From an uncultured Nitrososphaeraceae archaeon (GTDB lineage: Archaea; Thermoproteota; Nitrososphaeria; Nitrososphaerales; Nitrososphaeraceae): a stretch of DNA of 64,000 bases. A program made the position numbers and the translations under genes. Of the stretch, positions 1 to 64,000 are shown piece after piece. The notes beneath the pieces are model-generated. The model was not told where the DNA came from. It worked only from the letters and a program-made list of their open reading frames with translations, and searched no databases. Every line of letters starts with the position of its first letter. Within the stretch, counting starts at the first letter, position 1. The stretch is from the NCBI GenBank assembly GCA_963765895.1, contig CAVXZB010000019.1, forward strand, positions 352,001 through 416,000, written 5' to 3'.

Positions 1-117
1 TTTGAATGACCGTCAGCAAGTGAAGCGAGCAGCTACTGCTCTATGAGTATAACTCTTGCTTGAGGGGCACTGAACTTTGCCTGAAATTTGTGATCTTTTA
101 ACAATAATACTAGTCAA
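1..117 (-). CDS. aroA: EPSP synthase, 5' end (runs off window; apparent +1 frameshift at ~30)
   Basis: TTG start overlapping the aroK stop; translates MTSIIVKRSQISGKVQCPSSKSYTHRAVA (PxSKSxxHR motif); removing C30 continues LASLADGHS. Confidence 0.85.
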
Positions 118-949
118 TTACTTCCACACTTGCTTTCTTGTTGTTTAATTTAGAAACTAGTATTTTTCCATCATATCGCGAGAATGCAGCCATTATACTA
201 TCTTTGTTCTCTAAATAAGTAACCGCTGCTGTAGATGGTCCGTTACCAGATATTGATGCGGACAATGCACCGGCCTTGAGCGCATCCAATGCAGGCCTGG
301 AATCAAATCCAGATATACTAGACATGATCACTCCGTTTAATTTCATGGCCTTCCAGTATTTTCCAGATTTTGCTAAATTAAATGAGTCGAAAAAGAGATC
401 AGACATTATTGGTAGATGAGATATGAAATCTCCTCTTGTTTCTTGCGCTGGCAAAAATATCAAGGCGTATAAGTCTTCTGGAGCTCTATAATGCTTGAGT
501 AATTCATGTGAACGATTATCAGTAATAACTATGCCTCCATAATAACACGCAGCTGCGTCATCAAACGCTCCTGTAATGGTCACACCAGCTTTGACCGATG
601 CAGCAACTGCCGACTCTAATACACATTTATCATCTAAGTTATCGCCAGTTATCTTGAAGCATGCAAGTGATAGAGCGCTGGTGACGGCGCTAGAGCTTTT
701 CAAGCCGTAACCAGCAGGAATTTCTGATGTGATTTTAATGTTTATCTGATTTTGCGAAACGATATCTTTTGGTAAAATTATCAAAGCCAAATCTTCAAGT
801 AATTCTTTACCGATCTCTGTCTGGACTTTTATTCCTCTTCCTTTAGAAAGGCTTACTTCTGCGCTAACTTTAAGGGAAATTCCGACAGCAGAGCCATATC
901 CTGTACCGATAGCATTTAGTATAGATATTGCACCATGTACTGTAGCCAT
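110..949 (-). CDS. aroK: Archaeal shikimate kinase (GHMP family)
   Basis: GAISILNAI start, IPAGYGLKSSSA GHMP loop, ITGAFDDA, SGNGPS; in aro cluster. Confidence 0.95.
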   Translation of the reverse strand: MATVHGAISILNAIGTGYGSAVGISLKVSAEVSLSKGRGIKVQTEIGKELLEDLALIILPKDIVSQNQINIKITSEIPAGYGLKSSSAVTSALSLACFKITGDNLDDKCVLESAVAASVKAGVTITGAFDDAAACYYGGIVITDNRSHELLKHYRAPEDLYALIFLPAQETRGDFISHLPIMSDLFFDSFNLAKSGKYWKAMKLNGVIMSSISGFDSRPALDALKAGALSASISGNGPSTAAVTYLENKDSIMAAFSRYDGKILVSKLNNKKASVEVID

Positions 950-969
950 AACATGCCTCTTCAGATAAA

Positions 970-1815
970 TTATTCACCAAATGGTCCAAGCAATGCTTTT
1001 TTCATTACCTCTAATGGAGCAGGAATTCCGGTCCAGATTTGGAAGGATTCAGCACCCTGTTCTAGTAACATCTCGTACCCATAGACTACGGTAGCTCCTG
1101 CCTGTTTAGCGTTTTTAAGAAAATCAGTAAGAACTGGCTTATATACGATGTCATAAACTATACTATCAGTTGGGATATTTTGAGCACCAATGATAGATTT
1201 TTCATCGTGCATTCCCAGAGGCAGCGTGTTAACTATCATATCTGCTCGGTTCGAGAGTAATAGTACTTCGTCTAGGCTAAAAGATTCACACTTTGCTCCC
1301 AGTGTATTTCCAATCTTAGCTAGTTCCTTAGCTCTGCCTATGTTCCGATTTATAACAGAGATCTTCGGATTCTCAGCTTTACTTGATAGAGCAACAATTA
1401 CTGCGCGTGCTGCCCCGCCAGCTCCTAATAGTAAAATATTTAATCCATTCAGATTTATCCCCCTCTTCACTAATGGTCTGAGGAATCCGCCAACATCAGT
1501 ATTGTAGCCGTAGAGTTCACCGTCAACATTTTTAACTGTGTTCACAGCACCTGCTTGAGTTGCAACCCTATCCAAGACATCAATATACTTCACCATTCTT
1601 GTTTTGTGCGGTATAGTGACATTGAATCCCGCAAGCCTTACCTCCTTCAAGGAACAAATAGAGGCTGCCAATTCCGAATATGTTACCCTATACGCAATGT
1701 ATGAACTCTCAAGTTTAAGAAAATTAAAGGCAGCGTTATGCATTGCAGGGGATAAGGAGTGTTCTATAGGGTCGCCAATTATGCAATATGTCTTAATGGA
1801 TTTCTCCAATCCCAT
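970..1815 (-). CDS. aroE: Shikimate dehydrogenase
   Basis: IGDPIEHSLSP, NVTIPHK, GAVNT, NTD, GAGGAARA. Confidence 0.97.
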   Translation of the reverse strand: MGLEKSIKTYCIIGDPIEHSLSPAMHNAAFNFLKLESSYIAYRVTYSELAASICSLKEVRLAGFNVTIPHKTRMVKYIDVLDRVATQAGAVNTVKNVDGELYGYNTDVGGFLRPLVKRGINLNGLNILLLGAGGAARAVIVALSSKAENPKISVINRNIGRAKELAKIGNTLGAKCESFSLDEVLLLSNRADMIVNTLPLGMHDEKSIIGAQNIPTDSIVYDIVYKPVLTDFLKNAKQAGATVVYGYEMLLEQGAESFQIWTGIPAPLEVMKKALLGPFGE

Positions 1816-2494
1816 TCTTCATAAACATTCCATAATATAACCTTCTCATCTGATATATCGATAATTGTCCTGGCGCCAGTGCACTTCTCAGGGAGGCATA
1901 AGTAAATGGCGCAGTTTTATACAGGGCACACAGTACCCTCGACAAAATGCCCTTTTCACCCATAGCAAAAGCTATTAGATTTAAACCCTCGGCGTCTCTA
2001 TACAAATCTAATACTGAGATTGCGTCCTCAATGCTCTGAGCCATCGTAACAATCTTGATGTAATTGCTCATTAGCTTCATTTTAGACATAAGCGCTCTTA
2101 GCTCATCTGTATTCGGTGTCCGCTGGTCGTTATGCCAAGATATAAGTATTGTTGTATTATTTTTTTTGAAATAGTTCATAAGATCATCATTTATCCTTAG
2201 AATATTGAATTCTATATCTAGTAGCATCGGCCCTGAATCGGCAAGTCTGGTTAACCAGAATGTTCGTTCTTCGTTACTGCCTCTGAATTTTCCTAACTCG
2301 CTTTCGTTTCGCAAAGTGTAAACGGATTTGCTCTTAATTTTTTCGGTTATTCGAAGTGCTTCGTCAAAATCTGAACTTCTCAAAAAGTCAAATCGAATTT
2401 CTAGAAAATCTGCTCCAGAATTTTGAGCTTTTGAAAGATCGTTTTCAAGCTGCTCCAAGTTCTCAGCGGCAATTGAGACACATATCTTTGGCAA
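1793..2494 (-). CDS. aroD: Type I 3-dehydroquinate dehydratase
   Basis: EIRFDFL, TLR..E.G, ISWH, Schiff-base K in YIKIVT, AMGEKG.LSR, APGQ. Confidence 0.93.
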   Translation of the reverse strand: MPKICVSIAAENLEQLENDLSKAQNSGADFLEIRFDFLRSSDFDEALRITEKIKSKSVYTLRNESELGKFRGSNEERTFWLTRLADSGPMLLDIEFNILRINDDLMNYFKKNNTTILISWHNDQRTPNTDELRALMSKMKLMSNYIKIVTMAQSIEDAISVLDLYRDAEGLNLIAFAMGEKGILSRVLCALYKTAPFTYASLRSALAPGQLSIYQMRRLYYGMFMKNGIGEIH

Positions 2495-2859
2495 TACACC
2501 TAATACAAAAGAATTGGATTATTAACTTGTTCTAAGACATCGCAGACAACCGACCTCAATCCATCAAATCTGATCGCATAAGTTAAATTAAGTCGTATGC
2601 ATAGACATCAAGTCAATAAGCACCACCTCGCAAACAACAAAAAAATGCTGCCAATTTTTGAATTGGCATATAGAACATTAGTATTAATTGTATGATAATC
2701 ATATTAATCTTGGATTAAATATTTGCCAAAATACATTATAGTTTAAATAATACAGAATAAGAAATCAATGCAAAAGACTTTCCATATTTAGGGGGATTAA
2801 CGCTGGTTGCTGTGACCTATAAATTTGAAGAGATAAAGTACGCAACCCCGGGGAATTAG

Positions 2860-3735
2860 TCATCGATGAACGAAGTGGGAGGGAATCTTTCTCCAATTTG
2901 CTATGAGAGCATTTGGTCTTATATGCAGGCCTTCTTCTTTCAACCTATCTCTAGCTAATTTGACGTAGTCTTCGATGATATCCATTCCAACATATCGCCG
3001 TTTAAAGTGTGAGGCGACCTTGGTGGTTTGACCGCTGCCATTGAATGGATCCAGGATTGTGTCACCTTTGTAAGAATACAGCTTCATCAATCGATATGGT
3101 ATCTCCTCAGGGAACGGACACGGATGGTTTATGTAACCCGGAGGGACAGGGGCAATATGCCATACCGAATTTGCTATTTCCTTGGTCCATTCTTCGTGAG
3201 TCGCTGGCAATGCATCTCTTCTTTGGTTTCTACCTGAGTTCACGTTTCCTTTCCGGAGGACCAGAATAAATTCGTGCATTATATTGGCTCGATAATACTT
3301 TGGATAGGGATTTATTACAAATGATCCATATCTATTGGTTCCGCCTGTAACTTTATGCCAAATGATTTCCTCATGGAGATTCCACTTCCCATAAGGTTCA
3401 ACGAGTCTAGAAAGAAGCATATGAGGCAATGGTAACAAAGTCCCATTTACCAATTCGTTACCAATAACTATACAACAATATCCACCCTCTTTAGTTACGC
3501 GAAATATGCTTTCGTTAAATATCTGCACCATATCAGATAAGTAATCGGAGGTTTCCTGTCTCAGTCTACCACGAAAGTATCCTCCATTCTTCGAAACATG
3601 CATATCGTAATCAATTGCATTTCGGTATGGAGGAGACGTGATAGTCAGCTGGATAGATTCAGGAGCTATCTTTTCTAGAACTGATTTGCAATGACCTACT
3701 GTGATCGTATTGAGAAGGCTTTCTTGAAGTAACAT
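2860..3735 (-). CDS. Orphan beta-class N4-cytosine/N6-adenine DNA methyltransferase (probably m4C)
   Basis: N-terminal ITSPPY (motif IV), HPCPFPEEI, C-terminal ILDPFNGSGQT (motif I); no adjacent endonuclease. Confidence 0.92.
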   Translation of the reverse strand: MLLQESLLNTITVGHCKSVLEKIAPESIQLTITSPPYRNAIDYDMHVSKNGGYFRGRLRQETSDYLSDMVQIFNESIFRVTKEGGYCCIVIGNELVNGTLLPLPHMLLSRLVEPYGKWNLHEEIIWHKVTGGTNRYGSFVINPYPKYYRANIMHEFILVLRKGNVNSGRNQRRDALPATHEEWTKEIANSVWHIAPVPPGYINHPCPFPEEIPYRLMKLYSYKGDTILDPFNGSGQTTKVASHFKRRYVGMDIIEDYVKLARDRLKEEGLHIRPNALIANWRKIPSHFVHR

Positions 3736-3838
3736 GGATATTAAGAAGTAAGTGTATCAATATGGCGTATACTTTAAAATAATAAACATCCAGATAAATA
3801 AATATTATTTTCTCAGAACATCATATATCTCACATATC

Positions 3839-4903
3839 TCATTTCTCTATCAGATATTCATCTATTTCCATACCGAAATGTCTGCCTGAGCCTTGCTTTA
3901 CTGACCCCAGGATCCTATCGCCAATTTTCAATTCCGTGACTGACACTATTGATCCATTCGATTTCACAAGTCTTATAGTTTCTGCATTCTGCAGGATTGT
4001 AGTACCAACTATACCCTCAGTCTCACCTTTGATTAGTTTAAGGGGCCGAGTTTCAATTTTTGATCTGCCAACGATAACCCGTCGAGATGCTCCGTTGGTA
4101 TTAACGGCCAAAATTTCAGAGCCTGCTTCAAGTTCCGAGAGATACTTTGTCTTACCCTCAGGAGTAAGAGTGTAGCAATGTACTGCTCCAGCATTCACCC
4201 TGAATGGTCGCGGTGATGTAAAAGACGATCCTATAGATTCATTATGAACCAAGAATAGGAAGTTTGATTTGCTACCAATCAACATCCCTTCGCCTGTTGC
4301 GAGTATTGACGTAGTATCTACACAAACTCGTTCTCCAATGCCGACGTCGATTACATCTGTGATGTTAATTTCTTGGATAGGTAATGTTCTGTTCTCCATA
4401 TAATTTTTAGAGTCACTTACTTCTTGCTCACTGTTGGTATCAAGTATTACTCCGTCGACTCCGAGCTCTAGAACCCCAAACATTGTTCGTACTTCTTCAG
4501 AATTTTTGGCGGTTGTATAGATTTTAGTCTCTGACTTGTGTATTTTTGCTATTATATTTTCAAGGGGAATAATTTTCCAATCTACTGAATCAACAATAAC
4601 AAAATCAGCGCCCATCTGAGATGCTAGTAGTATATCTTCTATATCGCTATCGCTTTTTACCTCTTTATAAATTCCGATTGATTTTCCTGAACCTCTCGAT
4701 TTATTTAATTCTGTACTAGATTTACAAATCACCATATTAGCAGCTTCAGATTCGTACATTGTCTTGAATTTAGTTCCCTGCAATTTTCTTGGATTGATAT
4801 ATAGTACCTCGATATCAGTTAATTTAGAAAGAAAGTTTGGAAGGTCTGATTCGGAAACTCGAGGCTTGATAACTAAAGTTTTCTTATTCATGTGTCGAGT
4901 CAA
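3839..4903 (-). CDS. aroB': 3-dehydroquinate synthase II (archaeal)
   Basis: DWKIIPLEN, LELGVDGV, GERVCVDT, RPFRVNAGAVHCY, ILQNAETI, GRHFG. Confidence 0.96.
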   Translation of the reverse strand: MTRHMNKKTLVIKPRVSESDLPNFLSKLTDIEVLYINPRKLQGTKFKTMYESEAANMVICKSSTELNKSRGSGKSIGIYKEVKSDSDIEDILLASQMGADFVIVDSVDWKIIPLENIIAKIHKSETKIYTTAKNSEEVRTMFGVLELGVDGVILDTNSEQEVSDSKNYMENRTLPIQEINITDVIDVGIGERVCVDTTSILATGEGMLIGSKSNFLFLVHNESIGSSFTSPRPFRVNAGAVHCYTLTPEGKTKYLSELEAGSEILAVNTNGASRRVIVGRSKIETRPLKLIKGETEGIVGTTILQNAETIRLVKSNGSIVSVTELKIGDRILGSVKQGSGRHFGMEIDEYLIEK

Positions 4904-5678
4904 GGATTTTCATCGCCTCGTCCGATCGTTTACGCTTCATTATTATCTGATATAAAGCTCGCACCATTACTGGAGGACAAGGATGTTGAAATATATTTCT
5001 ACCAAATGTTACACCTCTAGCTCCAGCTTCCATTGCATCATAACACATATCTAAAATTTCCTTGTCGGTGTCAACTTTGGGTCCACCTGCAATAACTATT
5101 GGCACTGGACAGCCCTTGACTACCTTCCTAAATGATGACACGTCTCCTGTATATACTACTTTAATGAGATCTGCACCTGCCTCTGCTCCAATTCTCGCTG
5201 CATGGGCAACTACTTCGGGATCATTTGGATCCTTCACATTCTCTCCTCTTGCGTACATCATTGCGACTAGGGGGACGCTCCATTCATCACACTTATCAGA
5301 TATAGTTCCTAGGTTTTGCAGCATTTCCGGCTCCTCTTTTGCACCAACGTTAATATGAACAGATACAGCATCAGCGCCTAGACGTACTGCCTCTTCAACG
5401 CTCCCCAAAAGCATCTTTCTGTTGGGTGCGAGTCCCAGACTCGTACTGCCTGACAAATGGATTATTAGACCAATAGAAGTAGGTCTAGGCATTGACTTGA
5501 CTATTCCCTTGTTAACGAGAACACAGGTAAGTCCTACGTTTTCGCAGGAATAAATAAGGGTGTGTGCACTTTCCAAGCCCTGTATCGGTCCTAACGTTAG
5601 ACCATGGTCCATTGGAATGCAGAGCATCTTTCCCTCGTTTGTTATTCGGTTTAGTCTTATATCTCTGCCAAAAACCAT
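4884..5678 (-). CDS. aroA': 2-amino-3,7-dideoxy-D-threo-hept-6-ulosonate synthase (DhnA-type aldolase)
   Basis: PMDHG, GADAVSVHINVG, MMYARG, GADLIK, AGGPK, GRNIFQH; upstream of aroB'. Confidence 0.93.
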   Translation of the reverse strand: MVFGRDIRLNRITNEGKMLCIPMDHGLTLGPIQGLESAHTLIYSCENVGLTCVLVNKGIVKSMPRPTSIGLIIHLSGSTSLGLAPNRKMLLGSVEEAVRLGADAVSVHINVGAKEEPEMLQNLGTISDKCDEWSVPLVAMMYARGENVKDPNDPEVVAHAARIGAEAGADLIKVVYTGDVSSFRKVVKGCPVPIVIAGGPKVDTDKEILDMCYDAMEAGARGVTFGRNIFQHPCPPVMVRALYQIIMKRKRSDEAMKILDSTHE

Positions 5679-5806
5679 TATTGTAACAAGAATTCCTTAC
5701 CTCCTTAAAAGTCATCTGGCATCGTTATCTTTCTAAGATTTTTATACCCACTATTAACACTAGTGGCTGTCGCATCATTACTTTAATATACAAATTCACA
5801 GAAATA

Positions 5807-7024
5807 ATGATTGTAGTGATTGACGCCAGAAATATAGGCCTTAGGAACATAGAGGTCGCTGATACAAAGATAAGTTCAATCGACGGGGAAAATGGAAAGT
5901 TAATTTACCGAGGTTATGATATTCTAGATTTGGTTAATCATTCCACCTTCGAGGAAACTGCATATCTGTTGATATTCGGTGAACTGCCAAATTCGGACGA
6001 GTTGGATGACTTTACAGAACGTATGATAGAAGCAAGATCCTTACCGAGTCCAATTCTCAGAAATCTCGTTAATAGGCCAAAACGAGCCGACCCTATGGAT
6101 GTTATTCAATCTGCCATATCAGAACTGCCAGATCATGATCTCAATATGGGAGAAGACTCAAAGAGTGCAAATATCAGAAGAGCAATTACTCTAATTGGTA
6201 AAATTCCCACGATCGTAGCCGCTTGGGATAGGATTAGGCATTCGCAGGATGTGGTTGAACCCCTAGAAGAAGGTAGCCATTCAGAGAATTTCCTTCATTT
6301 ACTCCGCGGAGAACATCCTACGAAAGAAGAGGCAAAAATATTTGATATTTCGCTAATTTTGCATGCGGAGCATAGTTTTAATGCTTCAACCTTTGCAGCA
6401 AGGGAAATCGCGTCAACCAGGGCGCATATGTATGCGGCCATTGCAGGTGCTGTTGGTGCCTTGTCAGGAGAACTTCATGGCGGAGCCAATGTTCAGGTGA
6501 TGAAAATGCTTCTTGAAATAGGGGGATCTAGTAGTGCCAGAGATTGGGTTCGCAACAGATTAAAAGAGGGGGGTAGAATAATGGGAATGGGTCATGCAGT
6601 GTATAGGACCACGGACCCTAGAGCAGAGGTCCTTCGGACTTTATCACATATAATTTCTAAAGAACAAAATACAAAATGGTTTGAAATAACAGAACAAGTT
6701 GAAAAGGCAACTCAAGAATTCATGATTGCGAATAAGGGACAATCAATCTATGCGAATGTTGATCTCTATAGCGCTTCCCTTTACTACAGTCTGAACATCC
6801 CATTAGATCTCAATACTCCAATTTTTTCAATTGCTAGAGCAGCAGGATGGACCGCTCATGTTATAGAAGAAAAATTTGCGGAAGCGGCGCCAAAGCCAGC
6901 CCTATATCGACCGAAGGCATCTTATGTAGGTAAGTATTGTGGCCCAATGGGATGCGAATATATACCCATAACCAGCAGATTGAGTGAGGATCCGGATAAC
7001 AATGAAACGAGGAAGAGAACATAG
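5807..7024 (+). CDS. gltA: Citrate synthase
   Basis: LIYRGY, HAEHSFNASTF, LHGGAN, MGMGHAVY, DPR, NVDLY. Confidence 0.95.
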   Translation: MIVVIDARNIGLRNIEVADTKISSIDGENGKLIYRGYDILDLVNHSTFEETAYLLIFGELPNSDELDDFTERMIEARSLPSPILRNLVNRPKRADPMDVIQSAISELPDHDLNMGEDSKSANIRRAITLIGKIPTIVAAWDRIRHSQDVVEPLEEGSHSENFLHLLRGEHPTKEEAKIFDISLILHAEHSFNASTFAAREIASTRAHMYAAIAGAVGALSGELHGGANVQVMKMLLEIGGSSSARDWVRNRLKEGGRIMGMGHAVYRTTDPRAEVLRTLSHIISKEQNTKWFEITEQVEKATQEFMIANKGQSIYANVDLYSASLYYSLNIPLDLNTPIFSIARAAGWTAHVIEEKFAEAAPKPALYRPKASYVGKYCGPMGCEYIPITSRLSEDPDNNETRKRT

Positions 7025-7075
7025 AATGGAAAAACAAATCAATTTGGAATCCAGCATTAACGGGCTAATGCAAAT

Positions 7076-7555
7076 TTGAGGGTAAGTGTTCTATCTAAGA
7101 CAGAAACATCTAGAATAATTGATTTGCTACGTGTTAACTGGCCTTTTAATAGCATTCCAAAAATAAAGACATTAAAGGTATATGAGGCTGAAAAGAACAA
7201 GTTTTTACTAAAAGCTGAGGACTTTGTAGCAGCAAGGGTTGATGAGCATCTAGTCCCATTTGTGGGAAGTGAGGATCTTTTGCGGCATTTTCCATTCGTT
7301 ACGGTTGATATGAAGGCAGTCAAGTTCGTTTGCAACGGGGCCAATATTATGAGACCAGGTATCACTACTTTTCAATTCTTTGAAAAGGATTCTATCGTAG
7401 TGATCAAGGACGAAAGTCACTTCAAAGCACTGTCCGTGGGCATCGCGCTAGAGAGTAGCGCCGATGCAACTCCAAAAAATAGGGGCTGCATAATCTGTAA
7501 TATTCATTACGTAGGCGATAGGGTTTGGGAAATGTATAAGAAAATAGGAGACTAA
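7076..7555 (+). CDS. PUA-domain RNA-binding protein (MCT-1/Tma20-like)
   Basis: VTVDMKAVKFVCNGANIMRPGI and HYVGD..W. Confidence 0.88.
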   Translation: MRVSVLSKTETSRIIDLLRVNWPFNSIPKIKTLKVYEAEKNKFLLKAEDFVAARVDEHLVPFVGSEDLLRHFPFVTVDMKAVKFVCNGANIMRPGITTFQFFEKDSIVVIKDESHFKALSVGIALESSADATPKNRGCIICNIHYVGDRVWEMYKKIGD

Positions 7556-7630
7556 AAGAACAGGCCTTGTTCATCTTGTGTAATTACTTTCTATTTGTTC
7601 GCGATACAGGTTAATTGGTCTCTTCCGTAT

Positions 7631-10294
7631 TTATGTTATTGAATTAACTGTGGAAGACAATCTCTTTCTGATACTTGATTGTGCAGCTGACAGAATAGCA
7701 ATGGGTATACGTCTTGGTGAGGTGCTGATATAGTCTAGCCCTAATTCGCTAAAGAAATCGATTGAAGCAGGATCGCCTCCATGTTCTCCGCAAATGCCAA
7801 TCTTGACTTTCTTACCAGTCTGCCTGGTCTGCATGGTGGCTAATTTCATTAACATTCCAACTCCTTCTCCGTCAATTGTTTGGAACGGGTTAATGGAGAT
7901 AATCTTCTGATCAATGTATGCCGCAAGAAACTTGCTTTCAGCATCCTCCCTGCTAAAGCTGAAAGTAGCTTGAGTAAGATCATTGGTACCAAAACTTATA
8001 AAATCCACACATGTCGAAATTTTACCAGCAATAAGACAAGAGCGGACCACTTCAATCATACTTCCAAATTCGATGTTCAATCTAAGTTTGTACTTCAATT
8101 CTACTGCTTTCTTTACATTTTCGAAGATGCCTTTGATGGCTTTCAATTCTTGTATCATACTTACCTGAGGAACCAAGATTTGAGGATGTACTGCAACACC
8201 GTTATGCTTTAATTCTGCTGCGGCCTCACAGATAGCATTAATCTGTGATTCATATATTTCTGGATAGGAAATTCCAACTCTAACCCCGCGGTGCCCCAGC
8301 ATCGGATTGGATTCTTTCAGTTCGCGGACTCGTCGTAGCTCTAGTTCCTTTTCACGACCCAGTTGAATATCAGAACCGGGCCTTGACATTATGCCCTCGA
8401 TTTCAGATATGAGATCTTCCTCTCTAGGAAGAAACTCATGGAGTGGAGCATCGAGTAATCTAAGCGCCACCGGAAGATTTTGCATTTGTCTCAGAATATT
8501 TAGAAATACTGATTTCTGATGTATATTCAATTCCAGTAACATAAGCTTTCTTTCGTTGATATCATCTGTTAGAATCATTCTCTTAAACATATTTCCCGTA
8601 TCTTGCTCGGCAAACATCGTCTCAGTTCTACATAGTCCTATGCCTTGTGCGCCATATCTTCTAGCAAGTGCGGCATCGTCTGGGTTATCGGCATTGCCGC
8701 GGATTTCTATATTTTTTTCATTATTTGCCCATTGAAGTAATTCCGTTAGCTCTTTAGTAATTTTACTCGAGGTACTCCTGATTTCTCCTCGGTAAACTTT
8801 GCCTGTTGTACCATCTATTGTGATCTTTTGTCCTTCTTTGATGACATACTGACTTCTGAACGAATGACTCTGCCCTTCCAAGTCTCTAAATATTTGTGAA
8901 CAACCTACGACGCATGGCTTTCCCATCCCTCTTGCTACGACAATTGCGTGAGATGTTTTACCTCCCCTAAGTGTAACTACTCCGGCAGAAAAAATAAAGG
9001 CATAAGCATCTTCCGGTCGTACTTCATCTCTCACCAAAATTATTTGTTCCCCTATCCCAGCCATTTCTTTCGCTCTCATCAAATCAAATACCGCAATTCC
9101 ACAAGCAGATCCTGGTGAGGCCCCTATACCTAATGCAATTGGTTTAACGTGAACTTCCTGTTCAATACTTGGGTAGATCATCTGTTCGAGCGCGACAGGA
9201 TCAATTCTAGATATGGCAGTAGTCTTATCGATTAAGCCTTCGTGACAAAGATCGACAGAAGACTTAACAGTTGCGACTGCGCTCATCTCTGCAGGTCTAG
9301 TCTGCAATATATATAGATCATTCTCTTCCACAGTAAACTCTATTTGTTGAGGTTGCTTGAGTTGTTCTTCCAGAGTTTTGGCAATGTCTCTAAGCCTTGT
9401 TTCAACCTTTGGAAATTCCGAAGATAACTTTTCGATTGGACAGGGAATTGATCGTCCAGAAACTAGTTCTTCTCCCTGGCTATTGATGAGATACTCTCCA
9501 TACAGTTTTTTTTCACCAGATTCAGGACTTCTTGTAAACGCTATACCAGACATGCTCGTGCTTCCCAGATTTCCGAATACCATTGTCATTATAATAACTG
9601 CTGTCCCATTTGCCATCTCAGGGGGTATACCGCTAAACTTCCTATAGTCAGTTGCTTGCTTACTAGACCATGATTTTAAAACTGCATTTATAGAAAGTTC
9701 GAGTTGTCTATACGGATCTTCTGGGAAAGCTTTTCCTGTTTTTATTTTCCATACCTCCTTAAGAGATTGTACAATTTTTTGAAGGCCTTCTACATCTTGG
9801 ACTTTGGGCTCTCCGCATATTTTTAAAAGTACTGCTTCGTCAAGATCCAGTACGCTTTGGGTTAGCATATGAGCAAATCTACGATAACAATCCCAGGCAA
9901 AGGATTTCGATTTTTTCTTTGATGCTAATCCGACAACGGTTTCCTGGTTTAGGCCAACATTAAGAATTGTAGCCATCACTCCGGGCATTGATATTGACGA
10001 GCCGGATCGCACGGAAACCAATAATGGATCATTTGGATCTCCATATTTAAGGCCGACTTGTACTTCCAATTCTTTTATCGCCATCTTAACTTCATTCATA
10101 AGACCGTCAGGCAAACGTAAGCCTGCTTCGAAGAACTTTTCACATACCTCGGTTGTAATTATAAACCCCTGCGGGACGGGCAATTTCATTGCAGACATTT
10201 GAACAAGACCTTTTCCCTTTAGTCCCAATAGTCTTGAGCTCTCATTAACGCCTCGCTCAAAGGAGTATATTGGCATAAGTAAACTCTTGTGCAT
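7631..10294 (-). CDS. ppdK: Pyruvate phosphate dikinase (divergent ATP-grasp domain)
   Basis: LLVSVRSG, LQTR, GGKTSHAIVVAR phospho-His, GIGLCRTE, FGTNDLTQ, GICGEHGGDP. Confidence 0.93.
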   Translation of the reverse strand: MHKSLLMPIYSFERGVNESSRLLGLKGKGLVQMSAMKLPVPQGFIITTEVCEKFFEAGLRLPDGLMNEVKMAIKELEVQVGLKYGDPNDPLLVSVRSGSSISMPGVMATILNVGLNQETVVGLASKKKSKSFAWDCYRRFAHMLTQSVLDLDEAVLLKICGEPKVQDVEGLQKIVQSLKEVWKIKTGKAFPEDPYRQLELSINAVLKSWSSKQATDYRKFSGIPPEMANGTAVIIMTMVFGNLGSTSMSGIAFTRSPESGEKKLYGEYLINSQGEELVSGRSIPCPIEKLSSEFPKVETRLRDIAKTLEEQLKQPQQIEFTVEENDLYILQTRPAEMSAVATVKSSVDLCHEGLIDKTTAISRIDPVALEQMIYPSIEQEVHVKPIALGIGASPGSACGIAVFDLMRAKEMAGIGEQIILVRDEVRPEDAYAFIFSAGVVTLRGGKTSHAIVVARGMGKPCVVGCSQIFRDLEGQSHSFRSQYVIKEGQKITIDGTTGKVYRGEIRSTSSKITKELTELLQWANNEKNIEIRGNADNPDDAALARRYGAQGIGLCRTETMFAEQDTGNMFKRMILTDDINERKLMLLELNIHQKSVFLNILRQMQNLPVALRLLDAPLHEFLPREEDLISEIEGIMSRPGSDIQLGREKELELRRVRELKESNPMLGHRGVRVGISYPEIYESQINAICEAAAELKHNGVAVHPQILVPQVSMIQELKAIKGIFENVKKAVELKYKLRLNIEFGSMIEVVRSCLIAGKISTCVDFISFGTNDLTQATFSFSREDAESKFLAAYIDQKIISINPFQTIDGEGVGMLMKLATMQTRQTGKKVKIGICGEHGGDPASIDFFSELGLDYISTSPRRIPIAILSAAQSSIRKRLSSTVNSIT

Positions 10295-10662
10295 ATTTTA
10301 GGGATAGATATGCTCCAACTTAAGTACTCCCAACGTTGTTGATGTTTCGTCCTAGGAGTAAAACCAAAGATACACTCCTAGTTTATACGAAATTGGCTAT
10401 GTTAATCTTCAGTTCCGAGTGGCTAAAACAAAGGGTCTGATACAATAACAGCGGCCGATTTGTCATATGACTAAAAACCATGATCAAATTAAAGATAATT
10501 TTTAACCTACTTGATGCCCATGGATTAGTAGTAAATCTGTTTGAAGGATCAATATTTGTATGTATAAATAGGACTTTGATAGCCAACAGGTTAGGTGAAG
10601 CTACCGAGATCCTGTTGTCGCTTGCTTTACGTAATTTAAAGCGAGCACTCGTGTTGGACTCG

Positions 10663-11274
10663 TCACTTAGCTAGCACTTCAATATCATGTTTCGTGTCGA
10701 TATCTATCATTGTGTTATCAGATAACAGCACAAAGATGGACGCCTTAGCGTCGAGTGCTTCTTCGATATGTCTAGTATAACTATCGTCATCATAATGCGT
10801 CTTTATCACGTCAATTGGTTTCCGTAAAAGGAGGTTTGTCCCATCATGTCTTAACGAGGGACAGATTCCAATGCACTTATCGCAAGATTCGCCTAATCTA
10901 GAGATCTTGTCGATATGTGACGGCTGGAGAAGAGGCAGATCATGTGGGACTACGATGTTCGCATCTGCACCATTTTTGTTACTAAAATCATCACCTGTAG
11001 TTACTGCTTGATCGACCCCAGAATCAACATCTTCCTTCAGGAATTTAGCGCCCATTCTGGTACTAATTAACCTTGCCCGCTCATCTCCGGAGACTATAAT
11101 TACAGTATCAACCGATTTAGAATTATTTAAAGTCGAAACCGTATCAATTAGGAGTAATTCTGTTAATCTTATACGAGATTCTTCGGTTAAAAATAATTTT
11201 AGTCTAGATTTGCTCGTTTCAAACCGTTTGACAGGCACAACTGCAAAAATTTTATCATTCAATGCTGTAAACAA
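10663..11274 (-). CDS. cofC: 2-phospho-L-lactate/PEP guanylyltransferase (F420 synthesis)
   Basis: VVPVKRFETSKSRL, VPHDLPLL, DGTNLL, DIDT; next to cofD. Confidence 0.92.
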   Translation of the reverse strand: MFTALNDKIFAVVPVKRFETSKSRLKLFLTEESRIRLTELLLIDTVSTLNNSKSVDTVIIVSGDERARLISTRMGAKFLKEDVDSGVDQAVTTGDDFSNKNGADANIVVPHDLPLLQPSHIDKISRLGESCDKCIGICPSLRHDGTNLLLRKPIDVIKTHYDDDSYTRHIEEALDAKASIFVLLSDNTMIDIDTKHDIEVLAK

Positions 11275-11289
11275 TGCGTTAAAATATAA

Positions 11290-12186
11290 TTAGCAAGCGA
11301 ATTTTCCTCTGTTCTGCTTTTCATAATGATGTTTGTACAGATGGACGCAAATATTGAACTTAGATATCTTTTCGACTATTTGGTCATCACTTTCAGAAAT
11401 AATGAATTTACCCAATATGGTTCTGTAGTGCTTTGCAACTCCCAGTGGCGAGACCTCTACATTCATACATTTCATGTATTTCTCTGCTGGTCCGGAAATT
11501 ACTCTGTTACCAATAATAGGAGATATCGCTACTATTTTTTCCCTCATTGATCTAAGTTCAGCTCTAAATTCCTTTAATGACAACATCGGTCCAATACTGC
11601 TGATCGGATTAGCCGGAGCGATGACTATCGCTCGTGACTTTTGTAGAGCATCGATCGCGATGGGATTTACTTTGACATTACTACATCCACTATAGCGTAT
11701 AGATCGAATTGTTGGCCTTCCTTTTTCTCTTACCCAGAATTCCTGAATATGCAAATCACCACCATCAGTCATTAACCTTGTTTCCATATGATCATTTGAA
11801 ACAGGAATAATTCTTGGTAGAACATTAAATTTTCGCCTAAGAAAATCTGTTATCTGGGTAAGATTCTTACCTTCCTTTAGCAATTTAGTCCTGAGCACAT
11901 GGGTTGCCAAGTCCTTATCACCCAGCTTAAACCAAGTAGGTGCACCAAGGATTGCTAGCCTGCCTTTAGAAATGAATAAGAATCCTGCTTTATTCCCCAT
12001 CCATTAGCTCGAATCCAAGATATTACCAAGGCCGTAGAGAACAGTGTCCAAGTCTGGACAAACGTACATTCCGTGCAACCAAATATTGTCAGCCACATTT
12101 GATATCACTACCAGATCTTTGACTGACTTGGCCAGCCCTCGAATTAGTTTTATAGAGCCGGTTCCTCCCGCTATTACTGCGATCAA
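11290..12186 (-). CDS. cofD: 2-phospho-L-lactate transferase (interrupted by compensating indels at ~11960-12010)
   Basis: AGGTG, CPDLDTVLY, WFKLGDKDLATH, APANPISSI, SGPA; an alternative frame restores the GWGIKQDS motif. Confidence 0.93.
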
Positions 12187-12448
12187 GTTTGGATTTCTAT
12201 TGTATATGCATAATGTATAACTTTCGAAGTCCTACAGTTGGAGCCCTTTGAAGTAAATGCGCTCTAAATGACATTTACTGAGCCTTTAAGATCCCTCTTC
12301 CACACAATTGATCAAAAAATTTTTCCCCGCTGATCGATTAGAAATAAACATACTGCCGCTCAGGATATAGACAACCGAAAGAATTATTAATGCTAGAAGG
12401 AGTAAGGTCGCAACAAAGATTATAAACAGGACACATGAGAGTTTTGAT

Positions 12449-13483
12449 GTGAAGGCTGTAACATTTTCTTCATATGCGTTTATCGTAGTTGTTTTGTTGG
12501 GGGGTGCTGTGTCTTATGTAAAGGGTGTGCAGATGACAACGTTATTAATCCCAGCTGAGAACTCTGCCAAAGGGGATTTAGTCGGAGTAAGATTTATTGA
12601 TCTTAAATACGATCCCGGTAGTACGATTTCTAAGCAACTCGCTGGTAAAACGGAAAACGTTCGGTTTACACTAAATTCTTCTGATCCTGCCATGGCAAGG
12701 ATTGTATCTATTATAAATAGTGATATTGCTTCACAGAAAAAAAGTCCAGTGAGATTTACTAATGCTTCTTTAGTATATACTGGCCAGATACGTGGTGACG
12801 CGGACAGCGCGACACTATCTTATAAGGTGAATATCAAACCCACCATCAGTAACTTTGTACCTGACAAAAGCAATCAGGGTACTGTTGTCGATTTGGATTG
12901 GCGTGGGTTTGTAATAGATGAACCCTTGGTAGCTAATGTGCCCAAATATGGAAATATGAGTATCAACTATCCCATCGGGCTTTTGCAAGCTACGCATCCA
13001 GATTTAGCCAAAAAATTCCTTGCTTCGGCCTCATCTTCGGCTATGAAGACCCCATTGTTGGATTTTCAAGATGTAGCAAAATCTATGGATTCATGGCATT
13101 TCTTGTTTGATCCAACTGGAAGTCAGGCCGGTGCTGCGGGCTTCAAAGAGGTCGGAGGTGCTCGTGCTGTTTCTATCTATTCATTAGGAGAGAGTAGTTT
13201 CAGAGAAGGAACTATGACAGAAAAAGTGTCCGATACCACAGCAAATATTAACGGCTCTCCTGTAGGGGTTCATTCTAGTACTCCTCCGCCTAGTGCCCAA
13301 ATTCAGATTACGGGATTTTCTAATATTCGTAAGTCTGGAAATAGCGAACTGGCATTTGTGTCAGATAAAGCACCGGAAGGGACGGTTACGGCAACAGGTG
13401 GATTTCCTATCCAGGTGCTGCTTGTATTAGGTGGGATGATGGGGGCCGTGGCCGTTTTTGTTCTCCTCAAGGCAAGGAAATAA
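12449..13483 (+). CDS. Exported protein with C-terminal membrane anchor
   Basis: Hydrophobic N-terminus; C-terminal TM GGFPIQVLLVLGGMMGAVAVFVLL plus basic KARK. Confidence 0.8.
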   Translation: MKAVTFSSYAFIVVVLLGGAVSYVKGVQMTTLLIPAENSAKGDLVGVRFIDLKYDPGSTISKQLAGKTENVRFTLNSSDPAMARIVSIINSDIASQKKSPVRFTNASLVYTGQIRGDADSATLSYKVNIKPTISNFVPDKSNQGTVVDLDWRGFVIDEPLVANVPKYGNMSINYPIGLLQATHPDLAKKFLASASSSAMKTPLLDFQDVAKSMDSWHFLFDPTGSQAGAAGFKEVGGARAVSIYSLGESSFREGTMTEKVSDTTANINGSPVGVHSSTPPPSAQIQITGFSNIRKSGNSELAFVSDKAPEGTVTATGGFPIQVLLVLGGMMGAVAVFVLLKARK

Positions 13484-13538
13484 AAACATTGGTAGGAATT
13501 CAAGTTCGAACAACCAAAGATTACTACGACTAGTCAAC

Positions 13539-14079
13539 TTAATCCTTTCCTTGAAATCTTAGGTAGTATCCAATATCAAGTACGTTTATGACGGTGACAG
13601 AGCCCTCCTTGAATATATGCTGGCTTGGAACCTTCGCCAGACCAATTGCAAGGGTTTCTTGTTTACTGTTTATGATTACTAGATTTTGGCTGGCTTTGAT
13701 ATTGGGACTTGCATCGGTAATCGATTGTCCAAATACATCTCTCCCATATAGTACTAATTTTTCCCCCATTTCATTGACGGTTATAAACGGGTACTTGCGT
13801 CCTACTTGGTAAATAATTTCAGCTCCTTGCAGAGATGGAATAAGTCGTTTTCCAAGACGACCAATCATTAAGCCCACATGTGTTGGACATATTAATAGTG
13901 CTATTTCGCCTGCACTTTTCGATGTCAAATAGACCTCCCTTACTTTGGTCTTCGATTGTTCCTTAATTAGTATACATTTATCGTTCCCTTCGAAGTATTC
14001 GAAACATCCTAATCTATCGTAAGTCCTCCTAAGCACTGTTAGTTCTCTTCGAGTAGGATTCCTGTACAGGTTTATTCAC
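13539..14079 (-). CDS. NIP7-like PUA-domain ribosome biogenesis protein (GTG start at 14079 if one G at 14069-70 is removed)
   Basis: GEKLVLYGRDVF and DIGYYLR; follows the Nop2 homolog; corrected N-terminus MNKLYRNPTRRELTVL. Confidence 0.8.
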
Positions 14080-15040
14080 CACTATTTACACGAATTTTCG
14101 CAATAAAGAAGCCAGAAGTATTATGGAGATGGGGATAGAATCGACGTGTATTAGTTAGACGTTCATCCAGTCTCAAGTCGCCGTACTTCGTTAAACCGGG
14201 CTCTCCGTATTTTTGTGGTTCAATTTTGATCTTATTGTTCATACTTAGCAGTTTGTTGATCACTAATTCGTTTTCTTCAGGGGCAAAGGTACAAGTAGAA
14301 TAAACTATTAGGCCGCCAGGTTTGATGATATTGATAGCGCACTGAAGCAACTCGATTTGTCTAAGCATACAACTCGCTATCTGTTGAGGCACCAACCTGG
14401 TCTTTATAGTGGGATCTTTTGCGATTATACCTTCGCAACTACATGGCGCGTCAAGAAGAATCCGATCGAACTTTAATCCCAGCTTACCTGCGTGCGCCCC
14501 GTTGAGTGCATAAATACATGAGTTTCTGACACCACATCGTGATAGATTAAATCTCAAAGCATTTATCCTCTTTATACTTGGTTCCAATGCTATGATGCAT
14601 CCCGAATTTTGCATTTTCTGTGAAATGTATGTTGTTTTGCCTCCAGGAGCAGAAGCCATATCTAAATTCAACTGGTTTGGTAACACGTCTAACTCATCGA
14701 CTGCGAGGCAAGAGGAAAGATCTTGAATATAATAATATCCTCGAAGGTATTCTGTCGTTGCGCCTATCGGATAGCGGGACCTTTTGACTAGTAGAACTTC
14801 ATCCAAAATCGTGTCTTCGTACGTTATATCTTTTTGTATTAGTTTCTGAATTAGCTCACTTTTGGTTATTTTCAGGGTGTTGATCCGAATGTATTTAGGT
14901 GGCTCTTTTTCCATAACTCCTAAACAGTCTTCCAATTTTGGGATAAACTGCAAAAACCTACATACCATCCATTCTTTATAGCCAAACTCCTGCGAGATCT
15001 CATTGGAAATTGTCGAAGGAGGGAAACTGTAAACACTCAA
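14072..15040 (-). CDS. RsmB/NOL1/NOP2 family RNA m5C methyltransferase
   Basis: IRINTLK, YYIQDLSS, DMASAPGGKT, LLDAPCS, YSTCT, PEENE, GFFIAK. Confidence 0.95.
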   Translation of the reverse strand: MSVYSFPPSTISNEISQEFGYKEWMVCRFLQFIPKLEDCLGVMEKEPPKYIRINTLKITKSELIQKLIQKDITYEDTILDEVLLVKRSRYPIGATTEYLRGYYYIQDLSSCLAVDELDVLPNQLNLDMASAPGGKTTYISQKMQNSGCIIALEPSIKRINALRFNLSRCGVRNSCIYALNGAHAGKLGLKFDRILLDAPCSCEGIIAKDPTIKTRLVPQQIASCMLRQIELLQCAINIIKPGGLIVYSTCTFAPEENELVINKLLSMNNKIKIEPQKYGEPGLTKYGDLRLDERLTNTRRFYPHLHNTSGFFIAKIRVNSGE

Positions 15041-15204
15041 TTAATTGAGGAGTGTTTAAATCTCGATTATTTAATAATTTATGAATGCTAAATAGGAGAA
15101 ATTCTGGGTGTGAATTAAATTCAACCGGTATTTTGAAGTTACATCCCAAGCTTCGTTCGATTCTGAGCCTACGTTGTCGGCATGCTCAAATTGTATAAAG
15201 CCGT

Positions 15205-15490
15205 GGTGTGCTAGCAGTAACCCTCCTTTTGTTTTAAACGAGATTTCGCTGAGCGGCCAACCTGAGGTATTGCAGGAATATTAGCCCTCTATTTGGCCTT
15301 GCTCCACTCGGGTCGGCAGTTTCATTCTAGTGTACAATCTTCAGATTATTCACCATCATCAGGACACGGTCGTACCTAGATTTCTTTTCTATTCCGTAGC
15401 CAGCTGTCTCCAGCTAATTATCGCTAAATCGAGTGCCTGCTATGAGGGAGGAGTTTCCTCTCTTTGAAGTGACTCGCTCACTAGCTCACC
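15205..15490 (-). ncRNA. rnpB: RNase P RNA (archaeal)
   Basis: Minus strand carries GAGGAAACTCC (CR-I), TGAAAC, GAGCAAGGCCAAATAG and AAAACAAAAGGAGGGTTACT (CR-V, pairs with CR-I as P4); termini GGTGAGCTAG/CTAGCACACC form P1; internal TGATGA...CTGA K-turn-like motif. Confidence 0.93.
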
Positions 15491-15528
15491 TAAATTCAAA
15501 AGGTTCAACAAGCTATATTTGAATATTC

Positions 15529-16029
15529 TTATCCAAAGTAATCTCGTTCAACTCTCATGACTTCCTCTTGATTGGTTGCACGAGAATATTCCTCTAATGG
15601 TTCAGCATTGAGTTCAAGAAAGGTGTGACCCCATTTGAATTTGTTCATAAGTTCAACAGATAAACTTTTGTTTCCGAGTATATAGGCGGCTCCAGCCAGC
15701 GCCTCTGCTGTAGATAATTTTCCGACTTTAGAATAGTTAGTTGGATTTCCGGCCAGCAAGAACGGCAATCGCCTGTTGTTTCTGGAGCGAAATGCAGTTT
15801 GTTTCTCGGCAATATGTTGAATTTTTTCCCAGGAACAATCGACCGCACAGATTGATTCTGAGGTAGATCTATCACCGGCTGACAGTAAAATGTCTGAAAA
15901 TGGATTAAGTACTATGCTTAGCCTATGGAACGTTCTAACTTGTATCGCAAGCCTGAATTTGACTAGTTTTAAGGCTGTGCATTTTGACGGTTCGTCTTGA
16001 TTAAGTAGCATTATCTCGAGCCTCACCAA
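15529..16029 (-). CDS. tsr3: rRNA aminocarboxypropyltransferase Tsr3
   Basis: DEPSKCTALKL, DCSW, RRLPFLLAGNPTNY, LSTAEALA, FKWGHTFLELN. Confidence 0.95.
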   Translation of the reverse strand: MVRLEIMLLNQDEPSKCTALKLVKFRLAIQVRTFHRLSIVLNPFSDILLSAGDRSTSESICAVDCSWEKIQHIAEKQTAFRSRNNRRLPFLLAGNPTNYSKVGKLSTAEALAGAAYILGNKSLSVELMNKFKWGHTFLELNAEPLEEYSRATNQEEVMRVERDYFG

Positions 16030-16163
16030 TCATTATTATTGTACCGACTCATTTAAGATTAGTAATATCGATACAATTCAGATCTTTATGAGTAATCCTA
16101 AAAAATAATGTGGTAATATTTATATACCGATCCGTCCAGCTCCCAGCAAACAAGCAGCAAGGC

Positions 16164-16619
16164 TTATGGGTTTAGTCCAAAACGATTCTTAACGATTTCA
16201 TCTATCGTTCCTTTGCTTATTGGAAGATCATTGCTACCAGATGTATTCATAGGAGCTATTTGGTTGGGCCCAGATGCAGGAATTGTATTTGACGGTGGTT
16301 CAGAAGCTGGTTGTGACGTTGTTGTATTTGAAGATGGTTGTGAACTTGTTGTATTTGAAGATGGTTCAGAACTCGGAAAAGAATCATTGTAGCAACTAGC
16401 TAACTCCGTTTCGGTAAGTTCGCCGTCCTTTGCTGCCTTAGATTGGCAACTCGATAATTCTTTTAGAACCTTCTTGGATACATCAGTGGTTGAATGGGAG
16501 TCATCCACCGGCGCCTTGTCCTGTGCAAACGCAAATCGTGCTACTGAGGTACTTGTCGTCACTAATATTAAAAGACCTATGCCAATTGATATGTATGCAG
16601 TCTTTCTTGGTGTACTCAT
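16164..16619 (-). CDS. Secreted Ser/Thr/Pro-rich hypothetical protein
   Basis: Signal peptide ending AFA-Q, two Cys, PSSNTT repeats. Confidence 0.75.
   Translation of the reverse strand: MSTPRKTAYISIGIGLLILVTTSTSVARFAFAQDKAPVDDSHSTTDVSKKVLKELSSCQSKAAKDGELTETELASCYNDSFPSSEPSSNTTSSQPSSNTTTSQPASEPPSNTIPASGPNQIAPMNTSGSNDLPISKGTIDEIVKNRFGLNP
16319..16366. repeat. Intragenic direct repeat (21 nt, 27-nt period)
   Basis: TTGTTGTATTTGAAGATGGTT at 16319-16339 and 16346-16366, with a degenerate third copy nearby. Confidence 0.85.
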
Positions 16620-16855
16620 ACCTCCGCTTTAATTATATAGATAATATGGAATCTGCTAAACAATATTAGAAACTTGCTCTGGCTAAATGTAAGTCCAGTA
16701 TCTTACCATGAATATTTTAGTTATAATTGCCCTCGATACACAGGGGAAATAAACCTGACGCAGAATTAAAAACTTAGCACAATTGGTGTGATAATCTAAC
16801 CTGAAGGGCCCCGGCCTAATATCGACATCTCAATGTCTATCGTATTCTCTTCTTA

Positions 16856-17518
16856 TTATGCAGATCTAAAACCTGCTAGTGCTATCAAAGGTGCTATTAT
16901 TTTAAAATATGAATCTATATCAGTCTCGATGACTTTCCCTTCGTCTACGTTAATGACATATATCATATGTAGTCTCGCGTTTAATATCTCCTGAATCTCA
17001 AGTTGTGGGGATTTGTAATATTGGTCACACAATGACTTTAGCTGTCTTACTGCGTTAGAATTTCTATATGTTGGGGGCGCGGAAAAAGGGACTGGAATTG
17101 GTAGTAGGTTTACGCCGGGTGTTGCCATAATAAATTCAGTTGCATGTTTACTGTACCGAGAAATTTTGCTGACGATTCTAGAAACGTAGTAGGAGAAAGG
17201 ATCTAACGCGTGCTCGGGAGGCATGAAGCCCGTTTCGATTTCTATTATTACCTGTCCGTCACCTTTTGTAGCAAAGACATCGCAAACAAGCGTGTCAGTC
17301 AATTGCTTCTCAACGTCTACGCGATATCCATATCTTATTAGATGCATTGCGCAGATCAATTCCATGACAGAATGATTAATCTTGACAATATTTTTCTTAT
17401 AGAGTGCAATCAGTCTTTCCCTTACGAAATTTAACCTTTGAATATGGTCTGGTGAACATCCAGAAATCAATCTCTCTGATAAGTTAGTTACGTCTGCGGT
17501 GAACCGCTCAACATCCAA
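16856..17518 (-). CDS. Hypothetical protein with PD-(D/E)xK-like core
   Basis: VEKQL..LVCDVFA.KGDG.VIIEIETG resembles a restriction-endonuclease-fold motif. Confidence 0.7.
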   Translation of the reverse strand: MDVERFTADVTNLSERLISGCSPDHIQRLNFVRERLIALYKKNIVKINHSVMELICAMHLIRYGYRVDVEKQLTDTLVCDVFATKGDGQVIIEIETGFMPPEHALDPFSYYVSRIVSKISRYSKHATEFIMATPGVNLLPIPVPFSAPPTYRNSNAVRQLKSLCDQYYKSPQLEIQEILNARLHMIYVINVDEGKVIETDIDSYFKIIAPLIALAGFRSA

Positions 17519-17604
17519 TGCGTGTTTTATTACTTAGCGTGATTTTAAGTGTACCTATTAAAAAAGAGTAAAATTATGGTGCGGGCAAAAATATCTGACT
17601 AACA

Positions 17605-18754
17605 TTGTCTAGCATTAGGAAAATAACAATCATTGGTTCCGGTACTATGGGTCATGGGATTGCTCAGGTGTCTGCAATGGCTGGGTACAATATATCGTTG
17701 AGGGACGTCGAACAAAGATTTCTGGATTCGGCTATTGCAAAGATAAAATGGTCTCTTGAAAAATTATTCCAGAAACAGAGAATTTCCGAGATGGAAATGC
17801 AAAACATACTTGGACGCATTCGATTAACAACCGATCTGAAGGAAGGGTTACAGAATTCAGATCTCGTTATCGAGGCAGTTCCTGAGGATTTGGTCTTGAA
17901 GAAAAAAGTTTATGAAGGGATCGATGAGTTTGCTGAATCCAAGACTCTTTACGCATCAAATACAAGTACGTTGCCAATCACAGAAATTGCATCACTTACC
18001 TCTAGGCCGGACAGGTTCATAGGACTCCACTTCTTTAATCCTCCACAATTGATGCAATTAGTAGAGGTAATACCAGGCAAGGAGACTAAAACAAACATTG
18101 TTGATAATGCTATGAGTTTCATACACTCGCTCGGAAAGCGAGCCTATTCTATGTCGTAAGGATGTCCCGGGCTTCATAATCAATCGAATCTTTATACCAC
18201 TAGTTCACGAAGCGGCCTACTGCTTGGAGAGAGACCATACTAGTTTGGTTGCAATTGATTCCGCAGTCAAGGAAAAGATGAAATTTCCTATGGGAATTTT
18301 TGAGCTTGCCGACTATACGGGTTTGGATGTAATTTATAAGGCAACAATGGAGATGTACTCGAGGGACAAGCGCGTTGTAAATCCCCATCCTATGGTACAG
18401 AAATTATTTGAAGAAGGAAAGTATGGCCAAAAGTCAGGTTCCGGATTCTACGAGTACAAAAATGAACATTATGAGCGAATCAACGTACCCACCAGTGACA
18501 TCCATCAATATAATCCTATTAAATTGGTAGCCTTTGCAGCTAATAATGCAGGTTGGTTGATATCCAATGGTGCTTGTGACGAACCCGATCTTGAGAAAGC
18601 ATTAAAGCTTGGAATGGGGCTTAAATCAGAACTCTTTGAAACAGTTAAAAGCTATGGAATTGAATCAATAATAAACACCTTGCGAGGGTTGGCCCAAGAG
18701 TATGGTTCTGTGTACGAACCGGATCAGTATTTAATAAATAGCCTCCGGAACTAG
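17605..18754 (+). CDS. hbd: 3-hydroxybutyryl-CoA dehydrogenase (3HP/4HB cycle); apparent +1 frameshift at ~18140
   Basis: GSGTMGHGIAQ, IEAVPE, SNTS, GLHFFNPP; corrected junction GKQPILCRKDVPGFIINR; PMGIFELADYTGLD. Confidence 0.9.
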
Positions 18755-18991
18755 CGATTCAATATTGAACCCATGATGCGATGATGCAACGACTTAGTTG
18801 GATTCTTACTCTTATTCAAATACATTTTATAGTATCTGTCGATGTTACTTTGAACGGAGATCTTGGAAAATCGAGTGCTTATAAAAAAAAGTCATGATCA
18901 TAACCAGTAGAGATTACGTGGTAATAAGGAATCATTAGGCTATTTAGATCACCATCTGATCGAATAAAATAATATATGGGCTGATTAAGCC

Positions 18992-20260
18992 TTGAATCAC
19001 ACAATGGTTCACTATAGAATTAAGGATGACTCTCTTGCCCACAGAGGAAAGAAAAAGATCGACTGGGCAGAAGAACATATGCCTGTTTTAGTATCACTTA
19101 GAGATAAATATCGTGATAAAAAACCTCTTGAAGGTGTACGCGTTAGTGGTTGCTTGCATGTAACGAAGGAGACCGGAGTATTAATTAGAACCTTGAAATC
19201 TACAGGGGCAGAATTATCTTGGTGTGGTTGTAATCCACTGAGCACGCAGGATGATGTTGCCGCTTCGATCGCCGTTGACGAAGGAATATCAGTTTACGCA
19301 AGTAAAGGCGTCTCTACGAGTGAGTATTATAAAGACATAAGTAGTGCAATGGAAATCAAGCCTAATGTCACGATAGATGACGGGGCTGACTTAACTGTCG
19401 AGATCCATAAATCGATAGGCGATTTCAAATCCGCATTGTACGGTGGAACTGAAGAGACCACAACAGGTGTAATAAGATTGAGGGCCCTTGAAAAATTAGG
19501 CAAGTTAATGTATCCTATAATTGCAGTCAATGACGCAGAGACGAAACATGACTTTGACAATGTGTACGGAACAGGACAGTCGGCCCTAGACGGTATTATT
19601 CGCGCCACAAATATTCTATTTTCCGGAAAAAATGTTATTGTTGCAGGATATGGGCATGTGGGAAAGGGTATTTCGAAAAATGCTGCAGGGCTTGGCGCCA
19701 ACGTCACCGTTACAGAAGTGGACCCAATCTCGGCATTAAAAGCTAAATTAGATGGGTTTAGTGTTACGACAATGAAACACGCATCATCATTTGGAGATCT
19801 TTTCATTACAACTACTGGTTGCAAAGATGTAATAGGAAGCGAAGCAATTAACGAACTAAAGGATGGAGCGATTTTAGCAAATGCAGGTCATTTCAATGTA
19901 GAAATAGCCGTTTCAGAATTAGAGCGACAATCTGTAAACAAAGTTCAAATCAATGAGAACATAGTACAGTATGACCTGGATCACAAAAAAGTATATCTTA
20001 TAGGAGAAGGCCGCCTGGTAAACCTTGTGGCTGCCGACGGTCATCCTTCCGAGGTCATGGACATGAGTTTTGCCAATCAATTTTTGTCAGTGCTAAATCT
20101 AGCAGAATCAAAAGGCTCACTTAAGCCCATGGTGTATGATATCCCGAGAGAGCAGGACCAAATAATAGCATTGGCAAAGTTAAAATCCATGAATATAGAT
20201 ATTGATACTCTGACGCAAGAGCAAGAAACTTACCTTAACGGATTTAGTCAAGGAACTTAA
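18992..20260 (+). CDS. ahcY: S-adenosylhomocysteine hydrolase
   Basis: CLHVT, NPLSTQD, DDGAD, EETTTG, FDNVYGTG, NAGHF, GRLVNL, GHPSEVMDMSF. Confidence 0.97.
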   Translation: MNHTMVHYRIKDDSLAHRGKKKIDWAEEHMPVLVSLRDKYRDKKPLEGVRVSGCLHVTKETGVLIRTLKSTGAELSWCGCNPLSTQDDVAASIAVDEGISVYASKGVSTSEYYKDISSAMEIKPNVTIDDGADLTVEIHKSIGDFKSALYGGTEETTTGVIRLRALEKLGKLMYPIIAVNDAETKHDFDNVYGTGQSALDGIIRATNILFSGKNVIVAGYGHVGKGISKNAAGLGANVTVTEVDPISALKAKLDGFSVTTMKHASSFGDLFITTTGCKDVIGSEAINELKDGAILANAGHFNVEIAVSELERQSVNKVQINENIVQYDLDHKKVYLIGEGRLVNLVAADGHPSEVMDMSFANQFLSVLNLAESKGSLKPMVYDIPREQDQIIALAKLKSMNIDIDTLTQEQETYLNGFSQGT

Positions 20261-20401
20261 AAGTTCTTTGGAAGATGACTTGTGTCATAAGGTAATTTTG
20301 TACAGTAAGACAATTAATATCAGATTCGTTATGCAGAAGCCGGATCAAATGATTAGATATTTATTTCCATGCAGGTTTGCATTATTTTTAGCCCTACTGT
20401 C

Positions 20402-20476
20402 GGATGGGTGGTCCAGCTTGGTTAAGATACCTGTCTCACACACAGGTGATCGAGAGTTCAAATCTCTCCCCATCCA
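20402..20476 (+). tRNA. tRNA-Val(CAC), no intron
   Basis: Acceptor GGATGGG/CCCATCC-A; anticodon stem CCTGT/ACAGG with loop CTCACAC; T arm GAGAG-TTCAAAT-CTCTC; T run follows. Confidence 0.95.
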
Positions 20477-20509
20477 TTTTCCTGTCGCTCCTCGATCCTC
20501 TATCGATTT

Positions 20510-22264
20510 TTACAGAAATAGTGTAGCTGCATAGAGAACTATAGTTACTAACACGAAAATTTTAGAGAGGTGCATGGATTTATTCAAGGCTGTTGCGTAT
20601 TCATCAAATTGCTTTTTACCCATCACTTTAATCTTCGTGTGTGCAGAGAATAGTTCAAATTTGGATGATGTAATATTTGCTATTGATCTTCTAGATAGGG
20701 AATAAAATATTTCTGATGCCACGCTGGGATCTGTAACACTACCAAATACATAGTACCCTTGCCTAGTTCTTTTGCCTGATGTTGCGTGGGTGTCCGAAGT
20801 GCATATTTCTAACATCTCTAATCCCTTATTTGACATATATGATACTATACGCTTTCTCAATGTATTATCCATATTGTTTGAATCTGCCCAACCAATCACA
20901 AAGTAACGACCTTTTACGTAAAGGACGACAGTGGCCAAACCGGATTCTCCCAGATCATCTTTCAATGAATCCGCTTCATAAGTAATGTCGTGAAGATTTG
21001 CGAAACCAATCTTAAATGGAAACTCTTCAGACAGATTGAGCTTTTTTAGACACTGCTTTCCGGCAGCTAGTAATAGTTCATTATTCTTTTCACTTAACTG
21101 CGTCCCCAATGCATTGTGGCAATCCACAACTAGCGTATTACTAAAACCCAGCGAGCTCGAATAACCCTTCAAAACCTTCTGTAGCTCATCGGATAGATCA
21201 TCCATTCCTTCTGGAGCTCTAGAAAGTAGAAGAATAGCTGTACTTCCAAATTTGAGCCCAGTTGCTGTGAAGCCAGAAACATGTACCTGGCAGGGCAATG
21301 AACATGTGTTATGCCCAGACTTAATTTCCTGTTTATCAAGCGACTTTACATACCTATCCAATTCTGATTTAGAGGGTATATTTAAGGAGTGATCCGATAT
21401 GCTATGCAGAACTATTGCTTTTCTTGAGAATGCAGTAAACAAAACATAAGGTAAATTGCTTCCACCGATAGGGTTGAACGGACCAGGATGGACATCTGGA
21501 ATAATAATGTTCACAGAATCGCAGTCATCGTTCGTAAATCTACCAATCCATGTCTTAACAATCTGTTGTTCGGACCTAGATTCGATAAATTTTTCCATTT
21601 TATTCGGTTCGTTATTGGTCCATGCAGCGAGAAATGCCTGCAATAGGTCAAATGTACTCCTAATGTTTGGATGGCCTGCTTTGTCTGCTAATATAGTCCA
21701 CAATATAGTAATACCCACAAATATTATGCCAAGCAAAGGCACAAGATTTATTTGATTTCCAACAAAGTCGTGGGATGGAACACCGATTATAATAGCTGCC
21801 AAAATCATCGGCTGAACCATTCCCACTATGGTTGATCTTAGAAGTCGAGCACCGAACACAGATCTAAATATTGCAATTCTCAAACCAATTGCAAGGAACA
21901 TGCCCTCGATTACGTATAAAATAGGAGAACTCTCTTTGCCTAACAATACGTGAGAAGCCAAGCCTAACGCTGCTGTGCTAGCCCATAAAACATTCGAAAA
22001 TGCAGTCACGTGAAAAACCTTGGATAATTTATTTAGAGGAGCTTTACACAATGAATAGAAGTCAAAGAGGGCCAGTCCTATCATAGGTGGTATTCCAAAC
22101 AGTAGCGCATACAAGAGTTCACTATCTTGTTTGTAGATCCAATCTCTTACCACTAGGATCAAAAAAGCCGTGCCAATAATTGAGATGAGAAAAGATATTT
22201 TAGTAGAAGAGGGATTAAGCCGTGTGAAAGACCAACGACTATGTATACTAGAAACGCTTTCCAT
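20510..22264 (-). CDS. DUF2070-family membrane protein
   Basis: Multi-TM N-terminal half; DVHPGPF..IGGSNLP, HS.SDHSLN, DCHN, DSNN, TSDTH. Confidence 0.85.
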   Translation of the reverse strand: MESVSSIHSRWSFTRLNPSSTKISFLISIIGTAFLILVVRDWIYKQDSELLYALLFGIPPMIGLALFDFYSLCKAPLNKLSKVFHVTAFSNVLWASTAALGLASHVLLGKESSPILYVIEGMFLAIGLRIAIFRSVFGARLLRSTIVGMVQPMILAAIIIGVPSHDFVGNQINLVPLLGIIFVGITILWTILADKAGHPNIRSTFDLLQAFLAAWTNNEPNKMEKFIESRSEQQIVKTWIGRFTNDDCDSVNIIIPDVHPGPFNPIGGSNLPYVLFTAFSRKAIVLHSISDHSLNIPSKSELDRYVKSLDKQEIKSGHNTCSLPCQVHVSGFTATGLKFGSTAILLLSRAPEGMDDLSDELQKVLKGYSSSLGFSNTLVVDCHNALGTQLSEKNNELLLAAGKQCLKKLNLSEEFPFKIGFANLHDITYEADSLKDDLGESGLATVVLYVKGRYFVIGWADSNNMDNTLRKRIVSYMSNKGLEMLEICTSDTHATSGKRTRQGYYVFGSVTDPSVASEIFYSLSRRSIANITSSKFELFSAHTKIKVMGKKQFDEYATALNKSMHLSKIFVLVTIVLYAATLFL

Positions 22265-22288
22265 GACGTAAGTTTGTTATAGTGAGTA

Positions 22289-22456
22289 CTAGACTGGGAA
22301 AAGAATTCTAATTAGTAATGATATCCCGATTAAACCCCCAGTAACACCTAGAACAACCTCAGGTTTAATCTTAACACCCTTCGTTTCGTCTTCAAAAAAT
22401 CTTAACAATCCTGCGCTAGAAGCTGGCAGAGGCGCATTTTTCTTTTTGCTGCTCAT
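22289..22456 (-). CDS. secG: Preprotein translocase subunit Sec61beta/SecG (55 aa, not in ORF track)
   Basis: MSSKKKNAPLPASSAGLLRFFEDETKGVKIKPEVVLG...; AGLLRFF motif followed by one TM helix. Confidence 0.93.
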   Translation of the reverse strand: MSSKKKNAPLPASSAGLLRFFEDETKGVKIKPEVVLGVTGGLIGISLLIRILFPV

Positions 22457-22603
22457 TAATTATCAGAGGAATGATTCAGTGCTTTAAATAGATTGCGCTA
22501 CTGATAGTAAAGAGAATTGGCCTCAGAAGTTCTATTGGGTTGACCTAGCTGTGGGATACAAGCAAGTTTTAATAGTTAGAATATGAATAGTCAAAATACC
22601 TAG

Positions 22604-22912
22604 ATGGTGGTTATATGCAAAAAATGTGGCCTGCCTGACGACCTTTGTGCTTGTGGTGAACTGGATAAAGAGGAAACTCGAATCGTGGTTCGGCTTGAAA
22701 CCAGGCGCTTCAAGAAAACCACTACCATGATTGAAGGCATCGATCCGAAGCTTGGCGATTTGCAACGGATAGTTAAAGAGTTGAAAAGTAAATTTGCCTG
22801 TGGCGGAACTGCAAAAGACGGCTATATAATGCTTCAAGGAGATCATCGGGCAGACGTCAAAGGTTATCTCGTAAGCATGGCTTTTAATGAAGCCGCTATC
22901 GAAGTTCAGTAA
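22604..22912 (+). CDS. sui1: Translation initiation factor aIF1 (SUI1)
   Basis: CKKCGLPDDLCAC, LKSKFACGGT, LQGDHR. Confidence 0.95.
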   Translation: MVVICKKCGLPDDLCACGELDKEETRIVVRLETRRFKKTTTMIEGIDPKLGDLQRIVKELKSKFACGGTAKDGYIMLQGDHRADVKGYLVSMAFNEAAIEVQ

Positions 22913-23064
22913 CATCTTTATCGTATAGCGGAAGAATTCCCTTTAACTATAGTGAGTCATGTGCCATGATTTTTCCTCTTTTCTCTATATGATTCCATAA
23001 TAATCATGATTTGGTATTTCGACATTGATGGACCGAAGTGACTCTAGATTAGACGAAGGCATTT

Positions 23065-23539
23065 ATGTCGGTAACTTAGATCCACATCATTGTTCAAGGG
23101 AAAGAAGTCGACCAAAAAAAGCGAGCGTGTTTCAAGTTTGGACAACACATTCAGGATCGCTTCGATTCTCCAAAAGAGCATCAACTCAGGACGTTCGAGC
23201 TACGTAGAAATGTCCAAAGTGAATCAAATAGTTTCATTCAATATCAAATCTCATTTGGATTCTCTTAAGCCCGAAGTTGCCTTTGAAAACTATAAAGACG
23301 CGATTAACATTTTTGGGCAGCTCTCATTTTGTTACGAAAATACTATTACTCCAAACGGCTCGGTTAAATTAAAGGAATTAAATAGAATGTTGGATTATGA
23401 TTCAGAAATTGCGTTTCAACTTAATATTTTAAGTAAAATTCCCAATTTTGACCGGACGAAGGTTGATTTGGACTATATTAAAAATCTCAAGGATTTGATT
23501 AAGGAAAGGGAAGATTTTATCAAATCAATTAGAGCTTGA
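23065..23539 (+). CDS. Hypothetical protein (ATG at 23065 in frame if one A at ~23074 is removed)
   Basis: 149-aa ORF from 23090; corrected N-terminus MSVLRSTSLFKGKK. Confidence 0.6.
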
Positions 23540-24444
23540 GATGTAGCTTTAGCCCCTTGTACCGATTTCTAATAGTGACTTCAGTTACACCAGCTGCCTC
23601 TGCTACATCCTTCTGTGTCTTATTTTCCCCATTCATCACACATGCGACGTATAGTGCAGCCGCAGCTAGGCCCATAGGGTCCTTTCCTGCAGAAATTTTT
23701 CCCTCTTCGGCCCTCTTGAGAATCTCCAGGGCTTTTCTTTTAGTCTTTTCAGACAGTCCGGCCTTGCTCGCAATTCTGGCTACACATTTCACGGGATCAA
23801 CAACGGGCATTTTTAAATCTCAGCTCGCGAATGAGCAATCTGTAACATCTAGCCACATCCTTTTTCTTTATATTACTCGCATTAGCAATATCCTTTAGTG
23901 TTCGTGGAGTCTCAGTGTCTCTACAAGCGGCATAAAGTGCAGCAGCCACCAAAGCAGATATCGACCTGCCCCTTACGAGTCCTCTTTCCAGTGCTTTTCT
24001 GTAAACATAAGCAGCCTTTTCAATGACTGCATCGCCCACTGCAAGCTTATCCTTCAATCTATCTAATTCACTAAAGGCTTGTCTAAAATTCCGGTCAACA
24101 GGTTCGTGAACTTGACTACGACTGTCCCAAGTTCTTAGTCTTTCAATTGTGCTTTTCATTGATGCCGACAAAGGCTTTCCTGAGGCATCCTTGTCTATAG
24201 GACCAATTATAGTCGCTAATCCCATGTCATGCATGGCTAAAGAAGTGGGGATTCCGGCTCGGCTTCTATCTTCGTGCTCCTCTTTTGAAAAAGCCCTCCA
24301 TTCTGGCCCCGTTTCCTCAATTCTCTCAGTAACAACAAACCCACAATTCCCACAAAACATTTCACCGCTCGAATTATCAGTGACCATGGGACCCTTTCCG
24401 CAACGTGGGCATCTGTCACTAAATAATGAAATATCTTTTACCAG
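23529..24444 (-). CDS. tfb: Transcription initiation factor IIB; apparent +1 frameshift at 23821; probable CTG start
   Basis: Zn ribbon CPRC...CGNCG, GPEWRAF, HDMGL, two cyclin repeats, GVTEVTIRNRY; corrected junction RELDLKMPVVDP. Confidence 0.95.
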
Positions 24445-24480
24445 GTCTTTTCACCATAAAAATGCCAAAACTTGCCATCT

Positions 24481-24488
24481 TATATAAA
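24481..24488 (-). promoter_or_regulatory. Probable TATA box of tfb
   Basis: TTTATATA on the minus strand with a purine-rich BRE-like stretch upstream, ~37 nt before the CTG. Confidence 0.55.
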
Positions 24489-24824
24489 TATTTTATTCTT
24501 TTATTTATACTTTTTCCTCGGTGGACTACGTACATCTAATATTTGTAGGTTTCAGTGCTTGCATGTGATAATTATGCCAATACCTGCTTGTTATTTGAAT
24601 ATATTCTATCTGGATAGTGATTTATGGTAATGGTATTATTGATTAAATTTTATAATTTAGTCGTTAAAGCTAGTATTTTCCTATTTGTACAAGAGCTAGA
24701 AAGCTGAACATAGGTTGTCGCTAATAGCGGAACACTGAATAACGAAACCTTGTACCTAAATCTGAGGTATCTAGGATTGATACTTTCCATAATCTTAATT
24801 AAAGGATGAGCATTTCCTTGAATT

Positions 24825-25196
24825 ATGGAAGATATTACGCAGATACCACGGCATGCTATCGAAGAAGATCCTTTATGGGAAAAGGATTCCGATGCGGGAC
24901 CAAGTTTAATTAGATGGAGAAAAAGGGGAACCAATTTGTTTGCTATCTGCAGCGTTACAAGTACGACGTGTACCCTATTTGATTATACTAGCAATTTACA
25001 TTCATTTCCGAATTTCTTGCAGGCGAAGAGTCAAAGTCAAGGTAATCAAGATATGATTTCTAGTCCGGTTGATCCTACCGATATTAAGCGATATCTTGCC
25101 AGTCGGTACCTAAATCCGAATTATGACATATTTAAGCTTCCTGATAGTAGATCACTAAAGGTCAAAGATCGACCTGATTACACGGATATTTCATAG
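24825..25196 (+). CDS. Hypothetical protein
   Basis: 123-aa ATG ORF in otherwise empty space; no motif recognised. Confidence 0.4.
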   Translation: MEDITQIPRHAIEEDPLWEKDSDAGPSLIRWRKRGTNLFAICSVTSTTCTLFDYTSNLHSFPNFLQAKSQSQGNQDMISSPVDPTDIKRYLASRYLNPNYDIFKLPDSRSLKVKDRPDYTDIS

Positions 25197-25254
25197 TGCT
25201 ACTCGCATAGAAAAACCAAACATAAGAAGTGGCAATGGATAGATAACTTCTTCA

Positions 25255-27708
25255 ATGTTATTTCGACCTCCGATCCTCGGATTTGTGCTTATGATAGGGC
25301 TGCTTACTTCAATATCGGTGGATCAGAGTTTGGGCTCTCTCGTGATGGCGAACGGTCCCCAGGCTGCGACGAAGGGTCCATTTATTGATAGTGCAAGATT
25401 TATTCAGTATCTGGATGATAACACAGCCTTGCAGGAAATGAAGAGACGCGGAATTGACACTTACTATTTCCGAGTACCACTTGAGGTTGTGTCTGACCTG
25501 AAGCAGGATCCAGACCTTGTGGTGTACAACAGAATGGCTGGATCGTTTGGAATTTTATTAAACCCTGCTCCTCCTAAGAGCAACGATACCCTTAATCCCT
25601 TTTACTTCAGAGGGGTAAGATATGCAGTAAACTATCTTGTTAATAGAGAATTTGTGGTAGATGAGATCCTCAAGGGCTACGGCACACCTATGGTAGATCC
25701 CTTCGGCGTTTATTCTCCAGAATATCAGAATATAATCGGATCAGTAGAATCACTTGGTCTTAGATACAATCCGGTATTAGCAGACAAGATCATTACGAGT
25801 ATACTAAATTCCGCTGGCGCCATAAAGCAGGCTGGAAAGTGGACCTTCAAAGGCAATCCGATAGTCATAAAGGTCTTGATTAGAAGCGATGACCCGGAAA
25901 GGAGATCAATGGGCGAACTTGTTTCCTCTGAATTTCAGAAGATCGGATTTTCAGTTATAAAAGATTATGGAGATTTGAACAAAGCTAATACAATTGTGTA
26001 TGGATCAGATCCCCAAGATTTTCAGTGGAACGTTTATACAGAAGCCTACGCAGGGACATCGGCATTTGTTAAATATAATCCGTCTGTAACTTCTCAAATG
26101 TATGCTCCGTATGCCGGTAACATGCCTGGTGGACAGAATCCGAGCTTTTGGCATTATCAAAATTCAACAATTGATAAGCTGGCTCAACATATTGCCTTCT
26201 TTAATTTTACGTCTTCAAACGAAAGGAATGACTTGGTTCGAAATGCGACCCTAAACGGAATTCAAGAGTCAGTCCGCATTTTCGTTGCACAGCTAATTGA
26301 ACCATACGTTGCAGTATCATCCGTCAAAGGCCTTATAAACGATTTTGGGGCCGGAATAACAAGTAAGTATTCATTGTCGAATGCTAGGACCAATAAGACT
26401 ACCAATTCACTTGATATTGGCGTCAAGCAAATTTATCAAGGGGCGTGGAATAACATTGCAGGATGTAAGGATGCCTATTGCTCAGAGATTTATACGCAAC
26501 TGGCAGACAGTGCCACCTTTAGGAATCCATACACAGGTGACGTGATTCCTATGAGAGAAGTCTGGACCAATATAACAACTTTAGGACCACATCATAAGAT
26601 GCATGTGCCAGATGATGTTCGTATCTGGAATCCAGTCATTCAGAGATGGACTGGATTAGGGAAAAATGACTCTGCCATGAGTAAAGTTATTTTTAAGGCA
26701 TTATTTTCGAAATGGCACAACGGAATTATGATGGATAAGGCAGATGTATTATATCCTCTTTACTTCACCTTTGAATGGGGAACTAATACTGGGAATGCGG
26801 ATAGGACATACGATCCTGAATATAGTGCTGCTGCTCAAGTTGCCCTCCCACTTATTAAGGGTGTTAAATTTGATTCTAATAATACATTCGAATCTTATAT
26901 CGACCAATGGCATTATGATAAGAATGAAATAGCTGACTCAGCGGCTGTCTGGCCTTCTGAGCCTTGGGAGATCACTGCCGCGACAGAAAGGCTCGTGATG
27001 TCTGGAAAATTTGCATTTTCGAAGGGAGAGGCCTCGGCTAAAAACATTGATTGGTTATCGCTAATTGTCCCCTCGCACGCAGATGCGATAAAAATTGAAT
27101 TGCAGAAAATGAAAAAGGAGGGGTATGTTCCAAATCCCTTAAAGGGTTTGATAAGCGTGGCTGAGGCTCAAAAAAGATACGACGCCACTATAAACTGGAT
27201 TGAAATGCATCGAAATGCGGTGGTTAGCAATGGTCCGTTTTATCTTGATTCCTACAATCCAGAGGGCGGCGTTATAACGATAAAGGCTTTTAGAGACTCA
27301 TCTTACCCTTTTCAGAAAGGTCATTGGTCAGTCTACGAGTACCCGAAGATCGCTTCATTGGATAAGATTCAAGCCCCGCAATTCGCAACAATAGGAAAGC
27401 CCTTAAAAATTGTATTGAATGTCTCTGAAAATGGAAGGCCAACAAGCGACGCGTTGGTGAATTATTTTATCTCGGATTGGCGGGGTCGAGTTATACTCAG
27501 CGGGAGGGCCGAGCCGCAGCCCGCACCAACGGCAGTCGATGAAGCTTCGGATCACCCGAAGGGTTCATATGAGATAAATCTGAACTCTAGTACCACGGCA
27601 AAATTTCCGTTTGGACCAAATCTTATAAAGATATTCGCAACTGGAAAAGAAGCTTTTAGACCTGACATATACACTAGAACGATATTGGCTGTGAAGGCCT
27701 CTACTTAG
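25255..27708 (+). CDS. Peptide/nickel ABC transporter substrate-binding protein (family 5)
   Basis: Signal sequence, NPF...VRYAVNYLVNRE, SNGPFYL; followed by two permeases. Confidence 0.9.
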   Translation: MLFRPPILGFVLMIGLLTSISVDQSLGSLVMANGPQAATKGPFIDSARFIQYLDDNTALQEMKRRGIDTYYFRVPLEVVSDLKQDPDLVVYNRMAGSFGILLNPAPPKSNDTLNPFYFRGVRYAVNYLVNREFVVDEILKGYGTPMVDPFGVYSPEYQNIIGSVESLGLRYNPVLADKIITSILNSAGAIKQAGKWTFKGNPIVIKVLIRSDDPERRSMGELVSSEFQKIGFSVIKDYGDLNKANTIVYGSDPQDFQWNVYTEAYAGTSAFVKYNPSVTSQMYAPYAGNMPGGQNPSFWHYQNSTIDKLAQHIAFFNFTSSNERNDLVRNATLNGIQESVRIFVAQLIEPYVAVSSVKGLINDFGAGITSKYSLSNARTNKTTNSLDIGVKQIYQGAWNNIAGCKDAYCSEIYTQLADSATFRNPYTGDVIPMREVWTNITTLGPHHKMHVPDDVRIWNPVIQRWTGLGKNDSAMSKVIFKALFSKWHNGIMMDKADVLYPLYFTFEWGTNTGNADRTYDPEYSAAAQVALPLIKGVKFDSNNTFESYIDQWHYDKNEIADSAAVWPSEPWEITAATERLVMSGKFAFSKGEASAKNIDWLSLIVPSHADAIKIELQKMKKEGYVPNPLKGLISVAEAQKRYDATINWIEMHRNAVVSNGPFYLDSYNPEGGVITIKAFRDSSYPFQKGHWSVYEYPKIASLDKIQAPQFATIGKPLKIVLNVSENGRPTSDALVNYFISDWRGRVILSGRAEPQPAPTAVDEASDHPKGSYEINLNSSTTAKFPFGPNLIKIFATGKEAFRPDIYTRTILAVKAST

Positions 27709-27782
27709 TGAAGAATACTTAACACATTTAGGAGATCTGCAGATTAACTCCGAATGAAAAGCAATATTAGAATCATCTAGTT

Positions 27783-28861
27783 ATGAAATTAGGGGTAAAG
27801 GGAGTAAATAGGTCTATGGGATTTCGATATTTTCTGATCAAGAGATCAATAAACATGATTCTTGTTGTATTTTTTACCCTTATTATTACAATCGCGATTC
27901 TTGGCTCTACAATAGACAAAATTCTAATTAACTCTGTCAGATACGATGCAGTAAATGCGATAAGCCAATCCAAATTCCATTTTCAATCTCTCAAAGAAAG
28001 ACAAACCTATGTTGAGACCCAAATTACCCAAAATATCAAGTCCTTAGGATTGGATGAACCATGGTACATCACCTAAACGCTTTTTTAATACCTTATCTAA
28101 AATTGTGACTCTAGATTTAGGAAGGTCTAATTTTTTCACCACTGACTCAGGTTCTTCTAAGGTCAAGGACATAATAATGGAAAGATTGCCAAAAACAATT
28201 CTGCTATTTAGTAGTTCAACAGTAATTGTTAGTATTATAGGAATATATCTCGGCGCATTCATATCTGATCGATCAGGATCGATCACGGATAAGGTCAATT
28301 CATTCTCTGCAGTTCTTAGTAACAGCTTCCCATCCTGGTGGATAGGTATGCTTATGATATTTGTATTTGCCTTTGTCTATCCGATATTTCCTGCTCGCTC
28401 CACCCCCACGAGTTCTCCTTCGGATCCATATTACATACTTGATCTCTTGTACCATATGTTGTTGCCATTGATCACTCTGGTCTTGGTCAGCATAAGTGCT
28501 TGGGCATATATTGTACGCTATTATCTAATTAGAATTAGACATGAGGATTTTATACTCTCCAAAAAGGCAATAGGAATATCAAAGAAAAAAATCTTATACT
28601 CGCACATGTTAAAAAATGCTGCTCCGCCTATCATAACCTCCGTGGCATTAAGTTTGGCGGCTTCTTTTGGTGGCGCAATTATAATAGAATCTGTATTCGA
28701 CTGGCCAGGAATGGGTAAACTGTACCTATGATGCTATCGCCGTCAACGATGTTCCCATCATCTTAGGCAACACTTACATTTTTTCGATAATATTTGTTGT
28801 TACGATATTCGTCACCGATATTGCCTATGGTTTTTTTGATCCTCGGGTGAAAGTTGGATAG
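27783..28861 (+). CDS. Peptide ABC permease DppB/OppB-like; apparent +1 frameshifts at 28068 and 28726
   Basis: LGLDEPW(Y)SPKR, LDLGRS, ERLPKT, IESVFDWPGMG; corrected tail ...DIAYGFFDPRVKVG. Confidence 0.9.
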
Positions 28862-28933
28862 TTGATTGCAGGTACGGGATGCGTAGGTCAATGATAGTTC
28901 GATTTCCTAAATTCATCCTTTTTCAGGTCGAAA

Positions 28934-30358
28934 TTGGAGAAAATCCTTTCCTTCTCAAAACTTCACTTTCTAATTCAAATCCTAAATTCCAAGACTGCCA
29001 TTTCAGGCCTATCCATCTTGATGATTCTGATTGCTATGACAATCTATGCAGTTATCGCAATCCCACTCGAATCATTTAAGCAATGGAACAATCCTAATTA
29101 CTGGATCGACTATCCAAAGGCTGCCGCTCCATCTTGGACCAATCTAGGTCTATTTGGTCCAAGATACTCAGAGCATATAATTCTAGGCACTCACGACGCC
29201 AGAGTCTATTCTGGATCAGAAAATGGCATTCATATCATTTCTCATACTTATTCTGTAGATTTCAAATATGATTCTTATCCTACAGACTTTATGATACCAT
29301 ACTCGGTAAAGTACGGACTAGTGCCGCCTGCTATGGAGGTGAAAGTATTACGACCAGATGGCTATACATTTAAAATATATGATACAGCACTGCCGCCAGG
29401 ATCGCCTCAGCAGTCTTTGAATCCCAATTATTCGACAGACAATTACAACGAATATTCAGGTCGAATTTTTTCGACAGACTATTTAATAAGTAAGAATCTG
29501 CGTGATTACCTTGGTCTCTTTGCATATCCGCAAGACGAATCAAGCCCTCAAGTTATGATCTTTTCTGAACTTAATTCGAAGAAAGTGCTGAAGGGTGTCT
29601 ATAAATTTGAAGAGACGTTTTACTTTTTCAATGACACTGACAAAGTAAATGAATCAGGCCTGGTTTTAGGTGGCACAGTTTATGGCTTAATGGGCACTGA
29701 CGATCTGAGAAGGGATCTTAGTATAGGAATATTCTGGGGAACACCGGTTGCACTTTTTATCGGAGTCACTGTGTCTCTATCATCAGTATTCATCGGCCTC
29801 ATCTACGGGGTCATAGCAGGTTATAAGGGTAAGAGAACTGACGAAGCGCTTATGCGGGTTAATGATCTGATAGTTTTTCTACCAGCTCTTCCAATACTGA
29901 TCCTAATAACTGCAACATTAGGTAGGAGCATATTTATAATTACTGTATTACTAGTAATTTTTGGCTGGGCTGGGGCTACTAGGGTTTCTAGGAGTCTGGC
30001 ACTCCAGATAAAAAATCTTCAATACGTAGAAGCAGCAAGAATAATGGGTGCTTCTGATATGAGGATCATTTTCAAACATCTTATACCTCAATTGCTTCCG
30101 TTAACGTTCGCTAGCATTGCAATTGCTGTACCTGGCGCTATATTGGCTGAAGCTGCATTAAGTTTTCTAGGATTGGGCGATCCTACCATTCCCACATGGG
30201 GTCAGATTTTACACGATGCTAATTCCGCAGATGCTGCTGCAAGAGGGCTATGGTGGTGGATCATTCCACCAGGTATGATGATTGCTTTAACAGGCTTGTC
30301 ATTTGCTCTGATTGGAAAAGCTATCGAGACTAATACAGACCCTTTACACAGATCATAA
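28934..30358 (+). CDS. Peptide ABC permease DppC/OppC-like with large extracellular loop
   Basis: MGTDDLRRD, YVEAARIMGA (EAA loop), EAALSFLGLG, WGQIL, WWWIIPPG. Confidence 0.92.
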   Translation: MEKILSFSKLHFLIQILNSKTAISGLSILMILIAMTIYAVIAIPLESFKQWNNPNYWIDYPKAAAPSWTNLGLFGPRYSEHIILGTHDARVYSGSENGIHIISHTYSVDFKYDSYPTDFMIPYSVKYGLVPPAMEVKVLRPDGYTFKIYDTALPPGSPQQSLNPNYSTDNYNEYSGRIFSTDYLISKNLRDYLGLFAYPQDESSPQVMIFSELNSKKVLKGVYKFEETFYFFNDTDKVNESGLVLGGTVYGLMGTDDLRRDLSIGIFWGTPVALFIGVTVSLSSVFIGLIYGVIAGYKGKRTDEALMRVNDLIVFLPALPILILITATLGRSIFIITVLLVIFGWAGATRVSRSLALQIKNLQYVEAARIMGASDMRIIFKHLIPQLLPLTFASIAIAVPGAILAEAALSFLGLGDPTIPTWGQILHDANSADAAARGLWWWIIPPGMMIALTGLSFALIGKAIETNTDPLHRS

Positions 30359-30782
30359 AATTCGACAAAATTATCTACTTTATATTGATAGTAATAGTGC
30401 TTGAATCTTTGGCTAGCCATTTGAAGGTGAATTGATACCAACATGAGAATCACCATCATTAAAGTAATGGATGCGAATCAGTAATGAGATAGAGGCAGGT
30501 CAAATCGTATTAGATTCGCCTGAGATGACATAATCTACACCACACATCATAGATGAATCACAATATCAAAGATAAGTAGAATGCAAATATAATCTAATTT
30601 GTAACTCTTAGCATTATGAATGCCTATTTCAAAAAACACGCCATTCCAGTTATTATTATATACCTTTACTATTCTTAGATAACATAGTACTTTCCCAAAT
30701 CAAATTCCAGGCTACGTAGAACACGTTCCAGCTATTTAAGACCCTCATACAATTCTAATTTTTTGGTACAATACTATGGTTT

Positions 30783-31307
30783 TTATTCATTGTCGCTATG
30801 CATTATTCTAAGCGCAAAGCGCTCACCGTTCCTATCAAATGCAGCTATAGTAGTATCATCATAAGGATAGTTGATGATTATTGATACAAGTCCAAAATAA
30901 TTATTAAGATCTTCTAGTGAAGGACTATTCGAACTCCCCGGATGCGAGTGAGCAGTCCCAATATATGACAAATCGAATGGTAGGTCGTAAACAGGAAAAC
31001 CTGAATAATATGGCCCATGCGAAGAAAAGGGTGGAACTACTAATCCGTCTATCATAATCTCTGCCTTCTTACTTCTGCCTCTCAAAATTAGTATTCCTTC
31101 GTAAGGATGCCACATTTTTGCATAAGTGATGATGCCATCAGCACTCTTTCTGGTCAAAACTACTTCCTTACGTGGCCTTTCTACGTTGTTGTCTTTTCTA
31201 CGGAAAAAGAGCAATGATGTGATAGGAGGGGATATCACAAATATTTTAGTATTGCTCATGCTGATGTTTGTTGCTTGTAAAACTAGCTCCAGGAATTGAC
31301 TAACCAT
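30783..31307 (-). CDS. JAMM/MPN+ metalloprotease (true start may be downstream)
   Basis: HPYEG..ILRG and GTAHSHPG...PSLEDL (HxH-x7-S-x2-D). Confidence 0.88.
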   Translation of the reverse strand: MVSQFLELVLQATNISMSNTKIFVISPPITSLLFFRRKDNNVERPRKEVVLTRKSADGIITYAKMWHPYEGILILRGRSKKAEIMIDGLVVPPFSSHGPYYSGFPVYDLPFDLSYIGTAHSHPGSSNSPSLEDLNNYFGLVSIIINYPYDDTTIAAFDRNGERFALRIMHSDNE

Positions 31308-31357
31308 CGCGCATCATAATGAATAATAACTAGTTGCTACAGGTATCTGTATAATAA

Positions 31358-31672
31358 TTGCACGTGAAAAAAAGTCTTTCCTCGCGAGATGAAATATTGG
31401 TTCGCAGGGGCACTGTTTCAAATGATATGGATGGTACTCCGTTATTTATTAATGAGAAATGCGAAGGATATAGAGTCAATGATACCGCAGTTTCGCTATG
31501 GAATATGTGTAACGGCATAACATTTGATGAACTGAAGGAAGAGGTCCTGCGTATTTCAAATGACAATGAAGAAAATGTTAGTTTGGCACTAGGAGAGATG
31601 GTTGAACAGCTAAAAAAGGTATCGGTATTGGACACAAAGCAAGTTAAACATGATTCCCGTATTCTTCGCTAG
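31358..31672 (+). CDS. PqqD/RRE-like small protein
   Basis: YRVNDTAVSLWNMCNG.TFDEL...V..ALGEMVEQL pattern. Confidence 0.65.
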   Translation: MHVKKSLSSRDEILVRRGTVSNDMDGTPLFINEKCEGYRVNDTAVSLWNMCNGITFDELKEEVLRISNDNEENVSLALGEMVEQLKKVSVLDTKQVKHDSRILR

Positions 31673-31754
31673 TTCGACTAAATAAAAACTCGCTTATTCC
31701 TTACAGTCGTCTGCGGTTATCTTTTTTAGTGTCTGCTGTGATCAAATAGAATTA

Positions 31755-33053
31755 ATGGTCATTGCTAGTTCTGTTTATTTAGTCTTATCCGAGTTGGGCC
31801 TCGCCGCCTTTGGCGAAAACAACGAGCCAATATCCTCTATAAAATTTAATGATCCAGTAAGTGCTTTTAGGCTAATTCGAAGATCGGAAGCACCTGAAGA
31901 GCTTTTAGTTTTTATTAATAGACTAGATGGGTTTGAAACAGTACTTGTAAATGACCTAGCGATAAAGTCGATTCTAGAGAGACGTGGTATACGCAGTGAC
32001 GTGATGTCAAATGAGCTTATATCTAGATATCAAGCCAATAGACCAGAAATGCTAGTGAAGGCGAACTTGGCCGATAGCACATATGATGCGATAACTAGGC
32101 TGAGAGAATTTGCCATTTTGCTGTCATCTAATACGGTAAAGGAGACCTCCGAGCGCCTAGATCTACATTTGATTCAGTCTATCAATGCACTAGACGAGTT
32201 TGATAAACTTGTCAATGTCGTCGGCTCAAGACTACGCGAGTGGTATGGATTACATTTTCCTGAATTGGACAACCTAGTTCAAAGTCTTAATGCGTACGCT
32301 ATAATTGTTCGTGAAGCCGGTCAACGGGAGAATATAACTCGACAAATTTTGGAAAGTGCGGGAATGCAAGAAAAAAAGATCGATATTATATTGGATGCAA
32401 AAAAACGGAGTAAGGGTGGAGATATCGTCGAAAATAACCTCCAGATTGTTAAGAAGCTCGCCGATGAAGTTATTAGCCAATCTCGTTTACGTGATGTTCT
32501 CGCGGAACATGTGGAAGTCTTAATGACAGATTTGGCCCCAAATACAAAGGAATTATTGACTGCAACTGTAGGCGCAAGAATGATCGCTAAAGCCGGAAGC
32601 TTTACTAAGTTTGCGCACTTACCTGCCAGCACCGTTCAAATTTTGGGAGCAGAGAAGGCGCTGTTCAGATCACTGAAGACCGGAGCGAGACCGCCTAAAC
32701 ACGGCCTTTTGTTTCAACATCCCCTTATCCATTCTGCACCCAGATGGCAGCGTGGGAAGATTGCCAGAACTGTGGCTTCAAAAGTGTCAATAGTGGCAAG
32801 AATTGATCTTTATCGTCATGGTGAAAGGGACTATTCGATCCTCGACAAAATGAATTCAAGAATAGCAGAAATTCAAGAGAAATATAAGAACCCACCGTTG
32901 AATGAGAATAGTTTTGGAAAGTATCAAGAGATGGGTCATAGACCGTTTCGAGATCATCGAACAGGTGGTCCTGGCGGCAGAATGGGAAGAAAGGATAGTA
33001 GATCAAAAAGGAGAGACCGGCGACCGCACGGGAGAAAGAGGAAAAAATTCTAG
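31755..33053 (+). CDS. nop5: C/D sRNP protein Nop5 (Nop56/58)
   Basis: LREWYGLHFPEL, PASTVQILGAEKALF, PPKHG, RGKIAR; basic tail. Confidence 0.96.
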   Translation: MVIASSVYLVLSELGLAAFGENNEPISSIKFNDPVSAFRLIRRSEAPEELLVFINRLDGFETVLVNDLAIKSILERRGIRSDVMSNELISRYQANRPEMLVKANLADSTYDAITRLREFAILLSSNTVKETSERLDLHLIQSINALDEFDKLVNVVGSRLREWYGLHFPELDNLVQSLNAYAIIVREAGQRENITRQILESAGMQEKKIDIILDAKKRSKGGDIVENNLQIVKKLADEVISQSRLRDVLAEHVEVLMTDLAPNTKELLTATVGARMIAKAGSFTKFAHLPASTVQILGAEKALFRSLKTGARPPKHGLLFQHPLIHSAPRWQRGKIARTVASKVSIVARIDLYRHGERDYSILDKMNSRIAEIQEKYKNPPLNENSFGKYQEMGHRPFRDHRTGGPGGRMGRKDSRSKRRDRRPHGRKRKKF

Positions 33054-33135
33054 ACACGGTTCATTAATATACTTAAAGGCATGATCGATTTATAATTGAT
33101 TTAAGATCTGATTTGTATAATGCAGAGATTTATTT

Positions 33136-33804
33136 ATGAGTATTTGGATTAGAGTCGAAGGCCAAAAACAGCTGGCTACGCCAAACCTTGTTGCCGGTGA
33201 GAGCATATATGGGGAGAAGTTGGTGAAGCAAAGCAACCAAGAATATCGTGTGTGGGATCCTTTTAGAAGTAAGCTGGCGGCAGCCCTAAAGAATGGCCTA
33301 AGTGCAAATACAATTCGTCCCGGGACAACTATTCTCTACTTGGGTGCATCGACAGGGACGACAGTCAGTCATGTTTCAGATATAGTTGGAAATACCGGGT
33401 TAGTTTTTGCTGTGGAATTGGCGAGTAGGGTTGGTAGAGAACTCATAGAAAATGTTGCAAGGAAGAGGAAGAATGTGGTTCCGATATTGGAAGATGCTAG
33501 GAGACCAAATTCATACTTTTCAATTTTTGGAAGGGTAGATGTTCTATACTGTGATATAGCACAGCAAGATCAGACCGAGATAGCTATTCAGAATAGTCAA
33601 AGCTTTCTAAAAGATGGTGGTTCAATTTTTTTAATAGTGAAGACCAGAAGTATAGACGTTATAGCGAATCCTAAGTTAGTAATACGTGACCAAGCAAAGA
33701 AACTAGAAGATAATGGATTTTCTGTAGAACAAGTAATTAATCTCGAGCCCTTTGACAAGGATCATGCCATCATAAGGGCAACTTACGATCATGTGCAAAA
33801 CTGA
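33136..33804 (+). CDS. flpA: Fibrillarin 2'-O-methyltransferase
   Basis: YGEK, WDPFRSKLAA, LYLGASTGTTVSHVSD, DIAQ, LEPFDKDH. Confidence 0.97.
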   Translation: MSIWIRVEGQKQLATPNLVAGESIYGEKLVKQSNQEYRVWDPFRSKLAAALKNGLSANTIRPGTTILYLGASTGTTVSHVSDIVGNTGLVFAVELASRVGRELIENVARKRKNVVPILEDARRPNSYFSIFGRVDVLYCDIAQQDQTEIAIQNSQSFLKDGGSIFLIVKTRSIDVIANPKLVIRDQAKKLEDNGFSVEQVINLEPFDKDHAIIRATYDHVQN

Positions 33805-34481
33805 TCTAATTGATCCTGTGAAATCCCAGTAGATTCCTTTAGAATCAATTTTACTGGTCTCCAGGATTTTCTTACGAAAGCGGGGGCTTCACCAAATCTC
33901 AATACCCAGTCTTTTATGAAATTAATTGTAAGTTTATCTGAGGGATAGCCGCTACCAATGTTGCTATGAGTCTTTCTTATTTCATAAATTTCACTATCTC
34001 TTATAACCTTGGCAATAATCGATGCCGCAGAAACAACTGCATTTAGAGCATCCGCATGATGAAAGGAATATAGTTGATATACTCGACCACGGGCGATGTG
34101 CGTCTCTAACAACGATGTGTACCTTAATGGGTTTACGTCGCAGCAATCCACATACACATTGTCTGGTTGAATGTCGCTGATAACTGCTGCCATAGCCTCA
34201 GCCTCAAGTTTATTGAGTCCCCTTAGACGCACACTTTCGTCAATTTCGTTGGGACTTAACACGCACAGGCAGATATAGTCTGCTATCCCGACGATTTTGC
34301 TAAACAGCCGGCGGCGCGATGTTCTGGTTAGAGTCTTAGAGTCCCTGAGATTTAAACTTCTGACTAAGCGTAGCTTTGATTCCTTTACACCGATTCCAGC
34401 TACAACTAAGGGGCCAATAACCGAGCCACGACCGGCTTCGTCAACGCCAGCAATCAGTTTGTCCCGCCTATTTATGTTCAT
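33789..34481 (-). CDS. rnhB: Ribonuclease HII
   Basis: GVDEAGRG, DSK, VSAASIIAKV.RD, GSGYPSD, RKSW. Confidence 0.96.
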   Translation of the reverse strand: MNINRRDKLIAGVDEAGRGSVIGPLVVAGIGVKESKLRLVRSLNLRDSKTLTRTSRRRLFSKIVGIADYICLCVLSPNEIDESVRLRGLNKLEAEAMAAVISDIQPDNVYVDCCDVNPLRYTSLLETHIARGRVYQLYSFHHADALNAVVSAASIIAKVIRDSEIYEIRKTHSNIGSGYPSDKLTINFIKDWVLRFGEAPAFVRKSWRPVKLILKESTGISQDQLDQFCT

Positions 34482-34639
34482 ATAAACGAATGATAAATTG
34501 AGGTAACTGGTGAAACATATATTTTACGTATTAATATCACAATAGTGCTGTGATAGTAAGTGCATACCCTTGTTCCATGTGCAATCATCCAATTTCGTCT
34601 AATTACCGATACGATTATCAAAGTACACCCTGAGATCGA

Positions 34640-36002
34640 ATGGTAATTCAAGAGAATAATCAAGAATTTGTACAAATACAAGAAGAACAAACAAAGCTGT
34701 TAGTTCCCGTGTCATCGCTAACGGATGTAGTTCCATCAAAAAACCCGGCTTTTTTTAACAAGATGGCAAAGCTAAACCGAGATATTTCGATATTAGCATA
34801 TAGGGCTTTTGCTATAGAGGTTAAAGAATCCAGAAACCGATCAAATATGCTAAGTAATAACGGGTTTATGGAACTCTCAAATAACGAAGCAATCACGTTT
34901 GCGGACGCATTAAGCGGGACCGGTGCAAGGGCACTTAGAGTTGCAGTTGAGGCACCGGAAATTGCAGAAATATACATAAACGACATTAATCAACTGGCAG
35001 TAGATAATGCAAAATTGTCTGCAAAGATCAATAGCGTTGAGTATAAATGCTTTTTCAATTATAATGATGTTCACAAATTCTTAGCTGAACACAAAACGAA
35101 AGATGAAAGAAGGTTTGTGATTGCGGATTTAGATCCGTTCGGTAGTCCTACCCCCTATATCGACTCTTTATTACGATCGGTAAGGAACGGCGGTTTAATC
35201 TCGGTGACGGCTACAGATACTGCTGTGCTGTGTGGAGTATATCCAAAAGTATGCATCCGCAAGTACCTTGGAAGACCTATTAACAATGGTTTTTCAAATG
35301 AGACTGGAATACGGTTGCTTATATCTTTAATTTCGCTGATGGCTGCACGATTTGAATTTGTTGTAACGCCAATTTTTGTTCATGCGAATTTTCATTATCT
35401 TCGGGTTTACCTTACGATTGAGAGAAGCAGTAGCAAGGCAAATAAAATGCACGAAAACTTAGGATTTATTCAATATTGTTTCAGGTGTGGGAATAGAAAA
35501 AAAGTACCATTGAAACCTATCGCTTCTCAATTCGGCGTGGCAAAGGAGCACTGTGGCCTTTGTAGGGACGGCTTTTATGCAGTGGGAGGGCCCTTATGGG
35601 TCTCCACGCTCTTTGACAAGCAATATGTGAAAAAAATGAACGATCTGAGATCAACTGGCAGCAAATGTTGTTACTAGCGATAGTCCAGACATAAAGTTTG
35701 ACTACAACAATCAATTATTACATGAGGAAAAATTTTTAAGAGTGTCTCAGGAGCGACGAAAGAACAGTAGCATCGATCCTATACAGAAAAGTTTCGAAGT
35801 TGTGATCACAGAACTAGACTCTATTCCTTACTATTTTCGATCAGACGAGATATCATCTTATTTGAAAAGAAATCCTTTGCCGCTCAACTTAATACTAGAG
35901 AAGCTTGCCTCAAACGGATTCAATGCATCTAGAACAAGCCTAAACCCTGGAGCTTTCAAATCAGATGCACCACTATCCGAGATAATTAGTATTCTAAAAT
36001 AA
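34640..36002 (+). CDS. trm1: tRNA (guanine-26-N2)-dimethyltransferase; apparent +1 frameshift near 35647
   Basis: FFN....NRD, DALSGTGARALR, DLDPFGSP, TATD, E.G.R, GPLW; C-terminal ORF with GF.ASRT...FKSDA. Confidence 0.93.
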
Positions 36003-36156
36003 AAGGTTTCAAGTTGGCGTTTTGAAATTAAGTTTAATTTTATTCTCGCATAAGAAGTATGACAGAGTTATGTCTGCTCCTACCTGCTTTTGGTCTCTGC
36101 CTAGACCTTACCTCATGCTAAATCTATTATTTTAAATGACGTCTGAGATTCGATCA

Positions 36157-36396
36157 TCATAAGGGATTTGCTTTTTCCTTTAAAAATAGTAGTACCGCTC
36201 GGCCATTCGCCTCGCTGTAACAACCCCTAAACCTAAACCCCGCGTTGCGAATCATGCCCCCCACAAAATTGGAAAGGATCTGTTGGGGCTTTACTATTAA
36301 GAGCATCCCATAAGGACTGGTTTGAATGTCAGCATGGTAACCTTCGATGAGGATTTTTCCTAACAGTTCTATTGGTCTCATAGCGTGTTGAATCAA
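36157..36396 (-). CDS. Hypothetical protein
   Basis: 79-aa ORF, start uncertain. Confidence 0.45.
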   Translation of the reverse strand: MIQHAMRPIELLGKILIEGYHADIQTSPYGMLLIVKPQQILSNFVGGMIRNAGFRFRGCYSEANGRAVLLFLKEKANPL

Positions 36397-36892
36397 TGTG
36401 AGATAGTCGCTACTGATCTTTCCATTGTTGTAAAAAACCGCTTACTCTATCCGGATGCGCAATTAAGTCTAAATTAGTTTTCTTACCCATAAATTGGTAT
36501 TTATCACCAGGCGTAAAATGCCTATATATCAAGTTATGAGGAAAATTACCTTGTTGTGACAATTTTATTTTAATAGGTCGCGGCGGCTCGGAACAAAGGG
36601 TGTTTCAATTCAAGTGACATGACTACAATATATTCCCTTATTCTGACTGTGGGCTAGTTCAATGTCCAATCGAAATTCCAAGAGATTGGATTATCTTTAA
36701 CTTTAGTCTTCACGTGATGATATTAACCACTGAAGATTTTATTGTGAAATAAGGATGTACTGTGGACATAATTTAATATGGTTAACGGTATTATGTGAGA
36801 TCCTGAGGAGTAACAAATCTTGGATGCCAGATTTGATCACGGGATAGGAATAAATCCTACCGCCTGATACAAAGCCATGAATCGAAGAAGTC

Positions 36893-37681
36893 TTGTCCAA
36901 ACTTCAAGTAATTAACGTAAGCAAACAATTCCTAGATGTGAAAAATGGACACCATGTCTCAGCAATCGAAAATATAAGCCTCTCGATTGAGGAAGGCCAA
37001 TTCGTTTGCTTTGTAGGTCCATCGGGTTGCGGGAAATCCACACTCTTGAACATATTAGCAGGGCTGGATAGACCCACTAATGGACAGGTTGTACTGAATG
37101 GGCAAGTTGTTACAGAAACCGGTCCAGACAGAGTTATGGTATTTCAAGAAAACGCATTATTCCCTTGGCTCAAAGTTATTGATAACGTGGAGTTTGGACT
37201 AAAAATGGCCGGAGTGGAGAAGAAAAGGAGATTGGAGATATCAATGCGGTATCTTGATCTAATGCAACTGTCCAAATTTTCCAATCTATATACATATCAG
37301 CTATCTGGAGGTATGAAACAGAGAGTAGCGATCGCCAGAGCTCTCGTCACAGATCCTGAGGTGTTATTGATGGACGAACCATTCGCGGCATTGGATTCAC
37401 AAACAAGAGACCTTCTGTTAGTAGAATTACAGTTAATATGGGCAAAGACCAGAAAAACCATTGTATTTGTAACTCATAATATATTAGAATCTGTTTGCCT
37501 AGGTGACAAAGTAATTGTGTTTACCAGTAGGCCAGGTAAAATAAAGGCAGAGATCGCCGTTGACTATAGAAGGCCTAGACTGTCCGAAGACACCGAATTG
37601 CAGAGATATCAGAGAAAAATTCTCGAAGAGCTTAAATATGAGATAATCACCTCGCGGAAATCGGAGGACGAGACATTGTGA
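36893..37681 (+). CDS. NitT/TauT-type ABC transporter ATP-binding protein (no adjacent permease or SBP)
   Basis: GPSGCGKST, VFQENALFPW, LSGGMKQR, LLMDEPF, VTH. Confidence 0.95.
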   Translation: MSKLQVINVSKQFLDVKNGHHVSAIENISLSIEEGQFVCFVGPSGCGKSTLLNILAGLDRPTNGQVVLNGQVVTETGPDRVMVFQENALFPWLKVIDNVEFGLKMAGVEKKRRLEISMRYLDLMQLSKFSNLYTYQLSGGMKQRVAIARALVTDPEVLLMDEPFAALDSQTRDLLLVELQLIWAKTRKTIVFVTHNILESVCLGDKVIVFTSRPGKIKAEIAVDYRRPRLSEDTELQRYQRKILEELKYEIITSRKSEDETL

Positions 37682-37778
37682 CTTCGATTCGAATGGGGTC
37701 AAAATGGATCTTGATAGCATATAGACTCATTATTCGTAGAGCTAAATTTAGAGATTCTAAAGTGATCGAATGTTCATA

Positions 37779-38546
37779 TTACTTCTTTAGTTGTTCAAGA
37801 AGCCGTATGCCTGCGTTAAAATTGTTGGGTGATGTCAATAGGACTTCATCTGCTAGGCGACCGGCCTCCTTTATGAAATCGATTGGAGTGTCTTTGTAGC
37901 CAGCCCAATTCAAGCCTATGGTTTTTGCCGATGGTTCGTTCTTCTCAGAAGGTATCATAATACATGCTATCACCTTTATTTTGTTCCGATGTGAAACGTC
38001 GACAATGCTTCTTAGCGTCTCTAATGAATCAATTGATTGCGTGATGAAAGCATTTGGTTTCGCATCTATTTTTCTCTGAATGAGAGAGGATCTATCTATG
38101 CAATTTGGAATTGCCAAATCTAACTCAATATGCTTATTATATCCAATGTTACGTAGCGCAAGCATAGTTTCGCTGGGCCTGGCCACCGAGTATTTTGCGT
38201 TATTGCTAGAATCATCTCCCGCTACGAGCTGAATGCCCTTTATTCCCACTAGCAAAGCATCGGCTACAAATTGGCATATGGATAAGAAGCTTCGATCTCG
38301 GATCCTTAGAGTACAGGTCACCGGTAGCGAGTCTAGCTTTCTATTCATGCTTAGATGACCTGCTGTTACAATACCAGAGACTCTGGGTATCCCCAATACG
38401 GAATCGGTGAGATGAATACCATCGACCAATCCGTTCAAAAGTTCGGCCCTCTTTCGGAAGCGATCCATCCTTTCTATAAGCAATGGTAGGTTAAACGATC
38501 CATTCATCTTAATTTTTGGAGGATTTAATTCATATTTTAACTTCAT
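37779..38546 (-). CDS. Methylenetetrahydrofolate reductase-like protein
   Basis: YELNPPK, HLTDS.LG.PR, RDRS, VAGD, KIDA..FITQ. Confidence 0.78.
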   Translation of the reverse strand: MKLKYELNPPKIKMNGSFNLPLLIERMDRFRKRAELLNGLVDGIHLTDSVLGIPRVSGIVTAGHLSMNRKLDSLPVTCTLRIRDRSFLSICQFVADALLVGIKGIQLVAGDDSSNNAKYSVARPSETMLALRNIGYNKHIELDLAIPNCIDRSSLIQRKIDAKPNAFITQSIDSLETLRSIVDVSHRNKIKVIACIMIPSEKNEPSAKTIGLNWAGYKDTPIDFIKEAGRLADEVLLTSPNNFNAGIRLLEQLKK

Positions 38547-38854
38547 AACTTAAGCTTATGGATTCATGATCTCCAGGCCGTATTATTAAATGCGACGCAT
38601 TATCTAGCTTCGACAGCATATTTATATGGTTGCTTAAACTAATGCCAAAATCGGGGTGACTAGATAATTGGTGATGACATTATCCCTGCTAATAAACACT
38701 CCATTGGCTTATCGGTAGTCTTGGCCTAGTCAGTTTAATTCTTGGAAAACCATCTTACTTTAGGAAGAATTTCTCAAAAGGAATAGCATATCCAGTAGAT
38801 GAACGCAAGACATTTGTATTATGCTGCTTATAAATAGCCGCTACATTTCTTACT

Positions 38855-39505
38855 TTGTTGCCCACTCCAAACGAATTAATGCAGAGGATAGGGGATATTC
38901 TTATACGTGATGCTATGCATGTGGAACCAAAAAAAGCCAGCATGACTTATGCGTCAGTGTTGGTAATAATTCATTATCATGGTGCTACTCCGCATATTAT
39001 TCTTACCAAGCGGAGCACTAGCGTTCGATTACATGGTGGCGAAGTTTGTTTTCCCGGAGGGGGATATGACCCTGCTGAAGATAAAAATTTACTTGACACC
39101 GCAATTAGAGAAACGAATGAGGAATTAGGGCTATTGTTAAATACAGCAGATATAATTGGGAGGCTCCAACCGGTAAAAACCTTAACCTCTAATTTCATAA
39201 TATATCCATTTGTAACAATTAAACTAACCGTGGCCAGCCCTAAGTCCTTATCAGCTGAGGTAGAGAAGGTAATAGATGCTCCACTCTACAGGGTACTGGA
39301 TAGTATCACCCCGGATCTCCGCTACTCTAATCTTTCTTCAAAGAGCCATTTATACAAATTTAAATTTAAAGAAGAGATTGTATGGGGGGCTACATCTCGG
39401 ATACTAAAACAGCTGCACGACTGTCTGTACAAAAAAGTCATGCAAAATAGACTTGTGAATGGAAACTGGATACCTTATTATTTTAATGCCAGCTGCCTGA
39501 TATGA
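38855..39505 (+). CDS. Nudix hydrolase, CoA pyrophosphatase type
   Basis: LTKRS...HGGEVCFPGG, TAIRETNEELG, WGATSRIL. Confidence 0.9.
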   Translation: MLPTPNELMQRIGDILIRDAMHVEPKKASMTYASVLVIIHYHGATPHIILTKRSTSVRLHGGEVCFPGGGYDPAEDKNLLDTAIRETNEELGLLLNTADIIGRLQPVKTLTSNFIIYPFVTIKLTVASPKSLSAEVEKVIDAPLYRVLDSITPDLRYSNLSSKSHLYKFKFKEEIVWGATSRILKQLHDCLYKKVMQNRLVNGNWIPYYFNASCLI

Positions 39506-39612
39506 ATAACCCTGATTCGGAAGCTAATCATTATCGATCAGAGATGGTTGACGAGTTCTCAGAATGGATTAACGTGTAAAAATTTAAAGGATAGGAGATC
39601 GTAAGTTCACAA

Positions 39613-39840
39613 ATGTTATGCAGATCATGCGGAAATGAGATGAATGCATTCGAATATTGTACGTCCTGCAATGAAGCAATACTGTGGAAATGTAGTAGGT
39701 GTGAGAGGGAGAACGATAAGTCAATTCATTCTCGTTGCAAAACAGTTGCAGCCAATATTTCCAGTATAGCTTTAGTTCTCCAAACCGCCATGACGGCAGC
39801 CTGTATATCTGGACTGGCCGGGATGACAAGTTTGTGTTAA
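39613..39840 (+). CDS. Small zinc-finger protein with hydrophobic tail
   Basis: CRSC, CTSC, CSRC, HxxC. Confidence 0.7.
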   Translation: MLCRSCGNEMNAFEYCTSCNEAILWKCSRCERENDKSIHSRCKTVAANISSIALVLQTAMTAACISGLAGMTSLC

Positions 39841-39918
39841 TACATATCAATTAAATACTAAGCAGATTCCACTATTTAGAATTAATTTGTCGTCGTCGGT
39901 ATACATGAGCTTTGGCTG

Positions 39919-39938
39919 TCTGCCGCTGGCAGATTTTT
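39919..39938 (+). terminator. Hairpin plus T run (possible terminator)
   Basis: TCTGCC-GCT-GGCAGA-TTTTT downstream of the Zn-finger ORF. Confidence 0.35.
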
Positions 39939-40003
39939 GTTTAAATTTCCTTGAGAGTTGCATCTAAAAGACGTTGAGAGACTAAGCCGCGCCCAAAAGG
40001 CGG

Positions 40004-40020
40004 TACGCTTATGTAGCGTA
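40004..40020. promoter_or_regulatory. Palindrome overlapping the likely TATA box of ubiD
   Basis: TACGCT-TATGT-AGCGTA, ~27 nt before ATG 40039. Confidence 0.45.
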
Positions 40021-40026
40021 AGCTGA

Positions 40027-41499
40027 GTGATGAGACTAATGCCGTTTGAGAGTCTTGAAGAATTCGTATTAGCTCTTGAAAAAGCACACGAGCTTAGGCG
40101 GATACAAACGAAGGTTAGTACTGAATTAGAGATTGCTGAAATAATGCGCAGATTGATGTATGACCGCGGGCATCATCAACCAGCTGTTCTCTTTGAGAAT
40201 ATCGAAGGATATTCCATACCAGTCTTGGGAAACGCCTTTGGATCGATGAGGAGGCTCCAGATAGCACTGGAAACTGAGGATTTTTCTGAGATAGGGAATC
40301 GCATTGTGGATCTTACAAAAATGAAGATGCCGGAAGGAGTACTAAACAAAATAAAGATGCTACCGAAATTATCAGAGATAGCAGATTATGGTCCCAGAAT
40401 TGTGGAATCTGGTCCTGTTACCGACATAATCAGGAACGAAAAAGAATCATCATTAAACTCGTTGCCAATTCTAAGATCGTTCTCCGGAGACGCGGGAAAA
40501 TTTATAACATTTGGTTTGACCGTTTCTAAACACCCAGAAAGCGAAGTACGAAATTTAGGTGTGTACAGGATTCAGATCCTTGACCAGAAAAAAGGGTTAA
40601 TGCATTGGCAGATTCACAAACGTGGTGCTCAGCATTTAGAGATTTCTAAGGAACAGAAGAAGAAGATTGAAGTTGCGATCGTTATCGGGGCAGATCCAGC
40701 TACAATTTTTGCTGCGGTCGCGCCCGTTCCGGAGGGAATGGATAAATTCCTATTTGCAGGCATTACAAGAAAAAAAGGTACAAAACTAGTAAAATGTCGG
40801 ACTGTAAACCTGGAAGTGCCTGCAAATGCAGATATTGTTCTGGAAGGATTTGTCGATCCCGATGAAACAAGAATGGAGGGGCCTTTTGGTGATCATACAG
40901 GCTATTATACACCTCCGGAGCCGTATCCGGTTTTTAATCTTACAGGGATTATGCAAAAGAGAAATCCCGTTTATTTGACAACAGTTGTAGGCAAACCAAT
41001 CTTGGAAGATGCGTATATAGGCAAGGTAATTGAACGCTCATTTTTGCCACTGATAAAGATGTTTCAGCCCGAAGTTATTGACTTTTCAATGCCACCTGCT
41101 GGATGGTTTCAAGGGCTTGGAATAGTGTCAATTAAAAAGCGATACCCCGGTCAGGCAAAGAAGGTCATGATGGGACTCTGGGGACTTGGACAACTGGCCC
41201 TGACCAAAATGTTTGTCGTAGTCGACTATGATATAGACGTGCAGAATTTAGATGACGTTTTATGGGCATTGACGACTCGAGCGGATCCACGAAGGGATAC
41301 AGTGATAATCGACTTTACACCGACGGATAGCCTCGATCCAGCCTCACCACTTTTGAATCTTGGATCAAAGCTAGGGATTGATGCGACTACCAAATGGAAA
41401 GAGGAAGGGTATAACAGAGAGATGCAACAGTTGGCAAGGGTCGATCATAAGACAAAGGAATACGTCAACAGTAGATGGAAAGAATATGGATTTGAATAA
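40027..41499 (+). CDS. ubiD: UbiD-family decarboxylase (menaquinone/SCO4490-like)
   Basis: RNLGVYR, MHWQIHK, EGPFGDHTGYY, KKRYPGQAKK, LDPAS, GIDAT. Confidence 0.92.
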   Translation: MMRLMPFESLEEFVLALEKAHELRRIQTKVSTELEIAEIMRRLMYDRGHHQPAVLFENIEGYSIPVLGNAFGSMRRLQIALETEDFSEIGNRIVDLTKMKMPEGVLNKIKMLPKLSEIADYGPRIVESGPVTDIIRNEKESSLNSLPILRSFSGDAGKFITFGLTVSKHPESEVRNLGVYRIQILDQKKGLMHWQIHKRGAQHLEISKEQKKKIEVAIVIGADPATIFAAVAPVPEGMDKFLFAGITRKKGTKLVKCRTVNLEVPANADIVLEGFVDPDETRMEGPFGDHTGYYTPPEPYPVFNLTGIMQKRNPVYLTTVVGKPILEDAYIGKVIERSFLPLIKMFQPEVIDFSMPPAGWFQGLGIVSIKKRYPGQAKKVMMGLWGLGQLALTKMFVVVDYDIDVQNLDDVLWALTTRADPRRDTVIIDFTPTDSLDPASPLLNLGSKLGIDATTKWKEEGYNREMQQLARVDHKTKEYVNSRWKEYGFE

Positions 41500-41654
41500 A
41501 ACAGATTGTAATCCTCTACATTCGAATATTATGCGACTAAATATGACACTTTTGATTATTAGAAAGATACAACATCATAGTTGTAAAATGGATCGTATCG
41601 AAAGGTAAGTCCGCTATAAACTCTGTGGTTTGGCTTTCATACATATGTTAATCT

Positions 41655-41685
41655 CTAGGATTCTCGCCTAGGATTCTCGCCTAGG
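41655..41685. repeat. 13-bp tandem repeat (2.4 copies)
   Basis: CTAGGATTCTCGC CTAGGATTCTCGC CTAGG. Confidence 0.9.
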
Positions 41686-41921
41686 TTAATTAACAATAAT
41701 TGCTGTAGAATCGTGATTCATCGCGCTCAAATTTGTAGAGTTCAAGTAGGTGGACGAGATCAGGGTGTGAAATCGGGGTTCCGAGACTCGGGGCCAATAC
41801 GGATTTGCGTAAATGATCGTTGTAGCGGCAATAAATTGAACTTTATGACCATTCTCTTTCTAGTTAAGCCTCTAAAGTTTGAGAAGTAGTATGGATTGAA
41901 AAAGCCTTTTATATCGTCTAC

Positions 41922-42530
41922 TTGGTGATCTCCAATATGGCAAGTGAGGTAAAGGGAAAAGTTCCAAAAATCGTTGCATTAGAAGTTATCGAAAAGAACG
42001 GTGTTAATGTCGAAAGATTAAAGGAGCTAATTACGAAAGGAGTTGGCGCTGAATTTACCACATACTATTACTATACAATACTGAGGATGCATTGTACTGG
42101 TTTAGAAGGCGAAGGAATAAAAGAGATCGTCGAAGACGCTCGTATCGAGGATAGGAACCACTTCGAAGCAATGGTGCCTAGACTATATGAATTGGGAGGT
42201 GGCCTTCCGAAAGATATTAGAAAATTTGCAGATCAGGCAGGCTGTCCAGACGCATATTTGCCAGATAATTGGGAAGATATAAATTCGATTCTCAAGGTTC
42301 TGCTAGAGGCAGAGCAGTGTGCTATCAGATCGTGGGGCGAAGTCTGCGACATGACTGCAGGAAAAGATCCAAGGACATATGATATTGCACAGAGGATTAT
42401 GCAAGAGGAAGTTGAACATGAAGCATGGTTTATTGAGCTTTTGTCCAAGAGACCGTCTGGTCACTATAGAAGGAAATTTGTAGGTCAATCTCCGCACACT
42501 GGCACTCAAGGAAGCCTGATCCATTTATAA
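41922..42530 (+). CDS. dps: Dps-like (DpsL/thioferritin) protein
   Basis: [45 protein letters not shown]. Confidence 0.92.
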
Positions 42531-42797
42531 ACAAGGCCAAGTCTAAACGAGATCTTGAATTCAAAAGAATCGTTATTTTTTATTTTGTGATGATCGACTA
42601 TTCTTCCGCTGAGTGAAGCGATTTATTACTGGGAATCACTTTGATTTGGTCACTAATCGATTTTATTAGTTAAGGAATTTGATATTGCACTCCAGCCTTA
42701 GACGTAATTCTTATTTGTAGACATTGGTTCAAAGTCGGCAAATAAAAGTTAGGTAATTCTTTATATGAGGATATTTGTATTACGGGTGAGCTAAAAA

Positions 42798-43946
42798 TTG
42801 ACTAAATGTATTGCCTTTCACTCCTATAAAGGTGGTACTGGCAAGACGACAATAGGGGCTAATTTTGCAGCATCCCTTACAAAGGAAGGCTACAAGGTTT
42901 CCTTAATTGATCTTGACGTTTATGCTCCAAGCCTTCAGTCCTATTTTGACGTGGAACCAGAGAAATCGATTAATGATTATCTCTATTCAAATGCGGAAGT
43001 AGAGGATGTTATGGTCGATATGACATCTCTTGTGAATAATTCATTCTCAAATGTGACAGGTTCGCATAAACCCGGGTTAGAGCCAAAAGATCCTTCAAAT
43101 TCAAAAACAGAAAAGGGCAGCCCTTATTCTCTACCTGATACCACTTCTAGTAGCGAAGTCGGATCGCAAAGATCAAACTCTGATTCATTCGAGAGGTCTA
43201 AGAAATCCGGAAAGCTATGGGTAGGGTTTTGTAGTACCAGAAAGGAAGATATTTTTAAACTGGAAGGGGGAGTAAATGAGAACATGAGGCGCCAGTTCCT
43301 TAAGCGGTTTATCTTACTGCGGGAGCAATTGATCTCCAGTTATGATTCTGATTACATAATCATAGATACTAGTCCTGGAATTAGATACTGGTCGATAAAT
43401 GCCTTGGCTGTTGCTGATATATTATTCTTGACACTGAAAATGGGAGATCTCGATATTGAAGGTACTAAAAAAATAGTAGACGAGATTTATACATCATTTA
43501 CAAAATTCGGTACTAGGTCTTTTCTTCTCCTTAACAGGGTTTCCGGTTATTGTGTACCACATACCTTACCACAGTATAGCGGTGGCTCTGAAACACATGC
43601 CACTGGGCAATTTTCAGATTCAGATGTTTTTTCAACTTTTGAATTCTTGCCGAAAGGCACTAGGGACAAAAGTATTCCCACTCGAAATGTAAAAACTGAG
43701 TCCGATTCCGTAGGTCATTTAGGTTTAAATGCAAACATTTCAAGTCAGATGCCAGGGAGTCATACCGACCTATCTAAGATGCTTTCTGAGGAATTAAGAA
43801 TGAATGTAATTTCTTCAGTCCCATGTTATTGTGATATCCAATTCGTCAGAAAGGAATTCCTGACGGCGTTACAATTTCCAGAGCACCCATTTGCAATCAA
43901 GATACAAGAGCTTATTAATAACATGGAACGTTTAGCCCAGAGATAA
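42798..43946 (+). CDS. MinD/ParA-family ATPase with two low-complexity insertions
   Basis: KGGTGKTT deviant Walker A, IDLDVYAP, IIDTSPG, LLNRV. Confidence 0.88.
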   Translation: MTKCIAFHSYKGGTGKTTIGANFAASLTKEGYKVSLIDLDVYAPSLQSYFDVEPEKSINDYLYSNAEVEDVMVDMTSLVNNSFSNVTGSHKPGLEPKDPSNSKTEKGSPYSLPDTTSSSEVGSQRSNSDSFERSKKSGKLWVGFCSTRKEDIFKLEGGVNENMRRQFLKRFILLREQLISSYDSDYIIIDTSPGIRYWSINALAVADILFLTLKMGDLDIEGTKKIVDEIYTSFTKFGTRSFLLLNRVSGYCVPHTLPQYSGGSETHATGQFSDSDVFSTFEFLPKGTRDKSIPTRNVKTESDSVGHLGLNANISSQMPGSHTDLSKMLSEELRMNVISSVPCYCDIQFVRKEFLTALQFPEHPFAIKIQELINNMERLAQR

Positions 43947-44049
43947 GTAAGTACCATGCTCCCCCCGCATATCTACATTCAATTGGTCTTTTGTGGATTG
44001 TCATCACTTAAATTGAATTTCGGGCTATGGTTACTATATTTTGGGAATG

Positions 44050-44433
44050 TTATTGAGGATTCGCAAGCTCTAGATTTATCCTTCTTATTAAGTCGCTCAT
44101 TTGGATGGGCTTTTTGAGGAAGCATGTTTGATCAGGCGATGAAAAAACTTCTCTCAAGGCATGATAGTTAATCTCATAAGCTGTAATAAAGCATACCTTT
44201 GGTCTAGGATCTATCTTATGTAGATGTTCAAACAATTCAAATCCGTCAATTTGTGGCATTCTTATGTCTATAATTAAGAGGTCGTAGTGTTCAGCCTTGA
44301 AATTTGAAATCGCGGTACTGGGATCTGTGTACTGGTCTACATCAAAACCCGCATCCTCTAACGAAACCTTGAACGATGCGACTACATCCGGTTCGTCATC
44401 AACAACAAGTATTCTCCTTCTAATTCTGGCCAA
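44050..44433 (-). CDS. Stand-alone response regulator receiver protein
   Basis: LVVDDEPD, DIRMP, FITA, KKP. Confidence 0.92.
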   Translation of the reverse strand: MARIRRRILVVDDEPDVVASFKVSLEDAGFDVDQYTDPSTAISNFKAEHYDLLIIDIRMPQIDGFELFEHLHKIDPRPKVCFITAYEINYHALREVFSSPDQTCFLKKPIQMSDLIRRINLELANPQ

Positions 44434-44881
44434 AGTAAATTAGATCCCACCATCGTAATATTCGTTTTTGTCAATTGATTCGATTGGGCACCTATAGCTA
44501 TAAGAACCGTAAAATATATGCCCCAGATTAATCAACTTTGTCCTATATCCAAGATTGCATGAGGTGTATTTATTTCGAATCTTGTACATCTGCCTTCACT
44601 ATCTCTATCTAAATTTTAAGGATACACATATTTATGATTTATAGCAACTCAATAGTAAAGAATAATAGGTTTTATATATTACGAGCTCAGACAGTCGATA
44701 CAGAGTGAAATCGGAAGTCCAAATATTCTGCTAATTATTCATATCGACTTGTATGTTATTGTTTCTTCGAGGCCATAAAAATCAGGTTGGCATCAAAATT
44801 CCGACAGCCTTATCTTGAAGGCTATCTGACGAATAATTAAATTTTTATACTGCAGTCTTGCGTAGATCTTAACCTTTGCCC

Positions 44882-45031
44882 ATGAAACACGAGAGACGCA
44901 TAGGAGAAGCTATAATGATATTGTCAGGCATAGCGATTTCTATCGGCGCGAACGCAATTGGCGTCATACCCGTAGTGTACGGCGGGTTAGCAATAATGGG
45001 TCTAGGAGTGATATCCGTATTCTGGAGATAA
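44882..45031 (+). CDS. 49-aa two-TM membrane peptide (not in ORF track)
   Basis: MKHERRIGEAIMILSGIAISIGANAIGVIPVVYGGLAIMGLGVISVFWR. Confidence 0.6.
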   Translation: MKHERRIGEAIMILSGIAISIGANAIGVIPVVYGGLAIMGLGVISVFWR

Positions 45032-45122
45032 ATTATTGAGCTCTGAAATACGTGAGGTTATCTCCTTATAGGTAGGCATCATATTATGGTGTAAAGGGTG
45101 TAACTATAGCCTCTGTTTTTGT

Positions 45123-46608
45123 TTAAAAGATTATTTCAAAGTGTTGCCCTATAAGATTACAAAATTCAGTTTGAGATCGTGATGCAAGAGTTTGCAATTC
45201 TCCCTGCCTATCAGATAGCTCGGATTCGAGTAATCCCAGCTTCTTCTTTTTTTCACTAATGGACATCTTATCCAGTTCAATATCATCCTTAATCATAGTT
45301 ATCTTCTGCAACATTGGAGAACCATCTCTCTGCTCTTTCAGAATGTGCTTTCTGGCACGTATAGCCTCGAGTCTGGAATTAAAACCCGGCAAAAATTCAA
45401 GGATCTGCTTTAGATAATAGCTCGACTTTCTCAGAGTCCTTAAGATCTATCTTTCCTTTTGCGATCGAAGAGTAGATCTCGTGAAGGATTGGGAGGTATT
45501 GGAAGAAATCATTGGTTTGGTCATCATTACTCTGTTCTTCTGGCGCTCGGTATTCTGGGGAAAGTGTTCGTCCGTTGCTAGCTTGCTCGTGCAACAACAA
45601 ATCACCATGATAAAAAATTTTCCATGGCTCATTGGCCATAGTTTGAAGTTTTATAAATAAGTCTTTTTTAACAGGCAGACCATAGGAGTACTTAGTAATG
45701 GCTCTGTTAACGTGTCCGAATAAATCTATTGTTTGTCGGCGAATTTCCTGCTCCTCATTTTCGAGCTGTCTAGACTCATTCTCAATTGCTAATATCTCGA
45801 TATATTCTTTGGTAGATTCGAGATGACGAAGTTCATTGACATGAACATCAACTTTATCCCGCAAAACCTTGATTTCTGAGCCAATATTGTCTACTGCATT
45901 GCGAGCATTCTTGATCAAATTAATCTGCTCAGAAAGAGAAGTCAACAAGGCTTCCGTGTTTGTGAGCGATCCCTTAAACTTTTGATACTCGGTTACCTTT
46001 GATTTGCATTTTCTGGACAAATTAGAAACGGTGTTAGATTCACTCTGTAGTTTGGAGGCATATTTTTTCACAAATGCATTGAGAACTCTGCTATGGGAAC
46101 CACTCAGAGCACTAAATCTATTGACTATTGATTCCAATCTGGCGTCAAACTTCATGACATCCTCCAGCGTAGATATTGAGATGATTTCTGACGTTGATTC
46201 TTTTCTCAACGAAGAGACTATAGTTCTTCTGGAATTCTCAACAATTGATTCAAAGCGTGGCTCCTCAACTTTAATATTTTCTTTTTCAAGATCGTCTGCT
46301 ATCTTTTCGGTATTTTTTAATAATTTCTCAACAGACAATTTTATTGGCATTAGCCCCTCTACCAAGTCCTTAACTTTCATCTCCCCCTGCGAACGTAAAA
46401 GAGCCGCTGCATCTGGAATTGTAATCTCCCTGCCATTCTCATTTACATTGGCTTGTGTGATGCGAGGACTCTCCGAACTACGCGCATCACCAGTAACATT
46501 CATATCATCAGCATTTTTAAGTTTGTTACCATTAACTTCAGTGCCATAGGTTGGGATATCGATTTTAACCTTACTTTTCTTCTTCAAAAAGTCAAAAAGC
46601 GGAACCAA
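45123..46608 (-). CDS. Long coiled-coil protein; apparent +1 frameshift at 45423
   Basis: Two co-linear helical ORFs joined as EKVSYYLKQILEFLPG on removing C45423. Confidence 0.75.
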
Positions 46609-46823
46609 GATAACTCTTCCTTATGGGTACAGTAACAAAACTGTTTCTAAATCTCCTATAGAAGGAACTTAACCGGCAAGAAAATCTTGTCGTTCTAAAA
46701 AGTTTAGATCTGTATCTACTAAGAGGCTGACAAAATCGGATTCAGTTGCGCGCAAGGCATTCTAGTTGAGTAGTCATTTATTCGTATAGTCTATTTAAAT
46801 CAGGCTGAATTATTAGTTCTAAT

Positions 46824-47804
46824 TTGTCAGATATATATATATTTGGCGGGTCATGCTCATTTTTTAGGTTATTAACTACGGCTCAGATATTGAAGGCAGA
46901 ACTTCATTGTCATAATATATATTCGAATTATAGAAACAATTCGGACAGGATCCCTTTTGATTGTGGCGTCAGTATTCAGGAACAACTTGAAAGCGTTTTA
47001 GCCCAGGGGATAAATGTGTTGTTCGTTACAAATCATAATACACTTGATGGTTACCGCCAAATGTTGGAATATCAGCAGAATCACGAGAAGTTTAACGGAA
47101 TTAGGATTTATCCCGCACAGGAAGTTACTCTAAATAACCTAGGACATGTCTTAGCATACGGTATCAACAGGGAAATAAAAAGCGGAATGAGCCTTGAAGA
47201 AACATTGGACGAAATTAAATCACAAGGCGCAATCTCATGTGCCGCTCACCCATTTGCAGTATCGAACGGTATCCGCGACAGGGCCAGGATGTGCGATTTG
47301 ATCGAGTCGTTTAACAGTAATAATGTTGATATCTTTTCCAACATCGTGGCCGAAAAATTTTCAAAGGACAATAATATTATATCCATATCGGGCAGCGATT
47401 CGCATGTCGCCTCTACTATAGGAAGATGCATTAACATCCTTGAATCGGATAACAATATCGATTCGGTTCTGGCTGGAATGCGCAAGGGCCGATTTAGAGA
47501 TGCACGCGCCAAATATGCAACCAAAGAGGAGCTCTATGAACATGCTCGATATGTTCTAGCTAGCTCAAAAGAATCCTTGCTTGATTACTCTTTAAACCAC
47601 TATCCAAAGGCATATAAGGCCGTTCGGTGGGCGCTTAATTCTTTCATTTCGGCGCACCACGACAGGTTTTGGCGATCAATAGCTTCATTCTCGCTATACT
47701 TAACTAAGCGAGCGTCTATGAAAGTAAACATGAAGGGACATGACCCGAATGTATTTGAAAATAGATCATGGAAAAAGTTAATTTCCATGAGTTTGGTTCC
47801 ATGA
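46824..47804 (+). CDS. PHP-domain metallophosphoesterase
   Basis: ELHCH, TNHN, QEV, GHVL, AAHPF, SGSDSH. Confidence 0.9.
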   Translation: MSDIYIFGGSCSFFRLLTTAQILKAELHCHNIYSNYRNNSDRIPFDCGVSIQEQLESVLAQGINVLFVTNHNTLDGYRQMLEYQQNHEKFNGIRIYPAQEVTLNNLGHVLAYGINREIKSGMSLEETLDEIKSQGAISCAAHPFAVSNGIRDRARMCDLIESFNSNNVDIFSNIVAEKFSKDNNIISISGSDSHVASTIGRCINILESDNNIDSVLAGMRKGRFRDARAKYATKEELYEHARYVLASSKESLLDYSLNHYPKAYKAVRWALNSFISAHHDRFWRSIASFSLYLTKRASMKVNMKGHDPNVFENRSWKKLISMSLVP

Positions 47805-48163
47805 GGACAGGCCATTGATTCAGGCTGAACCAAAAAAGTGGCCTTCAAAAACTCTATCTCCAGGCCAACACATTTTGTTCTTTTATCGTGATTGATCTGT
47901 GTTTTTGCCAAGCGATTGCTTCTTGATTTGCCTATCGCCAATCAGTAATTTCGTAACTACAAGTAAGCCAAAGACTGGGAATATACCTATGAACAAGTAA
48001 GGGAAAACCGCCAACAGAATAGAGGGTTCAAATATTCCCAATTCTAAATTTACTCCTTATACATTTATACGAGTTTACGTGGGCCAAATACAAAATATAT
48101 ATTTTATCGATTGCTACCGCTATCTGGTTCGAGATATACTAGAAAAGGGTCAAGTTAAACCGC

Positions 48164-49918
48164 TTACCAATAACTTACTTTTATCTTCTCAATTGCTCTT
48201 TCGTGCTCTGGGCCCAATCTTCTTGCAAATCTTTCCATTGCAGTTAAAGGAACTCCGCCTAGGCTTCTCGCCAATCCGGCAAAAAATAGGTTCTTAGCTG
48301 CATTCTGCCGTCCAATCTTACGCATAAACCTTTGAATTCCATATTTGAAGTTGTGCTGCCAGGTCTTATACATAACACCTAGTTTTCCTGGATCCATTGT
48401 ATTGCCTATATCAAAGAATTCGGACTTTTCGAGGAGTCCGATGGGTACGAATGTCAAAGGGGTGACTGTAAATTTTGAATCTGGCTGTTCAATCTCAAGA
48501 TCGTGAATGAGACGTATAGTCTCCCAACTATCTTCCGCGGTTTCGTCGTTATCAAGACCCATAATAAGCGTGAAAGCAGGCACCCAATAATTATCATTAA
48601 ACGTTTTGATTCCAGTCTTGACTACCCAATGCCATTCTTCTGGTCGGAACGGAGCTAGCTTTCTGTCGGCATACTTGCCAATGAGCCTAATGCTTCCAGT
48701 TTCAAAACCACACTGAATTCCGATGTGGTTATCCGGTCCGGCTCTAATGATCTTAGAAATATTTGGGATCAGTCTTTCATCGGCGATTGCCCCAGCTAAA
48801 GTACCATGAGTGGGATTTGTATGTTCTATGCCTGTGTCCATAATGCCCCTAAATAGGTCCTCCAATGCTTCTCTATTAGGCTGCATATTCTTTGTAGTCC
48901 TTGGATTAAGTCCATAAACAAATATGTCATCGCTCTGAATCCAAGCACTCTTAATACCCCCATATTTCATATTTATTTCAATTTCCTTTTGGACCTTCTC
49001 GACTGGATAATATCTCAGCGGTCTCAACGTTACGTCACAGAATTTACACCCTCTTCCGCAGCCTCTCATCACTTCTACCATACCGTGCATGCTTGGATTT
49101 ACTATGGTTGGTATCTCGTCCATCTTCGGTTCGTCACCGTAATGAATGAATCTCCCATAATGTCTCGATTCATCACCTCTTGCAAATTCTTTTATCTCCA
49201 CTTTAAATTCGGATTTCTTAAATGGGTTCGAATTCTCCAATTCACCGTTAATTACTGCATCAAAAAATCTGGCGCCTGGCCCATCTAATTCAGGACCTAT
49301 TCCACCCATATCACCTTCTACTATGCCGTAAATACCATATTCTTCAATCTTCGCCGGATCATAATTATACTGCCAAGTCCCCGATGCTCCAGCAATCACT
49401 TTTGCCTTACTACCACTTTTCTCTTTGGCTGCTTTGATTCTCAAATGAAGCTCTCTACAATAGAATTCGTCGTAAGACATATGTTTTCTACCATATGTAA
49501 ATGTCATAGTAACAGGACCCATGCCAAGTGGATCCATTTCATATGTTCCGACTACCTCAGTTTCCGGTCCTATGAACCTCTCAATATGCTCAGGGTGAGC
49601 AACTACCACATCTTCTGGTTTATATCCATCCCTAAGAAGAGCCGACTCCACCTTCCTTAATCCATATGGGGCATAAGCCACAATTCCATTTTTATGCTCG
49701 ATAGGATTACATATAAAATCGAAAAGCAACCTCGGGGTCACTTGCTGACCTAGTACTTTATACCAAAATGTTCCATGATCTCTATTTATATCTAAGGCTG
49801 GCGCACAGCCGAAAAATGAAGCTAGCGAAATTCCCCTATAGGGTGACATTAATGTTCTGTCTGCTGTTAGTACTATCTTTGGATACTTCATTATTAAAAC
49901 TCTAGACGCTCTAACCAT
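48164..49918 (-). CDS. B12-binding radical SAM protein, GDGT ring synthase (Grs)-like
   Basis: IVLTADRTLMS, APYGLRKVESAL, MDPLGMGP, RGCGRGCKFC, GFETGS. Confidence 0.8.
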   Translation of the reverse strand: MVRASRVLIMKYPKIVLTADRTLMSPYRGISLASFFGCAPALDINRDHGTFWYKVLGQQVTPRLLFDFICNPIEHKNGIVAYAPYGLRKVESALLRDGYKPEDVVVAHPEHIERFIGPETEVVGTYEMDPLGMGPVTMTFTYGRKHMSYDEFYCRELHLRIKAAKEKSGSKAKVIAGASGTWQYNYDPAKIEEYGIYGIVEGDMGGIGPELDGPGARFFDAVINGELENSNPFKKSEFKVEIKEFARGDESRHYGRFIHYGDEPKMDEIPTIVNPSMHGMVEVMRGCGRGCKFCDVTLRPLRYYPVEKVQKEIEINMKYGGIKSAWIQSDDIFVYGLNPRTTKNMQPNREALEDLFRGIMDTGIEHTNPTHGTLAGAIADERLIPNISKIIRAGPDNHIGIQCGFETGSIRLIGKYADRKLAPFRPEEWHWVVKTGIKTFNDNYWVPAFTLIMGLDNDETAEDSWETIRLIHDLEIEQPDSKFTVTPLTFVPIGLLEKSEFFDIGNTMDPGKLGVMYKTWQHNFKYGIQRFMRKIGRQNAAKNLFFAGLARSLGGVPLTAMERFARRLGPEHERAIEKIKVSYW

Positions 49919-50104
49919 ATGCTTTCATATTGGAAGGATATTAAGTTTTTCAATTTTGACTGAGGTCTTCGCAAGTTCACAATTGGCTCTGGTGAATGTT
50001 CAAATTATCCCACTTTGAGAACAACTACTTGATAGTATCAGGAGCGAAACCCAAAATATGCTAGATAAACGAATAGGATACAAGTAGCAAGAGTGACTCG
50101 ACAC

Positions 50105-50272
50105 TCACTTCTTTGCACCCAGTGATCTGTTTTTCAACCTTAAGCGTGTTCCTCGACATTTTCGACATCTCAGAGCCGAAATCGGGTTTCTTCCTCCACA
50201 TTTGAAGCATATTTTAAAGAATAGTCTCCGTTGTTGTGCTATCTGTTTTTTTGCAGGATCTGTAATTGGCAT
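50105..50272 (-). CDS. rpl40e: 50S ribosomal protein L40e (55 aa, not in ORF track)
   Basis: MPITDPAKKQIAQQRRLFFKICFKCGGRNPISALRCRKCRGTRLRLKNRSLGAKK. Confidence 0.96.
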   Translation of the reverse strand: MPITDPAKKQIAQQRRLFFKICFKCGGRNPISALRCRKCRGTRLRLKNRSLGAKK

Positions 50273-50753
50273 GATCTTAATCTGTGATCTTCGCAGGAAG
50301 ATTTTTACTTTTCTATGTCCTTCTTTTGATTAAGCATATATACGAACTTAAAGCCTACAAGACCGAATGAAATTCATATTGGCTGAAAAGTAAACATGGA
50401 AATTGTGAATCTGGTTAGAAATATCTCCGTTTTATAGGATCAGAATTTTACTAATTATTCCTCGATCTGGAATCTATCTAGAAGGTCAGACAATTAATGA
50501 TTCGAATCAAATGGAAACACAAGAACCCTGTCGTGACGAGATAATCGATGCCTTTGGTTGCTATGCTGGCCATGTCTGTTTACTGGAAATTCTCAACAAT
50601 TCGATTGAGCAGGATGCTGAACTTAACTTTGTTGCTTTATGTGTTTGTTCTAACTATTGATTCAATTATTTGTGCTACTTATTTCTATTTATGAGTTTAG
50701 TTTAATTGATTTCGAAATTTAGAGAGGTAACAATTGGTCGCTGACTCTTGCTA

Positions 50754-51056
50754 TCATAACTTTATCATAAGCCTTATTTGCCTAGGCTGACAGCCTAATG
50801 TTATTGTTGAGTTTAGAGTAAACGATTTTGTTGAATGTTTCCATGGAATCATTTTAATTTTCAGACGGTGGTTATACTGTTCTGGATTTTTCAAGACTGC
50901 ATGCAATCCTAGTACCTTTAACTTAAAAACGGCAGGTTTTTGAGCCCCACCATAATCCGAGATAACCGCCTTCGGACCAATCTGAAAGTCATACTCGTGG
51001 ATCTGTCCTGCCCTTAACGTGCCTGGGACGTTTATAAAATGAAAATGGGCGTCCAT
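50754..51056 (-). CDS. Hypothetical protein
   Basis: 100-aa ATG ORF; no motif recognised. Confidence 0.4.
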   Translation of the reverse strand: MDAHFHFINVPGTLRAGQIHEYDFQIGPKAVISDYGGAQKPAVFKLKVLGLHAVLKNPEQYNHRLKIKMIPWKHSTKSFTLNSTITLGCQPRQIRLMIKL

Positions 51057-51349
51057 ATTTTATTAGTGATGCGTACTCCTACCAGTCAATCTAGCTTATC
51101 TCTAATACCGAGCAAAGGCTACGAATACTATCAATTAGCTTTTGTATCGATTGGAGCAATCATGTCTTTTGTATTATGCCCTCCAGCATAGAATAAAGCC
51201 TTCACTTGACTGGTTGTACTAATGTATCTGAATAATTAAATCAAAGTATAAATATGGGTATAAAAATATGGAAGAATCTAGCATATCTATTAATATCATA
51301 CTAAACCTATGCATTTCTGTGTCACTATTCGTAAGATATATTTGTAAGC

Positions 51350-51541
51350 ATGGACCCTCTTTCGCGCACTGCTATGACTAAACAGAGTGCAGTTTGCACT
51401 ATGTGCGGGAAAAGCTTTACGGATAGTACAAAAATTCTAACCAGGAATATATGTGGAAAATTTGTTGAATTCGATTCTGTCGACTGCGCAGGTATTTACG
51501 AGCGCTTACATAGTGTATATGGAAATTCCATTGAAATATAA
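51350..51541 (+). CDS. TRASH/YHS-like metal-binding micro-protein
   Basis: CTMCGK...I.G....FDSVDCA..Y.....YG. Confidence 0.7.
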   Translation: MDPLSRTAMTKQSAVCTMCGKSFTDSTKILTRNICGKFVEFDSVDCAGIYERLHSVYGNSIEI

Positions 51542-51978
51542 TACTATTCAGCGGACTCACAGCGCATTGTACCGACTATATGATGGACGTTATCCAAGCA
51601 ACTAATATCTCGAGATTTGCTAATCATGATGTTTCTGCGGGATAAATTTAACGAGCACTTGAGCCATTCTATCGGGGGTTCATGCATCCTGTGGAGAACG
51701 TATTTCAAAAGGGTGGAACTGTGCTGTGTGAGTTAACAAAAGATTTAAAAGCTCACTTTTTTGATAATAAACTGCGACTCCTGTAGCGAATCGCGTTTTT
51801 ATTAAAATGCATTTTACACTTCACCAAATGGAATAGTTAAGGACTTGGAAGCTTTCGTGAAACAATACAATGATTCCAATCATAATAAGCATAGCCTGTC
51901 CTGTATCGCCCGCTAAATAATCCATCTCTATATTAGTGAGAATCATAAATTGAAAGTCTTTATACCCAATGAAGTTAG

Positions 51979-53058
51979 CTAACGCGTAAGATTACCTTTC
52001 ACTGGGGCCGTCATCTCTGAATGAGACCCCGGATTGGATCTGGCTATCGATAGTGATGCTGCTGTTGATTCGGTCTGAACCGGATTCTGGAAAAAAGGTA
52101 GCATACCCCCGCCACCAAAGGAGTAAGGCATCTGTCCATTCCACTTATTAATTGCCTGCCATTGAAGATACTGAGGATCTTGTCTTAACTGCGATGTAAT
52201 AATTTTGATTGCTTGTGATTCTCCTCCTGCCTTAGCTACATTTGCCTTGGCTAGCGCCTGAGCTTGAACTACTGTCTGATTTGCAACAACGGTTATGGCT
52301 TTCAGGTTATTCTGTTCAGTCAAATATTTCTGGAACGCTACTACTTTTGACTCTATCTGGTTAGCGAAGGCTTCTGAAAATTGAAAGTCAGTTATAAAAA
52401 CTGTCTCAACGATTATGTCCCGTGCGGAGAGCGTATTTCTTATCGCCTCAGCAATGACTCCTTTCGCAATTTCCCGTTTTGTGATTAGCTCCTCAGCATC
52501 AAACTTTGCAACACTCGCTTTGACCGCTTCCTGAATTGTCGGTGCAATAATTCTATCAGCATAGTCCGAACCTAATTGTTGGTATATAGCGTTCGCGTCA
52601 CTCGGATTCAGATGATAATTAAGTGCTATAACTGTCTGCACCTGCTGTAGGTCATTAGATGCGGCCGAGGCTTCCGCTTGATATTTCAGAGTACCAACTT
52701 CTAGCTGTATAACCTGTTCAGCAAATGGAACTATAAAATGAATGCCCTCTCCCAAAACCCTATTCTCGACCGCACCTAGATTAAGAATAACTCCTCTATG
52801 TCCTGCCTGCACTATGACTACAGATTCAGACAAAAATATGATCACAACAATTAATGTGGCTGCTGCCGCTATAATCTTAAATCTATTATGAGTTAGCTGG
52901 TACAACCCTCTGGAGCCTGTAGAATTCGCATAATCGTAAGGAACTTCTCGAGTTGGAATATTTAGTCTCCTACGACGGTATATTGAGCGGAACACAACCG
53001 CACAAATAATCAATAGAACAATAGCAAATATCGCAATTGATGGATCTATAACTGTCAA
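51979..53058 (-). CDS. SPFH/prohibitin family membrane protein
   Basis: VQAGHRGV, LGEGIHF.VP, S.DLQ.V, F.AEELITKR, FQFS..F...IE.K, WNG.MP. Confidence 0.92.
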   Translation of the reverse strand: MTVIDPSIAIFAIVLLIICAVVFRSIYRRRRLNIPTREVPYDYANSTGSRGLYQLTHNRFKIIAAAATLIVVIIFLSESVVIVQAGHRGVILNLGAVENRVLGEGIHFIVPFAEQVIQLEVGTLKYQAEASAASNDLQQVQTVIALNYHLNPSDANAIYQQLGSDYADRIIAPTIQEAVKASVAKFDAEELITKREIAKGVIAEAIRNTLSARDIIVETVFITDFQFSEAFANQIESKVVAFQKYLTEQNNLKAITVVANQTVVQAQALAKANVAKAGGESQAIKIITSQLRQDPQYLQWQAINKWNGQMPYSFGGGGMLPFFQNPVQTESTAASLSIARSNPGSHSEMTAPVKGNLTR

Positions 53059-53305
53059 GCTTATAACAACAGTTTTAGTATATTATATTACGATTTAAAC
53101 CCTTGTTTTTATTCAACCATCAAATTTAAGTCCATTATATTGCATCACAGATTGCTAATCAAGTGGAAGTTCGACCATTAGGAGGATTCATTGTTCGAAG
53201 AGCGACCTATGGATCCTCATCTAAATGTAACATTACTATCTCATACAAACCAAAGTCAAGAATATATTCGATAAATTTAGATGCATTAGATCGCAATTGT
53301 AATCT

Positions 53306-54301
53306 ATGCAGAAGGGTATCATATTAACGCACAGATTTCAAAGCAAAGTCCTTCGAATTAATCCACTTGGCGATCCGTTTGAAAGAGATATAATTGTGTA
53401 CCTACCACCCGGATATAAGCGAAGCAACTCGAAAGGCTATGTAACTGCATTTGGCTTGGCGGGATTTGGTGGTCTAGGAAGAACGTTCTTGAATATCGAC
53501 CCTTTAAGTGAGAATCTAGAAGACAGGATGAACCGTCTTGTTTCATCCAAGATATGTGGACCACTGGTGTTGGTTTTGGTAGATTGCTATACAAAATTTG
53601 GCGGAAACCAGTATATTAACTCAGAGGCGACAGGCAAATATGAAGACTATATCATTAGCGAGATAATCCCATTTATTGATAGCGAGTATAATGTGTCGGC
53701 CCGGGCCGTTTGGGGCAAATCCTCCGGTGGGTATGGATCGTTTGTACTCGCTACCCGAAATCCAACAGTATTTACGGGATTCGCTGATCACTCAGGTGAT
53801 GCGGCATTCGAATATTGTTATCTTCCGGATTTTCCAAAAGCTCTAGATTCATTTAGAAAAAGCGGAGGTCCCAAATGTTGGCTAGAAAACTTCTTGAAAA
53901 AACAAAATAAGCATCAGAAAGATGATGCGGCCGCGTTGAATATTCTGGCAATGGCAACCCATTACTCGCCGAATCCTGAAGAAAAAGAACTAGGAATCGA
54001 TCTCCCATTTGATCATCAGACCGGAGAAATATCAGAAAGGGTTTGGAATCGTTGGCTGGCATGGGATCCTATAAGACTGGTTTATGAATACCAAACAAAC
54101 CTGAGAAAACTAAAGCTCATCTACATTGATTGTGGAAAGAGGGACGAGTATAATTTGATTTGGGGCGCAAGGATCCTGCATTCTAAATTAGAACGACTAA
54201 AGATCAATCACTTATATGAAGAATTTGATGATGGCCACTCCAACATTAGCTACAGGTATGACGTCTCACTACCGAAAATTTACGATGTGCTGTCAAATTA
54301 G
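53306..54301 (+). CDS. Alpha/beta-hydrolase esterase (Fes-like)
   Basis: VYLPPGY, GGNQYINS, GKSSGGYG nucleophile motif, DCG..DEY, FDDGH. Confidence 0.9.
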   Translation: MQKGIILTHRFQSKVLRINPLGDPFERDIIVYLPPGYKRSNSKGYVTAFGLAGFGGLGRTFLNIDPLSENLEDRMNRLVSSKICGPLVLVLVDCYTKFGGNQYINSEATGKYEDYIISEIIPFIDSEYNVSARAVWGKSSGGYGSFVLATRNPTVFTGFADHSGDAAFEYCYLPDFPKALDSFRKSGGPKCWLENFLKKQNKHQKDDAAALNILAMATHYSPNPEEKELGIDLPFDHQTGEISERVWNRWLAWDPIRLVYEYQTNLRKLKLIYIDCGKRDEYNLIWGARILHSKLERLKINHLYEEFDDGHSNISYRYDVSLPKIYDVLSN

Positions 54302-54405
54302 CTCTGTTAGGGCTGAATAGGATAGTCTAGTGTATTATGGCATTTATAAATTAACGAAAACAAGAACGGTGATAAGATGACTTTAGTCTAGCGTGTTACT
54401 GCAGA

Positions 54406-54849
54406 ATGAATTATATCAGTGATAGTCATAATGATGCCAATCGTGATTTGACTGTCAATTTTACTAATGATGAAATAAATTTTCTAATAGCTCAGGAGGT
54501 ATGCAGGCTATCTACGGCTAACAATAATTTTCCTCACGTTACTCCTGTATCGTACATCTTTGTAAAAGGTAAACTGGCTTTTGCGACAGATTACGATACA
54601 AGAAAATACAAGAACATTGTGAAAAATAAGAAGGTAGCTATTGTTATTGATACCTACGACTCCTCAACGATTAATAGAGCTGTTGTCATTGAGGGCGATG
54701 CCGAGATAGTAATAAATGGGGTCGAATTCGAAGGATTATATAGCAAATTCTATAAGAAATTTGAATGGGTACGGCGTGAACCGTGGAATGAAGGAGAAGC
54801 GCCATTTGTTTTGGTAATACCTATGCGTAAGATAAGTTGGGGAATTTAG
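54406..54849 (+). CDS. Pyridoxamine 5'-phosphate oxidase-like (PPOX; FMN/F420-binding) protein
   Basis: RLSTA...PHVTPV, RKYKNI..N.KVAIVID, V.IEG.A, K.SWG. Confidence 0.85.
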   Translation: MNYISDSHNDANRDLTVNFTNDEINFLIAQEVCRLSTANNNFPHVTPVSYIFVKGKLAFATDYDTRKYKNIVKNKKVAIVIDTYDSSTINRAVVIEGDAEIVINGVEFEGLYSKFYKKFEWVRREPWNEGEAPFVLVIPMRKISWGI

Positions 54850-54968
54850 GACAAGCCCAAATATATGGAAATCCTTTGTAATACCTTCAACAAAGTTTAG
54901 CTCTAATGCTGAGTAATAATATGTACTTTTTACTAATGTTCTAAAAGCACTGATTATCATCTTAACGT

Positions 54969-55604
54969 ATGGATAGAACTTCGATGTTTAGATTCGCCAG
55001 ACTAAGCTATCCATCTAACAGTACGAATGTTCGTACCCTTCCATCTTCAGCGTATCACCGATCCATGTCACTAGGAGATTACGATAGGCCCAATATGAAA
55101 ATTCCAATAATATTTCAGCAAAGATCTAATATATCATGCGAGAGCCAATTAAAAAGCAAAGAAAGATATCAAAAAAAAATCAACACTGAAAATAACAATA
55201 GTTCCGTAAAACGTCAGAATATTATGATTGTTGACGACGAAGATGACATCAATCTTCTTTTTACAATGCTATTATGCGGCGAGGGTTACAACGTTGAAGC
55301 ATTTACCGATCCAGACATTGCTATTATGAAATTTGAAGATGGTTTCTACGATCTATTAATCATCGATATATTGATGCCAACAATGAATGGATTTGAACTC
55401 TACGAAAGGCTAAGACAATTTGATAATGAGGTGAAGGTATGCTTTTTAACGGCAGGGGAAATTAACTACGAACAATTCAAAAAAGCAGCGTCATTTCCGG
55501 AGATAACAACCGAAGATTGTTTCATAAAAATTCCGATTGAAAATAATGTATTAATTAAAAAAGTAAAGAATATTCTTTCAATTGATCGGAATTGTCCGAA
55601 TTAA
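54969..55604 (+). CDS. Stand-alone receiver protein (true start likely downstream)
   Basis: IVDDEDD, DILMP.MNGFEL, FLTAGE, FIKIP. Confidence 0.85.
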   Translation: MDRTSMFRFARLSYPSNSTNVRTLPSSAYHRSMSLGDYDRPNMKIPIIFQQRSNISCESQLKSKERYQKKINTENNNSSVKRQNIMIVDDEDDINLLFTMLLCGEGYNVEAFTDPDIAIMKFEDGFYDLLIIDILMPTMNGFELYERLRQFDNEVKVCFLTAGEINYEQFKKAASFPEITTEDCFIKIPIENNVLIKKVKNILSIDRNCPN

Positions 55605-55654
55605 ATTTAAGTGATCCACTTCTTAATGAGCAATAAATATACCACATCACAGGT

Positions 55655-56305
55655 TCAGTCTAGTTGTGAATTCACTCTCTCAATCAGCTCGTTTGCTCCA
55701 ACAGGCTTTTTTATGAAGCATCCGAGACTAATTCTTGGATATATCTCCCGGATAGCCTCTTGGTTCATTTCCCCGCCGGACAAAAAGCACACCCTAATGT
55801 TAGCGTCCAAACCTACCAATTTCTCACACAGCTGAAATCCATTCATGACCGGCATATTGATATCAATTAACGCAAGATCATAATAATTAGGCTTGAAGGT
55901 CGAAAGCGCTTCTACTGGGCTAGCGTATGAAGCTATCTGGAACCTAGTAGGGTGACCCTCAAATACTGATTTGAGTGTAAAAATAATATCGGGTTCGTCG
56001 TCAACAATAAGGATCCTCTTCAACGGCTGATATCCAGAGCGTACATTTAAAAAGTCAGACTTAATGGCATTCTTTGCTTCGCCAGTATTGTCATGACTCG
56101 AATTACCTCTTATTTCATCAAGTGATTTGTCAAAGTCTTCTAAATTATAGTTCGAATGACTATCTACACGAGTGGTATGAGGCCTTGAAATACAACCAAT
56201 TAGATTTGTAGTTTGCTTCTCTGTAACCGTTACCTTATAGACGTCGGTGGTCAAGTCTATAGAAAAGATACTTGACTGCAATTTGAAGGCATCAGCGATA
56301 ATCAT
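55655..56305 (-). CDS. Receiver protein with N-terminal extension
   Basis: ILIVDDEPD, DINMP.MNGF, FLSGG, FIKKP. Confidence 0.88.
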   Translation of the reverse strand: MIIADAFKLQSSIFSIDLTTDVYKVTVTEKQTTNLIGCISRPHTTRVDSHSNYNLEDFDKSLDEIRGNSSHDNTGEAKNAIKSDFLNVRSGYQPLKRILIVDDEPDIIFTLKSVFEGHPTRFQIASYASPVEALSTFKPNYYDLALIDINMPVMNGFQLCEKLVGLDANIRVCFLSGGEMNQEAIREIYPRISLGCFIKKPVGANELIERVNSQLD

Positions 56306-56775
56306 ATATTCTCCTCTTCAGGTAAAATGTACGGCACAAATGTAAAAGGCAAGAAGATTCAAAACAACTAATGAACATAGATCTTATTCACAATAGTTGT
56401 ATATAATAATTAATATAGTTGGCAGCTTAGTAGTCTAAAATTAAATTAGGACGAAAATCAAGTCAAGATTGTGAACATCCAGCCTCCATCTAAAGGATCT
56501 ATAAGAAGGCTTCTGAGAAAATATGGTATTAGACTTCATGATAAATCCCTCAATCGGACGTGATAAACCCAGACTTGTTTCCCTCTTATTTACAGCTTGT
56601 TACTTTGAACCTGACATTTTCTCATTTGTCCTAGTATTTTGGTTCATGTCTTGCATCGGAACAAGTGTCTTTTCGACAATATCGTCAATCTTTAATAGCA
56701 ATTCATAGCCGAATTTCTTTCGTTTCGTATTCTATTGTCTGTACTACAGTGAAATTGCTGACCAAGGGCGTAGGC

Positions 56776-57300
56776 TCATAATAGCCCATCTTCGTGTAAT
56801 TTATTTAGTATAGGAGCAAGTGATTTCATTGTTTCTTTTTCTCCCAAAATTATCCGATCTCTAATGATCAGAACTATTGAAAGCATGTTTCTATCTTCGC
56901 GTGCAGTATACACTAGACTGCCCACAATTCCCAAAATTGTGCTATTTTGGGATAACCAAGTCCTCCATATACCAGCGGTTCTGGTATTCCTATCCAAACC
57001 ATCAACGACGTCATTAATTGTAATTCCGCTCTGGTTATCGAGCAATTCGAGTTTTAGCATAGGAAGCATCATACTACCCCCCTGAACCTGTTTATGCTTC
57101 TTGTTCATCAACCTACGGGCACTATCTTCGTCCAATCCACGGCCGAGCTCACCATTGCTCGCGAGCTCATCTTTATTCTGATCTGTACTACTATAATCAG
57201 GAAAAAAATAACCTGCAAGACGCTTTGCTGAATCATAAATCTTGTAAAGGGCGTCTTCATACTCAAGACTCCATTCAAATCTGCTGGGGCGATTAAACAA
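56776..57300 (-). CDS. Hypothetical protein
   Basis: 174-aa ORF with protein-like composition; no motif recognised. Confidence 0.65.
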   Translation of the reverse strand: MFNRPSRFEWSLEYEDALYKIYDSAKRLAGYFFPDYSSTDQNKDELASNGELGRGLDEDSARRLMNKKHKQVQGGSMMLPMLKLELLDNQSGITINDVVDGLDRNTRTAGIWRTWLSQNSTILGIVGSLVYTAREDRNMLSIVLIIRDRIILGEKETMKSLAPILNKLHEDGLL

Positions 57301-57561
57301 AACATCCTTATTTTACACTAATTCATATTTTAGCTTACTTAATATGGAACTTCAAAACATGCTAGCAATTTTCTGGTTTTGATGTTTTTCAAAGATGGCC
57401 GTGGACTTTCTGCACATCTGTTGGGCTGATTGGGCGCATTGGCCCTGTATTGTCCGGTATTCTTGCAAAAACACTCGCGGGAAATTAACTTTGGCATTCG
57501 ATATCTATACGCCTGAATTTGTTTAACTGATTTGCCAAACATTCGAGTCAGAATTTGTTTA

Positions 57562-58558
57562 GAGCCTATCACAAAAACAGGTAGACATATAGCTTGTGAG
57601 GGTTTTGTTCATAAGTGTGGCTTATGAAAGTCAAGTATCTTCCGACTGTCAAAGGAATCCCGATGCGCTATGGGGATGAGGCCAGATTGTTGATATCTTC
57701 CAATCTAAGGAGAAGCACTTCAATAAGAAAAACTAAATAACACCATCTGACTTACAGCAGCAGTCTCATTTAGGAAGGTATTCGGTGGCATTCTGTATGT
57801 TTTTGGAATGTCTTAAGAATTGAATGTCAATGTCAATAGAAGATAGATGTTGCCAAAGGAGTATGGTTCAGGTTCGACATATCATAGACTATTCCTGTAA
57901 TGGTCAATATAAGATATTTGAGAGATTATGGACTAGACGTGCTAAAAAAAGTGTATGATGGCTAAAGTAGGAATTCAATAGAGAGGCAACTACTTGATAG
58001 TAGTAGTATATCGGTAAAGGCATCTCCAGGCAGAAATGACTGATTGGACCTAATCCTATAGACAGATGTAAGTTAGTTAGGAACAAAGCGTCATCATGTA
58101 TTAATAACCGATGGACAAGGTATTCCATTATCTGTTGTTGTTGTTGTTATAACTGCGGCTAATACGCATGATGATATGAAAGGCAGCTATAAACACGCTG
58201 GATAATACTACCGTAGTTAAAAGATCGTCTAGGACATATAAAGAAAAACAGAATCTTTATCTATCTTGGTAAAGGATATGGCTTTCAAACGATCGTAGTG
58301 TACGAATCGATAAAGGATATCTACCACATATTTGACATAGAGGAGAACAATCAGTTATAAAGATTAATGGTTGTAATAATCATCGTCATCATGCTAAAAG
58401 AAGATGGGTTGTAGAAACAACTAACTCTTGGTATAACAGGTTCAGAAAACTCTTAGTTAGGTACGAGAATAAGTTAGGAAGCTATTTTGCATTAGTAGTA
58501 GTAGTATGTTTAGGCTGTTGTATAGTTATCTATAGGAGGATAATTTTGGGACAGGCTC
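57562..58558 (+). mobile_element. Decayed IS5-family element (IS1031-like ends) with transposase pseudogene
   Basis: Imperfect TIRs GAGCCTATCACAAAA / TTTTGGGACAGGCTC, TTA duplicated on both flanks; broken transposase motifs IPDALW, LPKEYGSGST, TAANTHD, RWVVETTNSWYNRFRKLLVRYE. Confidence 0.88.
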
Positions 58559-58634
58559 TTAGTGAAGACTAGACACAGTTAGATCTTATTAAGAATAAAA
58601 GACTAAATAAATTCGGAGCGAGTATTTTATTTAT

Positions 58635-58889
58635 CTATTGATCAGATTGATGTCCTAGTGTTGTGGAGTTCCTATCTGATGTCGTTCCACTTTCGAATGT
58701 CTCTCCTATTGTTGTACTGCACGCTTTTCTGCTATCGCACACGGTTTTTTGACAAGGTTTGTCGTCAGAGCAGTTTATATTAACCGTTTTTGACTTTACT
58801 TGATAGTCATGCATTGTGGTGGAAATCAACACTAATGCTAAAGCCAATGACAAGATAACGAGTGATATGTTCCTATTATACTCTCGCAT
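58635..58889 (-). CDS. Small secreted Cys-rich protein
   Basis: N-terminal hydrophobic helix, then C-x5-C-x4-C-x5-C. Confidence 0.65.
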   Translation of the reverse strand: MREYNRNISLVILSLALALVLISTTMHDYQVKSKTVNINCSDDKPCQKTVCDSRKACSTTIGETFESGTTSDRNSTTLGHQSDQ

Positions 58890-59199
58890 TTTTTCTTCAT
58901 TAAAATGTCAAGATTCTAGTTTATTAGATTTGGGTAAGTCCCTACCATAGATTAAGCTTGGATAATTGTTGCACTCGAATCCGACTAAGAAATCTTATTT
59001 GCAATTTATATAATTGACACCGAACATCCACGGTTCAGATGACTATTGGTGATATTGACTTTAAGACTAACTTGGCCTGCAAAAAATGTGGTGATTTCGC
59101 TCTTAGGCTGTAATGTATCCTTTACACTAGATACCACGTGAGATCATAATTCACTGGATCTTTTTACCCTCCGACCGTTGGGATCATTCCTGTCAAATT

Positions 59200-59625
59200 C
59201 TAATTGATAATTGCTATGCTTTCTCCATAAATGCATCTAAATTTCATATAGAGTAGTGCACACTGGCCTGTGTCAAAGCTGCAACAGACTCCATCAATGA
59301 GTTCCTCTTTTCCATAGTTCCAATGTTTAGTATCAGATGAGTCATTTACGCAACTTCTTCCGCATAGTGTGCATTTATGAACTTCTGAGAATAAATCTAG
59401 GGCTTCATCTCCAAAAGCTTGTATACCGTATTGAGACCCGTCATCGCAAGTTATCTCCACAAGGTAGTATTCGATCCCATCTCTAGTAAAAGAAATCCTT
59501 TTGGGTTTGTCAGTTATTTTGCACCGCATACGACCAGTCTCTTGGTTAATCTTTGAGCTTTTGTCTAAGATATGCCCAGGGGACACCAGATGTCGTAACG
59601 CGTCTACGCTGCTGTTATAAATCAT
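59200..59625 (-). CDS. Protein with C-terminal TRASH-like domain
   Basis: CTLCGR...EELIDG....FDTGQCA..Y.KF..IYG. Confidence 0.7.
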   Translation of the reverse strand: MIYNSSVDALRHLVSPGHILDKSSKINQETGRMRCKITDKPKRISFTRDGIEYYLVEITCDDGSQYGIQAFGDEALDLFSEVHKCTLCGRSCVNDSSDTKHWNYGKEELIDGVCCSFDTGQCALLYMKFRCIYGESIAIIN

Positions 59626-61642
59626 GTTAGCGTATCAGCACCTCCATCCTTGTTCCGAAATTGTCCGTGTCCCAACTCGGATAATTTGCAGTCATAGTAA
59701 GATCCAGAACAACTAAGATACGTAGTCTGAAGTCGACATCCCTGGATTGATGAACAAGCTGGTTCGTAGAATTCCATACAAAGAATTTCAGTATTTCATC
59801 TAAGATTAAGCCAGCTACAAATCTATTGGAAACACTCAACAAAGGTTTGAAGTACCATCCACAATTTATGATTAATAATACTATGAAAAGATTTTCTACA
59901 CGCCCCATTGGGTATAGATTATGCTAGATCAATGTCCTTAGCTCTAGCGGAGTACAACTATTTCGACCTCACAATTAGTATCACTGATTGATACATGACA
60001 GGAAGTATGAGAAACATAGGCCCACAAAATTACTCCTTCGCATTTATTATCAGCCGATCATTATCAATGTAATCTACTTCATCTATTAGTATGGTTTTGC
60101 ATCTAATAATCTCCTTTCCTCAAATATATTAGTGAACATTAACTCTTAACTATTGTAGCCAAACTAGACCATTGAATCAAAATAGGAAAGCAAAGGGGAA
60201 ATTCCGTCACTTACCTTGTCACTACATTATATATAGCTTTTAGTTGACGTCCTATTTGCAATATTAGATGCGAAGTGTGTCCCAGCATTGATTTATTGAA
60301 TTTTTGCAAACATGCTGACTTTGACAGAGCGCTCAGATCTGCATACGGTGATACCATATACCTTCTCGTAATAGAAGATCGGAACATAAAGGGCCTGGGT
60401 TATTTTATATCAATTGAGATTGCCGCTTTTGTCAATACGGTCTTCACATGGCCCAAGTATGAAGTTTTTCTTGCTCCTATGAAATCGATGCGTCTCTCAA
60501 TGAAAAAAGGGGTCTTTAATACCTCAATCAGTCACAATTCGATGTACCATAGGTTTTTATCTATTTATGACTACTTTTAAACATGGTGAGGGTATCTAAG
60601 GTTAACGACGGGATTCCGACGTTCGTAAAAGAGTATTTGGATTTGAAGGATATGGATGAGCTCATTTGGGATGAGAATATTCAGGATGGTGTGAGATTCT
60701 TTCGAGTTATTAAGAAGAATCCAGATAGCTCAAATCCTGAGTAAATTGACATTTCTGATAGAAGATTATAGCTATTGCTATACAGATATGGCGTATTGAA
60801 TAGTCTAATTGTGTCTAAGTTGCTAAATTTACCTAAATGAGATGGGCCCTGATTCCTAAGGAGAAGCACTTCAATAAAACTTGTGCAATCCTTAAAATAA
60901 GATCCGCAGTACTCGGTAAAGTAGTGATTCTTATTGACAATCATTTAGCCGAAGATATGAATTTGTAAATACTGAGCTCTTGATTGCAGGTTGTAAGTCA
61001 CAGTCTAATTTCTTATAGTGTTATATACTTACGCATCCTGTGTGAGTAATACAGCTTCGATTTTCAATGTGTAGTAAATTTGTTTCGGTTATTAGGACTG
61101 TTATAAATTAGTCTTAATTTAGTTAGCCGCAAGGATCGTCGTTTGCCAATCCTGAGTCGAAGTCTCTGAAGTGACTAGGTTTACATCAACCCTACAGTCT
61201 GTACCTAGTAGGATTGAGGCATGCGAACACTGAATTTCCCGCATAACAATAAAATGCCGGCTAATAGTGTAAAATACTGGCGGAAATCAGTTTTAGTGCT
61301 TTCTATTCTTTTTGTACGTCAAAGATAACTCCTCGACAATGTCATTGTAGGTATATAAATCACCAGGATTGTTAGGACAAATTTAATTATACTTCATTTG
61401 ATCCTCAACAAAGGACAGGTTTGTTTCTATGAAATCCGCAATAGTCATTTATGCCATTGTAATCGCAGAATACATCAATTTAGACAATACGACTTGGCAA
61501 CAAAATGCACTTCAAACATACATTTAAGTCAAAAAATCCATACGCATGAATAATTTAAGCTCCATTGTTTTTGAATATGTTATAACAGATCCTCTCAATA
61601 CCTGGGATCCGAACCTGATATCATCAATTGTTCGGTTATTCA

Positions 61643-62355
61643 GGCTCTTCACTTAACAATCTTTTCCATAATCTTTCTGTTGTACATATCTACAAATAGA
61701 CTCAACCAATTCATGACATGTTTTAGCTTACAATCATTTTCTTTCCTTATAAGGAAAATAATTATCAAAACACCAGTTCTAACTTTTATGTATTGTATTG
61801 TCCTTTCTATGAAGCTTTTTCTTTTGATGAATGATTGTGATGTTTAACATTCGGGAATCTACATGCTTGTGGATACCATGTACCACCAATCTGTTGAAAT
61901 ATTGTACATTCCTATCTTTTAATCAAACACTGAATAAACGGTTGTTGTTTAGCTGCAAACATGTTCCTTTCAATGGAGATGCCAATACCAAGGATAGTTA
62001 TATCGGTTGGCTCACTAGAAACCCATAACCATGCATAGTCACTATCTACTTCAATCAATTTTTCATCTATCTATGATAAATCCAGATAGTTTGCATCTCG
62101 TTTGTTTGCAATATCTATCTTCCTCTGCATGTAACGCTAAATCCAGTTCCAAATAAATGGAAAACATGATTTCTTTTAACAATGAGATAGCCTTTATGAT
62201 GTTTTTAAGTAATAGGCCTGAAAAGTACAACTGTAAGAAGTAATAAACATATACTTTGATGGGGTCCTACGTCTTTAATTCTTTGTTTGGATATAGTCAT
62301 CATTAAAGTGTAGGGAGTTTTCAGATATAGGTTTATTCGTTAAGTGAACAGAGCC
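61643..62355 (-). mobile_element. Decayed IS6-family element with transposase pseudogene
   Basis: TIRs GGCTCT(GT)TCACTTAAC at 61643-57 and GTTAAGTGAACAGAGCC at 62339-55; minus-strand fragments LQLYFSGL, YAWLWV, ERNMF, GGTWYPQACRF, IERTIQYIK, CKLKHV.NWL. Confidence 0.85.
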
Positions 62356-62385
62356 CTGAGGACTATAAAAGCTTAAAAAGGATAT

Positions 62386-63490
62386 ATGTTCATGCTTGAC
62401 GTATCTATGATACTGCCTTACACTAGACGGAATGGTCCAGTACAAAATGAATTCATTAATCGCTGTGTTGGATATAGGTCATTTCACCACTCTCGAACAA
62501 AATATGCAAGTCCTGTAATATTCATCAGCTTGCTAGTTGGCTTTATTATTAGTTCTCCTTTTTCGCTGGTAGGAACTACATACGCGCAACAGGCAGCAAC
62601 AAAACTCCCAGAACGGATGTCATGGGAAACTGCAAAGGCTAATCCAGTCTCTAAGATGGAATCGGCATATGCTGCAGTTGGGGATAAGATCTACATAATC
62701 GCTGGTTATGGCGAAACAGGTAAAAGAAACAAGAATACTGTAGAAGTATACGATACAAAAACTAATTCGTGGTCAACTGCCGCTCCGGTGCCGGTAAACT
62801 TGAATCATGCTGCCTGCGGCTACGTATAATAACAAAATCTATTTGGTTGGGGGGTTTTTGGATAACAAAGTGCCGTCAAGTAGACTCTTTGTTTACGATC
62901 CTTCACAAGACAAATGGTTTGCAGGTAAAGATATGCCAACAGCAAGAGCAGCGTTAGCTGCTCAGTTCATAGACGGAGTATTCTATGTAATAGGTGGAAC
63001 ATCCAATAAGCCCCTGAATACTAATGAAGCATTTGATCCTCGCACCGACACATGGACTGAAAAGGCGCCGATGCCCACTGCAAGGCAACATCTAGCCTCG
63101 GCTGTAGTTGATGGAAAATTTTACGCTATAGGAGGCAGACCTACAGGTAAATCTTCAAACCTAGATAATAACGAAGCGTATGACCCTAAGACTAACTCGT
63201 GGAGTAAGTTGGCCGCTATGCCCACAAAACGTGGCGGCATTGCTGCATCTGTGGTCAATGGAAAAATCTATGTTTTTGGAGGAGAAGCTCCAGACAAGAC
63301 GTTCAATAATAATGAGATGTATAATCCGCAGACTAATAAATGGGTCGAAGAATTACCCATGCCAACGGCTCGCCACGGTCTGGCAACTGCGTCGATGGGA
63401 AATAACATTTATGTGATAGGTGGCGGACCCACACCCGATATTTCCTTCGCAAATGTAAATGAGGTATTTCATGCACAAGATACTGGCTAA
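62386..63490 (+). CDS. Secreted kelch-repeat beta-propeller; apparent +1 frameshift at ~62814
   Basis: Signal/TM segment then six GG/Y/W kelch repeats; corrected junction NHAAAATYNNKIY. Confidence 0.9.
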
Positions 63491-63842
63491 ATGGTCAGTC
63501 TCAAACTAGAATTCCCTTTTTTTAGCTTTTTTGTCGTGATGTCTACTTGATTAGTGATACTAGCTAGTGAGACCAAATAACATAGTTGATATCTCTTTAG
63601 ATGAGGCCGGAGCACACTATGTCCTAGATTGAATGGAATGAAAACTCAATCTTCCTACTGATTATCAAGAACTGCTATGTTGGACTCTTTGATACCTCAT
63701 CCCTACAGATTATAAAATCTGGATTGAATGAATTCCTGTTCAAAACGAGAAACCGAGGAAAGTTCAATTAAATCATTTTATAATGCGATGCAGAAGCTAT
63801 TCCAAAAAAAATTAAACGTAGTCCCCGATATATTGAACCATT

Positions 63843-64000
63843 TCAAGATCCTTGCCTTAGACGCTCTAGTATTTTTTCTTTTAACTCATCATCACTAATG
63901 CTTTCATGCTCAGCCACACCCAATTTTGAAGCCATATCTTCGAGTTTGTCCCTTGTCAAGATACTTTTGCCCGTAATTTTTTCTTCTTGCGGCTTGAGAG
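63843..64000 (-). CDS. C-terminal end of a gene entering from outside the window (Rho-N/SAP-like helical tail)
   Basis: ...LTRDKLEDMASKLGVAEHESISDDELKEKILERLRQGS*. Confidence 0.6.
   Translation of the reverse strand, partial: LKPQEEKITGKSILTRDKLEDMASKLGVAEHESISDDELKEKILERLRQGS

Follow-up and report, generated by a model that had tools for sequence, protein, structure and literature searches.

In the window, the 64,000-nucleotide stretch of DNA analyzed here, our analyses showed that conserved genes are broken by single-base insertions peculiar to this assembly. We consider it quite likely that these insertions are long-read consensus errors at modified GTAC, AGCT and GCWGC palindromes. Four observations form the basis of this reading: neither other read sets nor two congeners have the extra bases, these are specific for certain motifs, their removal restores open reading frames, and methyltransferase genes are present. 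A modification footprint had already been proposed in the initial annotation of this DNA, and the proposal is supported in that the bases vanish in other runs and the enrichment holds in a blind test; the modification itself we infer.

Judged by the relatives of a methyltransferase encoded in the window, the source is a Nitrososphaeraceae archaeon, a soil MAG with contigs of up to 576 kb, an estimated completeness of 88% and a size of 4.9 Mb. The assembly is the species representative in a reference taxonomy. Two congeners served as references for alignment, G004 (about 95% identity) and G003 (about 88%). Window positions 11000–30000 were furthermore compared with Logan contigs of the runs X1, X2, X5 and X8 from four studies, with figures that rest on the 12 indel rows listed out of 29.

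Insertions that split conserved genes

Alignment to G004 and G003 bore out 11 of the 13 frameshift positions listed in the initial annotation as real assembly-specific insertions. No indel was present at the remaining two, ~23074 and 14069-70; at the latter, ascribed to a broken Nip7 gene, a UPF0113/PUA gene and an RsmB/F gene simply adjoin. Insertions at 10643, 10664, 11339 and 28903 came in addition to that list.

At the left edge of the window, an extra base lies within GCAGC at 27..28 (GAAGC[G]AGCAGC; GC^G^AGC), where G004 is without one base at 27 and G003 at 28. It interrupts an ORF on the minus strand that continues leftward beyond the window, and its removal opens the minus-strand frame for 90 nt up and 669 nt down. 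This insertion had been reported at position 30 with AGCT as its motif; it is real, but it belongs to GCWGC. Near the 3′ end of a CofC-like gene, an extra G at 10643 (GC^G^AGC) has no counterpart in G004 and G003. Without it the open frame grows from 30 to 135 nt, and the Pfam match to CofC at this locus stops at profile position 179 of 217. Alignment to the congeners also revealed an extra C at 10664 (GT^C^AC), the removal of which extends the open frame from 24 to 279 nt.

Several insertions fall in the CofD gene region. An extra A after GTAC at 11339 is not found in G004 and G003, and the X8 contigs omit it. Two extra C occur at 11960..11964 by alignment to G004 and G003: here the assembly reads TAGCCTGCCT, and relatives and reads have TAGCTGCT, in which AGCT overlaps GCTGC; the bases at 11960 and 11963 are omitted in X1, X2 and X8. 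One extra base in AGCTCGAATC is either C at 12010 or A at 12013, as one alignment puts the gap at 12010 and another at 12013, where the G003 sequence fits without mismatch; this insertion is ambiguous among AGCT, TCGA and GATC. The base at 12010 is omitted in X8 only. The X1 and X2 contigs retain the base at that coordinate, which counts against a modification-induced error.

The gene for 3-hydroxyacyl-CoA dehydrogenase (hbd) is split in the alignments by an extra G at 18140 (GC^G^AGC), which separates its N and C domains (Pfam 3HCDH_N, 17605–18159; 3HCDH, 18224–18754) and on removal lengthens the open frame from 63 to 540 nt. Likewise, an extra C before AGCT (TCT[C]AGCT) at 23821 splits the TFIIB gene, with the TFIIB repeats of Pfam spread over two ORFs; it is seen in the alignment, X1, X2 and X8 omit it, and the open frame rises from 75 to 291 nt. 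In an ABC-type permease gene, the alignment shows an extra A after GTAC at 28068 (open frame 24 to 297 nt on removal), omitted in X1, X2, X5 and X8, and an extra C at 28725 (GTAC^C), omitted in X2, X5, X8 and partly in X1. The latter cuts the permease, and the BPD_transp_1 match stops at profile position 140 of 184. An extra T at 28903, found by alignment to the congeners, follows TCGA in a T run outside the three motifs; X5 record 24 (28432–29064, 631 bases), which covers it, has 0 other letters and 2 gaps.

The Trm1 gene is split by an extra C at 35655, where alignment and the gain in open frame (57 to 345 nt) agree, and the TRM profile, positions 13–291 and 300–375, falls in two ORFs around this site (Pfam). 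Here a frameshift between two GATC had been described; the insertion is real and touches neither motif, lying 2 nt off GATC and 3 nt off GCAGC. At 45423..45424 an extra base in AGCTC[G]A, 1 nt beyond AGCT in the alignment, splits an ORF pair of 403 + 89 aa, for which there is no Pfam match; removal extends the open frame from 42 to 300 nt. Finally, an extra C after GCTGC (GCTGC^C^TGC) at 62814 splits a Kelch-repeat gene, with Kelch repeats on both sides in Pfam. The base is not in G004 and G003, as seen in a separate alignment to both, window positions 59,921–64,000 being under the 90% identity cut-off for G004 in the final blind run. The Pfam domains of hbd, TFIIB, Trm1, the permease and the Kelch gene are split exactly at the insertions.

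At the sites compared, the extra bases disappear in contigs of other public runs, as a consensus error in the present assembly had led the initial annotation to expect. This was seen at six listed sites (11960, 11963, 12010, 23821, 28068 and 28725), not for every run at every site; at 11960, 11963, 23821, 28068 and 28725 contigs of three to four runs omit the base. Among the X5 pieces listed, five have 0 other letters compared with the window, including record 24 with its gaps, and at 28068 and 28725 X5 is without the extra base. In X1, more than one variant is present at 11960 (9.9/12.3) and at 28725 (11.3/17.5).

The extra bases do stand in the deposited sequence, and the genome is large, with 4.9 Mb where other genera of its family have 1.7–2.8 Mb. 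Both would fit genuine frameshifted pseudogenes, perhaps with methylated sites as mutational hot spots. We nevertheless regard real mutations as very improbable. The bases are missing in both congeners and in three further read sets, and the five X5 pieces without substitutions speak against them at 28068 and 28725. TFIIB, Trm1, hbd, CofD and the permease would all be dead within 64 kb, and in 163 kb the removal of 27 insertions, 21 of them at the motifs, restores an open frame of at least 60 nt. Moreover, deletions are without a link to the motifs (1/22).

The shifts share one direction (+1 in DNA) and turn up repeatedly at the same short sequences, which might also bring to mind programmed ribosomal frameshifting or other recoding at the motifs. 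However, in G004, G003 and the read contigs, which lack the extra base, a single frame encodes the same proteins. The shifted arrangement is not conserved, with G004 and G003 in frame at every confirmed site, and neither the identity of the inserted base nor its position in the motif is constant. At AGCT, where an extra C on the plus strand had been claimed throughout, all four bases occur as insertions. Recoding hence hardly comes into consideration.

Motif specificity in a blind test

For the blind test, indels were placed in 15 stretches at fixed, motif-blind genome offsets, with 162,793 positions covered by both G004 and G003. The 14 extra stretches were of 20 kb; L034 and L044 were without a usable counterpart in the references, L031, L035, L036, L040 and L048, with little or nothing covered by both, contribute almost nothing, and L041, L043, L045, L047, L049 and L050 lay outside the test. 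Among 79 assembly-specific indels, 56 were insertions of 1–2 bases, and 36 of these touched GTAC, AGCT or GCWGC, with 2.29 expected at a null rate of 4.09% (p = 3.7e-36). Outside the window, this applied to 28 of 42 insertions (1.72 expected, p = 4.1e-29). The blind test excludes chance, and the motif enrichment noted initially thus survives blind placement. Site 11964 was scored as not touching because its neighbor 11960 was left uncorrected.

An unbiased k-mer ranking was headed by GTAC (14 vs 0.8 expected), GCAGC (10 vs 0.24), GCTGC (7 vs 0.25) and AGCT (9 vs 1.08), with sub-words of these four also among the leading k-mers. Every enriched motif is a palindrome. Per site, failure amounted to 16/254 for GCWGC, 14/391 for GTAC and 9/544 for AGCT, i.e., 2–6%, and to at most 0.7% for other palindromic 4-mers; it varied with the flanks, GTACT/AGTAC being favored. 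The controls made little contact with the motifs: 1/33 for bases missing only in G004, 0/14 for bases extra only in G004 and 1/22 for assembly-specific deletions. In the covered sites, TCGA (2 events), CGCG (1) and GATC (1) showed no significant excess. GATC had been named as a further error motif, a claim that does not hold with 1 insertion at 749 covered sites. We also considered widening GCWGC to GCNGC; only 3 insertions touch GCSGC, one of them also at GCWGC, which is too few. Substitutions were mildly enriched at the motifs (57/2091 vs 58/3653, odds ratio 1.74, p = 0.004).

In a reference-free, genome-wide test of ORF junctions, a motif-touching deletable base was found in 545 of 746 junctions of the +1 type vs 327 of 564 of the −1 type (odds ratio 1.97, p = 1.3e-8). 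This test is weak (73% vs 58%), as its intervals average 46 nt and are contaminated by ordinary gene boundaries, and we therefore relied on the alignments.

Other assemblies of the genus were compared in the same terms. G005, the other highly contiguous genome, has 32 insertions and 21 deletions of one base that are genome-specific in 47,908 positions; in three fragmented congeners there are 3, 7 and 5 such indels in 34–50 kb. An excess of genome-specific indels is thus found in both contiguous assemblies of the genus and in none of the three fragmented ones. Together with the contigs of up to 576 kb in a soil MAG, this is indirect evidence that the present assembly was made from native-DNA long reads, presumably nanopore reads. 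Only 5 of the 32 G005 insertions touch the three motifs, which counts against errors induced by modification.

These data also bear on errors of basecaller, assembler or polisher that depend on the sequence context of these k-mers and are unrelated to modification, or on mixed-strain consensus trouble. That 2–6% of the motif sites fail in a flank-dependent manner would suit context errors, as would the 20 of 56 insertions elsewhere, which count against the modification reading, and the many non-motif indels in G005; the variants in X1 at 11960 and 28725 would suit mixed strains. On the other hand, all enriched motifs are palindromic, and three control classes are without such motif contact. 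To our knowledge, long reads of other organisms are not generally prone to errors at these k-mers, which we count against context errors. Furthermore, the top two insertion rates among the 16 palindromic 4-mers belong to two of the three motifs (GATC, GTAC, AGCT) given as persistently methylated throughout Nitrososphaerales in a REBASE survey (PMC10609329). We hence judge an origin unrelated to modification to be unlikely, and errors at modified palindromes remain our preferred reading.

Candidate methyltransferases and known motifs

The window encodes an intact beta-class N4/N6 DNA methyltransferase of 291 aa with a TSPPY motif at 2860..3735 on the minus strand (PF01555, 119 bits). Each of the 7 genomes of the genus is listed with PF01555 matches of 297–298 aa open frame. 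The nearest solved chains are 2zie and 8s9m, the latter a DNA cytosine-N4 methyltransferase, and of 234 relatives, the 80 retained bear the titles Nitrososphaeraceae, Nitrososphaera, Nitrososphaerales, Nitrosopolaris, Nitrosopumilales or Thermoproteota. By its sequence, the protein is a candidate enzyme for one cytosine motif. It is one of three conserved, orphan-looking SPPY-type PF01555 genes, the others being located at C88 and C43; the genome also has a DPPF-type methyltransferase gene at C24 and a Dam homolog at C84. One of the genome's own methyltransferase genes is broken by a false insertion; in G004 the C43 gene is unbroken.

The three PF01555 proteins all scored below the NCBIfam cut-off and received no specific name, and their PDB sequence matches give the enzyme class only. 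Likewise, the supplement table of PMC10609329, whose figures are cluster numbers and not lengths, gave no assignment of these genes to HG10, HG19 or HG21. A profile search for C5 methylases (PF00145) found no match in this genome or in 5 of 6 congeners.

According to the REBASE survey, orphan m4C methyltransferases persist in Nitrososphaerales, with 8/8 genomes each for GTAC and AGCT, and GATC is also persistently methylated across the order (HG3, m6A; PMC10609329). This genome belongs to the clade of HG10 (GTAC), HG19 (AGCT) and HG3, it has orphan-looking SPPY-type PF01555 genes and a Dam-family gene, and two of our three motifs are identical to those of HG10 and HG19. In contrast to that set, GATC sites here give no error excess despite the Dam-family gene, and GCWGC has 0 occurrences among the persistent motifs in text and supplement (PMC10609329); both points count against our reading. 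The palindromic GCWGC recognition is shared with archaeal systems of the ApeKI/TseI type, M.ApeKI and predicted relatives. Their known methylases are m5C enzymes (PMC11033074), of a class for which this genome gave no PF00145 match. Our literature search on GCWGC in ammonia-oxidizing archaea returned only a predicted m5C enzyme of Nitrosoarchaeum limnia BG20. GCWGC, if modified here, would more likely be modified by an N4-type enzyme.

Implications

From the above, we picture the following sequence of events. The extra bases do not belong to the organism's DNA but were written into the assembly consensus at or beside GTAC, AGCT and GCWGC. Most likely, both strands are modified at these sites, probably to N4-methylcytosine, by conserved orphan beta-class methyltransferases. 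The modification would shift the long-read signal such that the basecaller and the polisher frequently add a base, with failure at only a few per cent of the sites and depending on flanking bases. As palindromes, the motifs would affect reads from both strands, and the consensus would bring no rescue. Modification of the motifs in this organism, its type, the sequencing platform and the pairing of enzymes with motifs are the inferred parts of this model.

That modification induces errors and that motifs can be read from these has been published (PMC11610603, Hammerhead), and our observation is nothing new in kind. As in that work, the errors are motif-specific, persist after polishing, would lie at methyltransferase targets and may permit methylation motifs to be deduced without signal data. 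The R10.4.1 assemblies of cultured bacteria described there, however, feature one-strand substitutions (C>T, G>A), which counts against our reading, whereas the errors in our soil archaeal MAG, presumably assembled from nanopore reads, are single-base insertions at putatively modified palindromes. New items are possibly GCWGC as a third modified motif and insertions, not substitutions, as the error type.

In the aligned parts, false insertions occur at about 0.34 per kb (56 in 162,793 positions). Spread evenly over 4.9 Mb, this would amount to roughly 1,700, of which about 1,100 would lie at GTAC, AGCT or GCWGC. Broken genes such as TFIIB, Trm1, hbd and even a methyltransferase carry over into gene calls, counts of pseudogenes, estimates of completeness and protein databases built from this genome.

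The errors are in line with the m4C listed for GTAC and AGCT in Nitrososphaerales and point to GCWGC as an additional motif. We may speculate, with somewhat more doubt than confidence, that GCWGC is a third, uncatalogued persistent motif of the genus, methylated to m4C by one of the three conserved SPPY-type orphan methyltransferases, and that insertion errors in long-read MAGs generally are a readable footprint of the m4C methylome. If true, thousands of public assemblies could be screened for such footprints with no need of raw signal.

Results

Together with the window, which covers C19:352001–416000 of the assembly, 14 of 20 additional 20-kb stretches, starting at fixed coordinates of the nine longest contigs (40,001, 140,001, etc.), were searched against congeneric genomes and aligned with two of them, G004 (identity of 90% or more) and G003 (80% or more), both being other species of the genus. 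Indels were regarded as assembly-specific when identical in type and length against both references and at most 5 nt apart. Doubly covered sequence amounted to 162,793 positions, to which seven stretches added little or nothing; these aligned regions are the conserved portion of the genome (4.91 Mb, 88 contigs, the longest of 576 kb, G+C content 35–39%). We found 79 assembly-specific indels. Insertions made up 56 of them (54 of a single base and 2 of two bases), and the other 23 were deletions, 21 of a single base, one of 2 bases and one of 12.

The extra bases were concentrated at three palindromes. Once the sequence was corrected, 36 of the 56 short insertions spanned or abutted GTAC, AGCT or GCWGC, with 2.29 expected from the 4.09% of covered positions that satisfy the same predicate (p=3.7e-36). 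The initial annotation had proposed this association from the window, and our blind test bore it out in regions that it had not examined (28 of 42 short insertions, expected 1.72, p=4.1e-29). When all 256 4-mers and 1,024 5-mers were ranked without bias, the motifs and their sub-words led, with 14 insertions observed versus 0.8 expected for GTAC, 9 versus 1.08 for AGCT, 10 versus 0.24 for GCAGC and 7 versus 0.25 for GCTGC. The control classes had no motif excess (1/33 bases missing only in G004, 1/22 assembly-specific deletions, 0/14 bases extra only in G004). Deleting the inserted base reopened at least 60 nt of frame for 27 insertions, 21 of them motif-linked. Reference-free analysis of ORF junctions in the whole genome also found a motif-touching deletable base more often at junctions of the inserted-base frame type (545/746) than at those of the opposite shift (327/564, p=1.3e-8).

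Within the window, indels were placed by three-way alignment of the assembly with G004 and G003 and by pairwise alignments across its entire length. Eleven of the 13 positions listed by the initial annotation proved to be true indels; at 14069–70 and ~23074 the alignments to G004 and G003 contained none, and the PUA and RsmB/F domains at 14069 belong to two distinct genes according to Pfam. The indel in the aroA region, previously ascribed to AGCT, lies at GCWGC, and the one described as lying between two GATC sites contacts no motif. Four further assembly-specific insertions, at 10643, 10664, 11339 and 28903, had gone unmentioned. Confirmed indels divide 3HCDH_N from 3HCDH, split TFIIB into two halves, interrupt Kelch repeats, break the TRM profile into 13–291 and 300–375, and cut off BPD_transp_1 early.

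Other differences from the references were seen in the window. At 18775, in the spacer that separates hbd from the next ORF, 8 bases (ATGCATTA-like) present in both G004 and G003 are missing. A ~1-kb repeat at about 57,550–58,570 recurs many times in G004 contigs and in the assembly, here on contigs C88, C23, C24 and at C19:287228–288251; the window copy holds no ORF of at least 80 aa, differs from the aligned stretch of G004 by ~20 small indels, and is probably a mobile element that has degenerated or is riddled with errors. In the Kelch-repeat gene region (59,900–64,000), identity falls from ~95% to ~88% with G004 and to 77–82% with G003; from sequence comparison, this is a more variable stretch.

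Parts of a 9.9-kb window piece are present in 20 public runs from nine studies, labelled as soil or rhizosphere metagenomes or carrying no label. Four runs, each from a different study (X1, X2, X5, X8), supplied Logan contigs that were compared with window positions 11000–30000, the same 19 kb being fully spanned by G004 (95% identity) and G003 (88%). Among the 12 of 29 indel entries listed, one assembly base was absent from X1, X2 and X8 at 11960, 11963 and 23821, from all four runs at 28068, and at 28725 from X2, X5, X8 and, in part, X1. The expectation that extra bases would vanish in independent reads thus held at these five sites and failed in part at 12010, where the base was absent from X8 only and present at that coordinate in X1 and X2. 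Five of the listed X5 pieces had no differing letter relative to the window, and one of these five, 631 bases long, still contained two gaps. The bases at 28068 and 28725 are hence technical, because the X5 population is otherwise identical and differs by those bases only.

Reads, congeners and restored frames together show that the extra bases are consensus errors. That they mark real pseudogenes is very improbable, and that they are programmed frameshifts is more improbable still; the read contigs and the G004 and G003 alignments contradict both.

Two homopolymer sites behaved differently: the assembly is one base shorter than the X1 and X8 contigs and both congeners in an A run at 12254 and a G run at 15105, the latter likewise against X2. 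X5 matches the assembly at both sites, neither of which lies within a long ORF, and the shortfalls are probably real strain variation.

Insertions per site reached 16/254 for GCWGC, 14/391 for GTAC and 9/544 for AGCT, as compared with 1/749 for GATC, 1/139 for CGCG and 2/690 for TCGA. At GTAC, a duplicated outer base (GGTAC = GTACC) was the most frequent error (10/14). Insertions preferred GTACT/AGTAC flanks; at GCWGC, GC^G^AGC and GGCAGC were most frequent and no additional flanking requirement was detected. At AGCT, the identity of the inserted base differed between sites. Substitutions at motifs were in slight excess in the assembly (57/2091 assembly-specific versus 58/3653 G004-specific, p=0.004). 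The single CGCG-type event, not significant, is an extra T within TCGCGA (ATC^T^GCGATGG) at position 13721 of L032, a stretch of contig C84 (C84:153721), whose removal opens the frame from 84 to 423 nt.

Each genome was also queried in turn against the others with congener loci, those of G005 being L007, L098, L103, L109, L113, L119 and L137. Among 47,908 positions of G005, the other genome of the genus with high contiguity (100 contigs, 4.8 Mb), 32 insertions and 21 deletions of one base were peculiar to it, ~10 times the 3, 7 and 5 genome-specific one-base indels of the fragmented G006, G002 and G001 (180–650 contigs each) in 34–50 kb. Its errors are less motif-bound, as just 5/32 insertions contact motifs.

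A profile search for C5-cytosine methylases (PF00145) gave no match in the assembly or in five of six congeners. In contrast to adenine enzymes, which are marked by DPPY/F, N4-cytosine enzymes carry SPPY. The N6/N4 methylase profile PF01555 found five strong loci and a sixth, weak one. Candidates with a TSPPY motif lie in the window (2860–3735, 291 aa), on C88 (281 aa), split on C43 (L165, C43:15800–18800), and in at least three ORF pieces on C69 (L166, C69:38800–41300, at 672–1575), the last being a second SPPY-type copy; a 353-aa candidate on C24 has DPPF. C84 carries a Dam-family gene (TIGR00571, 255 bits versus a cut-off of 115). Against its unbroken G004 counterpart (97.8% identity, 371-aa frame), the C43 gene has two extra bases in its coding part (L165 1028 and 1461), one of them at A^A^GCT. 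The C69 fragments had no close counterpart among the compared congener loci and may reflect either assembly error or genuine pseudogenization. For the two intact SPPY proteins, DNA cytosine-N4 methyltransferases are among the closest chains of solved structure, and for the DPPF protein the closest ones are adenine methylases. Judged by match lengths and places rather than a tree, the window-, C88- and C43-type genes appear to be shared by most, if not all, genomes of the genus. The window-encoded protein has 234 relatives; the 80 listed are MAG records titled Nitrososphaeraceae, Nitrososphaera, Nitrososphaerales and Nitrosopolaris, plus a few titled Nitrosopumilales or Thermoproteota. The assembly accordingly represents an archaeon of the Nitrososphaeraceae that lives in soil.

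Discussion

Modified cytosines on both strands would disturb the long-read signal and cause one surplus base to be called, which would strike a few per cent of motif sites, depending on flanks. We infer that the motif cytosines are modified in this organism and cause the insertions, because two of the three motifs are reported as m4C motifs across the order and the genome encodes candidates of the matching enzyme class. In PMC10609329, persistent orphan methyltransferases for GTAC (m4C) and AGCT (m4C) each occur in 8/8 Nitrososphaerales, one for GATC (m6A) in 27/29 Nitrososphaerota, and Nitrososphaera has two more, of which one targets CGCG (m4C) and the other an unknown site. Context errors alone, free of any DNA modification, could also produce motif-bound insertions; we consider this unlikely, as the error motifs are palindromic and coincide with those documented for the clade.

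GATC modification in the organism is probably m6A. The near-absence of GATC errors would fit good training of basecallers on Dam sites.

GCWGC is absent from both PMC10609329 and its supplement. As far as the available portion of PMC11033074 goes, GCWGC methylases are listed as m5C only, chiefly in Thermoproteota, with one predicted in Nitrosoarchaeum limnia BG20. Two readings apply to GCWGC, a new m4C motif of the genus or a context error.

The phenomenon is already known in kind: PMC11610603 describes how bacterial modifications give rise to errors at motifs, both in R10.4.1 reads and in assemblies, and how motifs can be inferred from such errors. However, those errors are C>T and G>A substitutions, whereas ours are insertions. 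The initial observation is correct in substance, and DNA modification is the best interpretation available. Our results call for caution with this reference genome, whose aligned parts hold ~0.34 false insertions per kb, and provide a testable hint that GCWGC may be modified.
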